This document shows, piece by piece, positions 1 through 64,000 of a DNA stretch of 64,000 nt; the first letter of the stretch is position 1; the number at the start of each line of letters is the position of its first letter. The notes below the pieces were generated by a model. The model was not told the origin of the DNA and ran no database searches. It saw nothing but the letters and a program-made list of their open reading frames with translations. This DNA comes from a virus. Taxonomy: Duplodnaviria; Caudoviricetes. The stretch is from the IMG/VR virus record IMGVR_UViG_3300002220_000406, positions 869 through 64,868 of that record; one strand, written 5' to 3'. The position numbers and the translations under genes are program-made.

Positions 1-334
1 GTTTTTCCGCCAACGTGTCTAAATTGACTGCGGGTAAGAACTCCCAAATGCCGTCCGGGTCAGACGTCTGACGACGCTCGGCCCATAGCGGCATGAGAAT
101 GTCGTTGGCAGTCAAGGTCGACAAATTGACCGAGGAGGCGTCCACGGGCAGTTGAAATTCCGAAGTCCATTTGGATACCAAGTTCTGGTCCGAAGATCTC
201 AACCCCTCGTAGTAAAAAGCTAGACGCTGGAAAACAATGTCCGCTAGCTCACTGCGCTGCAGAAGCTCTGGTTCAGGTTGTCCCAGGCCAATAAAGGCCG
301 CGGACATTATTTTAGCCGGCGTATTCCAGTTCAT
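1..334 (-). CDS. 5' part of a virion (head-tail adaptor-like?) protein, truncated at window start
   Basis: Translated by hand: ATG at 334 overlaps the TAA of the upstream ORF (TAATG). Frame is open to base 1 (MNWNTPAKIMSAAFIGLGQPEPELLQRSELADIVFQRLAFYYEGLR...LDTLAEK). Position downstream of the capsid operon. Confidence 0.6.
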   Translation of the reverse strand, partial: MNWNTPAKIMSAAFIGLGQPEPELLQRSELADIVFQRLAFYYEGLRSSDQNLVSKWTSEFQLPVDASSVNLSTLTANDILMPLWAERRQTSDPDGIWEFLPAVNLDTLAEK

Positions 335-1224
335 TATTTCTCTTTCTTGACAGGCTTATCTTTAGCCGCAAGCAGGTTTTTAGCCTCTTCAAGCTCTCGT
401 TTAAGCCGTTCAATCTCTCCTTCTTCTTTCATTTCCTTGAGGACTTCTTTTAAAGAGTTTGCCATGACCGTGCCCTGCACTTCTGCCTGTTTGGCAACAA
501 GTTCAGCCTGTTCGACGTACGTCTCTTTCTTGTGGATCATCTTCATGAAATGTCTGTCAGCATCGTCTAGGGACGATTTGCCTGACTGCGCTCCAGCTGC
601 TCGTGAAGCTACTTCACCCGCAGACTGTTCGTATTTGTTTCGAGCGTGGACCAAGCCTACTTTGTAAGACTCGATCAATGTATCTCTAAGCGCATTTAGG
701 ACGGATTGATCCAAATCCGAGTCTGCTATCTTTTTAATGCAGGCTTCCGATTCTAAGTATTTGAGCCGACAGGTTGGGCACGGATCGGAATCGGCGTTTT
801 TATCAAAGCGCCTGCCAACGTTCGTCTCAAGGCCCATATCGCACGCCCCGATAAAGTCCGGGTGCACTGTGGCAAAATAAGCATCGGCTTCGTCTGTTCC
901 AGCCACCTTGTCGTATTCAAGCGGTGTCAGGCACTCTAAAACTCGAAATCCAAAATCGCCACTGCCGCCATGCGTGAATTTGCTCGCTACGGCGTCTGCA
1001 AATTGACGAGAGGACTGCTCGGCCTTTGACTGCCTGAAATCGTTGTTTAGGTGGGTGTCAACTCGTGGCTTAAAGAGTATCAATTCGCCTTGGGGAATAT
1101 TTTCGGATTGAAGGTTTGTCGCCAAAGGCCTAGCCCTCATATATTTAAATCCCGGCGCAAATCCGTATACGCGACGTCTGTCGACGGGGTTGGTTGTTGT
1201 GTTATCTGCAAATCTATTGCTCAT
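334..1224 (-). CDS. hypothetical phage protein (296 aa, CxxC motif, coiled-coil C-terminus)
   Basis: Long ORF tightly packed in the capsid operon; CPTC motif; no recognisable family. Confidence 0.75.
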   Translation of the reverse strand: MSNRFADNTTTNPVDRRRVYGFAPGFKYMRARPLATNLQSENIPQGELILFKPRVDTHLNNDFRQSKAEQSSRQFADAVASKFTHGGSGDFGFRVLECLTPLEYDKVAGTDEADAYFATVHPDFIGACDMGLETNVGRRFDKNADSDPCPTCRLKYLESEACIKKIADSDLDQSVLNALRDTLIESYKVGLVHARNKYEQSAGEVASRAAGAQSGKSSLDDADRHFMKMIHKKETYVEQAELVAKQAEVQGTVMANSLKEVLKEMKEEGEIERLKRELEEAKNLLAAKDKPVKKEK

Positions 1225-1225
1225 A

Positions 1226-1798
1226 TCATTTAGGGTGCGTGGAATACGCCGTGTTTATGCTGCGTCCAATTTTGTCCCAGTTCTTTAAGTGGTAGTCCCG
1301 AATATCGTCCTGTTCTTTGTCTACTTCTTCGCTCTTTTCTTTTTGCAGCACCTGCTGCTGCTTTTCAATTGCCTCGTTGCGCTCCGCTTCGGTGCTTTCG
1401 GCAAAATCGCGATCCCGGGCAATCTGCTTTCTGATCAAAAGCATCAAGTTCTCGTCAAGAGGCAGAAAGGAGCCATCCTTGGTCAAGGGCAAAGACATCG
1501 TGTACTTGCCTCGAGAAGGAAACGGCCCTTTAAGATCTACCCACGATTGAGACACGTCGTCTTGAAAATAGCGTCCTTCGTCCCATTGCTCCGGGTCTCC
1601 AAAAAAGGCTGGTGGCTGCCATCTTTCAAGAACCCAACATTCCATTGAGCCACCTTTTTGCGGGTTGATGTATTTCATCCTTCCGTTGTGATCTCGTTCA
1701 TCTGGCCCAAACACGACGCGAAGGATATTTTCACCAAAATAATTGGTGCCACACAAGTTTTTCAGTTCACTGTCCCACCAGTCGGGCTTATAAGGCAT
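1226..1798 (-). CDS. hypothetical phage structural-operon protein (190 aa)
   Basis: ORF abutting its neighbours; W/P/G-rich globular N-terminus (WVLERWQPP..G, GPFPSRGKY) and helical C-terminus. Confidence 0.75.
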   Translation of the reverse strand: MPYKPDWWDSELKNLCGTNYFGENILRVVFGPDERDHNGRMKYINPQKGGSMECWVLERWQPPAFFGDPEQWDEGRYFQDDVSQSWVDLKGPFPSRGKYTMSLPLTKDGSFLPLDENLMLLIRKQIARDRDFAESTEAERNEAIEKQQQVLQKEKSEEVDKEQDDIRDYHLKNWDKIGRSINTAYSTHPK

Positions 1799-1800
1799 AA

Positions 1801-2763
1801 TTAATACTGTCGTCGTCTAGGTATCCGGTCCTGCGGAAGCTCTTCTTCCGAGTACATATTTAAATCGCTCGCAAAAGAAGGTGGTCCCTGGGGGATTTCT
1901 TGAGGTTCGCGACCGGGAAATGCTTTTTGAGCTGGCTGCGGGACCTGAGTACGCTCTCTGTATTGCCTTGCGGCTGGTTGATTTTGCTGCATCATACCCC
2001 CGGCAAAAGGCGACGAGCCCTGGCTCATGCGTTGCTGAGCATGCGCAACGGCCTTATCCAATATAGAGCGTGGTATTTGATCTGGTGACGGTCCTGACTG
2101 CAAGAATTGTAGCTCTTGCTGAGTTAGTCCTGGCACCATAAGTGGGATCTGGACTTCCTGTCCATCCATGTTCACGCCCACGCTAAGCTCTGTCATTGTG
2201 CGACCGTCATTTGCGGTCATTGGCCCTAAAAATCCTTGCCCCTTGGCCGATCCGTCTTGCCTGTACCCATAATCAGGCATCGAGGAGTGATCCTGTGGCC
2301 TGTAACCTACGGGCGCGGACGATGAGGAATGGTCTTGATAGCCGTATCCTTGCGGCTGGCTGCCCGATTGTCCCATTGATTGAAGGTAATCCTTAATGCC
2401 CCCCGCTGCAGCACCGATCTGTGGTGCGCCGGGTATGAACGCTCCCCCGCCGTACATTGTTAATTGCTCAGCGGTAGGCATTATGCTGTCTAAACCTCTC
2501 TCGACCATTTTGGGGTCTGCGCCAAAATATGAGCCAACGGCGTTGATGGCTGGCGTGGCTGGGCTGAGTTTTGTCAAAATGTCGGTCATCCAGTGCGGGT
2601 TTTGACGGTCAGGCGCCGGAGAGTCCCAATTGGCTTCCTCTTGCCCCTGCTCGTCGTAAATGGCCGTATTGACGTTTGTTCCGCCTCCGCGCTGAAGGGC
2701 CCTCATGGCCTCTTCCTGCCGCCTGCGTTCCATCATCCGCTGTAGTTCTTGTTCGTTTTGCAT
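1801..2763 (-). CDS. Q/G/P-rich putative internal virion protein (320 aa)
   Basis: Low-complexity ORF with one globular block (KGQGFLGPM...TELSVGV...EVQIPLMVPGLT...KAVAHAQQRMSQGSSPF), following the capsid terminator. Confidence 0.6.
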   Translation of the reverse strand: MQNEQELQRMMERRRQEEAMRALQRGGGTNVNTAIYDEQGQEEANWDSPAPDRQNPHWMTDILTKLSPATPAINAVGSYFGADPKMVERGLDSIMPTAEQLTMYGGGAFIPGAPQIGAAAGGIKDYLQSMGQSGSQPQGYGYQDHSSSSAPVGYRPQDHSSMPDYGYRQDGSAKGQGFLGPMTANDGRTMTELSVGVNMDGQEVQIPLMVPGLTQQELQFLQSGPSPDQIPRSILDKAVAHAQQRMSQGSSPFAGGMMQQNQPAARQYRERTQVPQPAQKAFPGREPQEIPQGPPSFASDLNMYSEEELPQDRIPRRRQY

Positions 2764-2774
2764 AGGGGCTTGTT

Positions 2775-2801
2775 AAAAAGGGGAGGGGAAGGCCCCTCCC
2801 C
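2775..2801 (-). terminator. rho-independent terminator after the major capsid gene
   Basis: GGGGAGGGG-4 nt loop-CCCCTCCCC perfect stem, followed by TTTTT on the minus strand just after the capsid stop. Confidence 0.85.
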
Positions 2802-2807
2802 GGTCCA

Positions 2808-4178
2808 TTAGATCATGGTCGCTTTCTGAGTGACCAATCCGCTGATGGTGATACCCGACATCTTGCCGAGCTTGTGTGGCGTCGGCGAGAAGAACTGACC
2901 GACAAAGTCATGGTATGACGCTCTGGTCAAGACCGGGACTCCGTCAGCGTTCACGAGGTTGATGTAGCCAGACTGCGGCATGCCGTCAGCAATGGCTCCA
3001 AGCTCCTTGAGAACTGCCTTCTTGAAGAATTTCGGGTTGCAGAAGTAGATCTCATCGCCTCTGACCGAGTTGCAGGTCTTGATCGGCGCTCCGAACCATG
3101 TGAACTCGAAATTCTTAAATCCGAGATCGTAGTCCGGTTTGCCCGACGAGCTGTGCTCAAAGGTTTTGATACCACCGATAACCGCTCCGTTTGCAAGCGA
3201 AAGGTTGTAGTAGTTCTGCTTCTGGGTAACGCCCATAAGGAGCCAGAGCTGGTCAACCAGTTCTGTTCCCTTTCCGAACCCGTATCCACCTCTCTGCTGA
3301 ATGCCGAAGTAGGTGGCGGTAAGGGCTCCTGCGGTAAGTGCGCCGTTGACTTCATTCTCGTAAGCCTGAAGCTGGGTCACTGTTCCGCGAGCTTTACCGA
3401 AATAGGTTCCGGTGCTGTCGATGAGGTACGGAAGTCCCGCGATGAATCCGGTGGCTGCGTTGGCAGTCCCGATTTCAGGCACGAGAATGTCTCCCGACAC
3501 GTAATCGGTCGGAAGTTCCGTTGTTGACACGAACACGACGTTTGCAGCCGTTTTCGATTCGACCTTAAAACTACCCGCAGCGCATCCGGGTGAGGCTACT
3601 GCCCCTGCGGTACGCTTTGTCGTTCCTGCGGCGTTGTAGATCGAGTACACGCCGCCAACAACTACCTGGCTAGGCCCAATAGAGTCTCCGGTGCCATTGG
3701 CAACAAAGGTCCTCTTGGTTGTGGCATTGGTGCCAAGGTAGCTAGCTGACGCGGTCGCGAGAGCAGCCGTGCCATCTCCTCTCGACACGTAGTCGTTGAG
3801 GAACTTGACCATCTGCTTCATGTCCGATTCAAGCGCGCGGGCGACCTGGTCTTCAGCGGTTTCTTTGTTGTTGTTAAGAAGCGCCTCGTAGGTCGTTCCA
3901 CGGCCCTGCATGAGCTGTCCGTAGTTGATGACCATGTTGTCGAGGTCTCTCGATCCGATCATCGGTGTTGCTCCGCCGTCAAGGTCAATGACCGAGAGGG
4001 ACGGGTTTGGTGAAAGTTCTAGCGGGACTTTGACGCCGAGCGTGTTGATCGGTGTCGACTCCCATGATGTTGCCATTGACCAAACGTCAGCTTCATTCTG
4101 ATAGTTGACGGCGGTCTCGTGCAAGTATATGCGTTGAGCATTTTGCTGCTCTACGCTTGTGAAAGGTTTATTAGCCAT
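2808..4178 (-). CDS. major capsid protein (HK97 fold, P22-coat-like, with insertion domain)
   Basis: 456 aa, directly after an acidic scaffold-like gene, strong RBS (AGGAG), own terminator, capsid-like sequence pattern (LESDMKQMVKFLNDY..RGDGTAAL). Confidence 0.75.
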   Translation of the reverse strand: MANKPFTSVEQQNAQRIYLHETAVNYQNEADVWSMATSWESTPINTLGVKVPLELSPNPSLSVIDLDGGATPMIGSRDLDNMVINYGQLMQGRGTTYEALLNNNKETAEDQVARALESDMKQMVKFLNDYVSRGDGTAALATASASYLGTNATTKRTFVANGTGDSIGPSQVVVGGVYSIYNAAGTTKRTAGAVASPGCAAGSFKVESKTAANVVFVSTTELPTDYVSGDILVPEIGTANAATGFIAGLPYLIDSTGTYFGKARGTVTQLQAYENEVNGALTAGALTATYFGIQQRGGYGFGKGTELVDQLWLLMGVTQKQNYYNLSLANGAVIGGIKTFEHSSSGKPDYDLGFKNFEFTWFGAPIKTCNSVRGDEIYFCNPKFFKKAVLKELGAIADGMPQSGYINLVNADGVPVLTRASYHDFVGQFFSPTPHKLGKMSGITISGLVTQKATMI

Positions 4179-4206
4179 TTATACACTCCTGAGTTTTAAA
4201 ATTGAC

Positions 4207-5484
4207 TTAAACCTGACGCGCGTCGCTGTTTGTTTTGAGCGCTGTCAAAAAGCGTTCACGGGCTTTAGCTTGCCTGTCTTCCAGCGAACCGGAAGTGCTA
4301 GGCATTTGTACCCCGCCACTTTTTGGCTTAGCCGTGCCATTCTGGGCAGCTTTGGCGCTACGGGATCCCGTGGTGACCTTTTTCATGTCAGCCTGGATGC
4401 CTCGCACCAGTTCCAAGGCCATTGCTTGGGCCTTGTTGCCGAGAATGTGCATGTTAGCACTCGCCATTGGGACTCGTTTGTCTCCTTGCTTGTATCGGCC
4501 CATTTGAGCCACAAACCTTGCGATTTCGGTAAATTCATCCGAATAACGCAACTTAGACAAAATGTTTTCCTTTACCATTTTAGCAAGTTCGCCTTGGCCC
4601 CAGTCGACCTTAGATAGAACAGCTTCTATCTTTTTCGGTACTTCAACCTGGAAGTCTTCGTCAAACTCTTGCAAAACTGCGGTAGTAGGAACCCCGGCAT
4701 TTTGAGCGGTAAATTGCTGTGGGTTGTTAAGCATGTAATGCATTTCGGCAATCTGCCTCTGCTGCTCTTCCTGCTTCGTCAACATGTCGCGGTACAAGTC
4801 TGTTTCCTGAAAATTACTCTGGAACTCTTGCTCCGCAAACTCCACGTCCAATAAACCCGCTTTGTCTAGCTCGAGAAGTCTTTGAACTCTCGGGACATCC
4901 ACCTGAAATTGGTCAAGTACGTCGACCATGTAGGAGATGTTTTCTCTGGTTGCGTTATATGATCCAAATTCGTTCTGCAAATACTCATCTGCAGTCGCGG
5001 GGGTGGACAGAATGGACTGTGCAGCTCCGGCTACAAATTGCATTGCAACGTTTGGATTCGCTTCAAAGAGTGCTTGTGCGGCGTCTGCCAGCTCGTCGTC
5101 TGTGGCTGAAGATTTCTTCAATGCCTTGGCGAACGGCTTAAATGCCTCGATTCCGAAATCGCCCCCAATCTCCTCGAGCACTTCCGCTCGTGTCTTGGCT
5201 TCCTGAGTAAGTTCCATGAACTCCTCTTTCAGCTCCTTGGGTATGCGCAATTTGCGGATTTCATCTTCGGAGCGATAACGCTTCTCAAATTCCGAAAATT
5301 CGTCTACGGGCTCAGCAGGCTCGTCTAAGCCTTCCGGCTCTTCAGCGTCTGCGTCTTCTTCAACACTTTCCGTCGGTTCGACTTCATCAGCGGCCTCATC
5401 GGCGGCGGAATCCTCTACCTCGGGCTCAGGAGTGTCAACGGCGGTCTCATCGACGGCGGTTTCATCCGTAATTTCTTCATTCAT
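4207..5484 (-). CDS. capsid scaffolding protein
   Basis: 425 aa, very acidic disordered N-terminus, helical body, basic C-terminal helix, immediately upstream of the capsid gene. Confidence 0.65.
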   Translation of the reverse strand: MNEEITDETAVDETAVDTPEPEVEDSAADEAADEVEPTESVEEDADAEEPEGLDEPAEPVDEFSEFEKRYRSEDEIRKLRIPKELKEEFMELTQEAKTRAEVLEEIGGDFGIEAFKPFAKALKKSSATDDELADAAQALFEANPNVAMQFVAGAAQSILSTPATADEYLQNEFGSYNATRENISYMVDVLDQFQVDVPRVQRLLELDKAGLLDVEFAEQEFQSNFQETDLYRDMLTKQEEQQRQIAEMHYMLNNPQQFTAQNAGVPTTAVLQEFDEDFQVEVPKKIEAVLSKVDWGQGELAKMVKENILSKLRYSDEFTEIARFVAQMGRYKQGDKRVPMASANMHILGNKAQAMALELVRGIQADMKKVTTGSRSAKAAQNGTAKPKSGGVQMPSTSGSLEDRQAKARERFLTALKTNSDARQV

Positions 5485-5562
5485 AGATCAAATGCCTTAT
5501 GGCTTGTTTTTTCCTTGCGATCAGTTGTCAAGTATAAGTACGCCGACTTTCATCAGCGTATG

Positions 5563-5591
5563 TTGAGAATATCATAAAAATTTGTTATAGT
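5563..5591 (+). promoter_or_regulatory. sigma70-type promoter for a leaderless SLT transcript
   Basis: TTGAGA (5563-5568), 17 bp, TATAGT (5586-5591) with extended TG; ATG 6 nt downstream and no RBS. Confidence 0.7.
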
Positions 5592-5597
5592 AAAGCG

Positions 5598-6293
5598 ATG
5601 CCCAATAAGAAAAAGACATCGCGAGCACCAGCCAAGCCCCCGGGAGCGCCGGCGAAAAGTGTGTACGACCGCTATATTGACGAGGCTGCTGCGGAGCATG
5701 GCATAGATAGGTGGCTTTTGAGATCCATTATTTGGAATGAATCTAGTGACGATCCCAACGCAAGAAGCCAAGTTGGGGCCAGAGGCTTGGCACAGATAAT
5801 GCCGGCGACCTTCAATTACATTAGAACGGGGTTAGGATATAAAGACGTAAAAAATATTGATGATCCAAGGGACAATGTCCGGGCCGGGGCAAAATACCTG
5901 CGATATTTAATGGACAAGTTTAAAAATCCGACCATGGCCGTTGCTGCTTATAACGCAGGCCCAGGTAATGTGAACAGGCATATCAGGAAGGGAACAGCTA
6001 TCAATGGCGTGCCAGATATCAAGGAAACTCGAGATTATGTGGGCAAGGTAATGGGAGATTACAATCGCTTTGCAACTGAGATGCAAAAAACAACTCAGCA
6101 GCAGCAAGACCTTGCTCAACCGAACGCCATGAAAATACCAAGTTTAATGGAAATGTTTGGACCGAAAACCCAAGGACCCTTGCTCAATACAATTCCAGCG
6201 GCAACGCCGCCTCCACAGCAGCAAAGCCCAGTGTCAGACCTATCCCAAATCCCCGGCGTCGGTTTCGCGAAGAAACTTCTCGGCTGGGATTAA
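5598..6293 (+). CDS. lytic transglycosylase (SLT/GH23 family) with Q/P-rich tail
   Basis: Motifs IIWNESS, GARGLAQIMPAT, NVRAGAKYL, AVAAYNAGPGNV and ETRDYV are canonical for SLT domains. Confidence 0.92.
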   Translation: MPNKKKTSRAPAKPPGAPAKSVYDRYIDEAAAEHGIDRWLLRSIIWNESSDDPNARSQVGARGLAQIMPATFNYIRTGLGYKDVKNIDDPRDNVRAGAKYLRYLMDKFKNPTMAVAAYNAGPGNVNRHIRKGTAINGVPDIKETRDYVGKVMGDYNRFATEMQKTTQQQQDLAQPNAMKIPSLMEMFGPKTQGPLLNTIPAATPPPQQQSPVSDLSQIPGVGFAKKLLGWD

Positions 6294-6314
6294 ATCAAAA
6301 AGCAAACGACACAG

Positions 6315-6578
6315 TTATCGCTCATAATGATCCCTCTCCTTGAACAGATCCGGCAATCCCTCCTGATATCTCGCTGGGAGTGTGTCAGGCTTGTTCTTTG
6401 CCGCTCTAACCTGATCCGTAATTTGATTGGGAAGGTTATTTCTGTAAAACAGTCTATCCAGAAGTTGCTGTTGTACGGCCTCGTGCTGCTTTACCATAAA
6501 CTTCAAAGTCCTTACCTCGAAATGTCTGATAAAAACGCCGATTGCGATTCCGGCAAGGGCAATTAGTGTGTATTCCAT
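6315..6578 (-). CDS. small membrane-anchored protein (87 aa)
   Basis: ATG at 6578 coupled to the terminase stop (TAATG); N-terminal hydrophobic segment MEYTLIALAGIAIGVFI. Confidence 0.65.
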   Translation of the reverse strand: MEYTLIALAGIAIGVFIRHFEVRTLKFMVKQHEAVQQQLLDRLFYRNNLPNQITDQVRAAKNKPDTLPARYQEGLPDLFKERDHYER

Positions 6579-8380
6579 TATCTGAACTCCAAACTGTCGT
6601 CGTTTTTCTTGTCTTCTTCCATTCTTTTTTGCAGATATAGGATCTGGGCCATTTTCGTGGTGACGTGATCCGATGCCGCAAGGTGCGATGGCATATCCCT
6701 GATGAATTTTTCCGTCTGCGTAAGTGGTGCCGCGCGTGGCCCAAACAGCGCAAAAACGCCTTTTAATGAGTCGCACATGTCATCATTGATTTTGGAAGGC
6801 TTTTGAGCGGTCATCCCGTGCTCGGTTAGTTTGACGGGAACATATTCCCATGCCGACACCTGCTCTCGCAGCAATCTGTGGCCATTGTCGTCTTGCGCAC
6901 CGGTTACCTGATCGTCGTCGACAATGTAATAAAGCATTGGATCGCCTAACTTGTACAGATCGTCAACTGTTTCGTCTTCTTTAAACGGATTTGGACGTGT
7001 CCTGTCGGGCCTGGACAGGTGTCGCCACTGCGGAACGCCATCTTCAGATCGGTAATACTGGAATTTAGTAAAGGGCATGCTGTATTTCTGTCTCAGGGTA
7101 AGCATTTCACCCGTTCTTTCGTGCGACATCTGCCAAGATTCGATCTTTTCCCCGTACATTTCCTTTTTTATCGTTTCGGCTTGATCGTCTATAGACGTTC
7201 CCTTGAACGATCTAGAACGGTACACAAACAGTTTGTTAGGCAATATCGAGTTTTCTCCAGATGCTGCAACAAATACCCATGCTGAATAGTGCGGGTGTTG
7301 CCCTTCGGAATAACCAATGTCCAGCCCCACCTTGACCCTCCAATGGCTTGGGATTGCCCGGACACCGTACACCGATTCAAACTCGCTCCAGGTGATGACC
7401 TGCGTTTGCTCGTTGTATTCAGGAATGACTTTACCTGAGCGGTAACGATCCAGCTCGTTCTGGTATTCAGCCAAAAACGTGTTGAGCCCGGAAGCGTTAA
7501 GAAACTTCTGAGCCTTCTTGATGTCAAACCCAGACCAAGACGGAACCGAATCCGGTTGAATGGTATGCCGCATCCTACCCTCAACCATTTCCGTGCTAAC
7601 GTTTAGGTGCGTAAATGCTTTGGTTACCCCGATTACCGTTCTGTCTGACAATGCGTCAGAGGTTCCGGAATAAATCTGGTTGAGCACCGAGTGTTCCGAG
7701 ATCAAGTTTTGAGGAAAGTCGATGGTTGCGTTATCGGTGACCACGGGAAGTATGGATGCCTTGATTACGTTGATCTTGTTCTGTGCAACGGCAACGGAAT
7801 CCTTGATGTCGTCGATATCGTCCAGGATAATCTGGTTGGGACGCAGCGTGCCCACCCTGAGTCCTCGCATCGAGCTGTTGAGTCCCTTTGCGCGAAATAT
7901 GGCACCAGATCGCGTGATGAACACGTCTTTGTTCCAGGTGTCCGTGCCTCCGAATTTCTGCTCTTTAGGCTCGGACAATCCCGGGTAGAACTTGGCAATC
8001 TGTGAATCGGGATGCTCAATCAGGTATTTGATGTTAGAGACGTGTTCCCTGGCCTGATCGTCTACGGAGCAGACATACAAAAGGTAGGATTCACCAAGAA
8101 CGGCAGCCCTCATCAATCCCCCAACCTCGGCCATTGTCGATTTTCCCATGCCTCGGCCAAGAATGATCAAGGTTACAAGGTCTTTGGGCTCGACAGGCTC
8201 ATTGTTCTTCAGCCGGGTAAGTACACTCCATTTATGCTCCCAATATCTGGCGTGGTCATCGGAAAAATTGTCCGAAAATACAAAGGGAAATAAGGTCAAA
8301 AGCCACTCTTTCCATCCCTTCGACTCCAAAAGAGCGGATTCCGACTTCCAAAATTCGTTGCCTAAATCGGTTAATTTCAT
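6578..8380 (-). CDS. terL: terminase large subunit
   Basis: Walker A GRGMGKST, Walker B-like IILDDID after RGLR, RNase H-like nuclease motifs VGLDIGY and DDMCDSLKG. Start placed at ATG 8380 (TAATG coupling). Confidence 0.92.
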   Translation of the reverse strand: MKLTDLGNEFWKSESALLESKGWKEWLLTLFPFVFSDNFSDDHARYWEHKWSVLTRLKNNEPVEPKDLVTLIILGRGMGKSTMAEVGGLMRAAVLGESYLLYVCSVDDQAREHVSNIKYLIEHPDSQIAKFYPGLSEPKEQKFGGTDTWNKDVFITRSGAIFRAKGLNSSMRGLRVGTLRPNQIILDDIDDIKDSVAVAQNKINVIKASILPVVTDNATIDFPQNLISEHSVLNQIYSGTSDALSDRTVIGVTKAFTHLNVSTEMVEGRMRHTIQPDSVPSWSGFDIKKAQKFLNASGLNTFLAEYQNELDRYRSGKVIPEYNEQTQVITWSEFESVYGVRAIPSHWRVKVGLDIGYSEGQHPHYSAWVFVAASGENSILPNKLFVYRSRSFKGTSIDDQAETIKKEMYGEKIESWQMSHERTGEMLTLRQKYSMPFTKFQYYRSEDGVPQWRHLSRPDRTRPNPFKEDETVDDLYKLGDPMLYYIVDDDQVTGAQDDNGHRLLREQVSAWEYVPVKLTEHGMTAQKPSKINDDMCDSLKGVFALFGPRAAPLTQTEKFIRDMPSHLAASDHVTTKMAQILYLQKRMEEDKKNDDSLEFR

Positions 8381-8565
8381 TACCAGTGTTTGGGCGTCCA
8401 ACCCGATCCTCGAAATTGAGGCGGTGAGGTTGCTGCAACGGCTTTTTCGGCCTTCTGCCCACATTCAGGGCATTTTATCGTGTCCGTCCGCTCAGAAACC
8501 TTTAAAATCTTCTGTGTGCGTGTCTGACACTTGTCGTTCAGGCATTGATATTCATATATCGGCAT
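8380..8565 (-). CDS. FmdB-family zinc-ribbon protein (61 aa)
   Basis: MPIYEYQCxxxxC...CPECG...FRGSGW matches the FmdB (CxxC_CxxC_SSSS) signature. Confidence 0.8.
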   Translation of the reverse strand: MPIYEYQCLNDKCQTRTQKILKVSERTDTIKCPECGQKAEKAVAATSPPQFRGSGWTPKHW

Positions 8566-8566
8566 A

Positions 8567-8797
8567 TTAGTTAATGTAAGCCACTCCGTTCTCAAATTTA
8601 ACGTCTTCGGCAAAGCCTTGGATCACAAGATGGGGTTGGCCTTTCTTCCATTTGCTTTCCGTTGGCACGTTAACAACGATGTTGTCAGCGGTGTAACACG
8701 CTCCTTTCCAGTGGACGCTGAGACATCCCTTGGCACGGTAATAATGGTAATAAAACCTATATTTCTTTGTCCCAGTTTGGGGTTGGTTTGTCGACAT
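8567..8797 (-). CDS. hypothetical phage protein
   Basis: ORF MSTNQPQ...FYYHY..KGCLSVHWKGAC...QPHLVIQG; packed with its neighbours. Confidence 0.65.
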   Translation of the reverse strand: MSTNQPQTGTKKYRFYYHYYRAKGCLSVHWKGACYTADNIVVNVPTESKWKKGQPHLVIQGFAEDVKFENGVAYIN

Positions 8798-8939
8798 AGG
8801 CCAATCCTCGCAGCGTGTCCTTGTGTTGCTGCCACGCAAGTAACGCTTTGTAACATCCATTTTCTCTCAATTCAGCCTCGATCTTTTCAAATTCACGGTC
8901 AAAGTCGCTGACTGTGCGATATTTTAACTCAAGGTTCAC
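8757..8939 (-). CDS. hypothetical protein (60 aa)
   Basis: GTG start with GAGGTGG RBS; overlaps both neighbours. Confidence 0.5.
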   Translation of the reverse strand: MNLELKYRTVSDFDREFEKIEAELRENGCYKALLAWQQHKDTLRGLAYVDKPTPNWDKEI

Positions 8940-9465
8940 AAAACCACCTCGTGGTGTTGGGCTCCGGGACAAAGTCCGACTCCTGATCAAATGCACCGCA
9001 TATCCACTTGCTTCGATTGTTTACAGTTATATGGAGGTTATTGTCGTCACCCTTGATAAAGTGAAAAATCTTGTATTGCTCAGGAATACTTGCCCAGTTT
9101 TGAGTCCCAAAATTCAGGCTGAACAGGTAGGTGCCGGTGTGTATGTCATTACCCGCAGATCGGAACTCGACCGTCCAGTTTTGCACAAACGGCAAAACAA
9201 CTGTCTCGGCCTCGTTGCTGAGACTGTCCCATGGGCACACATCAATATTCTCAAAGGCGTCAGGGTCGAAACAGATGGCGTGTGGAGGCACATAGCAGAA
9301 CATTGCACCGGCTTCGGTCAAGACCATCAGCTTAGGAGCTTCGTTTAAACATGCCTGTATTGCCACGATAAAGCCCCTCTGAGCACCTTTTGGTCGTGAT
9401 GCCTGGGCAAGGTACCTGTTCCGAATAAAAACAGGTGTGAAAGGTGTGGCTATCAAATTGTTCAT
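8929..9465 (-). CDS. hypothetical protein (178 aa)
   Basis: Long ORF with normal protein composition in a minus-strand run. Confidence 0.7.
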   Translation of the reverse strand: MNNLIATPFTPVFIRNRYLAQASRPKGAQRGFIVAIQACLNEAPKLMVLTEAGAMFCYVPPHAICFDPDAFENIDVCPWDSLSNEAETVVLPFVQNWTVEFRSAGNDIHTGTYLFSLNFGTQNWASIPEQYKIFHFIKGDDNNLHITVNNRSKWICGAFDQESDFVPEPNTTRWFCEP

Positions 9466-9540
9466 ATTTGCGTTTAGAGGCGTTCTGAGCAGGTTTTAGA
9501 TCAAAAGGCTACCCTACCCCTATTTAACTCCAAAAACGGC

Positions 9541-9762
9541 TTAGAGAGCCTCTAATGAGCCAACAAGGTATGGTGAGGGTTTTGCCACGGGCATATAAGC
9601 CAAAACTTCCGACTTGTGGAAGCCTTGCGTCCAATAACCATTGCGGAACTGGGCATGAGACACCACAAGGCCCCTGTCCCCAACCCACGTGACCCAATAG
9701 TCGCCTTCAGTGTCCGGTGTCGCTCCCGGTGTCCAAAATGTCGTCCCAGTCTTCGTCTTCAT
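9541..9762 (-). CDS. hypothetical protein, DUF551-like (W...P...G.Y.V...AYMP..KP)
   Basis: Motif pattern typical of small phage DUF551-type proteins. Confidence 0.5.
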   Translation of the reverse strand: MKTKTGTTFWTPGATPDTEGDYWVTWVGDRGLVVSHAQFRNGYWTQGFHKSEVLAYMPVAKPSPYLVGSLEAL

Positions 9763-9904
9763 TGAAATCAATTTTTAAAATCACGCAATAAGGCAGCAAG
9801 ATCTCGCCCACCACAGACGCAAGGCGTTTGAGCGTCTCGTCGTCAGGTGCGTGATTCGCTATCACGTCAAAGGCCTCGATTATTTCCTGTGCCTCATCAT
9901 CCAT
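9707..9904 (-). CDS. acidic hypothetical protein (65 aa), probably leaderless
   Basis: MDDEAQEIIEAFD...; ATG at 9904 lies 6 nt after TGTTACAAT. Confidence 0.6.
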   Translation of the reverse strand: MDDEAQEIIEAFDVIANHAPDDETLKRLASVVGEILLPYCVILKIDFNEDEDWDDILDTGSDTGH

Positions 9905-9910
9905 ACGAAA

Positions 9911-9919
9911 ATTGTAACA
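9911..9919 (-). promoter_or_regulatory. extended -10 promoter (leaderless)
   Basis: Minus strand TGtTACAAT, 6 nt, ATG. Confidence 0.55.
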
Positions 9920-9958
9920 TATTAGGCGAAAAACCAACAATAAAAGCGATACCCTGAA

Positions 9959-10160
9959 AAAATGAGCCTCTTCCTTTCAAAAACAGGCATTGGTAGGGGT
10001 ACTACGGGGGCACCGCAAAATGAGCCTCTCCGTTTGAAAATCGGCATTGGGTGGGGGTACTGGGGTGTAGCGGAAAATGAGCCTCTCCTTTCAGAATTTG
10101 GGGTTGGTACTGGTACTACGGGGTACCAGAAAATGAGCCTCTTCTTTTCAAAAATGGGCA
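9959..10160. repeat. degenerate tandem repeat, 4 copies, period 56-58 bp
   Basis: AAAATGAGCCTCT at 9959, 10017, 10074 and 10130, each followed by related TTT(C/G)A(A/G)AA..GGCA(TTGG)...GGTACT..GGG sequence; non-coding gap. Confidence 0.9.
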
Positions 10161-10389
10161 TACCACCCACCCACCACCACCCACCCGAGCCTCCGATCTG
10201 GTCTCCGAGAGCCTCCGAGCCGTCTCGATCTGACCCGAGCCCAGAGCCTCGAGGCTCGTATCTCCGAGACGCACTGCCAGTCCTCGAGCCAGATCTGCGA
10301 GGGCTCGAGCTCGTATCTCCGAGGGCAACGCTGCAATCCCTCGAGCGTCCTATCTCCGAGACGGAAGGATAGCCGGCTAACCTATCGGC

Positions 10390-10422
10390 AAAGAGAAAGG
10401 GCTGAGGACGAATCCCCAGCCC
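10390..10422 (-). terminator. rho-independent terminator ending the leftward early operon
   Basis: Minus strand GGGCTGGGGA-TTCG-TCCTCAGCCC followed by TTTCTCTTT; UUCG tetraloop. Confidence 0.8.
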
Positions 10423-10446
10423 ACAGCCCTCGAGGTTGAGAGCGAT

Positions 10447-10650
10447 CTATGCGCGCTCCCAGTACTTGCGGATGCGGTCACCCCAGATAATTGTGGGGCA
10501 CATAGTGTCCAGCCGTGAGTAGCACGCCCGAACGATTGGGACGTGAATCTTACAGACCCAGTCCACCAACCGCTCCGATCTGAGAGCCGAGACGAGCCAG
10601 AGAAGGTGGAGCGTGCCGATGTACGCCCCGAGCAGTATGTGCTTTGTCAC
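10447..10650 (-). CDS. hypothetical protein with hydrophobic N-terminus (67 aa)
   Basis: GTG start with GGAGG RBS; last gene before the terminator. Confidence 0.6.
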   Translation of the reverse strand: MTKHILLGAYIGTLHLLWLVSALRSERLVDWVCKIHVPIVRACYSRLDTMCPTIIWGDRIRKYWERA

Positions 10651-11075
10651 TCTGCCACCTCCGAGAACTCCTCATACGGAAAGCTATCGTCACCCTCGAG
10701 CACGATCTCCGAGGGCTCACCGACCACGGAGAGGCACGAGGGAGCCTCGAGCCTCGCCCACTGATAGATCGCCCCCTCGATGGTCTCGCAGTCCGTCACG
10801 TCGACCTCAACAAAGAACCGACACGGCACAGTGAAAACGACCCTCATAACACCCGAGGGTGGAGCCTCGAGCCTCGAGAAGGGCTCAGCCAATCCGAGCA
10901 GACTCTCGAGGGCGTTCCGGACTTCGGGAGCGAGCACACGCCACGCATCCTCGTCTGGGTATCCGTCTCTGTCTGCGGTGTAGTTGGCGAATTTCTCGCC
11001 AAGCTCCGAGAGCCACCAATTAGCCGTCATTCTCGCCTTTTCGGCTCTGTCCGAATCTAACGCTGCATTTATCAT
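10647..11075 (-). CDS. acidic early protein (142 aa); C-terminal part weakly resembles the small beta-beta-alpha family
   Basis: GGAGG RBS; RVVFTVPCRFFVEVDVTDCETIEGAI pattern. Confidence 0.65.
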   Translation of the reverse strand: MINAALDSDRAEKARMTANWWLSELGEKFANYTADRDGYPDEDAWRVLAPEVRNALESLLGLAEPFSRLEAPPSGVMRVVFTVPCRFFVEVDVTDCETIEGAIYQWARLEAPSCLSVVGEPSEIVLEGDDSFPYEEFSEVAE

Positions 11076-11368
11076 TTTTCACCTCCGAATTTAACCACAC
11101 GCTGAAGAAACGCCACCGAGGGCACATAGTACCACTGGGGCTCGCCACACTCGCATTCGCAATCCCACCCAGCCATCCAATGACCGCAAGGTGGACGCTT
11201 GACCAGATCCCACCCGAGCCTCCGCTTCGAGCGGTTGCCCCGACCCAGTTCTGCGACCCGAGCCAGTGGTCTATCATCACTCAGCACCTCCGCAGACTTA
11301 GCCACGGCAACCTCTGCCGAGAGTCCGCACTTCATCAGCGCACAGGCAAACTTACGAAATCTGCTCAT
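11072..11368 (-). CDS. early hypothetical protein (98 aa, Cys-rich C-terminus)
   Basis: GGAGG RBS; CGH...CECECG motif. Confidence 0.6.
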   Translation of the reverse strand: MSRFRKFACALMKCGLSAEVAVAKSAEVLSDDRPLARVAELGRGNRSKRRLGWDLVKRPPCGHWMAGWDCECECGEPQWYYVPSVAFLQRVVKFGGEK

Positions 11369-11558
11369 CCTTCACCTCCCAAGCCTCTCCGACTTCATAC
11401 TCATTGAAAACCTTGACCGAGCACCTATCCACCAACTCGTACAAGTGCCCATCCTCGTCAGCCTGTTCCACCAGCTTCTGGGCATCCTCGGCTGAGTCCG
11501 CTTCGACCTCGAGCTTGTGTGACTCGTACAGATCGAGCTCAACTAGAAACTTTGGCAT
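11352..11558 (-). CDS. small acidic beta-beta-alpha protein (DpnD/PcfM-like family member)
   Basis: MPKFLVELDLYESHKLEVEADSAEDAQKLV matches the repeated family motif; GGAGG RBS. Confidence 0.7.
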   Translation of the reverse strand: MPKFLVELDLYESHKLEVEADSAEDAQKLVEQADEDGHLYELVDRCSVKVFNEYEVGEAWEVKDEQIS

Positions 11559-11688
11559 CTTTCACCTCCTTGCGAAGTCTCTGGACTTCACGCACACGCT
11601 CCACCTGTTTGCGCTTATAGCCGACAGGGTCGAGCTTAGCCTCCCGAGCCTCTCGCACGAGTTGCTCGAACAAATCCTTGCTATTCAT
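11539..11688 (-). CDS. first gene of the leftward early operon (49 aa, helical)
   Basis: AGGAGG RBS, ATG at 11688, downstream of a TTGACA promoter. Confidence 0.65.
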   Translation of the reverse strand: MNSKDLFEQLVREAREAKLDPVGYKRKQVERVREVQRLRKEVKDAKVSS

Positions 11689-11725
11689 AGTTCCTCCTAA
11701 ATGCCCGAAAGAGTCGGACAAGGTG

Positions 11726-11754
11726 ACAGTATCAACCAAGGGCTGTTATGTCAA
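11726..11754 (-). promoter_or_regulatory. leftward early sigma70 promoter
   Basis: TTGACA, 17 bp, TACTGT with extended TG; shares ATTGACATAACA with the rightward promoter at 12850. Confidence 0.75.
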
Positions 11755-12239
11755 TCTCCGAGAACGACCCGAGCAAGGCTCTCCGCTTCAACTCGGGGGA
11801 GGGGGTTCTCTCGAGGGAGATCTGCGTGGAAGTGTTGAAACAGATTCACAAGTAAGTTCCGGATACCATCACGCAAAGCAGCCTCGGAAGATATGGAGGT
11901 CGGCTGAGCCGTCTCGAGGCGGTGTGTGTTCTGTAGAACGCTCAAGAGGTTAGGCAGAACTCCGTCCTTGATGTCCCGAGCTTTTAGCTTTTCGTTAATG
12001 ATCTCCGAAACGAGGTATCGGTTTTCTTCGTTGATTGTGGCGAAGTCTCGCACCTTCCTGTCTGCTAGGAGCAGTATCTCGGGCGTGACTGTTTCGGGCG
12101 TAAGTCTGGTTACTGTGTCACGGCTTACCCCGTGCCTAGTGGCTATATGTTCTTGTGTGGATATTTGCAGATATTTCTCCGCCAGAATCTCCGCCTTGGC
12201 TTGGTCGCTGAGGTTATGGTCTCCCTTATTGCGTCCCAT
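11751..12239 (-). CDS. putative terminase small subunit (N-terminal HTH)
   Basis: HTH-like TQEHIATRHGVSRDTVTRL, helical middle, RLETAQPTSI motif; size and late-type context fit TerS. Confidence 0.55.
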   Translation of the reverse strand: MGRNKGDHNLSDQAKAEILAEKYLQISTQEHIATRHGVSRDTVTRLTPETVTPEILLLADRKVRDFATINEENRYLVSEIINEKLKARDIKDGVLPNLLSVLQNTHRLETAQPTSISSEAALRDGIRNLLVNLFQHFHADLPRENPLPRVEAESLARVVLGD

Positions 12240-12515
12240 TTAGAAGTTTATGACCCCGAACTTTTTCGGCTTTGTGTGAGTCTTTACGAGCTGGTCTATT
12301 AGTGCGAGGAGTCGAAGGTTTACCACTTCGTAATCGGTGGCTTTTTGGGTTGCCTTGCCCAGTTCGACCTTTAGCTCGACTATTACCTCGTCACGAGCTT
12401 TTAAAGCCCCCTCGAGGGCTTCAATGAGCGTGTCTCGGGCATCGGGCTGGCTTGTCTGGGCATTGACCAGTACAGGGGCGAATAGAAGCAATGCGGTTAA
12501 GGTCAAGGTTTTCAT
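12240..12515 (-). CDS. exported coiled-coil protein, spanin-like (outer component candidate)
   Basis: Signal peptide MKTLTLTALLLFAPVLVNA|Q, coiled coil, overlapped with an upstream TM/coiled-coil gene. No lipobox Cys seen. Confidence 0.45.
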   Translation of the reverse strand: MKTLTLTALLLFAPVLVNAQTSQPDARDTLIEALEGALKARDEVIVELKVELGKATQKATDYEVVNLRLLALIDQLVKTHTKPKKFGVINF

Positions 12516-12802
12516 TTTTTCAAGGCTCTCCGAGCTTCGATGACTTTCTGGTCAGCGGTCTTGAGTCTGGTGTCGATCGCTTCGAGCTTTGCCTCGAGGC
12601 GTGCTTCAGACTGGCTGACCTTGGCATCGACCAAAGCCTCGACTGCGGAGAGGTCGAGAGGCGGTGGTGGCGGTGCCGGCTTCGAGCATTTAGCCGAAAA
12701 GAAGACCACAACAAGGACAGCCAGACACAGAACGAGCAGAGCGTTCTGTCGGATGAGGTTAAGAGCGTCGATGCCTATTCGGGCGAGAAGTGCGGTGAAC
12801 AT
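12512..12802 (-). CDS. membrane-anchored coiled-coil protein, spanin-like (inner component candidate)
   Basis: TM segment ALLVLCLAVLVVVFFS, poly-Pro linker, coiled coil. Confidence 0.5.
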   Translation of the reverse strand: MFTALLARIGIDALNLIRQNALLVLCLAVLVVVFFSAKCSKPAPPPPPLDLSAVEALVDAKVSQSEARLEAKLEAIDTRLKTADQKVIEARRALKK

Positions 12803-12807
12803 AAGGC

Positions 12808-12816
12808 ATTATAGCA
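12808..12816 (-). promoter_or_regulatory. extended -10 promoter, leaderless transcript of the spanin-like/terS unit
   Basis: Minus strand TGcTATAAT, 5 nt, ATG (12802); no RBS. Confidence 0.65.
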
Positions 12817-12850
12817 TATTTGCGCTTTTCTTAGAAGTGCTGACTGGGTA

Positions 12851-12880
12851 TTGACATAACAACAAAGAGCCGTTTAAGAT
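12851..12880 (+). promoter_or_regulatory. rightward early sigma70 promoter
   Basis: TTGACA, 18 bp, TAAGAT; GGAGG RBS and ATG at 12900. Confidence 0.75.
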
Positions 12881-12899
12881 GCCTTCGGAGGTTAGACAA

Positions 12900-13268
12900 A
12901 TGACAAATACAAAATTCGATATCACGGCTCAGCGTGGCTGGGTCGATCACCTACCCAGCTCAGCCAAGGGGCATAGCTTCGACCAAGCCCTTCTGGCGAT
13001 AGACTCGGAGGGCACTTCGGTTGGGCGTTTTTGGTGGCGTTGGACTCGAGGGGGCACTTGCCAGTGCATCGTTCAAATAAACGGCATTGGTCGAGGCTAT
13101 GGGAAGGCTGGGGGCTATGGCTACGACAAGAAAGCACAGGCTCTCGACAATGCCCTCGCAAGCGTGGGGATCAAGTGGAAGTCTGCCCACGACATCACGC
13201 CAGATTACGACCTTCAAACGATGTTCGAGGAACTGGACAACAAAGAGGTACAGGTCTACTGGGTCTAG
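12900..13268 (+). CDS. conserved phage early protein (GxGxAGGYGYDK motif)
   Basis: GRGYGKAGGYGYDKKAQALDNAL motif; first gene after the promoter. Confidence 0.75.
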   Translation: MTNTKFDITAQRGWVDHLPSSAKGHSFDQALLAIDSEGTSVGRFWWRWTRGGTCQCIVQINGIGRGYGKAGGYGYDKKAQALDNALASVGIKWKSAHDITPDYDLQTMFEELDNKEVQVYWV

Positions 13269-13297
13269 GGGCATCAGCCCCTACCCTTGGAGGAACA

Positions 13298-13783
13298 ATG
13301 AGAATAGAGAAAAATAAAATGATAACTTTTGAGTCGCTATACCGCCAGTTTGCTGGCGAGTCGGTCTATCTGGGCGAGGTGATGCACGAGCTAGTCTTTG
13401 AGAAGGGCTCGGAGGCGTATCACCCCAGCATCACTTGGACATTCACGCCACCCAACGAAGAAGAGGAGGAGGTGGTCATTGCCCTTGCCATCGAGGGAGA
13501 ACGAGTGACGGATTATTTCGGGGTCTCATCGCTTCCGGCACTGGCGTTAACCTTTTTGAGGGCTCTGGGCTATGACTGCTCAGAGATCGAGGAGAGGGAG
13601 GGGGATATCCCCTCCCCAATCACCTGTGCCGATTGTGGCTCGGGCGATGTCGTGCCACTGGCTGATGCGGTGTGGAACGGCAAGGAAGGACGCTGGAGCG
13701 TTGCGTGGGTCAACACTGAGGGATATTGCAAAGTCTGCGACAAAGACGGAGTGCAGCTAAGGAGGGCTTATGAGGCTATATGA
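13298..13783 (+). CDS. acidic early protein with C-terminal zinc ribbon (family B)
   Basis: GGAGG RBS; CADCGSGDV..LADAVWN....WSV...GYCKVCD. Confidence 0.75.
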   Translation: MRIEKNKMITFESLYRQFAGESVYLGEVMHELVFEKGSEAYHPSITWTFTPPNEEEEEVVIALAIEGERVTDYFGVSSLPALALTFLRALGYDCSEIEEREGDIPSPITCADCGSGDVVPLADAVWNGKEGRWSVAWVNTEGYCKVCDKDGVQLRRAYEAI

Positions 13784-14231
13784 TTTTGTGAAAGAAGACA
13801 GGACTGGGCTTGAGGGGATGCTCAAGACCTTTGCCCGAGCGGAGTGGGACGCTCGGGTGCGGAATGGTGAGACGCTGGACACTCTGGCGTTTTTAACTGA
13901 CCTTGCGGAGGCATTGGACGAGGAATTTTGTTCCGAGCTTGAGGCGGTGATGGTGGGGCTATCTGCCTACACCCACCTCTTCAACCGCTTCATCGAGCAC
14001 TACCTCGACCACGAGCTTTTTTTTGTGCTTGCGGTCGATCTCTGGAAGGCTTGCGGACATAAAGTGCCGGCAATCTGTGCCAAGTGTCACACAGGTGACC
14101 AGCTCGAGCTTTCGGGCGATGTTCGGGTGGTGAACGGCAAGGTCGAGATTATCAAGCTCGACATCCAGTTCTGCAACAACTGTGCGGAGCATACAACAGT
14201 TTTGGGGGTGGATTGTGAGCAGAGAAGATAG
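13770..14231 (+). CDS. acidic early protein with C-terminal zinc ribbon (family B)
   Basis: CAKCHTGDQL......FCNNC. Confidence 0.75.
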   Translation: MRLYDFVKEDRTGLEGMLKTFARAEWDARVRNGETLDTLAFLTDLAEALDEEFCSELEAVMVGLSAYTHLFNRFIEHYLDHELFFVLAVDLWKACGHKVPAICAKCHTGDQLELSGDVRVVNGKVEIIKLDIQFCNNCAEHTTVLGVDCEQRR

Positions 14232-14376
14232 GGAACGACTCGAGGATGCGGTGGAGTTGATTCTCGACAGGGACGGCACAGTGTTGCCGTCTCTGGTCGA
14301 GGATGCAATCCAATGGATTAGGCAAAACGGACTGGTCGAGGAAGCCAGAGCCGAAATTACAAGGAGACAGAAATGA
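14215..14376 (+). CDS. small helical early protein (53 aa)
   Basis: GTG at 14215, overlapped with neighbours. Confidence 0.55.
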   Translation: MSREDRERLEDAVELILDRDGTVLPSLVEDAIQWIRQNGLVEEARAEITRRQK

Positions 14377-14615
14377 AGACTAAAGTGATCTGCACCGATT
14401 GCAAGGGCGAGGATGTGCTTTTAGACACATTGGCGGTATGGAATGTGGAAAAGCAAGACTGGGTCGTGTTCGATGTGGCAGAGCCTAGAGCCTTTTGTAG
14501 GGACTGCGACACGGATGTTGAATGGGATATGGTGGACATCGAGAGCGGTGTCCCCCATCTCGAGAAAGTCATCAGTGATTTTGAGGAGGGAAACAATGGA
14601 CAAGAAACAAATTGA
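14373..14615 (+). CDS. standalone zinc ribbon (family B)
   Basis: CTDCKGEDVLLDTLAVWNVEKQDWVV...AFCRDCD. Confidence 0.75.
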   Translation: MKTKVICTDCKGEDVLLDTLAVWNVEKQDWVVFDVAEPRAFCRDCDTDVEWDMVDIESGVPHLEKVISDFEEGNNGQETN

Positions 14616-14775
14616 ACAGGTCAAGCGAGCGGTCTCCAGTGCGATCTATGCACTCTGGGACGCTTCGATGGTTCCGGAGGGTCATCCGGTAGGCAACAAG
14701 ATAGAATCGGCTCATTCGAGGCTGATAGAGGCAAGGCTGATGCTTAAAAAGCTGGAGGAGGCAAACAATGAATAA
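14596..14775 (+). CDS. small helical early protein (59 aa)
   Basis: GAGGAGG RBS, ATG at 14596. Confidence 0.65.
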   Translation: MDKKQIEQVKRAVSSAIYALWDASMVPEGHPVGNKIESAHSRLIEARLMLKKLEEANNE

Positions 14776-15262
14776 ATACACAGTACTGGCACGGACGATT
14801 ATGACTTACAAGGTCGAGGTTGAGGCAGAGACCGGTGACGATGCTCGAGACAAAATGATTGACCTTTGGGAGCAGTGGGGTACGGAAAAGTTTGCGGCTA
14901 TAGACGAGGAGGATTTTGAGGTGAGAGAAGCCATCGACCAAGGCGAGGTGGTGCTCGAAAAGCAATTGGTCTGCGAGGATTGCAAAAGCTCGGACTTGAC
15001 CCTCGAAGCTGAGGTTCAGTATCAAAACGGCACACTGATTGTCGGCAATCTGATTAGAGCCTTTTGTAACATTTGCGATGACATCTGCAACACGGAGGAA
15101 ATCGTGCCGCTTAAAACTTGGAATGTCTCGTGGTCAGAGCCCCATATCCGATGGGGGGTCAGAGGGGAAACTGCTGAAGAAGCCATACTGATCGCTCAGC
15201 GAGAGGGTCAGAGCGACACTGTCGAAGGACGGCACAACTATTGTGCGTGGGAGGCGGTATGA
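14768..15262 (+). CDS. modular early protein: family A domain + family B zinc ribbon + family A-like domain
   Basis: MNKYTV...YKVEVEAETGDDA; CEDCKSSDL...AFCNICD; KTWNV...VRGETAEEAILIA. Confidence 0.75.
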   Translation: MNKYTVLARTIMTYKVEVEAETGDDARDKMIDLWEQWGTEKFAAIDEEDFEVREAIDQGEVVLEKQLVCEDCKSSDLTLEAEVQYQNGTLIVGNLIRAFCNICDDICNTEEIVPLKTWNVSWSEPHIRWGVRGETAEEAILIAQREGQSDTVEGRHNYCAWEAV

Positions 15263-15597
15263 ACACTGCCACGGACACAGTGATGTTATGGCTGAGAGCG
15301 ACTGGGGAGGAATCCCCAGTTCGCTCCATCGTCAGAGCGTTCTACGATGAGATGAACCAGAACGGATGCGATTACTTCAACGATGGCACGCTGGAGGAGT
15401 TCACGGACAAATACCGCTCAGCGGTTCGAGAAAGGGTCTGGGACGCTTTTCTGGCTCTGGGTCACGACTACGCTGAGCCGGTGACCTATTTGTCCGTCTT
15501 GACAACAAGGGCTGTTTTGTTGCAGTGTGACTGGGCAGTCATCATCCGGCAAGTGGTCGGTGATGAGGGTCTAGTCTTTTTGGAGGTGGGAGAATGA
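15259..15597 (+). CDS. early hypothetical protein (112 aa)
   Basis: GGAGG RBS, ATG at 15259. Confidence 0.7.
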   Translation: MNTATDTVMLWLRATGEESPVRSIVRAFYDEMNQNGCDYFNDGTLEEFTDKYRSAVRERVWDAFLALGHDYAEPVTYLSVLTTRAVLLQCDWAVIIRQVVGDEGLVFLEVGE

Positions 15598-15695
15598 GAT
15601 TTATTTACGGATTAATTGTGACCGCCAGCTTTTTGAGCGGTTTGGCATTGGGGTTTATCGAAGGGCTCAGACACGCTGAGACCCTCTGGAGGTAG
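15594..15695 (+). CDS. 33-aa single-pass membrane peptide (not in the ORF track)
   Basis: ATGA coupling; MRFIYGLIVTASFLSGLALGFIEGLRHAETLWR fills the gap exactly. Confidence 0.6.
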   Translation: MRFIYGLIVTASFLSGLALGFIEGLRHAETLWR

Positions 15696-15697
15696 AA

Positions 15698-16006
15698 ATG
15701 GCAGAGTACAAAATACTGACAAATGAATTTGACCCACAAAGTTTTTTTGTGGAGTACCAGAAACGCTTCGCAGACTATGAGGGCGTGGCACAGATCTCTC
15801 TGGTGGACAGGTCGAAAGGACTGCACACCACGGAAGAACGGCTGCACTTGGTGCGAGTGACCAAGGTACACGATATGTTGGTTCGTGCTTCGTGCATAGA
15901 CCAAGCTGAGGCGATAGCAATAGGTGACCAGACTGGTGCGTGGTCGACTGTCATCTCGACAAATGTGACGGCTAAATTTTTAGGGGAGGATAAGGACAAT
16001 GCCTAA
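15698..16006 (+). CDS. early protein with C-terminal family A-like domain
   Basis: HLVRVTKVHDMLVRASCIDQAEAIA; GGAGG RBS. Confidence 0.7.
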   Translation: MAEYKILTNEFDPQSFFVEYQKRFADYEGVAQISLVDRSKGLHTTEERLHLVRVTKVHDMLVRASCIDQAEAIAIGDQTGAWSTVISTNVTAKFLGEDKDNA

Positions 16007-16484
16007 TTGGTGTAGCAATGAATTTTCGATTGTTGGGTCAGAGACGGACGCAAGGGAGTTTATGCGGAAGCATTTGACCCCAACCACTGACGAAGATACC
16101 GGTCTGCCCAGAACGGACGATAGACACGAAATGGACTTTAATCAGTTCATTCCAGAGCCTAGCGATCTAGGTGAAGGTGGGTGGTATAACTGGCGTATCG
16201 AGAACTGGGGTACGAAATGGCAACCGGCTTTTTTAGTTGCCAATAGACTGAAGGGCATCATCACTATTCAGTGCGAGACTGCTTGGTCTCCACCAAGACC
16301 CATCGCAGAAGCCATCTCCAAAATGTATCCCTTGATGGTGGTCAGACTCCAATACTTTGAGGAGGGAATGGACTACTGGGGCGTTTGCGTGTTCCAAGGT
16401 GGCGAGATGGTTGCCGCAGTATCAGCTGAGGGTGAATGGGAGAAGGACGAGGACTGGATGGAGGTGAGTGATGCCGAGAACTAG
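15999..16484 (+). CDS. YubB/DUF1281-like ferredoxin-fold protein
   Basis: MPNWCSN...DFN..IPEP...WYNWRIENWGTKW...ETAWSPP...YFEEG signature. Confidence 0.8.
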   Translation: MPNWCSNEFSIVGSETDAREFMRKHLTPTTDEDTGLPRTDDRHEMDFNQFIPEPSDLGEGGWYNWRIENWGTKWQPAFLVANRLKGIITIQCETAWSPPRPIAEAISKMYPLMVVRLQYFEEGMDYWGVCVFQGGEMVAAVSAEGEWEKDEDWMEVSDAEN

Positions 16485-16641
16485 GAACTGGGTGGTGCGT
16501 GTATACGACAAAGAGGGTGAGGTCTGCCATTCGTGGCAGATACCTCACAGGGCTGAGGATGAGGCTAGGAGAGAGGCTGAGGCTGATATCCGGCACATAG
16601 ACTGCGATGACTGGGTAATGATCGCAATGGAGGCACAATGA
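16471..16641 (+). CDS. small acidic early protein (56 aa; not in the ORF track)
   Basis: GGAGG RBS; MPRTRNWVVRVYDKEGEV...AEDEARREAE. Confidence 0.65.
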   Translation: MPRTRNWVVRVYDKEGEVCHSWQIPHRAEDEARREAEADIRHIDCDDWVMIAMEAQ

Positions 16642-16958
16642 TGAAGACATACGAAATAGAGGTGACAAGGAAGGGCAAACTTACGCTGAGGGCTGAGTCA
16701 GAAGAAGCACTTAATGAGATTTTGTTTGAGTCGGATGACGATATCTTCGATAACTGCATTACTCGGACAGATTGGGAGCTTCTGAATATTTCCGATGCTC
16801 CGGAGACCAAACGATACAGGGTGTTGGCACGAGAGGTCTGGGCGTATTCGGTGGATGCGGTCAGTGAAGAGGAGGCCGCCTTTCTGGTCGATAACGAGGG
16901 CTATAAGCACAAGACCGAAATGCGTGGTTTTGAGATTGAGGATATCGAGGAGGTTTAG
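16638..16958 (+). CDS. tandem two-domain family A protein
   Basis: KTYEIEVTRKGKLTLRAESEEAL... and KRYRVLAREVWAYSVDAVSEEEAA... Confidence 0.75.
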   Translation: MMKTYEIEVTRKGKLTLRAESEEALNEILFESDDDIFDNCITRTDWELLNISDAPETKRYRVLAREVWAYSVDAVSEEEAAFLVDNEGYKHKTEMRGFEIEDIEEV

Positions 16959-16959
16959 G

Positions 16960-17142
16960 ATGAATAAGTACAAGGTGTCTTTGGTCAAGCGTTTTAAGGT
17001 GGTCGTGGAGGCAAAGGATAGGGCTGAGCTGGAAGAGATGCTATTTGAGTCAAGCGATGAGATCGCTACGGATGAATGTCTGGATTATACGGACTGGGAT
17101 GTAATAGCCGAGTGGGCAATCGCTGACGAGGAGGAGGTTTGA
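16960..17142 (+). CDS. family A small acidic protein (60 aa)
   Basis: MNKYKVSLVKRFKVVVEAKDRAEL; shares LFESxD..D.C...TDW with the preceding gene. Confidence 0.75.
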   Translation: MNKYKVSLVKRFKVVVEAKDRAELEEMLFESSDEIATDECLDYTDWDVIAEWAIADEEEV

Positions 17143-17143
17143 A

Positions 17144-17332
17144 ATGCTATCAACGGAATGGACAAGGGCTAGGATGCAACAAGAGGGCATTGAGCTGGTG
17201 GATGCGTGGTGCTTGCACCAGCCGGACGATGAGGTTTGCGAGTGGGTGGTGGTAGGCAGTCCGGATTGCAAATGCGGATGTAACAACGACCACATTCACT
17301 GTCAACACGGATATATCATAGAGGTTGGATAG
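17144..17332 (+). CDS. small Cys/His-rich early protein
   Basis: WCLHQP...CKCGCNNDHIHCQHG; GAGG RBS. Confidence 0.6.
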   Translation: MLSTEWTRARMQQEGIELVDAWCLHQPDDEVCEWVVVGSPDCKCGCNNDHIHCQHGYIIEVG

Positions 17333-17340
17333 GAGGAAAA

Positions 17341-17523
17341 ATGAAAACATACACAATTGAGTACAGTTTGATCTATACAATGACCCAAGAGGTTGAGGCT
17401 GAGAACGAAGAGGCTGCGATTGACGCAGTGGAGGATAATGCCGGTGCTGGCATCGAGCACGATGTGAGAGTTACTGGTTTCACAGTCATAGATGAGTATG
17501 GAGAGGAGGAAGAAGATGAATAA
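17341..17523 (+). CDS. family A small acidic protein
   Basis: MKTYTIEYSLIYTMTQEVEAENEEAAIDAV; AGGAGG RBS. Confidence 0.75.
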   Translation: MKTYTIEYSLIYTMTQEVEAENEEAAIDAVEDNAGAGIEHDVRVTGFTVIDEYGEEEEDE

Positions 17524-17743
17524 GTATGAGATGAAATTTGAGGATCTGGATGAGAAGCATTTTGTGGTTTATTTCGATTGCCACGCAGACAGTGAGGAAA
17601 CGATTCAAGAGTCGGGTTATGTGTCGATCAGACAGGACGATGCGGATAAATGCTTCTATGTAGTGTCTTTCGACCACGAAGGCAATGTCCTGTCGCAGAC
17701 GGCAGTTCCGATGGCAGTGAGGGAGGGCAGAGATGAAGAATAA
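17516..17743 (+). CDS. small acidic beta-rich early protein (75 aa)
   Basis: GAGGAGG RBS, ATG at 17516. Confidence 0.65.
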   Translation: MNKYEMKFEDLDEKHFVVYFDCHADSEETIQESGYVSIRQDDADKCFYVVSFDHEGNVLSQTAVPMAVREGRDEE

Positions 17744-17966
17744 CTGGCTATTTGAGCAAACGGCAATGGGCAACTTGGGGACACCTTTTTGGGTGTCCTC
17801 ACAAAAGCCCAAGGTAAAGGTGTACAGGGTCAGATGGCACGAGTGTGCCGAGGCGATCGTGGTGGCTACAGACCCAGAGTCGGCTATCGACAAAGCGGTG
17901 GATGCCCCGAATGTCCGGTTTGATGGACGCTGCAACTATGAGGTCGAGGAGGTGGTAGGTGAATAA
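17733..17966 (+). CDS. family A small protein
   Basis: KVYRVRWHECAEAIVVATDPESAIDKA. Confidence 0.7.
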   Translation: MKNNWLFEQTAMGNLGTPFWVSSQKPKVKVYRVRWHECAEAIVVATDPESAIDKAVDAPNVRFDGRCNYEVEEVVGE

Positions 17967-18150
17967 GTACAAAGTATGGACAGAAGAAGTGATTATCAAG
18001 TATTGGGAAGTCGAGGCTGAGAGTCCGGAGTGGGCAGAAGCCCACATCAAGTCACTGCACGAGTACGACCCCACAGGGGATATGGGCGAGACAGTGGACA
18101 GAGTCAACTTTCAGATACAGACTGTAGAGGAGGTGAACAATGAGCAGTGA
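17959..18150 (+). CDS. family A small acidic protein
   Basis: MNKYKVWTEEVIIKYWEVEAESPEWAEAH. Confidence 0.75.
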   Translation: MNKYKVWTEEVIIKYWEVEAESPEWAEAHIKSLHEYDPTGDMGETVDRVNFQIQTVEEVNNEQ

Positions 18151-18316
18151 GCAGTTAGAGGCGATTCGATGTGCCTATGCAGATCTATTAGGTGCATACC
18201 AAGCCTACGAGCAGTCAGATATGCTTGCACACGATTGGAAGGCACACAGGCTGACGCTAGATGAGATGTTGGAATTATTTTCGTTTCTAAAGGAGGAAAC
18301 AGATGTACAAAATTGA
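18140..18316 (+). CDS. conserved small phage early protein (58 aa; not in the ORF track)
   Basis: MSSEQLEAIRCAYADLLGAYQA...HDWKAH..TL; GGAGG RBS. Confidence 0.7.
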   Translation: MSSEQLEAIRCAYADLLGAYQAYEQSDMLAHDWKAHRLTLDEMLELFSFLKEETDVQN

Positions 18317-18605
18317 AATTGATTGGCAAGAGTTTTACTTCGACACTTTGGAGGAGGCTCAGAAGGTCGCAAGCAGACATTACGAGGTCTCGGGTCACAG
18401 GCTTGCTATCGACAAAGTGATTGGCGAAAAGAAAAAGTACAACAGGTACATATTCAGAGTCGAGCAGTATAGCAACTATCCTGTGGTGGCAGAGTCAGAG
18501 GAAGAGGCGTGGGAAATAATAGGCGAGGCAGACCTTTCGGAACTCTTGCCCGAAGAGATGGAGTGGAACATAGTAGATGTGATTGAGGAGGGAAGCAATG
18601 CCTAG
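18303..18605 (+). CDS. two-domain early protein with family A C-terminal domain
   Basis: FYFDTLEEAQKVA and RYIFRVEQYSNYPVVAESEEEAWEII. Confidence 0.75.
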   Translation: MYKIEIDWQEFYFDTLEEAQKVASRHYEVSGHRLAIDKVIGEKKKYNRYIFRVEQYSNYPVVAESEEEAWEIIGEADLSELLPEEMEWNIVDVIEEGSNA

Positions 18606-18783
18606 ATATTTATACAGGATAGACACGAAGACGATCTGGGAGGGCTGGATAGAGGCTGACTCTCAAGAAGAGGCTGAAAAGAGAGCGGAGTCCGGAGACT
18701 GGGATGAGACTTGGGATTGCGACATTGACTATGTTTTTTTGACCGAGCTGGTGAAGCTCGATAAGGAGGATGAGGATGAGTAA
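18598..18783 (+). CDS. family A small acidic protein
   Basis: MPRYLYRIDTKTIWEGWIEADSQEEAEKRA. Confidence 0.75.
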   Translation: MPRYLYRIDTKTIWEGWIEADSQEEAEKRAESGDWDETWDCDIDYVFLTELVKLDKEDEDE

Positions 18784-19090
18784 ACAATACGATGCGATAA
18801 CAAAAGCGTTTTTGAAGATGCGGTTTGCACAGGACGGGAATCATTACTGCTCAATGTGCGTGTACTGCGAGGGGATGGCAGAGAAATACCTTGAAGAGGT
18901 GAATCTCGAGGACGAGAAGCTATTCGAGGTCGAGTTTGATGAGGTCACACGGAAGACTGTGAAGGTGTCTGCCAAGACCGAGGAGGAGGCCTGTCAAAAG
19001 GTTGCCAACCGGCAACACGATGACTCCTCGACCTACTATCATATGCATGGCTATAGGATTGAAAATTTGCACGCTGAGGAGGCTGAATGA
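18770..19090 (+). CDS. early protein with Cys-rich N-terminus and family A C-terminal domain
   Basis: YCSMCVYC; LFEVEFDEVTRKTVKVSAKTEEEACQKV. Confidence 0.75.
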   Translation: MRMSKQYDAITKAFLKMRFAQDGNHYCSMCVYCEGMAEKYLEEVNLEDEKLFEVEFDEVTRKTVKVSAKTEEEACQKVANRQHDDSSTYYHMHGYRIENLHAEEAE

Positions 19091-19368
19091 TCTGTCCAAT
19101 GTGTGATTCGGATGCTGCGGAGGAATTAGGCACACTGGGCAATGCCATCCATTACCGGTGTCGAGCGTGCGGTATGATGAGTTTTAGTGAGGTTCCGATG
19201 TTTACGGATACCGAAGCACTGTACCTATGCCGGAAGGTGGCTGCGTCTAGGGGCGGTAGAGCGTCCAAGGGTGGTGGAAGGAGGAAGATACCAGACCACG
19301 AGCTGACGGATGCTCAGAGAAAGCGTAGAGAGCGTGACGCAAGACGCAAAAAGAGAACCGAGCTTTAA
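19087..19368 (+). CDS. zinc ribbon with basic, putative DNA-binding tail
   Basis: CPMC...GTLGNAIHYRCRACG; SRGGRASKGGGRRK; K/R-rich end. Confidence 0.7.
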   Translation: MICPMCDSDAAEELGTLGNAIHYRCRACGMMSFSEVPMFTDTEALYLCRKVAASRGGRASKGGGRRKIPDHELTDAQRKRRERDARRKKRTEL

Positions 19369-19382
19369 AGCTCGGTTCTTTT
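19351..19382. terminator. bidirectional terminator / perfect 26-bp palindrome
   Basis: AGAACCGAGCTTT|AAAGCTCGGTTCT (19354-19379), flanked by an A-tract and a T-tract, at a convergent gene junction. Confidence 0.8.
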
Positions 19383-19646
19383 ATGTTCGATTACTATTTC
19401 CAGCTTGTTCTCCAGTCTGGAGATCGCTTGGTCTATGTGAGTAAACTGAAGCTCAATCCGTTTCTCAAACTCTGAAAAGAAGTCTGCGTTGTGGTGGATC
19501 GCCAAATTATTCTCGTGGCGTTCCAGCCGTCTTTGAAGAACCCGAAAGTCATCAATGCTACGAGTCGCTTTAGCCTCGAGCCTGACCAGCCAGACTACAA
19601 GTCCGACTCCAGCGGTTATGATGGCAACGGCAGCGGGCTCGATCAC
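19365..19646 (-). CDS. holin/hemolysin-like membrane protein
   Basis: N-terminal TM (AAVAIITAGVGLVVWLV) plus coiled coil, coupled to the endolysin. Confidence 0.55.
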   Translation of the reverse strand: MIEPAAVAIITAGVGLVVWLVRLEAKATRSIDDFRVLQRRLERHENNLAIHHNADFFSEFEKRIELQFTHIDQAISRLENKLEIVIEHKRTEL

Positions 19647-20521
19647 GGCTTATTCATCCTCTCTCTGTGGGCGTTGTTGGCTGATTGGCGATACCAAAAC
19701 ACTGCCAACCCTACAAGGGCTAGGGATAGGCAGAGGTAGAGGACTTGTGATGGTGTTAGGCGGTTGACTTGAGTCTCAACCATTGCCCCAAGGTTGATGC
19801 CCAGACCGGCTATGCCGGTGAGTGCTGCCCCAACCTTGGTAAACATCGAGGGGGAGGGGTCTGGAGCCGATGGGAGGTTAGGTGTAGGAGGTGCATCGGC
19901 TCCAGACCGCGTCACTGACTCTTGGGCAGTGACGCTGACGGAAAGGATACGCATGAAGTGGTCGGCATGCCCAGCGATCAAGGCTGCGTGGTCAGTGCCG
20001 TTGATAACCCTTCTGGCGTTTCTAAAATCTATTTTGGACTCGTTGATGTAGTCATTTAACTTCTTCCCTGTAAACCATCCTTGAGTCGAGCCTAGTACCA
20101 GCACCGCAAATGCGATCTCGTGGTCACAGGCTTGCTCCGGAAAGACAAGGAGGTCAAAGTGCTGACCAGTCCGTTTTTCAAAAGAGCTGACAATGTCGGG
20201 GCATTGCTTTCTAAGCTCGAGGGTTGCCTTCTTGTAGTTGTAATCCCAAGTAAGCTGGACATACCCTCTGCCGTAATACTTCTTGCCGTTGACCGGCTTG
20301 CCGTACTTCCGGCCTTTGCCTTTGCCGATCTCCTCGATCGGTCTCATTGTCCTTGCAGTTTCATGATAAGTGGTCGCAAGAAGATATGCAAGTACGCTCG
20401 GTGACACTTGGTGACACTCTATGCTACTCAGTAACAGGTTAAGGGCATCGACCTGCTTCTGGTTCAGCCGGCCAAAGGCAGACTTATATCCCGCAAAAAA
20501 CTTCTCACGATCCACTATCAT
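19643..20521 (-). CDS. endolysin, GH19 (chitinase-like/lysozyme fold), with two C-terminal hydrophobic segments
   Basis: LAYLLATTYHET, YYGRGYVQLTWDYNY and ARRVINGTD motifs; C-terminal VGAALTGIAGLGINLGA and VLYLCLSLALVGLAVFWY. Confidence 0.85.
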   Translation of the reverse strand: MIVDREKFFAGYKSAFGRLNQKQVDALNLLLSSIECHQVSPSVLAYLLATTYHETARTMRPIEEIGKGKGRKYGKPVNGKKYYGRGYVQLTWDYNYKKATLELRKQCPDIVSSFEKRTGQHFDLLVFPEQACDHEIAFAVLVLGSTQGWFTGKKLNDYINESKIDFRNARRVINGTDHAALIAGHADHFMRILSVSVTAQESVTRSGADAPPTPNLPSAPDPSPSMFTKVGAALTGIAGLGINLGAMVETQVNRLTPSQVLYLCLSLALVGLAVFWYRQSANNAHRERMNKP

Positions 20522-20876
20522 TCTCCCATTTTACCATAATACCGCCTTTTCTTAAACTCTCGGGTAAAAACTCCAGTATCTTGAGCCAATCTGCCAATGA
20601 AACTGCGATCAGCGTGCCTTGGCGGTTCTTTTTGGAGGCTACCGCATTGATCTTTCCTTCTTGGGCTGGCATCTCAGCCAGTACCTTGTGGACATTGAGT
20701 GCCTCGACTGCCTTGCACTGGTAGACAAATGCTCCGGTGTTGGCAAGATCTTGCCCCAGCGGATCGAGTTCTGGTGCTGCGAGTCGGCTCGTTTTGATTC
20801 CGGGATGGGTATCCCTCAGTAGGTTCGCCATGTCCCTCTCGAACTGATGCCCTTTGCGTCTAGCAGCCTTACCCAT
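20505..20876 (-). CDS. Holliday junction resolvase (PD-(D/E)xK, Hjc-like)
   Basis: MGKAARRKGHQFERDMANLL...QDL...YQCK signature. Confidence 0.75.
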   Translation of the reverse strand: MGKAARRKGHQFERDMANLLRDTHPGIKTSRLAAPELDPLGQDLANTGAFVYQCKAVEALNVHKVLAEMPAQEGKINAVASKKNRQGTLIAVSLADWLKILEFLPESLRKGGIMVKWENDSGS

Positions 20877-21786
20877 TTCTTGCCTCCATCATTGCTGCAA
20901 ACAGGTCGGAGGATTGCTCGACTGCCTCTTGCGTCTCAAACGCCAGCCGGCTTCGTGGGTCAAACTTCGGCATGGCAACCCCAAGAGCCTCTCTTATGCG
21001 GTGGAAGTCGCATCCAGCACGGCAAAAGATTATTCCGCTTCCGTGGTTTAGTACCAGTGTGCGATTCGTGTCACCCCCGTGACAGATCCCTTTCGCACTG
21101 GACAATCCACCGCCCTCATCGTGATACCCCTCCACGGACATCATCCGCTCCCTCATCTCTGCAAACACTGCGTCCCATTCTGGTTTCTTCTCCGGCATAA
21201 CAGTAGCTCCAAATGCGTCAAGCATTTCCTCCTTGCTGAATTTAAATCTCGGGTTAAATGTGTGTAGCCTTACTGGGATGCGCATAAGCTGGCCATCCTC
21301 GTAGGATAAATGGTCGAATCCCGGCAGCCTCATTAGCCTGTTTGGATTTAGCAGTGCCGGGTCAGACTTGAAATGCTCAATCAGCCCAGTCTGCACCGCT
21401 TCAAAGTCTTCGGCAGTAAGCTCTTCCGAGGGCAGCCAATACGCATGCACCGACTTCTTGGTGACAACTCTGATGCACGGAGGCCACCATGCGTGGTCGT
21501 AGATGTCATGCTGCTCAATGATCGGCTTGTCATCTATCTCGCAGAACATTGCGTTGATTCTGGTGATTTCATCCTTCTTCGTGCCTCCCGAGTTTACAGT
21601 GAAGTACAGTCCTTTTGTCTCGTTGATGGTTTTAAGCACCCTCTGAAAAGATTCCGTACCAAACTGCTCGAGGTTTGTCCTTAGCTTCTGCGGCTTGTCG
21701 ATCTTGACTGCGTCTTTTGGCGATATCCCAAACAGGAAGATGTCATCCTCCGGCCGGAAGAACGCCTCTAAGAAATTGGCTCCCAT
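20869..21786 (-). CDS. RepB/AEP-like DNA primase
   Basis: LYFTVN..., FCEIDD, VVTKKSVHAYW, NPNRLMRLPGF; C-terminal CHGG...FCRAGC zinc motif. Confidence 0.75.
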   Translation of the reverse strand: MGANFLEAFFRPEDDIFLFGISPKDAVKIDKPQKLRTNLEQFGTESFQRVLKTINETKGLYFTVNSGGTKKDEITRINAMFCEIDDKPIIEQHDIYDHAWWPPCIRVVTKKSVHAYWLPSEELTAEDFEAVQTGLIEHFKSDPALLNPNRLMRLPGFDHLSYEDGQLMRIPVRLHTFNPRFKFSKEEMLDAFGATVMPEKKPEWDAVFAEMRERMMSVEGYHDEGGGLSSAKGICHGGDTNRTLVLNHGSGIIFCRAGCDFHRIREALGVAMPKFDPRSRLAFETQEAVEQSSDLFAAMMEARNG

Positions 21787-22673
21787 TGTTCCTCCCATGT
21801 GGTGTAAAACCTTTTATTTACTCGATTGAACTCAAATGTGGCCTCACCAAGTCTGCCGCACTCCATAAATCTTACCTTCTGAATGGACACGATCGACTTC
21901 TCCGGCTCTTGGCGAAAGTCCCTGTAGACCACAATCCCCATATCGGCCTTGTTTCTCCAGTTGGCAGACCCAGCGATGTCGTAAAGGGATGGCATGGCGT
22001 AGATCTTTCTCTGTACCACATCCCCCTCACCCAAACTCGGATTGATCTCCTTCATCTTGGTTGGGTGAGCAACCAGCCAGCCGTGAACATTGACTCTGCG
22101 GCAGAATCTGCGGAACAGAATCAGTATCCTTGAAATATAATCGGTCTCACTCATGCCCGGAGGCCGCTTATGCTCCAGCTCGTTGTATGGATCGAGAAGA
22201 AAACCATCGAATGGCCAGTCTTGATGTATCACCTCTGCCATGGAGAGGATGTACTCTATGTGAAACTCAGTCTCGTCTGGTGCGATGAATTGAAAATGCT
22301 TGTCCACAAAGATCGACTCGGAGACCAGCTCTTCCGGAGACATCGTGTTTCTCAACCTGTCATTCGCAAAAGCTCTGCCGCTGCCAATCTCTAAAAGATT
22401 TTCAAAGTGCCTTTCGAGGGGCTGGTTTTCGGGAGAACAAACCAAGAACCTCCACCCCGACCTCTTCGCCAAACTCACCATCACATTGTCCACAAATGTA
22501 GACTTGCCATGGCCGGGCATGCCGGTCACCACCGTCCATTGCCCACGCTTTACTAGATAGTACGGATCAAGCGCTGGCATGCCTGTGGACTCTCCCGGCT
22601 CCACTCCGTACACATAGTCTCTTTGAACTTTATCGGCAAGATCAATGCCTCTGTATTGCCCTTTTAACCTCAC
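21768..22673 (-). CDS. replicative helicase, T7 gp4/Twinkle (DnaB-like) type, without a primase domain
   Basis: VVTGMPGHGKSTF, FLLDPYNEL, WLVAHPTK, YDIAGSANWRNKAD and KVRF motifs. Confidence 0.9.
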   Translation of the reverse strand: MRLKGQYRGIDLADKVQRDYVYGVEPGESTGMPALDPYYLVKRGQWTVVTGMPGHGKSTFVDNVMVSLAKRSGWRFLVCSPENQPLERHFENLLEIGSGRAFANDRLRNTMSPEELVSESIFVDKHFQFIAPDETEFHIEYILSMAEVIHQDWPFDGFLLDPYNELEHKRPPGMSETDYISRILILFRRFCRRVNVHGWLVAHPTKMKEINPSLGEGDVVQRKIYAMPSLYDIAGSANWRNKADMGIVVYRDFRQEPEKSIVSIQKVRFMECGRLGEATFEFNRVNKRFYTTWEEQWEPIS

Positions 22674-22684
22674 TTGTCCTCCTT

Positions 22685-23410
22685 CTATCTGTACTTACGG
22701 TCTTTGCCTATATGTTTCAGCCTCAGCTGGTCGTACTCGTCTAGCACAGGCGGCTTGTTAAGCACGGTGCTGGGCGGATTGGCCAGCTCGAGGAACTTCT
22801 CGACCTGTTCCGCATCCCGAAACAGGATGCGGATGTCATCGTACTTTCTCGCACGGTCGTTCTGCCCCATGTGGAACGGCGAACGCTTCGCACCCTCGAA
22901 CACACGGCAAAGCTCGTCCGCCGAAAATTCTTTTAATCTTTGTGCGATGATCTTGGTACGCTTCTCATCTAACTTAGATTGAGGATGATCCAGTACAGTT
23001 CTCCAAGCATCGAAGATGCGCTGTATTTCTTCTCTTTCTTTTTCATTCATAGTTATATTTATATTAGGGTCACATTCTGTGACTCTCGAGAGTAACATTT
23101 TGTGACTCTCAGAGTAACATTCTGTGACTCCGGGGGTAACATCTTGAGTAACATTTTGTGACTCTCGAGGTAGGTCAAAAACCACCTCTTGGGTCAGTGG
23201 CACGAAGATCCTCCTCTCACGCCTTGACCGCTGCACGACTAACAATCCTTGAGATTCTAACTTCTGGATCCACCTAATGACTGTCATCCGACACACGCCA
23301 TACTTCTCGGCCAGTGCCGAGTTAGTTATCCACGCATAACCCTTCAGCCTCGAAAGGCGTTCAAGTTCTTCGTACAGTAGTTTTTGAGCGAGTGGAAGGC
23401 CTAGACCCAC
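22685..23410 (-). CDS. replication initiator (lambda O-like, N-terminal winged HTH)
   Basis: YAWITNSALAEKYGVCRMTVIRWIQKLESQGLL HTH; iterons inside the gene; upstream of the helicase. Start uncertain (GTG 23410). Confidence 0.75.
   Translation of the reverse strand: MGLGLPLAQKLLYEELERLSRLKGYAWITNSALAEKYGVCRMTVIRWIQKLESQGLLVVQRSRRERRIFVPLTQEVVFDLPRESQNVTQDVTPGVTECYSESHKMLLSRVTECDPNINITMNEKEREEIQRIFDAWRTVLDHPQSKLDEKRTKIIAQRLKEFSADELCRVFEGAKRSPFHMGQNDRARKYDDIRILFRDAEQVEKFLELANPPSTVLNKPPVLDEYDQLRLKHIGKDRKYR
23069..23169. repeat. iteron array, probable replication origin
   Basis: GT(A/C)ACATT(C/T)TGTGACTC at 23069, 23092, 23114 and 23148, a half copy at 23136, and an adjacent AT-rich stretch at 23041-23066. 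Confidence 0.85.
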
Positions 23411-23730
23411 TCCACAGTCGAACCGGTTCTGGTTATCGCTGACAAGACTGTCTGCAGGGCGCTGACCTCCTGTCGGTGCGCCTCTATCGCTGATCTCCAT
23501 ATCTTTTCCTCCGCCTCCAATGCTTCCTTCCTCGCAAAAAGCTCCGCAGTTTTCAGTTCAGCGTGAGCCGTCCGTAGCTTCTCCGTGCCCTCTCCTTGGG
23601 CGTAGGCTGCCGCAAAGGCCATTTTGTATTCCGGCCTTATAGCAGCAGTCGCACGCATGGCCTCCGCCCACACCTCGTGAGCCTCGGCAAGAGCCGCCAG
23701 TTTCTCTTCAATTTTATCTTGTATGTTCAT
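23401..23730 (-). CDS. helical hypothetical protein (109 aa)
   Basis: ORF packed in the replication operon; GEGTEKLR..HA motif. Confidence 0.7.
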   Translation of the reverse strand: MNIQDKIEEKLAALAEAHEVWAEAMRATAAIRPEYKMAFAAAYAQGEGTEKLRTAHAELKTAELFARKEALEAEEKIWRSAIEAHRQEVSALQTVLSAITRTGSTVEWV

Positions 23731-23966
23731 TAGTCGTCTGGGCCTCCTTCACCCTCCAGCTTTATGGGCTGGCCTTTGGTTTCTATCACGCAGTGTTGAA
23801 TCTGCATCCGTCTATGCCGATCCATTTCGGTTAAATCCTCACTGACCTCATTTATAAGCCTGTTCATTCTGGATGCCATGTACTGCAGCTCCTCCAGCGT
23901 TGAGTTCAGCATCTCTCTTAACTCTCTTGCTTTGTCCATGTATTCTCCTCCCCTCACTGATCGCAA
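23730..23966 (-). CDS. coiled-coil hypothetical protein
   Basis: GGGAGGAG RBS upstream of an internal ATG (MDKAREL); overlaps neighbours. Confidence 0.55.
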   Translation of the reverse strand: MRSVRGGEYMDKARELREMLNSTLEELQYMASRMNRLINEVSEDLTEMDRHRRMQIQHCVIETKGQPIKLEGEGGPDD

Positions 23967-24136
23967 GGGCTTCTTCTATCATCTTGTTGACGGTCACGGC
24001 TAGCAGCCGCATTCTTTCGTTTAAGTTGCTGTTCACAATACCTCCGGTTTACCTCTCTGAAGTGCAAATGCGATAAAACGCTGACCACGGCTACAAATAT
24101 CCACCATATTGTCCATAGTATTTGGCTTTCTGTCAT
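23954..24136 (-). CDS. small membrane protein (60 aa)
   Basis: TM segment ILWTIWWIFVAVVSVL. Confidence 0.5.
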   Translation of the reverse strand: MTESQILWTIWWIFVAVVSVLSHLHFREVNRRYCEQQLKRKNAAASRDRQQDDRRSPCDQ

Positions 24137-24669
24137 TTTATTCTTAAGCGAAGCTCTGGCGTGGCTAGTGAAGCGTAACGCTCAATATCTTCGTCTCCCT
24201 CCTCCAATCGTTCTCGTATAGCTACTAAATCTGGCTCGAATTTAACCCTTCGCAAACCTTCTGGCAAATCCACAGGGAAGTCTTCGTAATATTGGTTCAA
24301 AATCACCTTTGGCTTACCACCCGGCTTTTGCATCTTAAAGGTGAACAGGTCGGTTTTGAGACTGTCGATGCCGTGAACCTTGAAGAACGAATCCAGCCGA
24401 GACTCAAGACGCTCTGCTGCAGCTTTTTTGATCCTCTGCCGCTCTTTAAGTCTATTAACTTCGTCCTTAATGGCCTTAGCGTCCGCTTTCATGGACGCTA
24501 TTAGTCTGGCGTAGGCATCTAGCTTGGCGTTTCGTTCTTGACCCAGCTCTTTGAGCCACTTGTCTATGGCAGTCTCAGCCTCGTCACCCTCAATTTCGCC
24601 TTCAGCGTCCGTTAACAGGTCAGCCAAGGCATACAGGTCGTCTGAAATATCAAATAAACTTCTACTCAC
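24133..24669 (-). CDS. Gp157/Mu Gam-like host-nuclease inhibitor family protein
   Basis: SLFDISDDLYAL...KLDAYARLI...IKDEVNRLKERQ...KTDLFTF...LRIK pattern. Confidence 0.75.
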   Translation of the reverse strand: MSRSLFDISDDLYALADLLTDAEGEIEGDEAETAIDKWLKELGQERNAKLDAYARLIASMKADAKAIKDEVNRLKERQRIKKAAAERLESRLDSFFKVHGIDSLKTDLFTFKMQKPGGKPKVILNQYYEDFPVDLPEGLRRVKFEPDLVAIRERLEEGDEDIERYASLATPELRLRIK

Positions 24670-25054
24670 TGATCACACCTCCTCCAAGTCTTCGACAGGT
24701 TATCTTTGCGGCATTGCCCGAATAGCCCTCAAACTTAGCCCAAGTGCTAGGATCGTCTCTTGTCCAGATAACCTCGCCTTTTGTGTTCATTGTGAAAGCC
24801 CTGACCAGCTGGTAGGTCGAATCCGCACAATCAACATTGAACATAAACACCAAGGTGCGTCCGGGCAGCCTTGTGTAGATTGGCATTATAAGCAGCCAAT
24901 CAGCTGGAGGCTTGGGTCTGACCACCGTGTCGGTGTCCAGAAACCACGAGTCCCCGTCCTTGTCCTTGCCTACATAGTAGGTCGTGTCGGGTTTTTGTGC
25001 GTAGAAAACGCCAGAAAGTACACATATCGTTGTCAATGTGAGTAATTTATTCAT
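24662..25054 (-). CDS. exported protein with signal peptide (surface-adhesin E-like beta fold?)
   Basis: MNKLLTLTTICVLSGVFYA|Q; WFLD..TV, VDC and terminal C pair. Confidence 0.6.
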   Translation of the reverse strand: MNKLLTLTTICVLSGVFYAQKPDTTYYVGKDKDGDSWFLDTDTVVRPKPPADWLLIMPIYTRLPGRTLVFMFNVDCADSTYQLVRAFTMNTKGEVIWTRDDPSTWAKFEGYSGNAAKITCRRLGGGVISE

Positions 25055-25163
25055 TTTTCTTCCCCCTTCTTGGTCTGCGACTCCTCAAAAAATTCTCGAG
25101 AGTGTCTGGATAATTGTCGTGATCACGCTGAGTGATCGGTTTCTTAGGTCTAAAGTTTGCCAT
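25047..25163 (-). CDS. 38-aa basic peptide (not in the ORF track)
   Basis: GAGGAGG RBS; MANFRPKKPITQRDHDNYPDTLENFLRSRRPRRGKKNE; ATGA-type overlap with the next gene. Confidence 0.55.
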   Translation of the reverse strand: MANFRPKKPITQRDHDNYPDTLENFLRSRRPRRGKKNE

Positions 25164-25214
25164 ATCCTCCTCCAGTCTGACGGTGGTTTGCCACACTTCA
25201 TATATTAAATCAAT

Positions 25215-25253
25215 AGTGGGGCTGGTCTATCAGCACGAACAACCAGCCCCACT
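25215..25253 (-). terminator. hairpin / terminator after the SSB-like gene
   Basis: Perfect 12-bp stem AGTGGGGCTGGT / ACCAGCCCCACT with a 15-nt loop, then an AT-rich run. Confidence 0.6.
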
Positions 25254-25259
25254 TCTTGA

Positions 25260-25949
25260 CTAGAACGGCACTTCGTCATCATCCATTGGCTCGGGAGCCT
25301 TGGCCGGGGCCGGGGCATCCTTGCCTTTGACATACTCGTACAGTTCAGCCTTGAACTCGGCCGCCTTGTTCATAGTATCCTCGCTGACCTCTCTGGAGAC
25401 AAAGTTCGGCGCAAAGAAGTTGCCATTGGGCGTGGAGACAGACTTGCCGCCATCGCAAAGGACTCCCTTTGGGCGACCCGGTGTCGAATTTGTGAACTCG
25501 ATCCAGCCCCCAACCGCCATGCCGGTCAGCTCCATCTTGCCAAACTTGACCTCTCCGTCCCAGAACGCGCAGTAGATCACCTTGCAGTACTTCTGACCGT
25601 ACTCCGTCTTCTGCTTCTTCCTCTTGACTTCGGGCGAGTCGGTCTCCTTGGCCGGTCGGATCTCGTCCCAGAAACCTTGGAGAATAGTCTTCTCGACCTT
25701 TTCCCCGTCCTCAAGGCCGTACACCTTAACGACAAGCTCCTCAAGCCTTAGGTCTTGAATCTCGTTGGAGTAGATCGGCTTTTTGTCCGGGGTAACTCCT
25801 CTCACCGAAATAAACTCCTCCAGAACCACGAAGGGCACCTTGTCGCCAAGAATTTTGCTTTCTTTCTCCACGCGGTCATAGGCCTCGAACACGCCGTTCT
25901 TGGCTTTCCACCGCAACAAATAGCGTGCTGGGTCTTTAGTATCTTTCAT
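25260..25949 (-). CDS. single-stranded DNA-binding / recombination protein
   Basis: 229 aa, aromatic/beta-rich, acidic C-terminal tail ending DDDEVPF; AAGGAG RBS. Confidence 0.65.
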   Translation of the reverse strand: MKDTKDPARYLLRWKAKNGVFEAYDRVEKESKILGDKVPFVVLEEFISVRGVTPDKKPIYSNEIQDLRLEELVVKVYGLEDGEKVEKTILQGFWDEIRPAKETDSPEVKRKKQKTEYGQKYCKVIYCAFWDGEVKFGKMELTGMAVGGWIEFTNSTPGRPKGVLCDGGKSVSTPNGNFFAPNFVSREVSEDTMNKAAEFKAELYEYVKGKDAPAPAKAPEPMDDDEVPF

Positions 25950-26002
25950 TGTTTTCTCCTTGTGTTATTACGAAACGCTCGTAAGCGTGCTTTGCGAAAT
26001 AT

Positions 26003-26224
26003 TTAAACGGCGGATTCTTGTGCCTTTGGTATATCCGGTACGGATTTAGCTGCCAGGCGCTTTTCACGCCCCTCAGCAAGTATCCGATCACGGTTTTTTT
26101 GGTACCATTTGCGCCAAATCTGCTTGTTAGTGGCGTAGTAGGCTCGTTGCCGCTTACTACGCTTAGCCTTAAGTTTACTGACATTTATCTTGCTTCTCCT
26201 TCTCATTGGCTTTTGCCTCCTCAA
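26003..26224 (-). CDS. basic hypothetical protein (RAYY..NK..W..NRDRIL motif); frame and start uncertain
   Basis: K/R-rich motif seen in phage proteins; a competing ORF exists at 25936-26184. Confidence 0.35.
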   Translation of the reverse strand: MRRQKPMRRRSKINVSKLKAKRSKRQRAYYATNKQIWRKWYQKNRDRILAEGREKRLAAKSVPDIPKAQESAV

Positions 26225-26366
26225 CCAAGTACCGAGTGAACCACACAGCCAGACTGTTAAGGTCTGACTGCGTGCGGTTCCTCACGATCTTTGACGGCCG
26301 GGATAATAGTATCCTACGAGCCTTGCGGAGGGTCATGACAAAAAACTCTTTAGAGTCGATTACCAT
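26175..26366 (-). CDS. hypothetical protein (63 aa)
   Basis: GGAGG RBS; packed. Confidence 0.55.
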   Translation of the reverse strand: MVIDSKEFFVMTLRKARRILLSRPSKIVRNRTQSDLNSLAVWFTRYLVEEAKANEKEKQDKCQ

Positions 26367-26566
26367 TCAACCTCCTCCTTCAATCTGGGGTACTTCATCT
26401 CTGCGTCCAGCAGACCGTGACCGTAAAGCCGTACCCAATCCATTGCGTCTTGCATGTGAGCTTGAGCCTCATCGAATGAGATTTTGCCGAGGGCTACCTC
26501 TTGCATTGCCATCCACACACACAATTCAAACTTCTGCTTGTCTTCTTGATTTGGATTGTTAACCAT
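26360..26566 (-). CDS. hypothetical protein (68 aa)
   Basis: GGGAGG RBS; packed. Confidence 0.6.
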   Translation of the reverse strand: MVNNPNQEDKQKFELCVWMAMQEVALGKISFDEAQAHMQDAMDWVRLYGHGLLDAEMKYPRLKEEVEW

Positions 26567-26756
26567 TTTTGGCCTCCCTTGCCATCTCCTGTATCTGTTC
26601 TGCGTACCGGGTTTGGACCTCGTCCAGTTCGGCCTCTGTGCACCACCTGTTTTCTACGAAGAAAAAGGCCTTTTCGATCCCGGCATTCGCCATGTCGGGG
26701 TAATCGTCATCCACACCTTGCAGCGTGATGTCCGTCAAGTCACTCCATCTAATCAT
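26559..26756 (-). CDS. acidic hypothetical protein (65 aa)
   Basis: GGAG RBS; DIT..GVD..DYPD..NA.I..A motif. Confidence 0.65.
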   Translation of the reverse strand: MIRWSDLTDITLQGVDDDYPDMANAGIEKAFFFVENRWCTEAELDEVQTRYAEQIQEMAREAKNG

Positions 26757-27016
26757 GATCTATCTCCAATGATTTTGATTATAGCGTTGTACATTTCTTC
26801 ATGCCCCGAGAACTCGATCTTCTCGTGGCAGGGCTGGCAGAGCAACGCAACTTCCCTCCAGTCCTCTTCTGTTTGCAAGAACCGGCGCTTCTTTGAGTGG
26901 GCAAAGGACAGGGCAAAGGTTCCGTAGCAGACCTCGCATCTGGTCACGCCCATAGACTCGAACTTCTTTTTCAGTTCAGCCCGGACAGCGTTCCATTTAT
27001 TCGTTTTTTTACCCAT
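26753..27016 (-). CDS. small HNH/NinG-like zinc-binding protein
   Basis: RCEVC...FAHSKKRR...LLCQPCHEKI. Confidence 0.7.
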   Translation of the reverse strand: MGKKTNKWNAVRAELKKKFESMGVTRCEVCYGTFALSFAHSKKRRFLQTEEDWREVALLCQPCHEKIEFSGHEEMYNAIIKIIGDRS

Positions 27017-27088
27017 TGCCTAACCTCGTTATCAGCACCTGTTTTACAGGTTAACAGAAAAAATTTTAAATGCAAGAGCTTTTTTCCC

Positions 27089-27117
27089 TTGCAGTCAAAA
27101 CGCCCGATTGGTATAGT
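27089..27117 (+). promoter_or_regulatory. rightward sigma70 promoter of the accessory operon
   Basis: TTGCAG, 17 bp, TATAGT with extended TG, in the divergent intergenic gap. Confidence 0.7.
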
Positions 27118-27242
27118 AGTACTGTTCTTTTCGCTCTTGGAAAGCGCTATGCCATTGAGTTAGCGCAAGGTAATTTCAGTTGTATAAGTTGGTACTGTTT
27201 TTTGGATGTGGGACCGTCGGACTCCGGCGGTCCTTTACAAAA

Positions 27243-27656
27243 ATGAAAATCATCACCCACAACGATTTTCCACCCTTTCTCAGATTCTTGCTACCCCAGA
27301 TTCAATCAATGCTGGAGTTTTTACCGGCATGGGTTCAGACGGTACATCTAAGATATGAAAGAAGCGAGGAAGACATGGCCTCGGTGGAGGTTCAGTACGA
27401 GTACAGAACAATCACACTCAATATCCACCCATTGATCATTGAGGAAGATGAGGATTGGAAGGGCACTATCTTGCACGAGCTGGGCCATTGCATACTTGCG
27501 CCCTATACCCAGCTGGCTACTCGGATTGTAGCTAAGGCTGTAAATGAAGCAAGCAGAGAGTTTATACTGGCTGAACTGGAAATGGCCGAAGAGGCCGTGA
27601 CCGAGGATTTGACAGCATTTCTTGAAAAGGTAAAGGAGAGAGGTAATGACATTTGA
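27243..27656 (+). CDS. zincin-like metallopeptidase
   Basis: TILHELGHC (HExxH) with downstream EE; start placed at ATG 27243. Confidence 0.7.
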   Translation: MKIITHNDFPPFLRFLLPQIQSMLEFLPAWVQTVHLRYERSEEDMASVEVQYEYRTITLNIHPLIIEEDEDWKGTILHELGHCILAPYTQLATRIVAKAVNEASREFILAELEMAEEAVTEDLTAFLEKVKERGNDI

Positions 27657-28056
27657 GGAAAAAACCGATGCGTTGGCAAAGATGAATCCAAACGCACTCT
27701 TGCCCGATGGTTGCGACGGAGGGCTGGTGGGGTATGTGACTGCGGGAGACGGGTTTACTGTTGCGGTTTATTCCGCGCAAGACACGATCCATTCCCTCAG
27801 CGAGACGTTTGAAGAGGATGAGGAAGGCCACGCATTTGAGAGCGCGCTAGAGTGGTTTGAATACAACACCCTTGGCAGCATTGTCCCGAATGGCCCTGTA
27901 TATGTCGAGGACCTTGGCGATGACGATGACGAGGATGCTTTTACATGGCAGCTCATGACATTGCCCTATGACGGCGAGTCATTCCGCCCCTTTGAAGATC
28001 TGACATTTAATTTTTTCAATGAACAAGACAGAACAAAAGTCGCCCTTGCTGATTAA
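27646..28056 (+). CDS. acidic conserved phage hypothetical protein
   Basis: LPDGCDGGLVG...AVYS...ALEWFEYNTLG motif; GAGAGG RBS. Confidence 0.7.
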   Translation: MTFEEKTDALAKMNPNALLPDGCDGGLVGYVTAGDGFTVAVYSAQDTIHSLSETFEEDEEGHAFESALEWFEYNTLGSIVPNGPVYVEDLGDDDDEDAFTWQLMTLPYDGESFRPFEDLTFNFFNEQDRTKVALAD

Positions 28057-28249
28057 CACCTTGAAAGCGGAGTACCGCAAAGGGGCTATGAGAATGGTTT
28101 ATGTCGGCCCTCGGCCATCACTGATGGGGGAAGAGGGTTATTCTTGGCGATCAACCTTGTATGGTCGCCTTCTTTTTTGGCCTATGACCCGGCTTTTCTC
28201 AGACGAAAACATTTACCTGGTTGAGCCCGATTCGCTCGAACATTTATGA
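28019..28249 (+). CDS. hypothetical protein
   Basis: ORF bridging its neighbours. Confidence 0.5.
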   Translation: MNKTEQKSPLLINTLKAEYRKGAMRMVYVGPRPSLMGEEGYSWRSTLYGRLLFWPMTRLFSDENIYLVEPDSLEHL

Positions 28250-29247
28250 AAAAGACACGCCCAAGAAGGCTCGCGGAGGAGGTTCGCGAGAAAGTCATTC
28301 TCCTGCATCAGCAGGGCATGCTGCAGAAGGATATAGCAGTAGAGGTCGGGATTGCGCCCTCGAGCGTCTGTAGAGTATTGGCCGCCGCAAACCCTCACAT
28401 CGAGGCTCTGATATCCAAAGATTTTGAGATCGTGCCTAGATCAGCGCCATCTCCGGCAATATCATTGCCACCAATGCCAAAGCTCTCCAATCGCACCGAG
28501 AGGTGGTTAATACTGCCCGACATGCAGATCCCTTACCACGATGAGCGGTCTATCAAGGCCGTTCTTTCGTATGCCCGTACCGTCAAATGGGACGGGTGCA
28601 TCCAGCTTGGAGACTTTATGGATTGGGATTGGATCAGCAAGTGGACGAAGGACAACCAGAGAAAGGTTGAGGGCACTCGCTTCCTGAGCGAATACGCCAC
28701 GGCTAACGCCGTTTTGACGGAGATTCAGGAGGCAGTCAGGGCTCTTAACCCTAAATGCCAGATCACCATTCTCGAAGGCAACCATGACTGGCGCGTTGAG
28801 AATGTCGTGGACAAGACCCCGGCGCTAGAAGGTCTTATCGAGATGGAAAGAGGCCTGGAGCTGAAGGATCGCAAGATCACCTATTGGCGTTACTGGTCTC
28901 ACCGCAGACCCTACATCATAGGCAATGCTTGGTTCATCCACGGGGAGTATATCGGCAACAATCACGCCAAGAAGACGGCTGACAGCTTTCACAGGAACGT
29001 TTTCTACGGGCACACCCATGACAGAATGAGCGCGACCAAAACCACCGCTTTTGGTGACTCGGTGCAGTGCGAGTCAATGGGCACGCTAAGCCGTTTCGAT
29101 CTTGAGTATATGGGGCATAAGCCGTCTAACTGGATGCAATGCTTTGGGGAGTTCTTCTTCAGGCCCGACGGAAACTTCAATCACTACGTGACCAATGTCA
29201 TCGACCACGGGTTTACAGCAATAGACGGGCAGTATTACAAGGGGTAA
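28246..29247 (+). CDS. HTH-fused calcineurin-like metallophosphoesterase
   Basis: N-terminal HTH (QKDIAVEVGIAPSSVCRVL); motifs PDMQ, LGDFMD, EGNHD, IHG, GHTH. Confidence 0.88.
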   Translation: MKKTRPRRLAEEVREKVILLHQQGMLQKDIAVEVGIAPSSVCRVLAAANPHIEALISKDFEIVPRSAPSPAISLPPMPKLSNRTERWLILPDMQIPYHDERSIKAVLSYARTVKWDGCIQLGDFMDWDWISKWTKDNQRKVEGTRFLSEYATANAVLTEIQEAVRALNPKCQITILEGNHDWRVENVVDKTPALEGLIEMERGLELKDRKITYWRYWSHRRPYIIGNAWFIHGEYIGNNHAKKTADSFHRNVFYGHTHDRMSATKTTAFGDSVQCESMGTLSRFDLEYMGHKPSNWMQCFGEFFFRPDGNFNHYVTNVIDHGFTAIDGQYYKG

Positions 29248-29248
29248 C

Positions 29249-29542
29249 ATGGACGATCTGCAAGCGCTATTCGGGGAGGTAACGCAACTTCTTACCAAGG
29301 ATCGTCAGTCCAGCTACGGCGATCCGGGTGAGATGTGGGAAAGAAATGCTGTCTTGATGGGGCTTGTGGCTCAGAAAAGCCTCACCCCTGAGCAAGCGCT
29401 GCTTAACATTATAGCGGTCAAATTTGCCCGCCTTTGCCACAACCCCTCCCACCAAGACTCCATCAAGGACGCGATAGCGTACCTCGCGATCCTTTATCTC
29501 CGGACTAATCCGGAAGCTCCTTGTTCGCAAGAATCTCCATAA
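29249..29542 (+). CDS. DUF6378-like nucleotide-metabolism-associated protein
   Basis: DRQSSYGDP...VKFARL...H.DSIKDAIAYLA signature. Confidence 0.7.
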   Translation: MDDLQALFGEVTQLLTKDRQSSYGDPGEMWERNAVLMGLVAQKSLTPEQALLNIIAVKFARLCHNPSHQDSIKDAIAYLAILYLRTNPEAPCSQESP

Positions 29543-32500
29543 TCAGAGCCCTTTCCCTTGGACTGGCCTTTCTCATGAGCTCTTTGATCTTCTTGACGTG
29601 ATCCTTGTCTTTCAAAGACACCCTGTATTTGATTATCTCTTCGAGGTAAGTCAGCTTAAGGTCTGATTTCAGCCTCTTGCCTTGCTGTTCGGACAGTGTG
29701 CCCTTGGATACATGATACTCGACCAGCACCTCTGCCCGTGCTTCGTTGATATCGCCACGCCTTAAAGCCTGTTTGATCTCGCTCCTGACCCTCGCAGCTT
29801 CAACCTTGTCTTGATCCTTAAGGGGGGTCGTGAAGTTTGCCGGGAACATTTGCTGCGCAAGCGCCTCGGCGGTCGTGGGCTTGGGTCTCGTGAACATCTG
29901 ATGGATGTAGTTGAACCCGAAGAACCTCATGTACGGCTTTTGCTCGGTGACCGGCTTCAGTGTGACCGGGTCGATCAGCGGGGGAGCTTGGTACAAAACA
30001 CCCAGTCCCGGGACTGACTTGGCGATTTCTCCGATAAACTCCGAGGCGGCGCTATCTTTGTAGTTTCTGAGCTTGGCCTCTTCTTCGTAGAAGGTCGAGA
30101 CCAGTCTTTTAGCTGGGGTCAATACCCTTAACATACCACCCATAACGCTGCCCATCATCTTGGCACTGGCCTTCCAAAGCGCCTCGTCGGCATCCGGTTT
30201 TTCAGCCCTGTTGAACGCCGCGTCGTAGGCCGCCTTAACAGCCTCTACACCGGCAGACCTTGCGTAGTAATCGTACTCGATACTGGCAAAAGCTTGTATA
30301 GCCTCGTCAAGGCCCATGATTGGCTTGCCGGCTATGGCAAGTCGAATGTTGTGCGCAATGAAGAAGGATACGGACATTGGATACCACCTACGCACGTCTA
30401 TTGGAGCTTCGTCCTTGCCATTGACGTAGAGCGTGTACCACTCTTCATCATCGCCCTCGAACTCCGCAAGCATTGCCGCTGCAAGCAATACGCTTGACCA
30501 TGCGGCTACGCCTTGGGCCAGTGATGTGGATTTGTATCCCTTTCCGCCCAGCCTTTCCAAATCCAATGCGCCCGCGAGGAAGCCATTGGCAATGATTTTT
30601 GTTGTGGTATACGTAAAGCGCAGGTAAACCACCGGGTTGAGAAACACCGGCACGTACTTGTCGATCTGGTCGTACAAGGCCTTTGCCCATTGACCAGCTT
30701 TGTCGTCAACCGGCAGCGCAAATGTGGCCCTAAGCGCTCGTGTGACGGCCTCACGCACTTCTTCTTCAGTGAACAGCTCCGCAGTGCGTTGCTCGTCTAC
30801 AGCCTCTTTAAGTGTCGTGCCTTTCATTCTGGCGAACTGATCCAGCGTTGCCATCACAATCGCGGTTCTCATCTGAATCTCCTGCTCTCGTGCAAACGAG
30901 ATCTTTGCAAGAAACTCGGTCACCTTTGGCAGCTTGTCGGCGTATTTGTGCGCCTTGGCCATCAGGCCTTTCTTGCCTTCGCTTTCCGTCTCTTCGATGG
31001 GAATGTCAGCGATAATGCCCAGCTCCAGCCTGTGCCATTCTTCGGGGAACTCCGCAACTATACCCTCTGCAACTTGACGGTTGTTGGCCATCAAATAGCC
31101 ATAAGCCAGCCATGCAGTCTTTAAATTAACGTTGGGTGAGACTTCATCTGCGAACATTCCATATTTACCCCCGATAGTCCTGATAGCGGTGGCAACCACG
31201 TCGGTAAATCCCTGAATGCCGACCATCGAGAAGCCTTGGATAAAGTTAAACAGCTGCGTTATCCAGTTGAACACGAATGTTCCTCTCAAGAACGCATTGA
31301 ACTTGCCTATCAAGGTCGTTGGCTTTCTTGCGCTGCGAAGCATCTGGTTAAGTCGGGTCTGCTCCCTGCGCAGCGCAATTTTGTCCGCCTTGAGTTTTTC
31401 TAGGTCCTCCTTGTTCTTGCCTTGGGCCTCTGCCTTGGCCAATGCTCTGTCCTGGACAATCTCGTCCACGACCAACTTGGCCTCTCTGGCCTTGTTTCTG
31501 GCAGCCTCCAGGCCTATGCCAAACTGCTTGTCGATGTCTTTGAGCAAGGTGGTAATAGTCACAGCCTCTCCACCCGGCCTCATGGCCTCCAGCAGTTTGT
31601 TGGCGATGTACTGCACCACAATGTCGTCAGTCTTCTCAGCGATCTCGTCGAGCTGCTCAACCTTTCGGTCATGCTCTTCAACTATACGCTTGAGCTCACG
31701 GTTGCGCTTGGCTTTCTCTTTGGACTGCTCCTTCTTCGTGCGCATTTGAATGTCGGCACTGACCTCAGGCGCGGGGTCGCCCTCTTTCTTGAACTTCTCG
31801 ATCAGCTCGTTGCGTTTCACGACGTCCAGAAGGCGTTTAGCCTCGATTATCTTGCGTGCCGCCTCTACTTCGGGCAGACCATATTCGTCGGCGACCCTTT
31901 CAGCGAGGTTGGCAAGGTCTTGATCCGGAGCAACCGCAAGCACTTTCGCTATGTCGCTGGCCGTGGCATCAGCATTAAGCTCGTCAATCGCAGCGCTGGA
32001 GCCTGTACGCCGAGTCGCCTGAGACGCAAGCTTCTTAAGTGTGGCTCTACCCGCAGTCCTGCGTTGGCGTTCGTCTCTTCTGCGTTGTATCTCTTCGTCT
32101 GCCGCTGTCTCTGGATCAGCCTCATCGGCAAACTGCTCGATAAGATTCTCCCTCACGGCCTGTTCCCTGGCCTCTGCCAACGTCTCAAAGCCAAGGTTCA
32201 CGATATCGTCGATGAACTGTTCAACGCTAGGCCCGAACATTTCAGCGATCTGAGCAGCGAACTTGTCCGCATCGTAGTCCGGATCTTGATCAAATCCGTC
32301 CTGCATAAGCTTCGCGGCAACCTGTCCAAAGGCCTGCCGACGTGCCGGGGGCACGTACGCATCATTGGCCAAAGCGCCAAGTGGGCTATCCTGAGATGGG
32401 TTGCTAAGAAAGTCTCGGACCTCTTGTATGCTGTCGGCAAATCCCTGGGCCAGGTTTCTGTCCAGTCTCTGCCTGATGGTAAGCGATGTCTTTTTGACAG

Positions 32501-35500
32501 GCTTCTTGCCTGTCGTCGTGACGCGAGGCTTGCGAGGTATCTTGTCTCCGGTCTCCGTTCTGCCCTTGCTGCGACGATTGATGCGGTCCTGGGTCTTTTT
32601 GACCTCTTTTTCCAAGAACTCGATCTTGGTCGTCACGTCGGTGATTTGTTTAGCCTCAAACGGCGTCAGCTCGGCGTTTTCGTTACCGGTAAAGCGACGC
32701 TTCATTCTGGTGGCTACCACCAAGGCCTGCTGTGAAGGCAGTATACTCAAGACCTTGGCCATATTGACCGCTCGTCCAGTTTGTATCTGAGCCGCTATAA
32801 TTTCCTGGGACAGTTCAACTAACGCTGCTATCGTCGCTTCGTATTCGGCCGTCTTGCCTTGAGATTTGTAGCTTTGGGCCCTGGCGGACAGTGTGCGCTG
32901 CTCGTGGTACAGAGCCGCCATGACAACTGCCAAGTCGCCGGTCTGCCATCTGACCCTCGAGATCAGATCTCCAATGGATGTGGATTTGCGCAGTGCCAGA
33001 CCCTTTCTGTCGGTCTCTGACATGCCCTCCACATCATACGTGATTATTCCTGTTTCGAGGACTCGCTCGGCGTATTTAGGAGTTTCTCTTCGTGGCTCCG
33101 GAGCACCCTCTTCACCGCGTTCTTGTCCCCCTTCTTCAGTTTCTTGTACGCCTCCAGGAGGTCCGGCAGGTGTTTCCGGTACCGCTCCTTCATCTCTTCC
33201 TGTCTGGTAGACATTTTTGAATCTCGCATCTATAAACTCCTCTATATCGTTTAGTACTTCTTCGCCATTCTTTGCCGTAAAGGCCTCAAGATCGGCCACA
33301 TACAATGCCTGAGCCTGTTCGAGCGTGAGCCCAAGCGCTGCAAAATTGCCCGTAGACGCTTCGACGAATGCTTCCTCCCAGACCTCGGCTTTCTCGGATA
33401 TTGTAAGATCTTCCCATGCCCTGCCCTGGTGAATGGCCATCAAGAAGTTCTTGTACGCCGTCTCGACCAGATTGACCCCATCACGCTCCGTGCCTAACAG
33501 CGCATTGAAGTCATCGTATCGCTCAATGATATTAGCACCTTCAGCGCTGAGATATCTGAATTTGTGCAGCGCCTCGTGCGGTACCTTGTCATCGAATAGA
33601 TAGACCAGCAATGTATCTCGGTCCAATCCACTTTCCATCACATCGCCGATGTTTTTGACCACATCCGCGACATCGTTCCGGCCTTTCTGTCTCAGCCCGG
33701 CTTCCGTTGCTCTGACGGCCTTCAGCAGCTTGCGTGTATTGCCTTTCTGGAAGAACATTCCGTCAAAGCCGGCGGTTCGTCCAAACACCTTCTGCGCTAC
33801 AGACTCGAGGAACACCGTGGCCTCGAGGTTGAGCTCGACGCCGTTGGCTGTCAGTTTGGCTGTGGCCTTTTTGAGGACTTCGGTGCTAAGAGGTTTGCGT
33901 CTTAGCTCCGCGATCTTCGCTTCCGCTTCCGCCTGCCTCGTTGCTCCGAGGGGCCTGTCGGACTTTCTTCTAGCGACCTTCCCATCGGCAGCGGACCTCT
34001 CAGCATTCTTGCCAATAACTCCGTCGCTCTCTGGTCTCCCGATTTTAGCGATGAGATCGTCAAGGGATTTGCGGTTGACTTGTTTGTTTTCATACCATGC
34101 TCTCCTAGTGTTTTCCGAGACTTTGAACCCTGCAGGCACAATGCCATTTTTGCGTTTCTGAATCTCAGAAAGAAAAGTTGTGAACTCCTTTGGGGTAAAC
34201 ACGAATTTACCGTTCTTAGAGTCGGTATACCGCAAAAACGGCTGCCCGTCAGGGGTCATGCCAAACTCTGCTCCGTAGCTGTAGGTGTCGTACTGACCCT
34301 CCTTTGCGGTGACCCCTTCGTACGGAGCCTTCTTGCCTGCCGCTTCTTTGTACAGACCCTCCAGGGTACCATGACCGGCTTCTTGACCGGATTCGACCAC
34401 CCACGTCTCCCAATGGAGTCGGCCCAGGCTAGCGACGTCTCCCCGGCCGAGGCCGTCGTAAATAGCCTGCAGCTTGCGTTCTATAGCTCTTTCAATAGCC
34501 TCGTAGGTGGCAAGTCCCCACAATCCACTGGTTATAGGCTCAATACTTGACCCGGTAGTCGTGTCGCGGCTTTCGCCGATCCTTTCGATGTCCACGCCCA
34601 GCTCAGCAGCCTTATCGGCTTTAAGGGCTTCGACTGCGGCCTTAAAGTCCTTGTCACTCTCCCCTTCTTCCTGGTAAAGCTTGCCCAGAGGCGTTTTTGG
34701 GCCATCCTTTTCCTCGGACTTTAAGTACACCGTGGTGTGCTTGTCGCCGTCATACAAATTCTGCCCTTTAAATCGGCCGTCATCAAACAGGTTGCGAATC
34801 TGGACCCTGTCCAGCACAAGGACATCCGTGCGCCCCGTGACAAGCAGCATGAAGGATAAAACTTTATTGTCGAAACCGACGCCTTGAAACGTGCTATGAA
34901 ATAGACGACGTATTTGCGGACCGGTCAGTTTCTTGTCAGCGATCCAGTCGTGCAGGACCCTGATCCCGCTCTTGCCCGGCTCGGCTTCTTCGGACATTTT
35001 GACCAAAAAGTGCTCGCCAAAGCTGTTCAAGTTGTGCTTGGTGCCATTTGCAGGGAGGCCTTCCTCGAAGTTTAAACCCTTGACCCATGCTTCATATTTC
35101 TCAAAATCAAACTTGCCCTGCTCAGCCTGCTCAATCCATGGGGCTATTTTGTCAGCAACGAACAAGAACATGGATTCCTGGACATAAGGCGACACGCCTC
35201 TCGACAGCAGCCCCCACAGCGCAAGTTTGGCGGTTGTGGTGGGAGTCGCTACCCCACTCGTATAGAGCCGTCTAAAACGTTTTGCAGCCTCAAGCCCGGC
35301 ATTGGCGTCCTTGATCTGACCGTCCGAAAGCTTTGTCAATAGATTGCCAAAGGGCAATTTCTTGCGCAGCTGAGCGATAAGGTTGTATGGGGCGATAGGC
35401 ACGGTCCTGTTTTTAGTAAGATATGCCCAATAGCGTGCCCAGGCATCCTCACTTTTTTCAGGATCAGAGTTAACGTCTAACGCCTCGTCTATCAGGTCTA

Positions 35501-38500
35501 AGTTTTTCGGTACATTTGGAAGGATGGCGTTTTTAGACAAAGCAGCCCCTTTCCTTCCTTCTCTGATGTCGGAGTCTTCCGGAGCCTCCTGAGTAAGCCC
35601 TGGCAGCAGCGCTGGGCCCTTGATTGTTTTTGGCGCTATAGACGTTGCGCCTAGCGGCCTGTCTTCCTCGCCAGCACCTCTCTCCTGTCCCACAGGCACA
35701 CTTGGCGCTTTAAAGCCTCCCGGCAGCAGTTCGCCTTGGTCTTGAAGGTTGCGTGCATCTGGCGCTTTAAATTCGTATTTTGTCGCGTCCTTCATTCTCC
35801 TTCCGGTTTGTCTTGAGATTGGAAGTGAACGACGGTCGGCCGTCATGTCTTCCCGCGCCGATGCGTCTTGTGGCAGCACGGGCTCCTGGCCGTATATCAC
35901 GTAGCTGGATATGGGGGTGGGGGTGTATTCACCGCTTGCAGCCTCGGGGAAGAACTCTTCAAGAGCAGAACTCCCAGGGATAACAAATATCGTGCCCGAT
36001 TTCTGGGCCCTCTTCTTGCCTTCCACAAAAATCGGAGCAATGACATTGGCGTAGTCTTCGTCACTGGTAGAGATACACCCGTAAGTTCCAAAATTATCTT
36101 CAGGGGTAGCTGTCTCTAGAGCTCGACTCCGCTCTGCTGCCGCCGACGACCAATTGCGGTGTATCCCTGCCGCAAATGCGGGGCCTTGCATGCTAAAGTA
36201 CAACCACGTCTCGTTGTTCGGCCTGTCCTCTGGGATCAGGTCGAATTTGCCCGCTTGTGTGGCGCGGTCTATCTTGGGGTCAAAGTCTTCATAGGCCTTG
36301 ATGTCCTTGTATCGGGTCTCGTCGATCCTGTCGTAGTCCTTAGACAGTCCTGTGATCACCGGCCTGGCACTTAAAAGCTCACCCGTAGCAGACAAGATGT
36401 ACATGATGCCATTTTTCTTGTCCACAAAAGCAGCGGGTTTGTTTTCATGAGCGTTCGTGGTCATTGCCCAGTCCACGACTAAGGCGGTTTCCAGCGAGGG
36501 TTTTAATTCTTTAAATTGCTCCGAAACTTTCGCGTAGGTTGTGGTAATCTGCGTTGCAGTTTGAGTGGCAGCTGTAGGCAGCTGCTTAGTGACCGCAACC
36601 GACGGCAGCACCGCGTGCAATATCATGGCCGTCGCAAGCACCGCTGTCGCCAGTTTGGCGATAATTTTACGCAGTTTTACTTTGACGCCCTTGGCGCCCT
36701 TCTGAGCGAATCTGGTAAGATCTTCGCGGACCTTGGCCATAAAGCCTTGGCTACCGCGCTCCTCGCCATATACCTCTTCAAGGGTCTCTATCTCGCTCTC
36801 TTCAAGCGTGTCGAGAGCGTCTTCTACTATACCGTCATTGACTTCTTGTTGGGTGTCGGGCTGTTGCCCTTCGGCCGGAGCGAGTTCGCTAAGGCCCCTT
36901 ACCAGCACGTTTTCCAAAGCAAAACCAATAAAGTTAAGGTCGCTGCCAACGGCCGCGTTTTTCGCGGTTGGCTTGCCGCTTCGGGCGAAGACCATACCTT
37001 CCGGCGCCAGCAACGTCTTATTATCCTCGCTCAGGCGTATACCTGTGGCTTCGGATACCTTAGCCCACCATTCCAAGACTTCGGCCCTTTTCAGGCCTCT
37101 TCTGATTTTGGCAAACTCTTCCTGGCTGATCGGGCTCGTTGGATATTCGCTTTCTGCTGTTCCGCCATCTTCTGCCGGAGCAGTGCCTTGGTTCTCCTGA
37201 TTATCCTGGGGTCCAAACTCTTTGCCAAAAAGTCCTTGCTGTTTGTCGTTTCCGTTTTCTTCATTAAATTCTATTGCTCCTTGGAGTATTGAGGCCGCAC
37301 CTCGGTTTTCCGCGTCGCTGAACATGTTCATCTGCTTGGGAGATCCCATCTCATCGACGGTTCTGAGGTAGTTCTGCAGTATGGCGCTAAGCGCTTTGGC
37401 GGAGTTCCTCTTGCTTTCCAACATTTCCAGGATCATCACCTGGATTGGCGTCAGGTCTCCGCCGAACAGGTTCCCCTGCTGCAGGAACTCGCTGACAGGC
37501 ATGCCCTCGGCCCTGAGATCGGCGTATTTGACGGCCATTGCGGTAAGGTCGGCGCTGATGTCCAGCCCTTCAAACCTATTGCCGTTCGCAACATCGGCCT
37601 TTAACTGCGCAAACGCTGCCGCATTGAGCAGCATCGCCGATGTGATTCTCTTGATATTGCTGTCTTCGCTCTCAAATACCCTTTCAAGAAGATCTGCGCC
37701 CTCCTGGGTATCTGCGTAAGCTGCGGCGAAAATAGCCGCTCTCATAGCTCTGAAACCGTCCTGCGACATCTGGCCAGAAGCTGTTCTGTAAGCCGAAGCC
37801 CTCTCCTCTCCAACTGCCAGCAGGAAGTCCCTGATGAACGCCTCATTAGCAGTTGTCCCAAGGTCGCCGTTTTCGCTTACAACCAGCTTGGACAAGATCG
37901 CCGGGGTAAGTTTTTTAGCATCCTCGATCGCCTGCTCGGCGGTGGACATGGCCCTTTGCTGCGGTGCATTGGCCTGCCTCGCAAACTCGACAAGGTCTAT
38001 CGCGCCGGGGTCTGATATGACTCCGACGTAGATGGGGGAGTTGATGCCTTCAGTATCCTGGCCTGCCGCTTCACCTTTTTCCTGGGCAAAGCCTTCGTAC
38101 TCTTCGTTTGTGTCTTGGTTGTAACGCTGCCTAATTGCGCCGACTCTATGATTGCCCGCAATGACCGCGTACTTGGTCTGACCATTGACTTTCACAGGCA
38201 CAACGATCGGTCTTCCGTTCCCGGCGAATGTCTCATCTCCGAGCTTGTCGGTGTCGAGGTCCGCCGCAATGGAGGTCACAAAAGCTGCGGAAGATTTACG
38301 AGAGGTGTCTCTGGGCTGAAGCTCTGAGGGATAACCTTCCTGCTCAGACGTGATTATATCGTCAGCGGAGATGACTTTCTGCTCGACCGGCACCTTGATG
38401 TCGCCGGCGTAGACCGTCTGAGTCTTGTTAGTTGGGGTCTCTGTGACAGTCTCGGTTTTAGGAGCAGCTTTCTGTCGCGGCGTTTGCTTGCCTTCAGACT

Positions 38501-41500
38501 CGTCAGCTGCGTCGCGAAGGCCTTCAGCATCCCGTGTAACGTTAGGCAGGTCACCAGTGTTGTTGTCGTCCAGAACCTGTGCAAGGTAACGCGCTTGTTC
38601 CGGGGTTATGGACTCGCCTGGCACAATGCCCTGCTCTTCCATATAGTCCTCAGCATATTCGTCGAGTATCAGCTCAGAACCGCGACTAAGCTCAGGGATG
38701 ATCGGCTTGCCTTTGCTTGCTGCCTGTGGTTCCTGCTTTCTTCCCACGGGAGACCCGCCCGGTTCTCGCTGTATCCAATCAGCAGTCGCACCGAGGCGTT
38801 CATGGGCCGACTCGATCTGCATCGTAATCGGACCAAAACCATTGCGCTCGTAAAAAGCCAGGAGTTCATCTTGCGACAGACCGAACTGCTTCTTGTTCTT
38901 ACGCCCCGAGTCGGACTGCGCTACTGGGTCCCCGATCAGCGTAATCCCATGCTTGTCCGCGTATTCGGTCAGCTTCTTGAGAGCTGCGCTGCCTTGCCCT
39001 TTACCCACGGCTTCAGGGCTTACCCTGAAATCGTCGATGATCATCACCCCGTCTTCTCCGGGAGTCATGTAGATAAAAGCCTCTCCGATCTTAATCGCGA
39101 CAGCAGAGGACGAATGAGGGGTAACGGCATTGTCCTTTGCTATATCTTGCAGGAAGGGACTGCCATCCACTGTTTTATCAAAACGACTTTCAAAACGACT
39201 TTTCTCGGGAGCCTGTTCAGCTTCCGCTGATTCCACTTCCTGCCCTGTCAGGGCGCGGAGCTTGGCAAGAATTCTGTTAAGAGCACTTACATCAAGATCG
39301 CTGAGGAACTCTTGAATCTCTTCGTCGTTCAGGTAATCCTCAATATTCTCAATAAGGCTGTCCGCCTCTTCACGAACTAAGGGGGTTCCGTCCAAAAGGG
39401 CTTCGACTCCAGTCTCCCAGTCCTGAAAAGACTCGCGCATGACCCCGCGCTCTGTCTCGCTGAGTTCCACGGAACCGATCTCGGCAGCTTTGCGTGCCGC
39501 CACCTTTCTTGTTTCGACGTCCGCTTCAAACTCTTTTCGCTTCGCGCCAGCATCCTTTGCGGTCTTGCTGGTTGCCGCCAGGTCCACAACGCCTACTTTT
39601 TGTCCTAGTTCTCGTTTTGACCAACTGTCTACTTCCTTCGGGAGCTTAACGTCACCGAGCTTCACGGCGACCCTGCCTGTGCGCTTGTCTCTGAAAACCT
39701 TTTCAACTGTGCCCGAAACCGTGACGGACTTGGTGCCGGTTACGCTATTTGCAGACGTACCCACATACAGTTTGGCGCCTTTTTCGACTAACTTCCACAA
39801 ACTTTGGTTTTCGTCGCTGGTCTCAAAGACTCCCTGCTCAATCTTCTCGGTGGCAGAGCCTTGGCCGAACATCCCGCCCTTGCGCATGACCATCTCCCTA
39901 CTGAAACCAGAAGCCGGATCGAACAGTTCTATTTGAACGGAAGAGCTCCATTGACCTTCAGCCTCAACCTTAAACTCCGTGGTGTAGCCTGTAACCAGCT
40001 CACCGCCATAAGTGCTACCGACGGGAGCCATGGCCTCTAGTTTCTCTTTGTGTTGCTCCAGGTCCGCCTTGGCCTTTTCTATTGCAGCCTCCAATTCCTT
40101 GCGAGACTTGAAGACGGGCATTCGGGTCAGCCCCCCTTGAGTCCCCTGCACTAACGCCCCGAAATGTTCGCCTTTTCCGTCGACTGCCGCGATAAAGAAA
40201 TCGCGCTGGGTGAGAGGCGAGTGAGCCACGACCTTGCCTTCTTTGATCGTGCCGTCAGGCATTACCACCGCCATTGTCGATCCAACTGGATGCTCTCGCA
40301 CCAAGGCCTCTCGCGTTTTCACGTTACGCTGCGAGGCGTCTTCGGTAGGATCGAAGTGCGGAACCAGTTTATGCGCAGGGCCTTGATTGATGCGTGTGGG
40401 TGTGTGTGGCCATCCTCTGGTCATCACTATCGCTTCTACAACGCCATTTTTACCCATCGTGTAGCCCACGACCATCTGCATCCCAAAAGCGGCATTAGAA
40501 TAGCCGCGGATAATCGTCATCGAACCTATCGGCATCGCCTCCTCAGCCTCGGCGATACTCTTGTAGGGAGTCGAACGAGGAGCCGACGGCAATGGGCCGT
40601 CAACCTGCCTGTCAGTCACTGTCCATCCGCGGTCTGGAGTAATTACCGCGACATTGCCTTCAGGGTCTCTTACGACCCAGACAGTTCTGTCAACTTCTTT
40701 CTCCTTGTAGGTATCCACGATCGCCCATTCCACGCCTGCGCCAGGCCCCTCTTTAGGGGTCACAATACGTCCGACTTTTGGCGCGCCCTTAGTTGGGGCT
40801 GCTTTGGTTTTGGGATATTTGCGCGTGCGAGAAGTCGGAGGGAAGACAGGCTGAGCACCGGCATCGCCGTCGTCATCCTCGTCGATATCCTCGTCTTCAT
40901 CAAGCTCTTCGTCGACTTGCTCAGCAACTTCTTCGTCGACCTCTTCATCAATATCCTCCTCGACAGCCTCTCCCTGACCAACATCTTCGCCGATCGCCTC
41001 ACGATAAATTTCCTTGATCGGGTCAAAAAGCTGTCCCTTACTACCCCATTGCCCGTATTCCGCATCCCTTTTAGGCAGGAAATTAAGGATTGCGCGAATC
41101 TCGTCGGCAGTTAGCGCGTCGTCCGGTGCCAGACCTCGCGCCTCAAGATATCGCGATGCCTGACCGACCCGAAGAATCAACGCTCGCTCGTCGGAAGTCA
41201 GATCGACCGGAAAGAGTTTTTCGCCTGAGATCTCCTTATCTCGCTTCTCTCGCCGAAGCTCCAGGATGAGCGGCATAGCCTTTTCCCTGTCAGCAAACAG
41301 CGCGTCCCATTCGGCACGGGCCTTTTTGCCGTGCTTTTCTTCTATCTTGTCACCATAGAAGTCTAAGCCGTTGTCCCAATGAACCGACTCCTGTACAAAC
41401 GAGTTGCCATCCCAGTTGACGTAGCTGAGATATTTATTAATGGCGTCAAACGCGGGGGACTTGCTCCATGCTTCCAGCAAGGCTTCTGCGACTTCAAGGT

Positions 41501-44500
41501 CGGTGACACCCTCCATTGCGCCTGCAAGACCTTTATCTGCCACAGCCGCTTTTGCTTTTTTCGCGATTTCTTGTTTTCTGGCAGACTCTTTTTTGCCTTC
41601 AGCCTCTGCCGCTTTCTGTGCGGGCTTTGTCTTAGCTTCATTCCACGCCTTTTCGAGCAGACTTTCGGGGAAGTATCCGAACTCATTGATATAATCTCCA
41701 GCAAAAATGACATCTCGGGCCTCTACCTCAAACGAGTAGACCTGACTGCCTTCTTCCTGAGAGTTAATCTCAGCGTAGGTCTTTGAGAACGTCACCCAAT
41801 CGCCTATATTGAGCTGCTTGGACGGACCTGCCCTGTAAATCGTAACCTTGGCTCTGGGATTATCCCTGATAGCCTGCAGCACTGCCCAGCTCTCCTGTTC
41901 CGCTTGATCTTTCTTCAGGTTCGATGCAATTGATAGCTCAGGCTTTTCGTAAACATCGTCAGGGATAGCTCCGCCTTCAAGAAGGTCGTGCGCAGGAGGC
42001 ATCCCTTCGTAGGTGGGCCTGTGAGACATCCCGTATTCGGGAGCCTCCCCAAACACTGCCGCGCGAAACTCCTCATAAGTCTCAAATTCTTTAGCCTTCT
42101 CAACCAGATCACTCTGCGTGTCTTGGACTTTAGTGCCCTGAGCCACCACCACTTCTCCAACTTGGATCACCTCGCCGTTTTTTGTAATGGTAGGTTTCTT
42201 GACCTTTTTAATTATAAATTGGCCTTCAAACAGATTGGCATCCCGCACGAACTCCGGCGCCACTTCCATGCCTTCAACCCAAGGCATACCTATGGCATGA
42301 GTCTGCACACGCTCGTAGCCCATCTGCTTGAGCGACTCTTCAAGAGCGTCAAGCGCCTTACGCATCTCTGTTCCGAATGCGATCCAGGCTGACTGACTCA
42401 TCTCGGCTTTAGGAGCTAACCCTGCGGCCAGCAAACCTTCTAGCTTTGAGATCGCGTCAAGAGCCCGTATGGGGCGATCCGTTTCGATTAGGATATTGAC
42501 CTGCGTCCTGATTTGCTTCCCGTGGTTGTTTGACGGAATACCTTTAGCAGCCTTGTCAAGCATTACAACGCCGTCGTCATAATCCTGCTGACCCTCTTCG
42601 GCCTGTTCCTCTCCGGTAAGGATCTCTACCTCTTCGTCTGGGGTGATCTCTTGTTCAGTCTGAACGTCAGTGGATTGAGTTTCTGACTGCTCCGTGTCGC
42701 CGGTTGTTTCTGGCGCAGGAGCCGTCTCCGATATACGGGCAGCTTCAATCGCCTCGGTTGTTATTTGTCCTACTTCTTTTACGACATACCCAGACTCCGT
42801 TTGTTCTATGACAGGTGGCTTAGTAATAAGGATCGTGCCATCGGTGATCGCTGCGCTGACCTGGGCAGGCTGTGCGGCTACGCTGAACAGGCGCGGAAGA
42901 ATGGCCTCCGGAGAATGCTTGATCTTATTGCCAACGATTTTCTGTTCAAACATGGGCACCGCGGTAAAGGTGCCGTCAGGTCTGCGGACGAGCCTGAATA
43001 AAGACTCGCCCTCTTTCATCTCTGATTCTAAAAACGCTATCGTGCCGTCGGCATTGACCCCGGGGAAATACCCCACAGTCTCGCCTTCTGTGCCCTGGTT
43101 GGCAGGAGCTTGAGTGGTCGTCTCGACCTGTTGTTCCGTAGGAGCCTGGTCAGCACCTTTCAGTCCAAAGTTTGTGCCTTCCTTTTCGTGCCGAGTCGCG
43201 ACCAAGTCGAGAAGGTCCGTGAAAGGTAGACCCGCCATCGAATCGCGGCCTTTAGAGTCCTTGCCAGTCATCCGCCGCCTCACACCCATCGCGATGTAGT
43301 CCTTGCCGTCAAGCGAGATGGCAGAAAAGAGCGGGGAGCTCCCCCCTAGGGCGCTTAGGACTTGCTCGGCTGTCCAACCATTACCCTGGCCGGTTTCGAT
43401 CAGCTGATCTATCAGGAGGCCAAATTCACGCAACAGATTGATTACGTCGTCAGGGGTCAGTCCTTCAGCACTCTCCCACCCGTAAGCGCGTAGCGCGTCA
43501 TTTCTAAGCGCATTGACGAATTTGGTGCCTGCGATCGGCAGCAGCATCGCGGTGATTTCGGCGTCGGCAAGCAGATTGAATAGTTTTCTCCTGGCATTTT
43601 CCAGCGTTCCCGCAAATGCAGGGTCATTGCTATGCTGCCGGGCAAATTCGAGGTACTCGGCAATGAGGTCTTCGACCTCCTCAACGGTAACCCTCCCCGA
43701 TTTCTTTCGTTCCACTGCCTCGTCAATTCGGGCAATAATGTCAGCGCCTTGCTGCTCCTCGCCGGTCAAGATGTCGACTTCTTCGTCTTGCGCTGAGTCT
43801 GTTTGTTCCGAAGGTACATATGCCGTGGTAACCGCGGATCTAGGCACAACGGATTCGGTATTGCTACCGTCGTCCGTAACAACGCGAACATTTTCGCCTT
43901 GGTCCTCCACAATAAGCGCTGGGCCTATGCCATCAACGGTAACTGGCGTGCCAGGCTCGTAAAAAGCTCCATCCACCAAGGGGCCTGGGGCGTTTTGAGC
44001 ACTGTTTGCGCCGTCGTTCATGCCGTCTTGAATGGCAGCGGCTCGCTCTTCTGAGGCAAAAGAATCTGAGACCCTGCCCCAGTCCGCATCCTCAAGGTAA
44101 AGGGCGTTCTGGCCATTGATGACAGTGCCTGAGTCTTCGGCGACGGTGTAGTAAGGTTTGCCGTCCTGGTCTTCACCAACGCCTGTTACGGTCAATTGCG
44201 AGCCGTCAGCCGTGCTGGTTACAACCTGACCCACCGCAGTGCCCTTTAGAAGATCCCAAGCCCTCTTTCTGGCTTTCTTGTTTGGCGCGTTGAGAAAACT
44301 GTCCTGGGCTATTCCTGCGGGTGGACGGTCGTATTTGTCCACCAATGCCTTTTGAGCCTCTAATGCGTTCAGCTCAGCGCTCAAAGCATCGAATGCCTGT
44401 TCCTGGCCATCGGCCGGGGTTCTGGTTTCTTTTCCGTTGCGGTCCTGCGTTACATTCGAGATAAGATCGAGTTCGCCCCTGACCTGCTCCAATCGCTCAT

Positions 44501-47500
44501 TTAAAAGGGTAATGCCTTCGCCGGTGTATTCAGCGTCCCTCTCTGCTCGCGCCCTTTCAAGCGTGAGCGAGGGTTGAACCGATTCGACTGCGTTGGGGGT
44601 AAAGACTCGAACATTGCCCTTTCCGTCCACGTCGGCTCGGATCTTAACAATGATATTGCCGTCCTTGGTAAATCCTTGAACCACTCCCAAGCCTTTGGGC
44701 GTGGCTACATAACCACCCTCTTTGATTTCAAAATCTTCTTCCGTGAGCGCTCCGACAGAGGCCTCTCCAGCCTCCATCTTGACCTTGGCCGCCCTGTTGG
44801 CAGAGGTCTGATCTGCAAATGTAAGAGCGGCATTGGCCTGGTCAAACAGTGCCGCAGCCTCGCTGATCAATCCTTCCCTTTCAGACGCAGGCGCGCTGTT
44901 GACCTTGCGCATGATGCCCATGGCCTTGGAAAACTTGTTCCAAATATTTTCGTTGCCCCATCGCTTTGCGGCTTTAAAATGCTCGATGTCTTCCTCGCTG
45001 AGCTCGATAGGCTTGCCATCCTCTCCAAGAACTTGAGGCGTGATGTCTGTCCGGGCAATCCTCTGGAACTCTCTCTGAAGATTGGCTACGTGCGTGCGGC
45101 TTCCATACACATCTCCGCCCACACCCACACCGACTCCCAAACCTCCGCCCAGCAATCCGCCCGCCATGGCGTGTGGAAGCGCGTCAACAGCTTCGTTGGG
45201 CACGTTTGCAAAGGCAAACATGAGCGCTGACCAGCCCTCTCGAAGTTTTCCGGTTTCCGGATCGACCTCGGTCAAGGCCTTCATAGCCCCGCCTTGCAGA
45301 GCGCTCTGGAACGTTTCCTGCGCAGTCTCTTCTAAAAACTCTTTTCCAAAATAATACGGACTGGCCTTTGCGACCTTCGCCAACATACTCTGGCTACCGT
45401 TACGGATCGCGTCGCGAGCCAGTGTTTTAATAGTGCCCTGAGAGACCTCGCCCAGAGCCAACTTTGTTATGGTCTTAGGTATAATGCGGCCAATACCAAA
45501 CATTTCGGTTGCGCCAAGAGGCACGGAAAGGCCGGTAGCCCAATTCAATGCTGACTGGTGGTTGTAACCCGCACCTCGCAATGAGGTGTAAACGCCGGGC
45601 AGCATCATGCTGGCGCCGGTGGCCCATGACGTGCCCATTGCAACCTTCGTTGCGGTCTTTGCTGCAAGGCCTCCAGCCCTTGCGGCAAGCGTCGCGCCGA
45701 CTTGAGGCCCCATAAACGAAATCAGGTTGCCCGCTATAGCTGCGTAAGTAAATTCGTCGGAGTATCCGTGGTATCGTTTATAGTAATCACCGCTGCGGAT
45801 CCAATCGCCCGCAGTCTCGCCCTGCTCATCGGTGAGCCAATACGAGGCGGTCAAGTACTTGCCCTTGTCCGTATCGCCTACATAATTAATGGCTCTTCCT
45901 AGCGCGGAGTTAATGGATGCCAGATCTGTCAGCATCAGGGCACCCGTGCCAATGTCGGTTATTGATGCCCCGATTTCAGTACCGGTTACTGCTAAAAATC
46001 TGCCGACCTTGCCAAAGACACTTGCATCGTCCCATTCCTTCTGAGCCTCAGCCTGTTTTGCTCTAAACTTTTCGATAGAGCCAAACTGCTGGATCTTTCC
46101 GCCGACGTAGGCATCAAAGGCGGCGTTCTCGCCATTGAGCAGCTGTTCGTCTGTCCATTTGTCGGGATTGGTCTCGATCGGATTCCACGTCTGCTTGATC
46201 TTGTCGGTCCAGTGAGTGTTGTCGTCTCTCCAGGGCTGTATAGCCTGCTGAATCGACTGTCGCGTCAAGCCGTTGGCATAGATCTGAGTAAGTTTTTCGT
46301 TGCGCTCTTTTGCGTCGATAAACTTTGATTGTTCCCGGGCAATGACCTCTGCGGCTTGGTCTTGGACCGCCTTATCCATACTCCTAAACGGAGCAAGGGC
46401 CTCCATTGGATTAGCGCTGAAACCCCGTCGTTTTACTGGGTTGCCGTTTTCGTTGGTGGTAATCCATCCTGGTGCTGCGCCAGGCACATCGCCACCAGTC
46501 TTGAGCTGATTCAGATACAGGCCTTTTTGGGTGTTGATCCTGTCGAGATTGATCTGCCTTGTCTGCGCAAGAGCTTTGGCGTTGGGACCGTTCAGCCATT
46601 CCGCTATCGAGCTTTGACTGAGACCAATGTCCCCAAGCTCGTTGTCGTCCAGTTTGGTAAGGTCTGCCCCGTCGGCGTAAAGCTTTTCCAGCACCGGCTC
46701 GAAGCGGATGCTTTTGGCAGTTTTGGCCGCTTTAAACCGCGCCAGGCCTTTAGGGTCAATGGTGATGGTGCCGTCCGGCTTAAGGCCTGTGCCCAACATG
46801 AGATTCAGCTGAAAGTCTGAGGCGTTGACACCCTGCGCATTTAGCTCTTTCCTCATACGCGCGATCATCTTCTTGTGATCTGCGTCGGTGAGTTTGTCGC
46901 CCTGGTTGAACGATTTTTTGCCTATAGCCTCAAGTAAATTAAAGCTAATTGGCTTTAAACTGCCCTCATAAAGCTCCGGTCTTTCTGCCTGTTGAGCCCT
47001 AAACTCAACTTCCGGCAAGAGCGAGTTGTCGTTCTTAAGGACAAACTTTTGATTGTTGAAGGAGTAAATGCCTTTCGTGCCTTGAGGCCCGTCAGATATC
47101 CTGTTGTAGGCGTTGCCCTTTTTGTCCTTGATTTGATTTGGATTGCGAAACTCTTTTTCGTTGACATAGCCTTCGCCCTGCTTTAGGTAGAACTGATTAT
47201 CAGAGCCCTTGTATCTGTTCTTGCCTACAGACTTCAGCCGGACACCGTTGTTGAGAGGAATCTCGTTTGGGTCTGAGGTGCCGGGAGGCGAAACACTTTT
47301 TGACGCGCTGGCGGTCGTGCCTGACAGTATCTCGCTAATCGACAGAGTGGGGGTCTGCGGCTTTTTGCCTATAATGCCTTCGGTGCCTGGTGGGACCTGA
47401 GGCGCGCGTGTGGGAATGCTTTCTTTGCCCAATGAACGGCCTAAAAGGTCTGTGCGTTCAAGGCGGTTTGGGTCGTAATCGACACGTAAGGATGAAAAAG

Positions 47501-47795
47501 GCGAGGGCGGTGGCTGAGACAGAGTCCGCTGTCCAGTCTGGGGAGGTGGCAAAGGAGCTGGGCTGGTAGCCGGCAATGTAGGTCCTCGGAACGTCGGTTG
47601 TGGCCTGGCAGGTCCTGTAGGCACGTCACCGTTTAAATAAGCACTAGCCTCAGAGTCGGGGCCCGTAAAGTCGTCAGAGGGCACGATAAGGCCCAAGGAC
47701 TCCATCTCTGCCCTTCGGCGTCTGCGCAGCTCAAGTTCTTCCTCCTCTGTGTTCAGAGGTATGCCCAAGATGTTCGACAGTATCGGATCGTACAT
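29505..47795 (-). CDS. giant (6,096 aa) polyvalent internal virion / ejection protein
   Basis: Uninterrupted 18.3-kb ORF, last in the ejection-protein position. Domains by motif: GrpE-like, ART-like, GNAT, ParB/DdrB-like, L,D-transpeptidase, Ogg-like HhH, HExxH. Confidence 0.9.
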   Translation of the reverse strand: MYDPILSNILGIPLNTEEEELELRRRRRAEMESLGLIVPSDDFTGPDSEASAYLNGDVPTGPARPQPTFRGPTLPATSPAPLPPPQTGQRTLSQPPPSPFSSLRVDYDPNRLERTDLLGRSLGKESIPTRAPQVPPGTEGIIGKKPQTPTLSISEILSGTTASASKSVSPPGTSDPNEIPLNNGVRLKSVGKNRYKGSDNQFYLKQGEGYVNEKEFRNPNQIKDKKGNAYNRISDGPQGTKGIYSFNNQKFVLKNDNSLLPEVEFRAQQAERPELYEGSLKPISFNLLEAIGKKSFNQGDKLTDADHKKMIARMRKELNAQGVNASDFQLNLMLGTGLKPDGTITIDPKGLARFKAAKTAKSIRFEPVLEKLYADGADLTKLDDNELGDIGLSQSSIAEWLNGPNAKALAQTRQINLDRINTQKGLYLNQLKTGGDVPGAAPGWITTNENGNPVKRRGFSANPMEALAPFRSMDKAVQDQAAEVIAREQSKFIDAKERNEKLTQIYANGLTRQSIQQAIQPWRDDNTHWTDKIKQTWNPIETNPDKWTDEQLLNGENAAFDAYVGGKIQQFGSIEKFRAKQAEAQKEWDDASVFGKVGRFLAVTGTEIGASITDIGTGALMLTDLASINSALGRAINYVGDTDKGKYLTASYWLTDEQGETAGDWIRSGDYYKRYHGYSDEFTYAAIAGNLISFMGPQVGATLAARAGGLAAKTATKVAMGTSWATGASMMLPGVYTSLRGAGYNHQSALNWATGLSVPLGATEMFGIGRIIPKTITKLALGEVSQGTIKTLARDAIRNGSQSMLAKVAKASPYYFGKEFLEETAQETFQSALQGGAMKALTEVDPETGKLREGWSALMFAFANVPNEAVDALPHAMAGGLLGGGLGVGVGVGGDVYGSRTHVANLQREFQRIARTDITPQVLGEDGKPIELSEEDIEHFKAAKRWGNENIWNKFSKAMGIMRKVNSAPASEREGLISEAAALFDQANAALTFADQTSANRAAKVKMEAGEASVGALTEEDFEIKEGGYVATPKGLGVVQGFTKDGNIIVKIRADVDGKGNVRVFTPNAVESVQPSLTLERARAERDAEYTGEGITLLNERLEQVRGELDLISNVTQDRNGKETRTPADGQEQAFDALSAELNALEAQKALVDKYDRPPAGIAQDSFLNAPNKKARKRAWDLLKGTAVGQVVTSTADGSQLTVTGVGEDQDGKPYYTVAEDSGTVINGQNALYLEDADWGRVSDSFASEERAAAIQDGMNDGANSAQNAPGPLVDGAFYEPGTPVTVDGIGPALIVEDQGENVRVVTDDGSNTESVVPRSAVTTAYVPSEQTDSAQDEEVDILTGEEQQGADIIARIDEAVERKKSGRVTVEEVEDLIAEYLEFARQHSNDPAFAGTLENARRKLFNLLADAEITAMLLPIAGTKFVNALRNDALRAYGWESAEGLTPDDVINLLREFGLLIDQLIETGQGNGWTAEQVLSALGGSSPLFSAISLDGKDYIAMGVRRRMTGKDSKGRDSMAGLPFTDLLDLVATRHEKEGTNFGLKGADQAPTEQQVETTTQAPANQGTEGETVGYFPGVNADGTIAFLESEMKEGESLFRLVRRPDGTFTAVPMFEQKIVGNKIKHSPEAILPRLFSVAAQPAQVSAAITDGTILITKPPVIEQTESGYVVKEVGQITTEAIEAARISETAPAPETTGDTEQSETQSTDVQTEQEITPDEEVEILTGEEQAEEGQQDYDDGVVMLDKAAKGIPSNNHGKQIRTQVNILIETDRPIRALDAISKLEGLLAAGLAPKAEMSQSAWIAFGTEMRKALDALEESLKQMGYERVQTHAIGMPWVEGMEVAPEFVRDANLFEGQFIIKKVKKPTITKNGEVIQVGEVVVAQGTKVQDTQSDLVEKAKEFETYEEFRAAVFGEAPEYGMSHRPTYEGMPPAHDLLEGGAIPDDVYEKPELSIASNLKKDQAEQESWAVLQAIRDNPRAKVTIYRAGPSKQLNIGDWVTFSKTYAEINSQEEGSQVYSFEVEARDVIFAGDYINEFGYFPESLLEKAWNEAKTKPAQKAAEAEGKKESARKQEIAKKAKAAVADKGLAGAMEGVTDLEVAEALLEAWSKSPAFDAINKYLSYVNWDGNSFVQESVHWDNGLDFYGDKIEEKHGKKARAEWDALFADREKAMPLILELRREKRDKEISGEKLFPVDLTSDERALILRVGQASRYLEARGLAPDDALTADEIRAILNFLPKRDAEYGQWGSKGQLFDPIKEIYREAIGEDVGQGEAVEEDIDEEVDEEVAEQVDEELDEDEDIDEDDDGDAGAQPVFPPTSRTRKYPKTKAAPTKGAPKVGRIVTPKEGPGAGVEWAIVDTYKEKEVDRTVWVVRDPEGNVAVITPDRGWTVTDRQVDGPLPSAPRSTPYKSIAEAEEAMPIGSMTIIRGYSNAAFGMQMVVGYTMGKNGVVEAIVMTRGWPHTPTRINQGPAHKLVPHFDPTEDASQRNVKTREALVREHPVGSTMAVVMPDGTIKEGKVVAHSPLTQRDFFIAAVDGKGEHFGALVQGTQGGLTRMPVFKSRKELEAAIEKAKADLEQHKEKLEAMAPVGSTYGGELVTGYTTEFKVEAEGQWSSSVQIELFDPASGFSREMVMRKGGMFGQGSATEKIEQGVFETSDENQSLWKLVEKGAKLYVGTSANSVTGTKSVTVSGTVEKVFRDKRTGRVAVKLGDVKLPKEVDSWSKRELGQKVGVVDLAATSKTAKDAGAKRKEFEADVETRKVAARKAAEIGSVELSETERGVMRESFQDWETGVEALLDGTPLVREEADSLIENIEDYLNDEEIQEFLSDLDVSALNRILAKLRALTGQEVESAEAEQAPEKSRFESRFDKTVDGSPFLQDIAKDNAVTPHSSSAVAIKIGEAFIYMTPGEDGVMIIDDFRVSPEAVGKGQGSAALKKLTEYADKHGITLIGDPVAQSDSGRKNKKQFGLSQDELLAFYERNGFGPITMQIESAHERLGATADWIQREPGGSPVGRKQEPQAASKGKPIIPELSRGSELILDEYAEDYMEEQGIVPGESITPEQARYLAQVLDDNNTGDLPNVTRDAEGLRDAADESEGKQTPRQKAAPKTETVTETPTNKTQTVYAGDIKVPVEQKVISADDIITSEQEGYPSELQPRDTSRKSSAAFVTSIAADLDTDKLGDETFAGNGRPIVVPVKVNGQTKYAVIAGNHRVGAIRQRYNQDTNEEYEGFAQEKGEAAGQDTEGINSPIYVGVISDPGAIDLVEFARQANAPQQRAMSTAEQAIEDAKKLTPAILSKLVVSENGDLGTTANEAFIRDFLLAVGEERASAYRTASGQMSQDGFRAMRAAIFAAAYADTQEGADLLERVFESEDSNIKRITSAMLLNAAAFAQLKADVANGNRFEGLDISADLTAMAVKYADLRAEGMPVSEFLQQGNLFGGDLTPIQVMILEMLESKRNSAKALSAILQNYLRTVDEMGSPKQMNMFSDAENRGAASILQGAIEFNEENGNDKQQGLFGKEFGPQDNQENQGTAPAEDGGTAESEYPTSPISQEEFAKIRRGLKRAEVLEWWAKVSEATGIRLSEDNKTLLAPEGMVFARSGKPTAKNAAVGSDLNFIGFALENVLVRGLSELAPAEGQQPDTQQEVNDGIVEDALDTLEESEIETLEEVYGEERGSQGFMAKVREDLTRFAQKGAKGVKVKLRKIIAKLATAVLATAMILHAVLPSVAVTKQLPTAATQTATQITTTYAKVSEQFKELKPSLETALVVDWAMTTNAHENKPAAFVDKKNGIMYILSATGELLSARPVITGLSKDYDRIDETRYKDIKAYEDFDPKIDRATQAGKFDLIPEDRPNNETWLYFSMQGPAFAAGIHRNWSSAAAERSRALETATPEDNFGTYGCISTSDEDYANVIAPIFVEGKKRAQKSGTIFVIPGSSALEEFFPEAASGEYTPTPISSYVIYGQEPVLPQDASAREDMTADRRSLPISRQTGRRMKDATKYEFKAPDARNLQDQGELLPGGFKAPSVPVGQERGAGEEDRPLGATSIAPKTIKGPALLPGLTQEAPEDSDIREGRKGAALSKNAILPNVPKNLDLIDEALDVNSDPEKSEDAWARYWAYLTKNRTVPIAPYNLIAQLRKKLPFGNLLTKLSDGQIKDANAGLEAAKRFRRLYTSGVATPTTTAKLALWGLLSRGVSPYVQESMFLFVADKIAPWIEQAEQGKFDFEKYEAWVKGLNFEEGLPANGTKHNLNSFGEHFLVKMSEEAEPGKSGIRVLHDWIADKKLTGPQIRRLFHSTFQGVGFDNKVLSFMLLVTGRTDVLVLDRVQIRNLFDDGRFKGQNLYDGDKHTTVYLKSEEKDGPKTPLGKLYQEEGESDKDFKAAVEALKADKAAELGVDIERIGESRDTTTGSSIEPITSGLWGLATYEAIERAIERKLQAIYDGLGRGDVASLGRLHWETWVVESGQEAGHGTLEGLYKEAAGKKAPYEGVTAKEGQYDTYSYGAEFGMTPDGQPFLRYTDSKNGKFVFTPKEFTTFLSEIQKRKNGIVPAGFKVSENTRRAWYENKQVNRKSLDDLIAKIGRPESDGVIGKNAERSAADGKVARRKSDRPLGATRQAEAEAKIAELRRKPLSTEVLKKATAKLTANGVELNLEATVFLESVAQKVFGRTAGFDGMFFQKGNTRKLLKAVRATEAGLRQKGRNDVADVVKNIGDVMESGLDRDTLLVYLFDDKVPHEALHKFRYLSAEGANIIERYDDFNALLGTERDGVNLVETAYKNFLMAIHQGRAWEDLTISEKAEVWEEAFVEASTGNFAALGLTLEQAQALYVADLEAFTAKNGEEVLNDIEEFIDARFKNVYQTGRDEGAVPETPAGPPGGVQETEEGGQERGEEGAPEPRRETPKYAERVLETGIITYDVEGMSETDRKGLALRKSTSIGDLISRVRWQTGDLAVVMAALYHEQRTLSARAQSYKSQGKTAEYEATIAALVELSQEIIAAQIQTGRAVNMAKVLSILPSQQALVVATRMKRRFTGNENAELTPFEAKQITDVTTKIEFLEKEVKKTQDRINRRSKGRTETGDKIPRKPRVTTTGKKPVKKTSLTIRQRLDRNLAQGFADSIQEVRDFLSNPSQDSPLGALANDAYVPPARRQAFGQVAAKLMQDGFDQDPDYDADKFAAQIAEMFGPSVEQFIDDIVNLGFETLAEAREQAVRENLIEQFADEADPETAADEEIQRRRDERQRRTAGRATLKKLASQATRRTGSSAAIDELNADATASDIAKVLAVAPDQDLANLAERVADEYGLPEVEAARKIIEAKRLLDVVKRNELIEKFKKEGDPAPEVSADIQMRTKKEQSKEKAKRNRELKRIVEEHDRKVEQLDEIAEKTDDIVVQYIANKLLEAMRPGGEAVTITTLLKDIDKQFGIGLEAARNKAREAKLVVDEIVQDRALAKAEAQGKNKEDLEKLKADKIALRREQTRLNQMLRSARKPTTLIGKFNAFLRGTFVFNWITQLFNFIQGFSMVGIQGFTDVVATAIRTIGGKYGMFADEVSPNVNLKTAWLAYGYLMANNRQVAEGIVAEFPEEWHRLELGIIADIPIEETESEGKKGLMAKAHKYADKLPKVTEFLAKISFAREQEIQMRTAIVMATLDQFARMKGTTLKEAVDEQRTAELFTEEEVREAVTRALRATFALPVDDKAGQWAKALYDQIDKYVPVFLNPVVYLRFTYTTTKIIANGFLAGALDLERLGGKGYKSTSLAQGVAAWSSVLLAAAMLAEFEGDDEEWYTLYVNGKDEAPIDVRRWYPMSVSFFIAHNIRLAIAGKPIMGLDEAIQAFASIEYDYYARSAGVEAVKAAYDAAFNRAEKPDADEALWKASAKMMGSVMGGMLRVLTPAKRLVSTFYEEEAKLRNYKDSAASEFIGEIAKSVPGLGVLYQAPPLIDPVTLKPVTEQKPYMRFFGFNYIHQMFTRPKPTTAEALAQQMFPANFTTPLKDQDKVEAARVRSEIKQALRRGDINEARAEVLVEYHVSKGTLSEQQGKRLKSDLKLTYLEEIIKYRVSLKDKDHVKKIKELMRKASPRERALIMEILANKELPD

Positions 47796-47798
47796 TGT

Positions 47799-50363
47799 TT
47801 ATTCTTCTAATAGTGCTTTCAGTTGAGCCTGTCTGGCTTCGATTTCCTTTTGACGCGCTTCAAGTTTAGCCTTTTGCCTGGCATCTATTCCTGCACGGTT
47901 CAACGCCGCAGCGTTCTCGCGGGACTCCCTATTCAACCTGCTGATCTCTGCGCCGTGTTGCAGTCTTACAGCCTGGCGCGTGTCCACCCTATCGGCCTGG
48001 TAACCCGCTCGCTGAAGGTCAAGCAACGCCTTGCCAGCTTGCTGGGAAGGCATGAAATAGACTTCTTCCTTTCCGGTCTTCGGGTTCACAACGGCAACGG
48101 CGACGGATTGCTTAGATGGGTCAACAACGCCCTTGGGGTTCCAAATGCCAGTCTCCGCATCGCGCTCAAACATCACTCCGCCAAACTCCCGCTGATCGGG
48201 CTTGTACATAATCCTGCTCATGCCGGTAGGGTCTATACCCGCGGCTCTCAAGGCTGTTGCGTGAGCTGGGAGTCTGGGGTCAATTTCGTCCATGGTCAGC
48301 AATGTTCTTAATGAGCTTGCGCGGGCTTGGTCACGCCTGATGTTGAGATTTTCGGGTATCGCGGCAATTCTTTCGGCTTGCTCTGCCAACTCGCCCTCGC
48401 CCTTACGATGTCCGAACTGCGCGCCGTACTGGTCGGTAAGGTTTTTGACCCGGGCATCAGCTTGCTGACGTTCGTCGTAAAGAGGGTCGGTAGCTGCGCC
48501 AAAAGCTGCACCAACAACACCCTTGCCCTCGCCCAGCATGCTCATGAAGTTCTTAAGGCCCTGGACAAAACGCTTGCCTTTGCCTTTCTTGGTCTTGGTG
48601 CCCGGCAGTTCTACAAGGTTGCCATTTTCTGTCCTGACCACGGTGGGCGCTGTGATGTCGTAAGAGGACGTGTTAAGATCTTCGCCGTTTGGTCCTCGGC
48701 CTTGAGTTAGCTGATCTCTTAAATTAAGTTGGTCTTGAATAATCTTTGCCAAGCGATTGCTTTCTCTTCTTTCAGGAGGAAGCGCCTCTTCTGCCTGTCT
48801 GGCCTCCGCCCTGGCCGCAGCCGCTTCGTCATAAGTCCGAGTAACTGGTTTCCCAAGGGGCACGTCTGGCGCAGCGATCTTTTCCGGGTTCCTGTCTTTA
48901 GCGCTCCATGCGTCGTAGAATTTGGGTTTTTTAGGACCAAGCCCCTTACTGCCGCTCGCCTTCCATTCTGCTAAATCTTTTTCGTACTGGCGCATTGCCT
49001 CGATTTCGTTCGGCCTCAGCATAAAACCTCTACGCGCAAACTCACGCTGTTCTTCTGCCGAAGCAACGTCGGCTCGACTGCGAGCGTCTGGACGCCTGGC
49101 CTCTGCCCTGGCTGCTGCGCCTTCGGGAGAGTAGTCGCGACCTAACGTGGTTGTTTCGCCGTAAAGCTTACCCCCCTCAGTGCCTGTGACCCATTTGTCG
49201 TACCACTTCGGGGCTGCGGGCTTATCTGCACGCCTGCCGCTGCCGTAGTCCTCCAGGCCTTGCCTGTAAGCTGTAAGCTCGTCCGCTTGTTTTTGCGTTA
49301 ATGTGCCTGACGGCTCAGCACCCCCTGCCGCACCTCCTGAACCTCTACGCCCAGTGCCTCGTCTTTGCGCAGGCTGGGCTGCAGCTCCGGCCTGAGACGC
49401 AGGCTGAGACGCAGGCTGAGACGCAGGCCGCGTGGGCGTGTCGGCGGGTAAAGCGTTGGCAGCGGGAGCGTTTTGGCCAAAACGGTAGGGCTGTCCAATC
49501 CCAAATGCATTGTTTATGCGCTGCCGTCCGCCATCGGTCATAGGCGCGACACCTCTTTGAGGGAACGGAACGCCACTACCGGCACGAACCTGGCCTTCGC
49601 TCCAATAACCCAATGAAACACCTTTGCCTTCACGAGGTGTCTGGGGTATATAGCCTAGCGAAGGACCACCTTTGTCCTCACGAGGCTTGCCTTCGTCTTT
49701 TCCTCTTGTCCAATAACCCAGCGAAGGCCCGCCTTTTCGAGGCGGCTGAGCAGTAGAGCCTGTTTGTTGCGAAAGGGGTCGGCTGTCAATGGGATTGGCG
49801 TAACGACCTCCAAACATAAAATCAGAAGCACGCGGAATGCCGGTCTGAGGAATCACCGTGCCACCTTCTGCAAAGCGCCTTATTTGCGGGCCTCCAGGAA
49901 TAATACTGGCGTTTCCGTCGTCATTTACAAACATCTCCTCACCGTCTTCGTTTACAATATACTCTTGATCTTCCTCGACGGGGCCACCGTAACGCCGCGC
50001 AGGAAGCCCCCCAAATCGAGGATCCATCTCTGGATTGCGCCATGAATTGGTAGACATGTATGTGCCAACGGGATTGGACACTGCTGGGATATTTACCGCA
50101 AAACCAGCCTGAGCAGGCGCAGCGGGATCGGCCGTCTGGCCTTCAGTGCCTGTCGCTGAAGGAGTACCACCAGCCGCACCACCAGTCGCACCGCCGGTTG
50201 CACCCCCAGCACCTTGAAACATTCCCTTCACGGCTTTTGTGTCGCCGATCCATTGGGGAATCAGGCCTTTGCCCTCCTTGCCAGGTTGAACCATCTGCTT
50301 GAGCATGTGCTTGCCAAGTTTTTTAGCGCCGATTTTAAGTAGTGCTCCTAGTGCAGGTAACAT
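47799..50363 (-). CDS. putative ejection (DNA transfer) protein, 854 aa
   Basis: Low-complexity G/A/P/Q-rich; RRYGGPV...YIVNEDGEEMF motif; lies between the portal and the giant protein. Confidence 0.6.
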   Translation of the reverse strand: MLPALGALLKIGAKKLGKHMLKQMVQPGKEGKGLIPQWIGDTKAVKGMFQGAGGATGGATGGAAGGTPSATGTEGQTADPAAPAQAGFAVNIPAVSNPVGTYMSTNSWRNPEMDPRFGGLPARRYGGPVEEDQEYIVNEDGEEMFVNDDGNASIIPGGPQIRRFAEGGTVIPQTGIPRASDFMFGGRYANPIDSRPLSQQTGSTAQPPRKGGPSLGYWTRGKDEGKPREDKGGPSLGYIPQTPREGKGVSLGYWSEGQVRAGSGVPFPQRGVAPMTDGGRQRINNAFGIGQPYRFGQNAPAANALPADTPTRPASQPASQPASQAGAAAQPAQRRGTGRRGSGGAAGGAEPSGTLTQKQADELTAYRQGLEDYGSGRRADKPAAPKWYDKWVTGTEGGKLYGETTTLGRDYSPEGAAARAEARRPDARSRADVASAEEQREFARRGFMLRPNEIEAMRQYEKDLAEWKASGSKGLGPKKPKFYDAWSAKDRNPEKIAAPDVPLGKPVTRTYDEAAAARAEARQAEEALPPERRESNRLAKIIQDQLNLRDQLTQGRGPNGEDLNTSSYDITAPTVVRTENGNLVELPGTKTKKGKGKRFVQGLKNFMSMLGEGKGVVGAAFGAATDPLYDERQQADARVKNLTDQYGAQFGHRKGEGELAEQAERIAAIPENLNIRRDQARASSLRTLLTMDEIDPRLPAHATALRAAGIDPTGMSRIMYKPDQREFGGVMFERDAETGIWNPKGVVDPSKQSVAVAVVNPKTGKEEVYFMPSQQAGKALLDLQRAGYQADRVDTRQAVRLQHGAEISRLNRESRENAAALNRAGIDARQKAKLEARQKEIEARQAQLKALLEE
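49392..49427. repeat. 12-bp tandem repeat x3 (encodes PASQ repeats)
   Basis: CTGAGACGCAGG three times. Confidence 0.9.
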
Positions 50364-50365
50364 AA

Positions 50366-52846
50366 TTATTCTCCCGATCCTTCATCCATAAACATCTGCT
50401 GCAGTATCATGTCTTCCAATTCTTGCTCACGTTGCTGCGTTGAGGCTGCCGTGTCATATTCTTCTTGCGCATCAGCGTCTTCCGCCTGAAAACCGCGCTC
50501 CATTAGCCTGTCAGATACCTGAGCCTCCCTGTCCTCGTCTCTCCGGCGGTCGACTCTTTCCTCGTCTTCTTGTTTGGCCTCGTCTTCCATTTGAGCCGCC
50601 ATTGCCGCCTGCTCCATAGCTTCGGCTTGCTGCTGCTCCTCCATGTCTTGCATCGGGGCTTGGGCCATCATCTGCATTGCCATTTGTTTTTGTGCGAAAG
50701 CGACCTGGGCCCCTTCGTGCGCTTCGATCATCATCTTAAGACAAGCGACGTACAGCTGGTCTGGCATGTCCGCCTGGCCCTCATTCATCAACTGCTCCTG
50801 AAGCCATCTGATAGCCTCGTCATGGTTTTCTCGCTCAAACGGATGTAGCGCTGGGTTACTGCCCATCATTTGCTGGACCACCTGCTGCAACATCATGGGG
50901 TCAGTGACTTCGGCTTGAAGCCCCTCAATCATTTGGCGGACTTTGTCAATACGCGAGGCTGTGAGGTGCATTTGCTCCTCGCTGTCGTGTATGTCGACAT
51001 TGACGTCGGTGATCTGCCTGATCTGCATCAAAATGTCCGTAACCAACTTGCTATTGGCTAAAGACGGGTCAAGCTGCGCAAGCATCATCAAATCTTGCGA
51101 AAACTGTCTGAGCGACATTTCTCTCTCGATAAGCGAGCGCGGGACTTGCGAGCCTGGTGCGTATTGAATGACCAGGTCCGTTTCAAGATTGGCCTCGATA
51201 AACGCTTTGATATACTCCTCGGTCCAGTCTGGATTGAGTTTAAGTAAAAACATGAACTCTTCTTCAGTCCATTTTTGCTGTGCTTCAACCAGCTGCTTCT
51301 TGACCCACCGCTCCTTTGCCCTTGCAAGCGATGCTGACACAGCCGACAGCTGCGCCATGGATTGGTTTTTGGCAAGCAACTGCCCCGAGAATGTCGTGTA
51401 TCCCTGCTGGGAGGCATCCGCACCAACCATTGCAGGCTGCACGCCGCCTATATCGCCTTTGAGCTGCATCACTGTGTTGATAAGCTGCATTGGCTCTGCG
51501 GACAGCGGCACTGCGGGTATGATCCCGAACTGCTGCCCAATGGGCATGTCCGAGAAAAAACCTTCTCTCGTCGGGGCTATGTCTTTTTCAAGGTCCTCGC
51601 CGTCAAACGCCTCTGAGTTGTAGACCAGTGTCGTCCTGGCGTTTCTGCGTGTGTGAAATACTTGCAAGGTCAGCATGTAGTTAACGATGTCTTGCAACGG
51701 AAGCATTTCCGTGAGAAACAATCCCCAAAATGAGGATGGGTTTGCCAGGAAAGAGATGTACAGAAACTCTTGGTCAAAGGAACGAAACTCGCACGGGAAA
51801 ACTTCGACGATCCTGGAGTCTACCGTTCTAAAGCAAATAACATTGTTGGGGTCTATGGGTTGGCCCTGGTAACTGGCCTCCAAAAGACTTTCCTCCGCCT
51901 CAAACTCTCCAAGTTTAAACGGCGCGGTCAGGTCAAGGTGGCTGAACATCTTTGGAGTAAGGTACAGATCTCTGACCTCGCACCAGTCGTCAACCGTTCT
52001 GTCCGAGAAGGCTACCCCATCGTAGTCCCGGCCTGTCTGCAGCGCTAACTGCCACTTGATTGGGTACGAAAGTTCTCCATTGTCGCTACCGCCCACTTGC
52101 CAGCTAGGCGTAAGGTAATGATGTTCAAGCCATCTGGCATTCTCAAGTCGCCCGCCCTGCGTGTTCAGATCGTCGATTCTTACTTCTGCCCATGAGATAA
52201 AATCCGTGACTGTGTTGCCCGGATTAATCTCCTTCACATCAGAGACTTCGTCGATCTCAGTACCTTCTTCTTCGACGGCCTCTGCTTCTGCCCCGCAGTT
52301 CTCGCATTGAGCCGAGTTAGACTCAAAGCCGCATGCCGGACATAAAAACTTACCGATCTTAAACTCAGACTGCTGCCATTCAACGACATTGGCCCTGAGG
52401 GGGTTGTATGCCTGCGGGTCATGCCTGACTCGAAGAAAACATCCCGGAGCAACCTGGACCTCGTTGGCGATCAGTTCAAGAAGCGCTTCAGACCATTGTT
52501 CGTCCAACTTTAAGTCTCTAATGGCCTTGGCCACGTCTGCGGCCATCTGCGTTTCTGAGTCTTTTGTGAATCTGGGCTCGATGTCTACCTTGGTGTTTGC
52601 GGACACTATTGCCGCGGTATTGGCCCTCACCGTCGGCTTGATGATGTTCATCGAGTAGAAGTTACGCTTGGGGATGTTGGTCCAATAGCCATCCTTAAAC
52701 GAATCGAGGGCATCGGACAGTGTCATGTCTCTATACCTTCTCTTCATCGTCACAGAATTAGCGGTCAGAGTTGCCTCTGCCCGCTCGTTCTGGTCTTTAA
52801 TGCGCTGAAGAAGATCGGCTATATACCGCTCTATTGTTATTTTCAT
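50366..52846 (-). CDS. portal protein (P22-like) with zinc-ribbon insertion
   Basis: 826 aa; MNIIKPTV, G.CFLRV..DP, LQDIVNYML..., V.GVQPAMVG, and a long Q/M/E-rich helical C-terminal barrel; CPACG...CENCG insertion. Confidence 0.8.
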   Translation of the reverse strand: MKITIERYIADLLQRIKDQNERAEATLTANSVTMKRRYRDMTLSDALDSFKDGYWTNIPKRNFYSMNIIKPTVRANTAAIVSANTKVDIEPRFTKDSETQMAADVAKAIRDLKLDEQWSEALLELIANEVQVAPGCFLRVRHDPQAYNPLRANVVEWQQSEFKIGKFLCPACGFESNSAQCENCGAEAEAVEEEGTEIDEVSDVKEINPGNTVTDFISWAEVRIDDLNTQGGRLENARWLEHHYLTPSWQVGGSDNGELSYPIKWQLALQTGRDYDGVAFSDRTVDDWCEVRDLYLTPKMFSHLDLTAPFKLGEFEAEESLLEASYQGQPIDPNNVICFRTVDSRIVEVFPCEFRSFDQEFLYISFLANPSSFWGLFLTEMLPLQDIVNYMLTLQVFHTRRNARTTLVYNSEAFDGEDLEKDIAPTREGFFSDMPIGQQFGIIPAVPLSAEPMQLINTVMQLKGDIGGVQPAMVGADASQQGYTTFSGQLLAKNQSMAQLSAVSASLARAKERWVKKQLVEAQQKWTEEEFMFLLKLNPDWTEEYIKAFIEANLETDLVIQYAPGSQVPRSLIEREMSLRQFSQDLMMLAQLDPSLANSKLVTDILMQIRQITDVNVDIHDSEEQMHLTASRIDKVRQMIEGLQAEVTDPMMLQQVVQQMMGSNPALHPFERENHDEAIRWLQEQLMNEGQADMPDQLYVACLKMMIEAHEGAQVAFAQKQMAMQMMAQAPMQDMEEQQQAEAMEQAAMAAQMEDEAKQEDEERVDRRRDEDREAQVSDRLMERGFQAEDADAQEEYDTAASTQQREQELEDMILQQMFMDEGSGE

Positions 52847-53349
52847 TATTGCTTCATTCCGAGCGTAAGAATCTTACCTATGCCATCCATTACAGTGTCA
52901 AACTTGCCCTTTGGCGGTTTAAATGCGTTGTAGGTCTGAGCTCCGCTCAAATAGCCTTGCATGACGTTGGCCATTTTGTTCTGGTTGTAAGTCTGCTGGC
53001 CAGTAAGCCTATTCCAGTTCGCATCCTTTTGCCGGGCTACGGTCTCCTCTCCCTTAAACCCGTAGTCCCTAGTCAGCTCCTGCGCTCCAAGGTTGCTAGC
53101 CATGGTGTTGGCAAGCTGCATGCCTGCCCCTCTAAGGCCTGCTTGCGGCTTCATGTTGGCCTCATACATCCTTTTCCAATTGGCAAAAGGTCCTAGATTT
53201 TGGGACATCATTTCGCCGGGAGTGCGTGCAAGGTCTGTTTTGAGCATGTCGCCCGCCATGGTGTCCCATTCGCTAGGTTGGGCCATCTTCTGCATGGTTT
53301 TCTGGAACTGGTCCATCATGCTGTAGAAGCTCTTAGTTCGTTGTCCCAT
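52846..53349 (-). CDS. small putative ejection/pilot protein (167 aa)
   Basis: M/Q/G-rich helical; amphipathic C-terminus (FDTVMDGIGKILTLG); coupled to the portal gene. Confidence 0.5.
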   Translation of the reverse strand: MGQRTKSFYSMMDQFQKTMQKMAQPSEWDTMAGDMLKTDLARTPGEMMSQNLGPFANWKRMYEANMKPQAGLRGAGMQLANTMASNLGAQELTRDYGFKGEETVARQKDANWNRLTGQQTYNQNKMANVMQGYLSGAQTYNAFKPPKGKFDTVMDGIGKILTLGMKQ

Positions 53350-53399
53350 ACAATATAATCCTCAATTATAAAATACCACAGAATCATTAAAAAAGCTAA

Positions 53400-55373
53400 T
53401 TAACCTTCGACTGGAGGCCTTGAAGGTCTGGGCGCGATTTTGTTGTGCGATACGATCCCGCCCCAGTGCCTGCATACGCCTTTTTCCCATTTGCCACAAA
53501 TAAAGCGCTTGTCCGGAGTCAGCTCAATACCCACCACCGGGCCTATCCCGATTCGTGTCTTTTTAGCAATGGGACTGAGCTCGTTTTCTCCGTCTATGCA
53601 CGTAAGGACAAAGTCTCCGACAAGCAGCCCATTGAGATGGGTGCCGTCTTCGTCGTCCTCGTGCGTGATGAATTTGTGCGTGGAGGAGACTTCTGCTGAA
53701 AACCCGTTGGCAGTCTCGACCTTCCAAATCTCGCGGTCATACCATGTGGCCTTTTGAACCATCGTGATCCGACTGTTATGCGTAAGCAGGAGATGCCCCT
53801 CCTCCAGGTCCTCCACGGCGATCTGGAAGATAGCCCCCATGCCGTCTGTGGATATAACCATCTCATCGTAAGCCACACAGGTCGTGATTGGCCCGCCATC
53901 GTCGCCGTCGTCGGTGCTTCCTCCGGTGTTGCTGACATTGCCTCGGTTTTGACTCGTTGGGCGCGATCTCCATTGCCCGCGTTCCTCTGCAAGGTCTTCA
54001 GGGTGGAAAGCCCCCGTGAGTGCGGTCCTGACGTCAGCGTAACCCGCGTATGCCAGGTCAATGAGCAGGTTGTTAGGCGTTGCGGCATCTTTGATGGTCA
54101 TCGTAACTGGCACCCCGGTATTTTGGGGATCATCCCACGTGCCCCCTACCTCGTCTAGCACAATGTAGGGTCGAGGATCTCCCTCAAAGTAAATGACACT
54201 TGTTATCTCAGCCTCTGCAGTTTGATCGTAGCCAGTCACGACTCCTATCTTGCCAATCCAATCTTCGTTAAAACCGCCCTCAGTCACGACATAGGCCGAC
54301 GTGTCGTAGTTCGCGATGACAGGCAGTCGGATGTCTAGCCCTGTTCTACCAGGATCGGAGTCTTGCAGGAACAAGCGAAACCACTGCGTAGGGTTCTTAG
54401 CCATGGACGCAGGGCTGAAGTTCTCTGGGATGTTCACCGCCAAGGGCACTACCGTCCACGGCTGCCCAACGGTCGCGATATTGACCAAGGCCCCAGGGAT
54501 TGTTTTAGACAGCGCCTTTTCACCGATAAACTCAATCGAGGGGTAGGGGAAAGGATCGCTCTCCAGGAACGAGTCGTTGTCTACGTAATAGTTGTTATTT
54601 CGCTCAGTGCGGAAAAGCAGCTGAATCTTCCGGATCTCCACATCTCCGCTCCACCCCGCCGTGGGGGTGATGGGCTGGTTGGAACTGTCTAGCAGTGTAA
54701 AGGTGTCATCGCTTTCCGCTTCTATTTTATAAGGCGTATTTGCGGTCAGGTTGCCCGGTAAGGCCGCTCCTTCATCCGGCACTAAAACCACCCAATCCCT
54801 GCTTTCTAACATGTGCTCTGTGACCGTAAAGACTGATCCCGTAATATCTTCTATTAAGCCTGCGACCGTAAACCTGTATATGTCATATCCCGTCACGCCC
54901 AAACGCGCAGCCCTTGGCCATGTCAAAGTCACCCTGGCCCCGTTCTGAAAGTCTTCTTCTGAGGGGGCATTGGTGACAGGTGTTATTTCTGAGGAGGATG
55001 CGTACCCCCTGTTGGTTGACGTGACGATCTGGTAATACCTTGTCGCGGGGGTTAATACCTCGCCTGATATAGTGCTGCTGACAGCGGTCGAGCCTTTTAA
55101 CCAATCCCACTGCCCATTCTGCTCTCCGTAAAAGCCGCAATAAAAAGAAGTCGTCTCAGGGACGTAGGCATCGGGATCTTCCAGCACGCAGCGAAAGACC
55201 ACGAAGATCGTGGCCCCCGGGATTACGCCCTGGCTTGTAAGCGGCTGGTCAAGAGACGAGCCGTAATTCATTCTAACGGCGGAGTTGGAGATGTCCCACC
55301 AGCACTTGGTGTTGTCCCAGTCGGTATGCTTGGAGTCTGGGCTCTCGTAACCCTTCAGTGTTGTGTTGCTCAT
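53400..55373 (-). CDS. tail-associated protein with C-terminal Hint (intein-like) domain
   Basis: Hint begins C499 (CVAYD), has block B ..SSTHKF and ends SHN, followed by a 13-aa tail starting with K. Confidence 0.8.
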   Translation of the reverse strand: MSNTTLKGYESPDSKHTDWDNTKCWWDISNSAVRMNYGSSLDQPLTSQGVIPGATIFVVFRCVLEDPDAYVPETTSFYCGFYGEQNGQWDWLKGSTAVSSTISGEVLTPATRYYQIVTSTNRGYASSSEITPVTNAPSEEDFQNGARVTLTWPRAARLGVTGYDIYRFTVAGLIEDITGSVFTVTEHMLESRDWVVLVPDEGAALPGNLTANTPYKIEAESDDTFTLLDSSNQPITPTAGWSGDVEIRKIQLLFRTERNNNYYVDNDSFLESDPFPYPSIEFIGEKALSKTIPGALVNIATVGQPWTVVPLAVNIPENFSPASMAKNPTQWFRLFLQDSDPGRTGLDIRLPVIANYDTSAYVVTEGGFNEDWIGKIGVVTGYDQTAEAEITSVIYFEGDPRPYIVLDEVGGTWDDPQNTGVPVTMTIKDAATPNNLLIDLAYAGYADVRTALTGAFHPEDLAEERGQWRSRPTSQNRGNVSNTGGSTDDGDDGGPITTCVAYDEMVISTDGMGAIFQIAVEDLEEGHLLLTHNSRITMVQKATWYDREIWKVETANGFSAEVSSTHKFITHEDDEDGTHLNGLLVGDFVLTCIDGENELSPIAKKTRIGIGPVVGIELTPDKRFICGKWEKGVCRHWGGIVSHNKIAPRPSRPPVEG

Positions 55374-55687
55374 ACTTCAAAAGATGTCGATTCGACAACA
55401 AATCCGTCTTCCGCAGCAGCTTTAAAGTCCCCTACGCCCGCGTAACGAAACTTCCAATTACCTGCTTGGTCGATATAAATGTCTGTCTGATAGTGCCCGA
55501 GTGCCAGTCTGACCAGTTGCGCATCGGTGCCATATGTGTAATCTGTCTGAACCCCTGCCGGATCTATGACCTGGCACTTGACCGCAATGGTTGTCTGGTC
55601 TGTGTCGTAAGGGTCATAAAGCGTCCCTGCTGCGTCATAGAAAAAAGCCTCGGTTCTGACGGTGTCGCCAACTTGATATCCTCTCAT
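55370..55687 (-). CDS. BppU-N-like Ig-fold virion protein (105 aa)
   Basis: VGDTVR...FYDAAGTLYDP...DPAG...GHY..DI..DQAG.W.FR pattern. Confidence 0.6.
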   Translation of the reverse strand: MRGYQVGDTVRTEAFFYDAAGTLYDPYDTDQTTIAVKCQVIDPAGVQTDYTYGTDAQLVRLALGHYQTDIYIDQAGNWKFRYAGVGDFKAAAEDGFVVESTSFEV

Positions 55688-55690
55688 AGT

Positions 55691-57241
55691 CTACTCCAAA
55701 ATATAGTTTCTAACGGTTGTGATGCAAAGTGGTTTGTGCGTAACGGTGACGGCTGAACCTGCCTCATGGGACAGCTCTACCTTCCATGGGCAGCTGTGGC
55801 CGATGCTTATATCGGCTAGAATGCCCCTGCTCCATACAAGCAGAGCATTGCGTCCGGTAACCACATACGGAGTGACTGTGGTCGGAAACCTGTAAGCTCG
55901 CTGAAACTCAGCATCAAAGCCGGTCAGCGTGAAAGACTCCGTGTTGGTTTCAAATATTCGAGTGACCAGAAAACCCGTGTCAAGGCCAGTCGTCAGGTAT
56001 ACTCCTAACTCAGCGGTCAGAGAAAAGGACCTGCTCAGTTCCGCGTCAACGCCCTGAAGAGCGAAAGAGCCAACTTCAACCGTCTCTCTCCTGCCAAAAG
56101 ACAGTCCGCTTTCAAGACCTGTCACGTTGTACGAGGTCAAGACCGTCACGACGCGCTTGCCTGCCAATAGTCCTGTATCTAGCCCAGCAAAGGCAAAAGA
56201 AACGGTTGTCGCCGGCATCGAGAATGCGGCAAAATTCGTGATCTCAAATTGATCCGCATCGAGCGAAACTGGAGCCGACAAGATGATTTGGGTGCCTGTA
56301 TGCGTAAAAGCCCCCCTCTCGGCTAACACCCGGCGATTTGCAAGGACGTTAGCCGTAACCCCTGACAATGCAAAAGTTGAGGTCTCAGCAAGTGCCGAGA
56401 AAGTCTTTCTCAGCGAGTTGTTTACCCCCGTCACCGTGTACGTGCCTGATCCGGGAAAAATCGTCCAGGCCCGCTTTAAATCGTTATTAAGCCCTGTGAA
56501 TACGATCGACCCCGTGTCCGCTGTTAATCGCCTGTTAAATAAGGTATTAGCGCCTTGCCCCGCTACGGCGTACGCAACGGTGTCAGCAGGAAAGATTCGC
56601 GAATACACAAGCCCGGTTGCAATACCGTTGAGAACAAATGTGCCAACGTTAAACAAATCGCCAAAGCCCTTTACGAAGTTTGCATCAATGCCTAACAGCG
56701 TATAGCTACTGGCATCGGCTGTAAGCGTGGTCGCTATAGTGTAGTAGACCGTGATCTCGATGTAGTCCACGGATACCGTGCATGCAAAGCGCGCAGTGCG
56801 ATCTATTTCGTACTGAACCTGAGCCCCGAAGTTGCTGGCATTGATGTCTGTCGGTGACCAGCTCGTACCCCAAAGATTGGTCGCTCCTCCATAAGTGTAA
56901 ACTGTGGCTGTCGTTTCCAACGTCTCAAAGCTAGCAAAGTCATTGCCTGCCACCGCACCTCCCTTGACGAGCTTGACCACAGAGTCCGCAGCCGACGCGG
57001 TGGTGTTGTTACTGGCCAGCGCTTCGATTTTCAAGGCAATGCCGTCTATTGTGGCATTAGATGGGATGGAAAACCCAAAGTTTGTCCCGCGCAACGCATC
57101 GGTGACCTGTACAGCGCCGTTAAGGCCGGATTGAGTTGCGTTGGCTCCGTCATTGGCTGTCACGTTGCCCGGGTTGCCCCAAGCGTAACCCGTCAATGAT
57201 ATGCTGCTGCCGGTACCCGCAATAAAAGTCTGGCTAGCCAT
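55691..57241 (-). CDS. virion decoration / fibre protein with ~22-aa repeats
   Basis: N-terminal beta-sandwich plus about 12 repeats of type LTADxGSYTLTGxDAxL; start at 57241 (TAATG). Confidence 0.7.
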   Translation of the reverse strand: MASQTFIAGTGSSISLTGYAWGNPGNVTANDGANATQSGLNGAVQVTDALRGTNFGFSIPSNATIDGIALKIEALASNNTTASAADSVVKLVKGGAVAGNDFASFETLETTATVYTYGGATNLWGTSWSPTDINASNFGAQVQYEIDRTARFACTVSVDYIEITVYYTIATTLTADASSYTLLGIDANFVKGFGDLFNVGTFVLNGIATGLVYSRIFPADTVAYAVAGQGANTLFNRRLTADTGSIVFTGLNNDLKRAWTIFPGSGTYTVTGVNNSLRKTFSALAETSTFALSGVTANVLANRRVLAERGAFTHTGTQIILSAPVSLDADQFEITNFAAFSMPATTVSFAFAGLDTGLLAGKRVVTVLTSYNVTGLESGLSFGRRETVEVGSFALQGVDAELSRSFSLTAELGVYLTTGLDTGFLVTRIFETNTESFTLTGFDAEFQRAYRFPTTVTPYVVTGRNALLVWSRGILADISIGHSCPWKVELSHEAGSAVTVTHKPLCITTVRNYILE

Positions 57242-59640
57242 TACACTGCACCTCCCTGCCACACACGCGCGGTAATGCGGTTGTTAGCGTCAATGTATAG
57301 CGCGGAGTTAGACGGTATGGCGCCAAAAAGCGAGATCGTGCTTCCTGCGCCGGTAATGACGTCTGTCGCAATCTGATCCCAGGTTTCTGTGGATACGTTC
57401 CATAACTGGAAATAAACGGTGGACAAATTACTTGCTAAGGAGCTGGTGCCTTTCCATCTGATCTGAGTCGCGGATCCCGGAGCAATGCTGAACTGATACT
57501 GGTGAATGGCGAAATGGCCCCTGGTCTGCACTGCACTTCCGTCTAGTGCCGCCACTGCCGCTCTGTCCGCAGCGCGGTAAATGTAAGGCAAGTCTCCTTT
57601 AAAGGTGGGCAGGGTGTCGAGGCCACCAGCGCTGTAATTAGGCGGAGCAATGACCTCGGCGGCAAAACCGGTGAATATATAGCTACCAACCACGGTGCTC
57701 ATCACCTTATCCGCGTTGGAATACGTCAGGATTATGTCGTTGCCAGATATGACAAAGTCGCCATGGGAGGCAAACATCGTCAGGGCTGCTTCCTGGACTA
57801 ACACGACGTCCTGGCCAGCCAGCGTGTACGTAGCGCTGTCTGCCGTCAAACTATATATTGAGACTTTTGTCAGCGCTGCGGTCTGGCCTGTCAAGGCATA
57901 AGTCCCGGTGACCGCATTTACTCTAAGCCCGTAGATCAGCCCAGCGTCCTGTCCGGTCATTGTGTAGCTGCTCAGATCGGCTGCTAGATTGTATTCGTAA
58001 ACAAAGGTAACGTTATGCCCTGTCAGGTAAAAGGCAGCGGATTCTGCCGTAATCGTGAGGTTGAGGCCTTGGGTCACCACCGTCAGCGTCACGTCTTCGC
58101 CTGTCAATGCAAAGGCTCCTGCCTCCGCGGTCATTGTCTTGCCATACGACAACGTTGCCGTGGAAGCGTCTGAGTAGACCTCCCAATCAGCATTGATGTT
58201 GGTCTCTAATGCTGTTCGGTTTTGCCCTTGGTCGGTGTTGTAGGCGATAATTTCTTGAATGTATCCAACCCAAGGGGATAAAGTCGTAGCATTGATTCTG
58301 CCGATATGCACCTGAGTGCTTACAGTGTCCGAAGTGCGCCCTGCGGTTCGGAAATTTGTACTAGAAGCGGCTAATACTCCGTTAAGCCATAACCCTGCGG
58401 TTGCGTCTATATAGTTGAGCAATCCTGAGTAAAGGAATTGAGTGGTTCGCGGCACTGTAGCGGGGCCAACGTGTTGTGTTGTCTCGCCGTCCAGGCGTCG
58501 TCCATTTACGGACTCCCCTGCGCCTGTCCAGTGCCCTATACGAGCACGAGCTGCGTTCGTGTTAGCTAACGCCCCAAAAATTGTACGAGTGGTGCTAGTA
58601 ATGGTCGTTGACCGAGCAACGCTGAACATATGCGCATAATGCACATTGCGGAACATATTCTGGTGGCTAGAATCGCCGCTCGTGAGGTTTAAGCCTGGGA
58701 CGTAAAGGTTAGCCGTTTCGCCGCTAAACCAAATAGCAATTTTGTCGTTGCTGCGATCTATTGTGCCTGCGTTGACTATACGGGGAAAGGTAGTCTGCCC
58801 TACAGCATTCCAGCCATTAGGCCCTTGGTCGTACCACGTTGTCACCGTGCCCGTGCCTGATCCGACAAAGGTGGTCAACGCATCTTCGTCAAGAAAACCA
58901 TCCGCTCCAAAGCCGATGTCCTCTTGAGTAAAGTCTGAGTCCCTTAACACTCTGATGCAGGAGCCGCTGTAGTCGCTTCTGAGCTTGCGCAGGGAATACG
59001 CTGCCACCGCTCCTGGGTATGCGTCTAAAGCATTGACCCCTTTACCGCTGACTCCGTAATGCCCTGTCTCGGCGCTAAGATTGAAGTAGCGGAAGTCGTT
59101 GGCAATTCCTGCGAGGGTGAATGTGCCAGTGTTTGCGATTAATGGATAGTCTAGAGTGTAATCCACTTCCATTTGTATGGAAGTAATCGACACCGCGGGG
59201 TTAGCATCGGTGGAGACGAGACCAAACCCCGTAAGCCCGTTACTGCCTGCGCCGTTAATGTCATCTGCCGTCCAAGCTACACCCGTGCGCGGATTGGTCG
59301 TAAACGTATCCGTGCGTAACGTTGTAGTTGTGCCAGGGTTGTGCGTTGAGGCGCTGTAGTCGGCACCGCCTATTTGCAGTGCAGCGGCAACGTTATTAGG
59401 ACCGTTGGAAGCTTCTCTATCGTAATAAAGAATCTTGACTGAGGTGATGGTTGCAATCGAAGGAAGCGATATGGTGCCATACCCGAACAAAATCCGCCCC
59501 GCCGTTGTGCCGTGGGTCAGCTGATCGCCAGTACTTGTAGACGGATAATCGTCAACAAGTTCCCACCTGCTGCCTGCGGTTCCGGACCAGTCGCCGGTCG
59601 CGGATATGTCGGATGTCGGGTTGCGGGTAAGTATCGCCAT
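57241..59640 (-). CDS. virion fibre protein with LamG/AbfB-like lectin module and ~22-aa repeats
   Basis: AAYSLRKLRSDYSG..IRV..DS...DIGF...LD...WYDQ motif; same repeat family as the downstream gene. Confidence 0.75.
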   Translation of the reverse strand: MAILTRNPTSDISATGDWSGTAGSRWELVDDYPSTSTGDQLTHGTTAGRILFGYGTISLPSIATITSVKILYYDREASNGPNNVAAALQIGGADYSASTHNPGTTTTLRTDTFTTNPRTGVAWTADDINGAGSNGLTGFGLVSTDANPAVSITSIQMEVDYTLDYPLIANTGTFTLAGIANDFRYFNLSAETGHYGVSGKGVNALDAYPGAVAAYSLRKLRSDYSGSCIRVLRDSDFTQEDIGFGADGFLDEDALTTFVGSGTGTVTTWYDQGPNGWNAVGQTTFPRIVNAGTIDRSNDKIAIWFSGETANLYVPGLNLTSGDSSHQNMFRNVHYAHMFSVARSTTITSTTRTIFGALANTNAARARIGHWTGAGESVNGRRLDGETTQHVGPATVPRTTQFLYSGLLNYIDATAGLWLNGVLAASSTNFRTAGRTSDTVSTQVHIGRINATTLSPWVGYIQEIIAYNTDQGQNRTALETNINADWEVYSDASTATLSYGKTMTAEAGAFALTGEDVTLTVVTQGLNLTITAESAAFYLTGHNVTFVYEYNLAADLSSYTMTGQDAGLIYGLRVNAVTGTYALTGQTAALTKVSIYSLTADSATYTLAGQDVVLVQEAALTMFASHGDFVISGNDIILTYSNADKVMSTVVGSYIFTGFAAEVIAPPNYSAGGLDTLPTFKGDLPYIYRAADRAAVAALDGSAVQTRGHFAIHQYQFSIAPGSATQIRWKGTSSLASNLSTVYFQLWNVSTETWDQIATDVITGAGSTISLFGAIPSNSALYIDANNRITARVWQGGAV

Positions 59641-59647
59641 TCTTAGT

Positions 59648-59679
59648 AAAAAGGGTCCGTGCCATAAGCTACGGACCCT
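59648..59679 (-). terminator. rho-independent terminator
   Basis: GGGTCCGT-10 nt loop-ACGGACCC with TTTTT on the minus strand, after the 139-aa gene. Confidence 0.75.
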
Positions 59680-59714
59680 GCACGTCTACTTCACAAAAAG
59701 GTTAACGACCCATG

Positions 59715-60134
59715 CTAGGCTATGGTAAGCACTCCGTTGGCGCCGTCAAAGTCGATCGTGAAAGTTTCGTTGTTAGCCAGTGTGACCTCTGACCCGTAGT
59801 CGTACCAGCCAATAAGCTGGTCACTGGCTGCGGTGTCATTGTAAAGCACCACGTATCTGAATGGCCCGACTGAACCGGTGGCGGTCAGGGTCAAGTCAGC
59901 GCATACAAGTTTGTACGTTCCGCTGCTCTGTACCGATGATGTCGTTGATACGTTAAATGGCGTTGCGCCGCTTAAGTTGGTAGTAGCCAGGGGCGAGGTC
60001 AGCTGTGAGTAAGTGCCAAGTCCTGCGGTCGGAACCGTATTGGTCAATGCAATTTTGAGCTGGTCGCTGCCAAAATTGTGCACTTCTTTTGTAAGGTCCT
60101 CGACAAAAGGTTGAAATTTATTAAATGTAGCCAT
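59715..60134 (-). CDS. abundant small virion protein (139 aa; decoration/fibre-like)
   Basis: MATFNKF...DQLKIALTN...GPFRYVVLYNDT...LIGWYDYG..VTL...ETFTIDFD; own promoter and terminator suggest high copy number. Confidence 0.7.
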   Translation of the reverse strand: MATFNKFQPFVEDLTKEVHNFGSDQLKIALTNTVPTAGLGTYSQLTSPLATTNLSGATPFNVSTTSSVQSSGTYKLVCADLTLTATGSVGPFRYVVLYNDTAASDQLIGWYDYGSEVTLANNETFTIDFDGANGVLTIA

Positions 60135-60181
60135 GTTTTGTTCTCCGGAGATAGTCTATAAGCAAAAGTTATTGCCCAAGC

Positions 60182-60210
60182 ATAATACCTTATTTTAAGT
60201 TATATTTCAA
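60182..60210 (-). promoter_or_regulatory. sigma70-type promoter
   Basis: TTGAAA, 17 bp, TATTAT on the minus strand, upstream of the 139-aa gene. Confidence 0.65.
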
Positions 60211-60212
60211 CC

Positions 60213-60614
60213 TTACGGCGTTCTGGTGAACCTTACGTCTTGCCCAACAAAACCAAAATAACCTGTATCAAATGTGCCTAGTCCGGTTCGATCTTTATAC
60301 AGCGGAGCGTTAGGCGTTAGCGGGTGGCAGTACCACCATCCACATTCATAATCGCCATCTCTGGCTAGGATGGGTCTGGGGTACCAACTCTGAAAGGAAT
60401 GCCCATAGCCTCCGTTGCGGATCAGACTGATGCCGGTGACTCGGGTCACGGGGGCCGATACTCCTCCACCCGATTCGCCGATCTGCCTGGTAGTGCCTTC
60501 GTCTAGTTGAGCGCGTAGCTGCTCAAACATCCATCTAAGCTCGTCGGTTGGGCCGCCGTTAAACCGGCCCAAATTGATTTGCCAACTCCACTGCGGGCCG
60601 TAGGGGCCGTTCAT
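60213..60614 (-). CDS. hypothetical tail protein (133 aa)
   Basis: Coupled to the nozzle-like gene (ATGA). Confidence 0.65.
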   Translation of the reverse strand: MNGPYGPQWSWQINLGRFNGGPTDELRWMFEQLRAQLDEGTTRQIGESGGGVSAPVTRVTGISLIRNGGYGHSFQSWYPRPILARDGDYECGWWYCHPLTPNAPLYKDRTGLGTFDTGYFGFVGQDVRFTRTP

Positions 60615-63028
60615 ATTCTTGCCTCCGATGTTTGAGACCCTGTGCCAAATACGTCCGTTTCTAACACATTGCCAATGATCTGAGGCTGAGAGCCTTTATA
60701 GCAAGCCATGTAGACCGATACACAATAAGACCGCGCTTCTTGAAGGGCGGGAAATACGTTGTAATGATGCTGAGATTTGCCCTCTGTGGGGAGTTCCGTG
60801 AAAAAGTCCTCTCCAATAAGCGCAAAAAGACCTGTCGCGGCCGGAGCCACGGTTCTGTCTATGGTCAATGTATTGGCTGACGGCGTTGCGGTAATATTAG
60901 TTATCAAGTAATCTTTGCCTGTTCCTCCGATGTCCGGCCCAAACAACGCGATCTTCTTGCCTATCCATGCAGTTCCGGTATTGATGGTGGAGGGCATAGT
61001 TACACTTGTGCCATTTGCCGATACGTTCCTGGCGTGGGTTTGAAATAGATTGGAGTGAAGCCCTATCACCACAGGAGTCCTCATGTCGTCTACCACCCCC
61101 TGCTCCGTTGCTATGGAGATTTCGTAAATATTTGCGCTGCGGCCCGTTGACATCAGTTTCTGCCACCTGCCGATCTCGCATATATTAGAGCGAACCGTTT
61201 CGTCGTTTTTGTTGAACTTATAGGCTGTGTATTGCCCATTGTCGTAGATCGAGCAGTACAGTTCACCCTTGACCTGCACCCCTGAGCGCCAATGCCCCGT
61301 TCTTTTGCCCGCCGAGGTGTAGGTTTCGTCTAAATAGACAGGGTCTGCCCAGGCTAAGGACTCTTGGCAAAATGACACGAACACATTTTGGTATGCAAAG
61401 ATAAAAGAGCTGGAGTCGGGGTCGTACATTACAACCACATCATCGGCGTCCCAATTCTTGGTAAACCTGGCCACTTCTCGGCCAAACTCGTAATCAATCC
61501 TGCCGTTCATATCCAAAACAGCTATGCCTACCCCTTCGATCCACATGGCAATAGTGTTGCCGCCTACAGCCCAGTTTTGCGGTCGTTTTAACCCTACGTC
61601 TGGAATCAGCGTGCCTACTACCACCGCGGGCAGCGCGTCTCCACGATTGCCCACGTACTCCAATGCGTGGATAGAGTTGCGACAGGCAACGATTGCCCTA
61701 CTTTCAAACTCTTTGTGCAGCACGTCGACCACGTCTTCGGGAAAGTATAAAAGATGCCTTGGATTGTAAGATTCAAAATAATTAGGCAGCGAGACCGCAC
61801 CTACGGTACCGCCTTCGGGATAAGCCCCAAGCACTACACCCACGTTTTCCATGCGTAAAAAATGACTGCCGCTTGGGGGAGGGTAATCGTAAATCCACGA
61901 GTCTTCTGGCAGAAGGTCGGCATCGGTAAAATCAAACGTCAAATTGCGGCTTGGCGCAGCGGCTACCGTGGACTCCGGGATCCCGTATATCCATTCAGTG
62001 TCTGTGCCTACGGACGTGGTTCGATACCCTATTCGGTAATACACACCGCTGGTGCCAAATCCTTGCTTAGTCGCAAATACGGCCCAATGCGTTTGCCCGT
62101 CCACTGCGGGAGGAAATGCAACTGTAATCGGATTGCCTACGGCTCCTGTGCTGACCTTGGAGCTTTCGCTGGCTAGGCTTCTGGCAGGAGCTGTCAGCGT
62201 TGTCAGATTGCCGGCGTCTTCTCGATATCTGATCGCAGCAACCTTTACCGCTATCTCGCCCTTTACAAGGCCGGTATACGCCGCGTTTGGAGCGATAACG
62301 ACCATGTTTGGGGCGCGAGGAGTCTCCAAGTTGGCTTGATCGTAATGCTTGTAGATTGCAATTTTCCCGTTGGGGTCCAAGACCGGCACACTGGCCACTT
62401 GCAAAACGGACGACAGCAGGATGTCAGTGCCGTACTCCATGGGGCAATTCAGCGTTGACAATGAAGCTGTCAAATCTAGTCGATTGGTATTTGCAATGGC
62501 ACCATTGTACGAGGTGTGCAAGGAAAACGTGTTGTTACTGATCCTTCTGACGTAATAGGCTGTGTTTATTGCTGCGCCTGTCGGGATCGTGGCGGAAAAG
62601 TAAACCACAGAGCCTGTTTGCATCTGTGTTGGCAGTCCCGTGTACGTAATGACATCTGTAGAGTTGTCGATGTTTTGCGCATTGACGGTGATGGCGCCAA
62701 ATCTTCGCTGTATAACCGCGCCCTCTTTCATAGCCCTGCCCACGCCTATCGTGTAGAGCTTTTGATCAAAATCCTCGATTACAGACCCAGACGCATTGCC
62801 CTGCTGTTCTTTTATTCCGCCCCATGTATCTCCTACCTGAAACATCACCGGAGCACCGGTTTGAGCTCCAAGAGAAGACACGCCTTGAAAAGGCATGTTA
62901 AACCCTTCCCCAAAGCGCATCAGGTTGAAAGAACCTTCCGCCGCAGTGGTATTGCCTCCTGCCAGCGCGTTTGAGCTGTCAGAATAGCCTCGGTCAAATA
63001 CGTGATGAAGTAAAAGCTGTCGTTTCAT
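60611..63028 (-). CDS. tail nozzle / DNA stabilisation protein (P22 gp10 / T7 gp12-like position)
   Basis: 805 aa, beta-rich, follows adaptor-sized genes as in podovirus tail modules. Confidence 0.6.
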   Translation of the reverse strand: MKRQLLLHHVFDRGYSDSSNALAGGNTTAAEGSFNLMRFGEGFNMPFQGVSSLGAQTGAPVMFQVGDTWGGIKEQQGNASGSVIEDFDQKLYTIGVGRAMKEGAVIQRRFGAITVNAQNIDNSTDVITYTGLPTQMQTGSVVYFSATIPTGAAINTAYYVRRISNNTFSLHTSYNGAIANTNRLDLTASLSTLNCPMEYGTDILLSSVLQVASVPVLDPNGKIAIYKHYDQANLETPRAPNMVVIAPNAAYTGLVKGEIAVKVAAIRYREDAGNLTTLTAPARSLASESSKVSTGAVGNPITVAFPPAVDGQTHWAVFATKQGFGTSGVYYRIGYRTTSVGTDTEWIYGIPESTVAAAPSRNLTFDFTDADLLPEDSWIYDYPPPSGSHFLRMENVGVVLGAYPEGGTVGAVSLPNYFESYNPRHLLYFPEDVVDVLHKEFESRAIVACRNSIHALEYVGNRGDALPAVVVGTLIPDVGLKRPQNWAVGGNTIAMWIEGVGIAVLDMNGRIDYEFGREVARFTKNWDADDVVVMYDPDSSSFIFAYQNVFVSFCQESLAWADPVYLDETYTSAGKRTGHWRSGVQVKGELYCSIYDNGQYTAYKFNKNDETVRSNICEIGRWQKLMSTGRSANIYEISIATEQGVVDDMRTPVVIGLHSNLFQTHARNVSANGTSVTMPSTINTGTAWIGKKIALFGPDIGGTGKDYLITNITATPSANTLTIDRTVAPAATGLFALIGEDFFTELPTEGKSQHHYNVFPALQEARSYCVSVYMACYKGSQPQIIGNVLETDVFGTGSQTSEARI

Positions 63029-63534
63029 TGTCCTGCTGCCAGTCTGGCTAGTTGAGAAACAAACTCCTGCTCCAGTCTTACGGGCAGTGTGTCTAAAAGT
63101 GGCACATAAGGCACATTGAAAATAACAGATGTGCCGTTGTTCACGTTCTTAAAAATCAGTTCGTCGCCTTCTTTATGTACAAAGGGCTCGGTTCTGGAGT
63201 CGGCCAAATTAAAGAACTCGTTAGAGTCCTTCCATTGAATAGGCTCGCGCGTAGAATTTACCTCGTAAAAGATGTTTCCGTAATGCAGCTTGTCTGTTAA
63301 TAACGTCAAAGCGGTGACCGGTAAGGTGACCCCAGACAATGCGATTTTTCCCGAGCTGACAGTGGCCGTGGTTGAAGACGGTGTCAAAAGAAAATCGCGT
63401 GCTAGCGGGCTTTCAGCGACCATTGCAGCGAGGCTAAACAAAGCCGCGTCAATGAAAGTGATAATCCTTGGAACCTCCGATGGAGGCAATCCAAGGCGCT
63501 GGCGTGCGTATATAGCGGCTTGTTCTGGCGTCAT
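63025..63534 (-). CDS. head-tail adaptor-like protein (169 aa)
   Basis: Helical N- and C-termini with a beta core; position before the nozzle. Confidence 0.5.
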   Translation of the reverse strand: MTPEQAAIYARQRLGLPPSEVPRIITFIDAALFSLAAMVAESPLARDFLLTPSSTTATVSSGKIALSGVTLPVTALTLLTDKLHYGNIFYEVNSTREPIQWKDSNEFFNLADSRTEPFVHKEGDELIFKNVNNGTSVIFNVPYVPLLDTLPVRLEQEFVSQLARLAAGQ

Positions 63535-64000
63535 CCTTTATACATAGCAATGGCTGGTACGGCTGTGGCACCGCCCGCTATCTCTCCTTTTGCTTTCTCA
63601 AAAATCTGAAGATAGTACACGCTCTGGTCTCCGTCTCCGCCATCTTTTAAAAGATTGCCGATCGCGCCCGCGACCACAGCATCCATATACGGCTCAGGAG
63701 CCTGAGGAACGGATGCTTTCGTAAAATCAGTGTAGACAACCCTATTTTTAAGCGACGTGGAAAGAAGGACGTTGCCCTCGATAAACCAAAAGTAAAGCGA
63801 CTCATTTTCATACATCCCTGACTGACGGTAAATCTCCCTTACCTCATCCGCACTTTTGCCTTGAATGGCTTGTTGACATTGAGGCAATACCTGCATCGTC
63901 GTCTCTGGGGCGGAAGTCGCCGACAATACAACAGGAATATTGTTCCACGCTTTGTATGGATTTGTCGCGAAACCGACCTTTGTGGGAGAGGATCGTATTA
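63531..64000 (-). CDS. 3' part of a virion (adaptor-like) protein, truncated at window end
   Basis: Frame is open from 63998 (IRSSPTKVGFATNPYKAWNNIPVVLSATS...) to the stop at 63531; EPYMDAVVAGA adaptor-like motif. Confidence 0.6.
   Translation of the reverse strand, partial: IRSSPTKVGFATNPYKAWNNIPVVLSATSAPETTMQVLPQCQQAIQGKSADEVREIYRQSGMYENESLYFWFIEGNVLLSTSLKNRVVYTDFTKASVPQAPEPYMDAVVAGAIGNLLKDGGDGDQSVYYLQIFEKAKGEIAGGATAVPAIAMYKG

Follow-up and report, generated by a model that had tools for sequence, protein, structure and literature searches.

The window, a stretch of 64,000 nucleotides covering most of the genome of an uncultured phage, encodes 13 copies of a small acidic domain of about 50-60 amino acids, distributed over 11 genes. 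Twelve of them lie in a plus-strand operon (genes 14768-19090) and one in the divergent, minus-strand operon (gene 11352). This domain family is real, and the evidence supports its placement as a divergent branch of the DpnD/PcfM-like family PF14207. The best overall explanation, to which we give a probability of about one half, is that these copies are small inhibitors of different host proteins, encoded by an early operon that has been purged of restriction sites. Newly found with respect to the initial annotation are a profile alignment with the T7 protein Gp2, a site-poor block with a promoter-to-terminator operon, acidic tails encoded by ribosome-binding sites, and old paralogs with cassette turnover.

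Domain copies and their relatives

Whether the copies align significantly, a point raised in the initial annotation, was checked by scoring each candidate segment against an HMM built from the copies of the other genes, with 500 shuffles of the segment itself as control. Thirteen segments exceeded nearly all of their shuffles, 0-4 of the 500 reaching the real score (z 3.4-13.4). Four other segments (18303 N-terminal, 16468, 17516 and 10647 C-terminal) were indistinguishable from their own shuffles, which leaves the weak copies previously proposed in genes 10647 and 16471 unsupported. A mostly external HMM, A2, comprising 99 external and 5 window rows, found seven window copies outside its own five window rows, at E values of 1e-5 to 1e-13. 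It missed the C-terminal copy of gene 15698, which is therefore graded weak; an external relative of this copy was looked for and none was found. No extra copy emerged when the window and the entire 64.9-kb record were scanned in six frames. Based on these three approaches, the earlier estimate of at least 11 genes and 13-15 domain copies holds, at 11 genes and 13 domains. The copies and the features between them are listed below, with the leave-one-out score, the number of shuffles reaching it, and the external HMM result or the identity of orthologs where available.

11355..11558, minus strand: domain copy, single-domain 68-aa protein (gene 11352); 15.9 bits, 0/500
14768..14947, plus strand: domain copy, N-terminal part of a 164-aa protein; 14.7 bits, 0/500; external HMM E 8e-13
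14942..15103, plus strand: zinc ribbon (CxxC ... CxxC) separating the two domain copies of 14768; member of a second paralog family (BLASTP)
15104..15259, plus strand: domain copy, C-terminal part of the same 164-aa protein; 14.4 bits, 0/500; external HMM E 1e-5
15839..16003, plus strand: weak domain copy, C-terminal half of a 102-aa protein (15698); 7.8 bits, 1/500; missed by the external HMM
15999..16484, plus strand: gene within the array but outside the family, DUF1281_C (Api92-like ferredoxin-like domain); Pfam E 1.4e-10, above the cut-off
16638..16799, plus strand: domain copy of the LFES..D..C..TDW subtype, N-terminal part of a 106-aa protein; 24.4 bits, 0/500; orthologs P0007 (71% identity) and P0006 (51%)
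16806..16955, plus strand: domain copy, C-terminal part of the same 106-aa protein (16638); 9.4 bits, 1/500; external HMM E 2e-9
16960..17139, plus strand: domain copy of the LFES subtype, single-domain 60-aa protein; 8.0 bits, 4/500; ortholog P0009 (65%)
17341..17520, plus strand: domain copy, single-domain 60-aa protein; 14.6 bits, 0/500
17808..17963, plus strand: domain copy, C-terminal part of a 77-aa protein (17733); 8.5 bits, 1/500; external HMM E 3e-7
17959..18147, plus strand: domain copy, single-domain 63-aa protein with a GTG start; 12.1 bits, 0/500; ortholog P0028 (68%)
18303..18434, plus strand: candidate 14th copy, a compact Gp2-like mini-domain (18303 N-terminus); weak matches to PHROG 1307 and PF16857
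18435..18602, plus strand: domain copy, C-terminal part of a 100-aa protein (18303); 8.6 bits, 2/500; orthologs P0019 (71%) and P0060 (63%)
18598..18780, plus strand: domain copy, single-domain 61-aa protein, the modelled copy; 23.2 bits, 0/500
18914..19087, plus strand: domain copy, C-terminal part of a 106-aa protein, after a Cys-rich N-terminus (18770); 17.9 bits, 0/500

The fusions initially described are confirmed, gene 14768 having the order domain-zinc ribbon-domain and gene 18770 joining its Cys-rich N-terminus to the domain; N-terminal extensions are also present on genes 15698, 17733 and 18303. The zinc ribbon of 14768 matches those of genes 13298, 13770 and 14373 (BLASTP E 7e-6 to 8e-4). 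The sub-motif LFES..D..D.C..TDW, previously noticed as common to 16638 and 16960, is found between these two genes at a BLASTP E value of 4e-11 and also in the external relatives P0006, P0007 and P0009.

Pairwise identity among the window copies is 14-25%, and they have in common their length, strand 3 and, at the N-terminus, the M-x-K-Y motif. The motif formed by strand 2 and the helix is generic, as it also matches designed TIM barrels and PurS. A family profile search of 1.84 billion proteins gave 341 representative relatives at E <= 1e-3. For 12 of the 13 copies, the closest relative lies outside the window rather than inside it, and the orthologs in other phages are 43-71% identical, which is about the level of conservation of the endolysin. 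These paralogs are old, and each of them has separate orthologs in other phages.

Individual cassettes come and go from one strain to another. In a strain of about 98% identity, a contig of run X8 joins position 16957 to position 17142, so that exactly gene 16960 is skipped; in relatives, further parts of the array are left out or replaced. A related phage (L010/L011), whose endolysin is 62% identical, carries 6-8 copies in a similar array, together with a homolog of the DUF1281_C gene (in L010), and has a different subset of copies. This turnover bears on the hetero-oligomer alternative of the initial annotation, according to which the copies would be subunits of one complex. In a variant of it, they would pair as tandem or dimeric beta-sheets; in either case they would not act as independent effectors. 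The tandem copies of genes 14768 and 16638, and the external relatives with 2-4 copies per chain, are what would be expected of a domain acting as a dimer or multimer. However, the presence or absence of single cassettes, the different subset in the related phage and the low identity among copies speak against an obligate complex, and we consider this alternative, for which no support was obtained, improbable.

Operon architecture and restriction-site-poor block

The operon to which genes 14768-19090 belong is 6.5 kb long, these genes making up its distal two thirds. Together with the divergent small-gene operon, it is contained in a block nearly without short palindromic restriction sites.

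10141..19400: block nearly without short palindromic restriction sites, containing both divergent small-gene operons (observed versus expected counts)
12851..12880, plus strand: sigma-70-type promoter-like site at the head of the plus-strand operon, TTGACA-18 nt-TAAGAT (consensus scan, 10/12 matches, pattern only)
12879..19368, plus strand: operon of about 24 mini-genes of 33-164 aa, with overlapping stops and starts and a GGAGG ribosome-binding site at nearly all of them
19354..19379: perfect hairpin with an 11-bp stem between the convergent operons, probably a bidirectional terminator

At almost every junction of the operon, the GAGGAGG/GGAGG Shine-Dalgarno sequence of the next gene is contained in the final 3-6 codons of the preceding gene, where it is read as Glu-Glu. 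Translational coupling thus accounts, at least in part, for the acidic tails. The tails reported in the initial annotation, which had served as an argument for DNA mimicry, are largely encoded by the ribosome-binding site of the following gene.

With regard to the restriction sites, the observed versus expected counts in the block are 1 versus 30 for CATG, 2 versus 37 for GGCC, 1 versus 17 for CGCG and 2 versus 19 for ACGT, while CCNGG and GGNCC are absent (0 versus 3.8 and 2.8 per kb, respectively, in the remaining window). Overall, such sites occur at 1-3 per kb in the block versus 25-45 per kb elsewhere. The coding sequences of the operon contain 13 sites, versus 129 +/- 9 expected from synonymous-codon permutation. 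The purge is therefore strong and works through codon choice, which indicates that the operon is under selection. The related array of L010/L011 is also devoid of ACGT, CGCG, GCGC, CCNGG and GGNCC. Such a depletion of 4- and 5-bp sites over 9 kb suggests that host nucleases may have access to this DNA at a time when the phage is as yet unable to protect itself.

These observations also bear on the possibility that the copies are accessory ORFs of rapid turnover, largely or entirely without function, in which the motif would reflect a simple, easily evolved strand-helix design combined with overlapping ribosome-binding-site constraints. The generic character of the strand-2/helix motif, the acidic tails encoded by ribosome-binding sites and the appearance and disappearance of cassettes among strains are all consistent with this possibility. 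Nevertheless, we regard it as having a low probability: the leave-one-out and external HMM scores beat composition-matched shuffles, the shared features extend to the M-x-K-Y N-terminus, the domain length and strand 3, the orthologs are as conserved as the endolysin, the relatives number in the hundreds, and the avoidance of sites at the codon level is that of a selected operon.

The first-entering or pre-early regions of T5 and T7 carry genes for host takeover and anti-restriction and, like the window block, are made up of small genes that the host polymerase transcribes. The window block is also nearly free of restriction sites, unlike the rest of its genome. It differs from these regions in having leftward genes as well, including a helix-turn-helix regulator. 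Profile searches, including Pfam and PHROG, gave no homolog of Ocr, A1/A2 or other known pre-early genes. For Ocr and ArdA, structure searches also gave no match, the predicted fold of the window domain being a small alpha/beta unit; a functional analogy with these proteins is possible.

Relationship to DpnD/PcfM proteins and weak resemblance to T7 Gp2

The resemblance to the DpnD/PcfM family suggested in the initial annotation is upheld by transitive matches, but the direct scores are sub-threshold and place the window copies in a divergent branch only. The gathering cut-off of PF14207 is 25 bits, which no window copy reaches. The best score is that of the C-terminal copy of 18770 (22.8 bits with hmmscan, 23.4 bits in a six-frame search), followed by 17341 (about 17 bits), the N-terminal copy of 14768 (14.6-17 bits) and 11352 (14.2 bits), and the remaining copies gave no match to PF14207. 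In contrast to these direct scores, 37 of the 104 aligned external relatives match PF14207 at E <= 0.01, the best at 6.4e-18, and the multi-copy relatives P0010 and P0048 exceed the cut-off. In a structure search of the ESM Atlas, the closest cluster to 17341 was 'DpnD/PcfM family protein' (TM 0.78), 87% of which is PF14207 and all members of which are viral. Structure prediction, proposed earlier as a check, gave a beta-beta-alpha-beta fold in AlphaFold2 models of the 18598 copy (pLDDT 67 and 73).

PF14207, which includes dpnD of the Streptococcus pneumoniae DpnI cassette and pcfM of the Enterococcus plasmid pCF10, is equal in size to the window domain (about 46-60 aa) and has in common with it the N-terminal M-x-K-Y...V motif, the V-E-A-E-S-x-E-E-A junction between strand and helix, and the predicted fold. 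The window differs in having 13 copies in one phage, some of them doubled or fused to zinc ribbons, all below the Pfam cut-off. As the function of the PF14207 family is unknown (PMC4471560), membership says nothing on mechanism.

The family profile also weakly resembles that of T7 Gp2 (PF16857; PDB 2WNM, 2LMC, 4LLG), an acidic, 7-kDa protein that attaches to RNA polymerase at the beta-prime jaw, in competition with DNA (PMC3778932). Like the window domain, Gp2 is small (64 aa), acidic and phage-encoded, with a beta-beta-alpha-beta core. Alignment of the two profiles with hhalign gave a probability of 86% (P 4.7e-6) over 45 co-linear columns, two thirds of the score coming from one generic strand-helix motif. 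The score was 30.6; the highest of 200 column-shuffled controls scored 17.4, and the reversed alignment scored 15.9. Gp2 sequences scored 6-14 bits against an external-only HMM, and for most of them 0-1 of 300 shuffles reached the score; searches at the sequence level gave no connection between the two families. The negatively charged strip of Gp2 (E21, E34, D37, E38, E41, E44, E53) has acidic equivalents in 12 of the 13 copies for D37, in eight for E34 and for E38, in six for E41 and in five for E44 and for E21; this agreement is suggestive, acidic helices being common anyway. In contrast, the jaw-docking residues R56 and R58, invariant in Gp2 and essential in that an R56E mutant fails to bind the polymerase (PMC3778932), correspond to an arginine in none of the 13 copies, the position of R56 being occupied by D or E in eight of them and by N, T or A in the others. 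Most window copies have a longer loop than Gp2 between the helix and strand 3, and Gp2 is a single middle gene whereas the window domain forms an array.

The N-terminus of 18303 is possibly a 14th, Gp2-like mini-domain. It was the sole match to the PF16857 model (E 0.05, 14 bits versus a cut-off of 27) and matches PHROG 1307, 'RNA polymerase inhibitor', at an E value of 0.004. A Gp2 HMM gave an E value of 0.012 for the whole 18303 protein, with no significant single stretch, and hhalign a score of 19.5 versus a shuffled-column maximum of 14.1, at a probability of just 16%. In the related phage L010, this mini-domain is a free-standing 45-aa gene.

At least one copy could be a true Gp2-type inhibitor or modulator that binds the beta-prime jaw or the DNA channel of the host RNA polymerase and switches transcription off host genes. 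The profile similarity across the whole core, the matches of the 18303 N-terminus, the acidic equivalents of the Gp2 strip and a weak match of one external four-copy relative to the RNA polymerase epsilon subunit family RpoY (E 4e-4) point in this direction. Yet the two arginines are conserved in no copy, every direct score is sub-threshold, and 13 copies for one target are hard to explain. Moreover, the phage would harm itself by shutting off the host enzyme completely, as the window has no recognised phage RNA polymerase. We consider this possibility unlikely, if somewhat less so than the two discussed above.

Proposed function of the array

The array is probably a panel of small inhibitors of host proteins, since it consists of old, diverged, acidic mini-domains, faintly Gp2-like, in an operon almost without restriction sites. 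The diversified panel of anti-defence proteins or DNA mimics put forward in the initial annotation is plausible, considering the promoter-to-terminator operon, the site-poor block, the weak likeness to Gp2 and the gain and loss of copies between strains. The block would be expressed early or enter the cell first, as the T7 early region or the T5 first-step-transfer DNA does, and its paucity of sites suggests a stepwise entry of the DNA. Each copy may be a stoichiometric inhibitor or modulator of small size with a host target of its own, blocking the surface with which that protein binds nucleic acids; candidate targets are RNA polymerase, restriction or other defence nucleases, and toxins. The acidic residues conserved at the start of the helix (A-E-S/T-x-E-E-A), which align with the negative strip of Gp2, could be the face that competes with DNA, while strand 3 and the variable loop that follows the helix would provide a docking face specific to each target. 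The products of the array would be early-expressed inhibitors of host nucleic-acid enzymes.

Operon anatomy and the restriction-site-poor block

The source record is an IMG/VR virus entry (64,868 bp, 71% complete by CheckV), of which the window spans bases 869-64868. It encodes, within the window, a large terminase, an endolysin, a primase/helicase and a replication initiator. Among 50,697 GenBank phage records, neither a nucleotide match to the operon studied here (blastn) nor a protein match to the terminase (tblastn) was found, and the phage is therefore very divergent and uncultured. The same records contain no match to an external relative of the small-protein family described below (tblastn). 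Nearly all genes of the window lie on the minus strand, the exception being a single plus-strand operon at 12879-19368.

Features of the window discussed in the text
10141-19400: sharply bounded block of 9 kb, nearly without short restriction sites
10647-12802, minus: short leftward operon, divergent from the plus operon, holding one family copy
12851-12880, plus: promoter-like site TTGACA-18-TAAGAT at the head of the plus operon (pattern only)
12879-19368, plus: operon of about 24 genes encoding proteins of 33-164 aa
15999-16484: DUF1281_C (Api92-like ferredoxin-like) protein in the middle of the array, conserved in the array of the related contig L010
19354-19379: perfect hairpin with an 11-bp stem, between the plus operon and the convergent lysis genes
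29505-47795, minus: single ORF of 6,096 aa

The leftward operon also encodes a weakly HTH-like protein, whose Pfam matches are below threshold. In the 6,096-aa ORF, Pfam matches are confined to a ParB domain of the ddrB-like type (E 9e-20) and a GNAT acetyltransferase domain of marginal score; across ten large ORFs, Pfam recognises no RNA polymerase and no other family. Lysis-like genes are observed on both sides of the plus operon, at 12240-12802 (minus; a signal-peptide protein and a transmembrane coiled-coil protein) and at 19365-20521 (minus; a small membrane protein and the endolysin). Homologs of both flanks adjoin each other in L010, so the position of the operon differs by rearrangement. 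Zinc ribbons (C.DC ... FC..C) constitute a second paralog family, present in genes 13298, 13770 and 14373 and in the middle of 14768 (window 13298-15103), with pairwise BLASTP E-values from 6e-7 to 2e-3. Two ORFs listed mechanically at 14182-14376 and 15241-15597 have starts that lack a ribosome-binding site. For gene 15241, the likelier start is the ATG at 15259, which is preceded by GGGAGG and forms an ATGA overlap with the stop codon of 14768; where gene 14182 begins is uncertain.

The block is strongly depleted of short palindromic sites: CATG occurs once vs 30 expected, GGCC twice vs 37, CGCG once vs 17, ACGT twice vs 19 and GCGC five times vs 18, while CCNGG and GGNCC are absent and GCNGC is nearly so. 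Outside the block these sites are not depleted, and their density is 25-45 per kb, compared with 1-3 per kb at 11-19 kb. When synonymous codons were permuted in the coding sequences of the operon, 129 +/- 9 sites were obtained (minimum 101 in 300 trials) vs 13 in the real sequence, which indicates that selection acts on codon choice. CTCGAG is enriched in the block, with 21 sites (2.27 per kb) vs 15 over the remaining 54.7 kb (0.27 per kb), and TCGA is about twice as dense there.

T5 and T7 are the systems that supply an analogy for early DNA exposed to restriction. By this analogy, the DNA of the block would meet host restriction before the phage is protected, and such early exposure would fit an early operon read by the host polymerase. 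We infer that the block belongs to a first-entering segment and that its operon is expressed early. The site purge is a strong marker of early nuclease-exposed DNA that can be read from sequence alone, and it could locate such regions in other uncultured phages.

A 13-copy family belonging to a divergent branch of PF14207

Seventeen candidate segments were each scored with an HMM built from the segments of all other genes and compared with 500 of their own shuffles. Thirteen stand out, with 0-4 of the 500 shuffles attaining the real score: 14768 N and C (N- and C-terminal segments of the gene named by its window position), 15698 C, 16638 N and C, 16960, 17341, 17733 C, 17959, 18303 C, 18598, 18770 C and, in the leftward operon, 11352. 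The remaining segments, namely 18303 N, 16468, 17516 and 10647 C, score as shuffles do in this leave-one-out comparison, and 10647, 16468 and 17516 were therefore dropped as family members. The initial annotation had counted 11 genes with 13-15 domains, which is right and settles at 13 domains, whereas the two weak copies that it named find no support. An HMM of 99 external proteins and five window copies finds the remaining window copies (E 1e-5 to 1e-13) except 15698 C, which we consequently grade as weak. Six-frame scans revealed no further copies in the window or in the whole record. The proposed subtype common to 16638 N and 16960, marked by LFES..D..C..TDW, holds (E 4e-11) and has external orthologs, and a locus search in IMG/VR returned no relative of the 16638 protein.

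The resemblance to DpnD/PcfM-like proteins that had been suggested is now an assignment: the window copies form a divergent branch of PF14207. Direct Pfam matches all lie below the 25-bit cut-off, the best being 18770 C (22.8-23.4 bits), followed by 17341 (about 17 bits), 14768 N (14.6-17 bits) and 11352 (14.2 bits). From 1.84 billion cluster representatives, the 13-copy profile retrieves 341 at E <= 1e-3; these are mostly 50-65 aa long, some chains carrying 2-4 copies. PF14207 is matched by 37 of 104 aligned relatives, with a best E-value of 6e-18. Structurally, the ESM Atlas cluster closest to 17341 is a "DpnD/PcfM family protein" (TM 0.78), 87% of it being PF14207, and the look-alike clusters listed with recorded taxa are all viral. 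AlphaFold2 models of 18598 predict a strand-strand-helix-strand order, with a pLDDT of 67 from the paralogs and 73 from the 104 relatives. Among PDB sequences, the profile's only matches, all made through a generic strand-helix motif, were designed TIM barrels, PurS and ribosomal eL20/LX, and these were set aside.

The literature searched (PF14207, DpnD-PcfM, and pcfM with pCF10) yielded no paper on the function of PF14207; the product of dpnD, in the DpnI locus, is called a "protein of unknown function" (PMC4471560). The longer fused relatives, of which seven were found, include DUF7007 and a Cas12f-like zinc ribbon among their partners and are too few for inferring function.

The proteins of the array (the family genes at 14768-19090) are acidic overall, with a pI of 4.0-5.1, and they also carry acidic tails. 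At nearly every junction, the final 3-6 codons of one gene include the GAGGAGG or GGAGG of the next, which is translated as Glu-Glu and then Val, Gly or Ala. Translational coupling therefore largely explains the tails, which cannot by themselves serve as evidence for DNA mimicry. The family as first described is confirmed, and its proposed interpretation is supported in part. More generally, acidic C-terminal tails can stem from overlapping ribosome-binding sites, which calls for caution when DNA mimics are called by charge alone.

The array in related phages and cassette exchange

Two contigs from a related phage, L010 and L011 (endolysin 62% identical, regulator 42%), carry 6-8 family copies in a similar array, adjoining the DUF1281_C homolog. 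Their array is free of ACGT, CGCG, GCGC, CCNGG and GGNCC and keeps CATG and GGCC. CCGG is absent from the whole 15.5-kb L010 contig vs 24 sites in the block and 219 elsewhere in the window. The pattern of the array would fit a different host restriction repertoire, and the lack of CCGG suggests a different restriction pressure. For 12 of the 13 window copies, an external relative is closer than any window paralog, and ortholog identity reaches 62-71%, level with that of the endolysin. Hence the array is old and has been maintained, rather than arising in a recent duplication burst.

At the level of the cassette, change is seen in contigs from other metagenomes. In one of them, which is about 98% identical, 16957 is joined to 17142, so that gene 16960 is exactly removed and a stop codon is recreated. 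Both junctions of this cassette carry the identical 10-nt GAGGAGGTTT, and cassettes may therefore be lost or gained through microhomology between the ribosome-binding-site junctions. In other contigs, the stretches 17393-18303, 17411-18292, 18042-18447 and 18124-18258 are skipped or replaced. Identical copies of the full stretch also occur in runs from three further studies (hydrocarbon, freshwater and an organism-labelled run), and some of these may be the source of the record. The organism-labelled run contains the phage contig in full, and no RNA run was among those listed. An obligate hetero-oligomer is unlikely given that single cassettes are present or absent between strains.

Likeness to T7 Gp2 and a proposed role of the array

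The N-terminus of 18303 gives weak matches to PHROG 1307 "RNA polymerase inhibitor" (E 0.004) and to PF16857 (E 0.05), and an external relative with four copies weakly matches RpoY (E 4e-4). The family alignment was compared by hhalign with T7 gene 2 from V01146 and 22 Gp2 homologs, which gave a probability of 86% (P 4.7e-6) over 45 co-linear columns, or 88% with the window rows removed. In strand 1, KKY.V of the family aligns with KKF.ATV of Gp2; in strand 2 and the helix, V.V.A.S..EA aligns with V.I.A.T..EA; and in strand 3, an aromatic-E-V aligns with G-F-E-V. The real score is 30.6, vs 8.4 +/- 1.9 (maximum 17.4) for 200 column-shuffled Gp2 alignments and 15.9 for a reversed alignment. On the external-only HMM, Gp2 sequences reach 6-14 bits, a level attained for most of them by 0-1 of 300 shuffles. 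Two thirds of the family-Gp2 score come from the strand-2/helix motif, which is generic and also matches PurS and designed TIM barrels. HMM-to-sequence searches leave the two families unconnected, the T7 genome has no match to the family HMM, and structure searches gave no clear match among solved structures. A shared fold is thus probable and distant homology is possible; this does not amount to membership of the window copies in the Gp2 family.

In Gp2, the invariant R56 and R58 dock on the beta-prime jaw, and R56E abolishes binding (PMC3778932). Unlike Gp2, no window copy has an arginine at the equivalent of R56 or R58, the former position being D or E in 8 copies. At the equivalents of the negatively charged strip of Gp2, acidic residues are frequent in the window copies, as at D37 (12/13), E34 (8/13) and E38 (8/13). 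It is quite improbable that some copy acts on RNA polymerase strictly as Gp2 does, since the arginines are missing and no phage RNA polymerase was recognised in the window.

We favour, at a probability of about one half, a reading in which the array supplies a panel of small acidic proteins that inhibit or modulate host proteins handling nucleic acids. Their shared working face would be the conserved acidic start of the helix, and target specificity would come from the variable loop and strand 3. A bolder extension, which appears rather doubtful, unites DpnD/PcfM-like proteins and Gp2 in one superfamily of acidic "groove plugs", with a 13-member panel in this phage. The panel would be deployed from the first-entering segment, free of restriction sites; each paralog would neutralise a different host enzyme, such as RNA polymerase, restriction or defence nucleases, or RNase toxins; and cassettes would be swapped through microhomology that the GAGGAGG gene junctions also provide.

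The finding is a variant of a known, uncharacterised family, in a site-purged context and with a structural analogy to Gp2. PF14207 is widespread in phages and mobile elements, and the array offers 13 diverged natural variants on one scaffold, which could be taken directly into pull-downs and anti-defence screens. The likeness to Gp2 and the often acidic strip positions provide a concrete hypothesis, a small acidic plug for nucleic-acid-binding surfaces, and the context of the array points to the first minutes of infection.

Follow-up and report, generated by a model that had tools for sequence, protein, structure and literature searches.

The giant gene and its genome

The window, which is the whole stretch of 64,000 nucleotides analysed here, is dominated by one leftward gene.

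29505-47795, minus strand: whole giant gene, called as an open reading frame (ORF) and found with the same sequence in independent assemblies

The ORF starts with ATG and encodes 6,096 amino acids with a mass of 668.2 kDa and a pI of 5.0, in agreement with the initial annotation of a single uninterrupted frame of about 660 kDa. Logan contigs from two runs, each belonging to a different study, contain the region 29300-47900 in its entirety with 0 differences and 0 gaps; the source sample of the window assembly may be among these two runs. In a third study, four pieces cover nearly all of the same region without differences, leaving a gap at approximately 40066-40268. Among the 40 differences listed for a variant strain from a fourth study, 30 are synonymous and 27 affect codon position 3. 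The sequencing runs listed as containing the phage include no RNA run; one organism-labelled run contains the entire, apparently circular genome, which hints at a culture or enrichment. The giant gene is genuine and, since the variant-strain differences are mainly synonymous, it is under purifying selection.

That the frame arose as an assembly chimera, or by read-through of several genes, can for practical purposes be dismissed. Nothing was found in favour of it, the sole oddity being a CheckV completeness estimate of 71% for the phage contig; against it stand the entire gene without differences or gaps in the contigs of two studies and nearly all of it in those of a third, the synonymous bias of the variant strain in the frame of the giant, and the impossibility of an 18.3-kb open frame by chance. 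The genome carrying this genuine gene looks complete, either circular or permuted, against the CheckV value, because both Logan contigs have the same size of 64,898 bp with the stretch placed at different offsets, and because the ORFs severed at the two contig ends fuse in phase to one frame of about 298 amino acids. With the genome taken as complete at 64,868 bp, the giant gene accounts for 28.2% of it (18,291 of 64,868 bp), compared with the 29% given initially. In the window, no tRNA genes were found.

Operon context

The giant gene is the final gene of a leftward operon of about 44 kb that is headed by a terminase gene. From TerL (6578-8464; phrog_38, 1.7e-17), the unit runs across the contig junction and ends at 29505; the ATG of the giant lies 3 nt past the stop codon of an upstream gene encoding 854 amino acids. 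Of the ejection-protein position assigned to the gene at first sight, the location at the 3' end of a TerL-led, presumably late operon is supported. Between the giant stop codon and the convergent gene, no terminator-like site was found.

The phage contig carries TerL and lysis genes as well as a separate SLT gene at 5598-6293. Neither a portal, capsid or tail family nor any known family of ejection proteins was recognised in the window, and searches of 20 neighbouring proteins against PHROGs and Pfam returned no structural family that would set the morphotype. The podovirus type proposed initially is thus putative, and it is TerL and gene order on which the term virion operon is based. In tblastn against 50,697 GenBank phage genomes, TerL and a 456-aa neighbour were without match, and the sole match of a 320-aa neighbour was a small hypothetical domain located beside Acinetobacter podophage endolysins. 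The cysteine content of the other proteins of this phage ranges from 0 to 1.85%, and the large late proteins neighbouring the giant are Cys-depleted like the giant itself.

Layout of the protein

Outside its recognisable domains, the giant protein consists of compositionally distinct regions and linkers.

47196-47795, minus strand: proline-rich, low-complexity N-terminus (aa 1-200; Pro content 19% in the first and 11% in the second 100-aa block)
45096-45995, minus strand: Gly/Ala-rich hydrophobic region (aa 601-900; Gly 14-16%, few charged residues)
43752-43787, minus strand: linker motif DEEVDILTGEEQ, copy 1 (aa 1337-1348)
42603-42638, minus strand: linker motif DEEVEILTGEEQ, copy 2 (aa 1720-1731)
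40818-41030, minus strand: longest acidic linker (aa 2256-2326)
29508-33038, minus strand: C-terminal region (aa 4920-6096; charged and repeat-like at aa 4990-5380, then rich in hydrophobic residues)

The acidic linkers between domains that had been described initially were mapped to aa 1705-1749, 2256-2326, 2806-2838, and 3645-3683, and eight further stretches are nearly devoid of hydrophobic residues. The duplicated linker DEEV(D/E)ILTGEEQ is likewise present, with copies at aa 1337 and aa 1720. At the DNA level, the two copies agree in 29 of 36 bases and their flanks are unrelated. Six of the seven mismatches are synonymous, so that it is the peptide that is conserved and the pair does not stem from a recent DNA duplication. 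Self-comparison of the protein revealed no internal repeats other than this 12-aa motif and, at aa 4990-5380, a weak charged repeat.

The Gly/Ala-rich region, for which no family was matched in Pfam, PHROGs or NCBIfam, may have a membrane-active role. The C-terminal region contains one moderately hydrophobic segment (aa 5759-5777). For the N-terminal 1,300 and the C-terminal 1,180 amino acids no relatives were found, and tblastn of the C-terminal 1,196 amino acids against the 50,697 GenBank phage genomes gave no match. A search for relatives of similar length with aa 1-5000 yielded only a 100%-identical piece of the same gene, and an IMG/VR pattern scan with aa 2001-6096 yielded no relatives. 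The PDB sequence search with both protein halves was without match, and the NCBIfam search of all ten segments returned only noise.

Domains of the polyvalent class

Three regions of the central part match known phage protein families.

41616-42119, minus strand: conserved module, PHROG "ParB C-terminal domain" (aa 1893-2060; phrog_2579, 8e-22)
38835-39089, minus strand: GNAT acetyltransferase domain (aa 2903-2987; PF00583 5.9e-5, PF13508 3.7e-4, phrog_10691)
37176-38444, minus strand: DdrB-like ParB domain with helical extension (aa 3118-3540; PF18763 1e-21, phrog_5143 1.3e-51)

The ddrB-ParB family PF18763 is matched at 1e-21 with 77.7 bits (cut-off 27.6), and the giant is 28% identical to aa 66-453 of DdrB of phage P1 over about 390 amino acids (E 3e-31). 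The GNAT match to PF00583 scores above the gathering threshold (23.8 versus 20.7 bits) and spans only positions 50-95 of the 116 in the profile. Both domains had been named initially and are borne out, and so is the placement in the polyvalent class, by the DdrB-ParB signature domain together with GNAT. Of the seven domains originally proposed, these two were recovered by Pfam profiles; the other five were without Pfam match.

At least two disparate enzymatic or effector domains are found in the one chain, namely GNAT and DdrB-ParB by Pfam, an Ogg2-like module by structure, and a YkuD-like candidate. The giant thus belongs, as a very large representative, to the known polyvalent-protein class; its delivery by the virion we infer. 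The class is found on conjugative elements as well as in phages (Iyer, Burroughs, Anand, de Souza, Aravind 2017; PMC5512222).

The module at aa 1893-2060 is characterized by the invariant motifs YGMSHRP, YRA, GDW.T.S, and GD.INEFG, has 28 relatives at 35-62% identity, and is modelled by AF2 with pLDDT values of 80-96. Its initial description as an ADP-ribosyltransferase (ART) is not supported. ART-PolyVal (PF18760) gave no Pfam match in this region, hhalign against 21 copies of the domain returned a probability of 0.9%, and hmmsearch of the giant with ART-PolyVal copies retrieved nothing significant. In the relative P0189 and in a protein of MW202573, a module of the aa 1893-2060 type adjoins ART-PolyVal without overlap. 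In a Foldseek search of the model, the Vis toxin ART ranked first with an E-value of 0.3 and a probability of 0.15, and KptA ranked 48th; in two VIA structure searches, the match lists were filled by the N-terminal four-helix bundle of the model. The Atlas offered a PARP-bearing cluster at only 0.77, which, like the Foldseek ranks, is a faint hint at an ART fold.

This four-helix bundle (aa 1741-1828, pLDDT about 65) and the following segment, a supposed beta head (aa 1829-1891, pLDDT below 50), had been described as GrpE-like. That assignment is not upheld, with no Pfam match to GrpE (PF01025) at E<=0.1 and no relatives covering aa 1741-1891. The proposed zincin is likewise not supported.

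33564-33578, minus strand: HEALH, the only HExxH motif of the protein (aa 4740-4744; 0.035 expected by chance)

Besides this single motif, aa 4561-4900 gave no Pfam match whatever at E<=1, and the HExxH region does not resemble the C-terminus of P1 DdrB.

The YkuD-like candidate domain

36609-36674, minus strand: sole strong transmembrane-type helix (aa 3708-3729; Kyte-Doolittle, 19-aa window, peak 1.97)
35946-36482, minus strand: YkuD-like (L,D-transpeptidase-fold) candidate (aa 3772-3950; H3879 and C3907)

C3907 is the single cysteine among the 6,096 residues of the giant. It lies in a G-C-I context, 28 residues past H3879, which is presumably a larger spacing than that of classical YkuD enzymes. 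The motif order VDKK..Y, T.AGKF, HR, GCI is common to the giant and a membrane-anchored relative (P0172), and the Atlas cluster nearest to the segment is annotated as "L,D-transpeptidase family protein" (0.94). A Pfam scan of aa 3781-4000 at E<=1 returned no family and thus neither PF03734 nor PF13645. Only one relative of the candidate domain was found, and an IMG/VR pattern scan with the segment returned none. Of the L,D-transpeptidase proposed initially, the His...Gly-Cys motif and the Atlas lead are retained, and a Pfam match is missing; a candidate L,D-transpeptidase domain at aa 3772-3950 is plausible from the motifs. Among phage lytic proteins YkuD domains are rare but recorded, with 10 PhaLP entries (PMC8310338).

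A lone internal transmembrane helix combined with a periplasmic-type domain and a DNA enzyme makes an awkward topology unless the protein is cleaved. A rival view holds that the giant is a polyprotein precursor, translated once and then split into a dozen separate proteins, either through a phage protease or through self-cleavage; some of these would enter the virion and others would act in the producing cell. Cleavage would remove the topology problem. It would also be in line with the presence of 12 or more linkers of acidic composition or devoid of hydrophobic residues, with the 12-aa linker peptide conserved twice as protein and not as DNA, with modules such as aa 1893-2060 that other phages encode on their own as 145-aa proteins, and with P1 DdrB, which is processed before packaging and found in its processed form in the phage head (PMC5512222). 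Still, no protease domain was confirmed in the giant, the linker motif is present only twice, and the virion RNA polymerase (vRNAP) of phage N4 is packaged without processing (PMC5512222), so that large size alone implies no cleavage. A polyprotein is, on balance, rather unlikely, and the reading preferred here is that of a polyvalent protein packaged into the virion and ejected.

The Ogg2-like module

33978-35519, minus strand: Ogg2-like HhH-GPD module of glycosylase/lyase type (aa 4093-4606; AF2 structure and conservation)

The core of this module comprises aa 4147-4475 and bears an inserted subdomain. Its AF2 model (pLDDT 91.3, pTM 0.88) aligns with MjOgg (3knt) over 204 of 207 residues at a Z-score of 15.5 and an rmsd of 3.0 Å, and with Tm1821 at Z-scores of 15.2-15.3; in the top matches to Ogg2 enzymes, 204-207 of 207-209 residues are aligned at an rmsd of 3.0-3.2 Å. 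An unbiased search across 48,161 chains placed HhH-GPD enzymes in all of the first 23 ranks, with unrelated chains scoring at most 5.5. A Foldseek comparison with Ogg2 combined a weak E-value (0.26) with a probability of 0.99. The Ogg-like glycosylase of the initial annotation is thereby confirmed at the level of structure (pLDDT 91, Z 15.2-15.5), the activity being predicted.

K4311 of the HhH motif and D4329, 18 residues further on, are invariant in sets of 63 and 88 copies. Their spacing equals that of the catalytic Lys/Asp pair in EndoIII and Ogg2, and the designation of both residues as putative equivalents of the Ogg2 pair rests on motif position and on this spacing.

Profile searches with the module gave no Pfam or NCBIfam match at E<=0.1-1, phmmer and a 63-sequence profile search of the PDB returned nothing at E<=10, and neither PHROGs nor the 50,697 GenBank phage genomes (tblastn) contained a match. 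In IMG/VR, the module was found in at least 354 loci, which group into no fewer than 277 clusters at the 50% identity level; in GTDB genomes, five loci carry it, all on contigs of metagenome-assembled genomes (MAGs), which gives no host assignment. The giant proteins that carry it number in the hundreds and are unrelated in other respects, yet the module is 35-48% identical among them and has 18 invariant residues. The module is a strongly conserved, previously unnamed family of uncultured phages, which runs and MAGs suggest to be mostly aquatic.

Every copy found sits within large late-operon proteins, and the genes neighbouring the giant in the window are not shared with other phages carrying the module. 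In one relative (L004), a P22-type Phage_stabilise gene lies upstream, with the module gene in fourth place after it; in another (L006), the module gene lies two genes upstream of one for a DUF7483 protein, and then come a gene of the tail-assembly-chaperone type (Phage_tail_APC), a holin, and a lysozyme. Three large relatives that were scanned contain the Pfam "large polyvalent protein" domains LPD22, LPD23, LPD37 or LPD38, or ART-PolyVal, and a fourth contains RadC and LPD38.

The P22-type gene in the context of one relative also speaks against the notion that the giant serves a long-tailed phage as tape measure or tail core and has acquired enzyme domains. Tape measures can bear lytic domains and account for about 1.5 Å of tail per residue. 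The giant gene is the longest of the structural operon and its product has hydrophobic, Gly-rich stretches, but a tail measured by 6,096 residues would be about 0.9 micrometres long, families of tape-measure, tube or sheath proteins were not matched, an internal periodic repeat is absent, and globular enzyme domains make up most of the length. A tape-measure function is, hence, highly improbable.

Another view would regard the giant as a non-virion protein, that is, an intracellular scaffold of repair and modification enzymes serving the late phase or host takeover, which is never injected. Virion genes around the giant are not recognisable, and a DNA glycosylase, a GNAT enzyme, and a ParB domain could be useful during replication too. 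This view is judged improbable, though to a lesser degree than a tape measure, since the giant stands, translationally coupled, at the end of a TerL-led operon, its relatives occur in late operons beside tail and lysis genes, and DdrB-ParB has a precedent in the P1 head (PMC5512222); the extreme Cys depletion common to the neighbouring large late proteins and the membrane-anchored candidate domain of periplasmic type speak against it as well.

Proposed action during infection

The evidence is best accommodated, with a probability of roughly 0.6, by a genuine late gene of a complete tailed phage of about 64.9 kb, encoding a very large polyvalent protein that is packaged and ejected. We infer the packaging, ejection, processing, and topology of the giant protein and all of its substrates as follows. 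The protein would be made alongside the virion proteins, packed into the capsid in few copies, and would exit through the tail together with the DNA. The acidic linkers could be cut points, with the DEEV(D/E)ILTGEEQ peptide as candidate cutting or docking site. The Gly-rich and C-terminal hydrophobic regions may take part in envelope crossing, and the YkuD-like cysteine domain (Cys3907), anchored by the helix at aa 3708-3729, would act in the periplasm on the peptide stems of peptidoglycan. Once in the cytoplasm, the DdrB-ParB domain would act on DNA or protect it, comparable to the Dar anti-restriction system of P1, the GNAT domain would acetylate a target, and the Ogg2-like module might excise bases and nick DNA via a Lys-Schiff-base lyase step.

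It is conceivable, though doubtful, that the Ogg2-like module represents a large unnamed family of virion-delivered base-excision/lyase enzymes, cleaning incoming phage DNA or attacking a base of the host or a competitor. If so, a glycosylase would be injected with the genome and would clear oxidised or marked bases before the first transcription and replication; alternatively, its target would be a base specific to the host or a competing element. A co-injected base-excision enzyme would add a new early phage function, either repair of virion DNA damaged in the environment or counter-defence, and a glycosylase, a membrane-anchored cysteine-type peptidoglycan enzyme, and anti-restriction-type domains would be coupled in one chain of 668 kDa.

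Polyvalent proteins are presumed to be injected with the phage DNA and to be the earliest phage molecules at work in a newly infected cell, and few have been studied at the bench. A single polypeptide taking up 28% of a 65-kb genome raises the question how 668 kDa are packaged and passed through a tail. The Ogg2-like module adds a new, highly constrained family of predicted enzymes with the fold and putative catalytic pair of Ogg2 glycosylase/lyases, and the YkuD-like candidate is of a wall-active type not listed for the polyvalent class.

Comparison with known systems

The polyvalent class is already known; new here are the very large variant and the Ogg2-like module family. The words "glycosylase" and "transpeptidase" are absent from the 2017 paper on the class (PMC5512222), and in the open-access literature nothing relevant was found on ejection or polyvalent proteins with HhH-GPD, Ogg or YkuD domains. 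Like polyvalent proteins, the giant unites many unrelated enzyme domains in one polypeptide, and it is probably encoded with late genes. Unlike P1 DdrB (995 aa), it is about six times as long, and it holds an Ogg2-like module and a YkuD-like candidate domain that set it apart from DdrB and the class. It exceeds all retrieved relatives, the longest of which have 5,043 amino acids among the 150 listed and 3,540 among the 57 complete IMG/VR ORFs. Pfam detects LPD22/23/37/38, ART-PolyVal, and RadC in relatives sharing its modules, whereas the giant itself is without an LPD domain and without an ART-PolyVal match.

With the Ogg2 enzymes, which are 8-oxoguanine DNA glycosylase/lyases of the helix-hairpin-helix (HhH)-GPD superfamily (MjOgg 3KNT/3FHF, Thermotoga Tm1821 3N0U, SsOgg 3FHG), the module shares the entire two-lobed helical fold of about 207 residues, which superposes at Z-scores of 14.5-15.5 and an rmsd of 3.0-3.4 Å over 201-208 aligned residues. 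In contrast to these enzymes, it is only about 15% identical in sequence, carries a beta/alpha insertion of about 60 residues (model residues 292-352), conserved extensions of about 55 N-terminal and about 120 C-terminal amino acids, and 16 further family-specific invariant residues, and is always embedded in large phage proteins. The candidate wall domain resembles YkuD and YkuD_2 (PF03734, PF13645) in motif order and His...Gly-Cys signature, and periplasmic YkuD enzymes in having a membrane anchor on its N-terminal side, and the nearest Atlas clusters bear the YkuD names and families, but it differs from these enzymes in lying within a phage protein.

Ejected internal proteins of short-tailed phages are large and encoded distally in the structural module, and T7 gp16 carries a peptidoglycan-active domain. 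Like T7 gp14-16, P22 gp7/gp20/gp16, and N4 vRNAP, the giant is a large protein encoded at the distal end of its putative structural module. It differs from these ejection proteins in that no sequence or profile similarity to them was detected, and in that its candidate wall enzyme would be of the cysteine YkuD type, as opposed to a lytic transglycosylase.

Gene, operon and genome

The 6,096-aa protein is encoded by a single uninterrupted reading frame (29505..47795, minus strand, start ATG), as the initial annotation had proposed and as the ORF listing of the window bears out. Its computed mass is 668.2 kDa and its pI 5.0. The upstream gene, for an 854-aa protein, has its stop codon 3 nt before this ATG, and the giant gene is the last of a minus-strand unit that runs from TerL down to base 1, across the junction to the contig end, and on to position 29505. 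The features referred to are the following.

29505-47795, minus strand: giant gene
43752-43787, minus strand: linker motif, copy 1, DEEVDILTGEEQ, at aa 1337
42603-42638, minus strand: linker motif, copy 2, DEEVEILTGEEQ, at aa 1720
6578-8464, minus strand: TerL (phrog_38, 1.7e-17)
5598-6293, plus strand: stand-alone SLT lytic transglycosylase (PF01464, 2.7e-28)
8929-9465, minus strand: 178-aa protein, PHROG annotated as ferredoxin (phrog_3704, 1.5e-11)
19643-20521, minus strand: GH19-like protein (weak)
28246-29247: metallophosphoesterase
Elsewhere in the window: HTH_36 protein, DnaB/AAA-like protein and Gp157 homologue

The SLT gene separates TerL from the next late gene and is read in the opposite direction. 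Among 20 neighbouring proteins, no match to a portal, capsid, tail or ejection family was obtained.

The giant gene is present in public sequencing runs of several studies. Two Logan contigs, one from a 2013 hydrocarbon metagenome and the other from a 2020 run that carries an organism label, one or more of which may be the source sample of the window, each cover 29300-47900 in full, with no difference and no gap, and four pieces from a 2015 freshwater run cover nearly the whole gene, likewise without differences. The two full Logan contigs have the same length, 64,898 bp, and place the region at two offsets, 3208 and 40942, which we read as two linearisations of one 64,868-bp circle plus an inferred assembler overlap of 30 bases. 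The ORFs cut at the contig ends (window 1-334 and 63531-64000) share strand and phase, together making one frame of ~298 aa. From the differing offsets and the joining end ORFs, the genome is probably a complete circle or permuted molecule of 64,868 bp, despite the classification of the IMG/VR contig (64,868 bp, bases 869-64868 of which make up the window) as linear and its CheckV completeness of 71%; the giant gene would thus make up 28.2% of it.

The giant frame is under purifying selection; in a related strain from a 2022 run, 30 of the 40 listed differences are synonymous in this frame, 27 being at codon position 3. In the same metagenome strain (short pieces, window 31242-46023), eight of ten amino-acid changes fall within aa 2555-2618, part of the beta-rich region and with no domain assigned.

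Architecture and assigned domains

Four strongly acidic runs and eight more stretches almost devoid of hydrophobic residues split the chain into at least 12 blocks. The repeated linker peptide is present where it had been located by the initial annotation. The DNA of its two copies is identical at 29 of 36 bases, with six of the seven differences synonymous and the flanks unrelated, which argues that the peptide itself is kept and that no fresh duplication is involved. No internal repeats were found in the protein other than this 12-mer and, at aa 4990-5380, a weak charged one.

The giant protein belongs to the polyvalent proteins, and three of its domains can be identified. The proposed ParB/DdrB domain is confirmed by PF18763 at aa 3134-3259 (1e-21), by phrog_5143, spanning aa 3118-3521 (1.3e-51), and by 28% identity to aa 66-453 of P1 DdrB (E 3e-31). 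The GNAT domain is upheld at modest strength, with PF00583 at aa 2908-2953 exceeding its cut-off (23.8 versus 20.7 bits). The third is the Ogg-like glycosylase, for which the modelled structure confirms the original call.

The Ogg2-like module

A HMMER search with aa 3701-4900 retrieved 544 proteins, of which 277 scored below 1e-30, and in 150 of 150 matches listed the best-matching stretch lay inside aa ~3990-4650. Re-scoring of the listed matches against the whole giant protein defined a common module at aa 4093-4606, with 35-49% identity. The matching host proteins comprise 348-5,043 aa and are without name where checked; five of six scanned gave no Pfam match. The family is matched neither by Pfam, NCBIfam or PHROGs nor, by sequence or profile, by the PDB.

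The AF2 model of the module (63-sequence alignment) has a pLDDT of 91.3 and a pTM of 0.88. Ogg2 enzymes rank first in Foldseek (probability 0.99, TM 0.71 on target, but E 0.26) as well as in the VIA structural search, where MjOgg scores Z 15.5 (rmsd 3.0 Å, 204/207 residues), Tm1821 15.2-15.3, and SsOgg 14.5. These are followed by hOGG1 (10.6), EndoIII-3 (10.1-10.3), ROS1 (9.0-9.4), and MagIII (8.5-9.4), and then by DUF2419/Qng1 (8.6-9.0) and MutY (7.7). In an unbiased VIA search of 48,161 chains, rows 1-23 were all HhH-GPD enzymes, with unrelated rows at ≤5.5. The predicted core (aa 4147-4475) carries an inserted subdomain of ~60 residues and conserved N- and C-terminal extensions. In the motif G-V-G-x-D-N-K...V-L-D-R, the hairpin-helix contains Lys4311, and Asp4329 follows at a distance of 18 residues; both, together with 16 more residues, are invariant in 63 copies and in 88 copies.

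At least 354 loci in IMG/VR encode the module; the best 80 include 57 complete host ORFs of 752-3,540 aa (median 1,871). Five loci were found in GTDB genomes, all on MAG contigs, and none in 50,697 GenBank phage records; BFVD contains two such proteins, both from "uncultured Caudovirales phage" and with no name attached. The giant gene is the largest carrier among those found. Of the two carrier loci examined for genomic context, one (1,374-aa carrier) has a P22-type Phage_stabilise gene four genes upstream; in the other, a DUF7483 protein is encoded two genes downstream of the 782-aa carrier, and after it come a gene of the tail-assembly-chaperone type, a holin, and a lysozyme.

Three large carriers also contain LPD22, LPD23, LPD37, LPD38 or ART-PolyVal, one further carrier contains RadC and LPD38, and many additional ones are hit by an HMM derived in this analysis from four copies of ART-PolyVal. 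ART-PolyVal, seen in many carriers, often lies some hundreds of residues upstream of the module, which suggests a recurrent pairing of ART and glycosylase-like module that is absent from the window's phage. Other parts of the giant protein are sporadic in carriers (ParB in one, the aa 1893-2060 module in two), and the window's neighbour genes are not common to module-carrying phages; the Ogg2-like module is therefore a building block that has been shuffled among polyvalent proteins.

A candidate L,D-transpeptidase domain

The L,D-transpeptidase call (aa 3772-3950) is plausible from sequence, although Pfam gave no match on this domain. Its C3907, in G-T-Y-G-C-I-S 28 residues past H3879, is the sole cysteine of the giant protein; the other proteins of this phage contain 0-1.85% Cys. 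Ahead of the domain, at aa 3708-3729, is the protein's one strong helix of TM type. One relative (P0172, 29% identity), also hydrophobic at its start, shares the motif order VDKK..Y, T.AGKF, HR, GCI. In the Atlas, the closest cluster bears the name "L,D-transpeptidase family protein" (0.94), and the closest clusters having a Pfam family carry YkuD or YkuD_2. Cysteine is absent from the 854-aa (47799-50363, directly upstream of the giant gene), 425-aa (4207-5484), and 320-aa (1801-2763) proteins, and makes up 1-1.9% of the replication and lysis proteins. With the SLT and GH19-like proteins, the phage has wall enzymes in addition to the YkuD-like domain.

Calls not supported

Three further domain calls were not supported. 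The module at aa 1893-2060, proposed as ART, is well conserved, matches phrog_2579 (8e-22) and has 28 relatives of 35-62% identity, but is not in Pfam. It is separate from ART-PolyVal, lying beside it at residues 295-459 of one relative (P0189; ART-PolyVal at 136-267) and upstream of it in a protein of MW202573, and hhalign against 21 ART-PolyVal copies gave a probability of 0.9%; the ART call is thus not supported. AF2 modelled the module with pLDDT 80-96, PDB searches with this model being swamped by an adjoining 4-helix bundle. The sole ART hints were Vis toxin (E 0.3), KptA (rank 48), and an Atlas cluster bearing PARP (0.77). The module also occurs as a free-standing 145-aa protein in Vibrio phage VH7D (1501-1938 of its locus, L002), flanked in Vibrio schizo-T4 phages by regA and the DNA polymerase gene, and matches mycobacteriophage genes annotated in some records as "ParB C-terminal domain".

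For the GrpE-like segment (aa ~1780-1890), no Pfam match and no relatives were found, and pLDDT was <50. The zincin call concerned the one HEALH of the protein (aa 4740; 0.035 expected by chance), for which Pfam gave no match and comparison with the C-terminal part of P1 DdrB no similarity.

Proposed action and comparison with known systems

Based on the P1 Dar precedent and the polyvalent-protein model (Iyer et al. 2017, PMC5512222), the giant protein would be packaged in the virion and subsequently ejected, and may be cleaved at its linkers; the cysteine domain would act in the periplasm, and the glycosylase-like module on a DNA substrate. The polyvalent-protein class itself is already known, and YkuD domains among phage lytic proteins are rare, yet recorded. 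For the Ogg2-like family, no description was found in the searchable literature. New with respect to these systems are the size of the giant gene, the Ogg2-like family, and the TM-anchored YkuD-like candidate domain.
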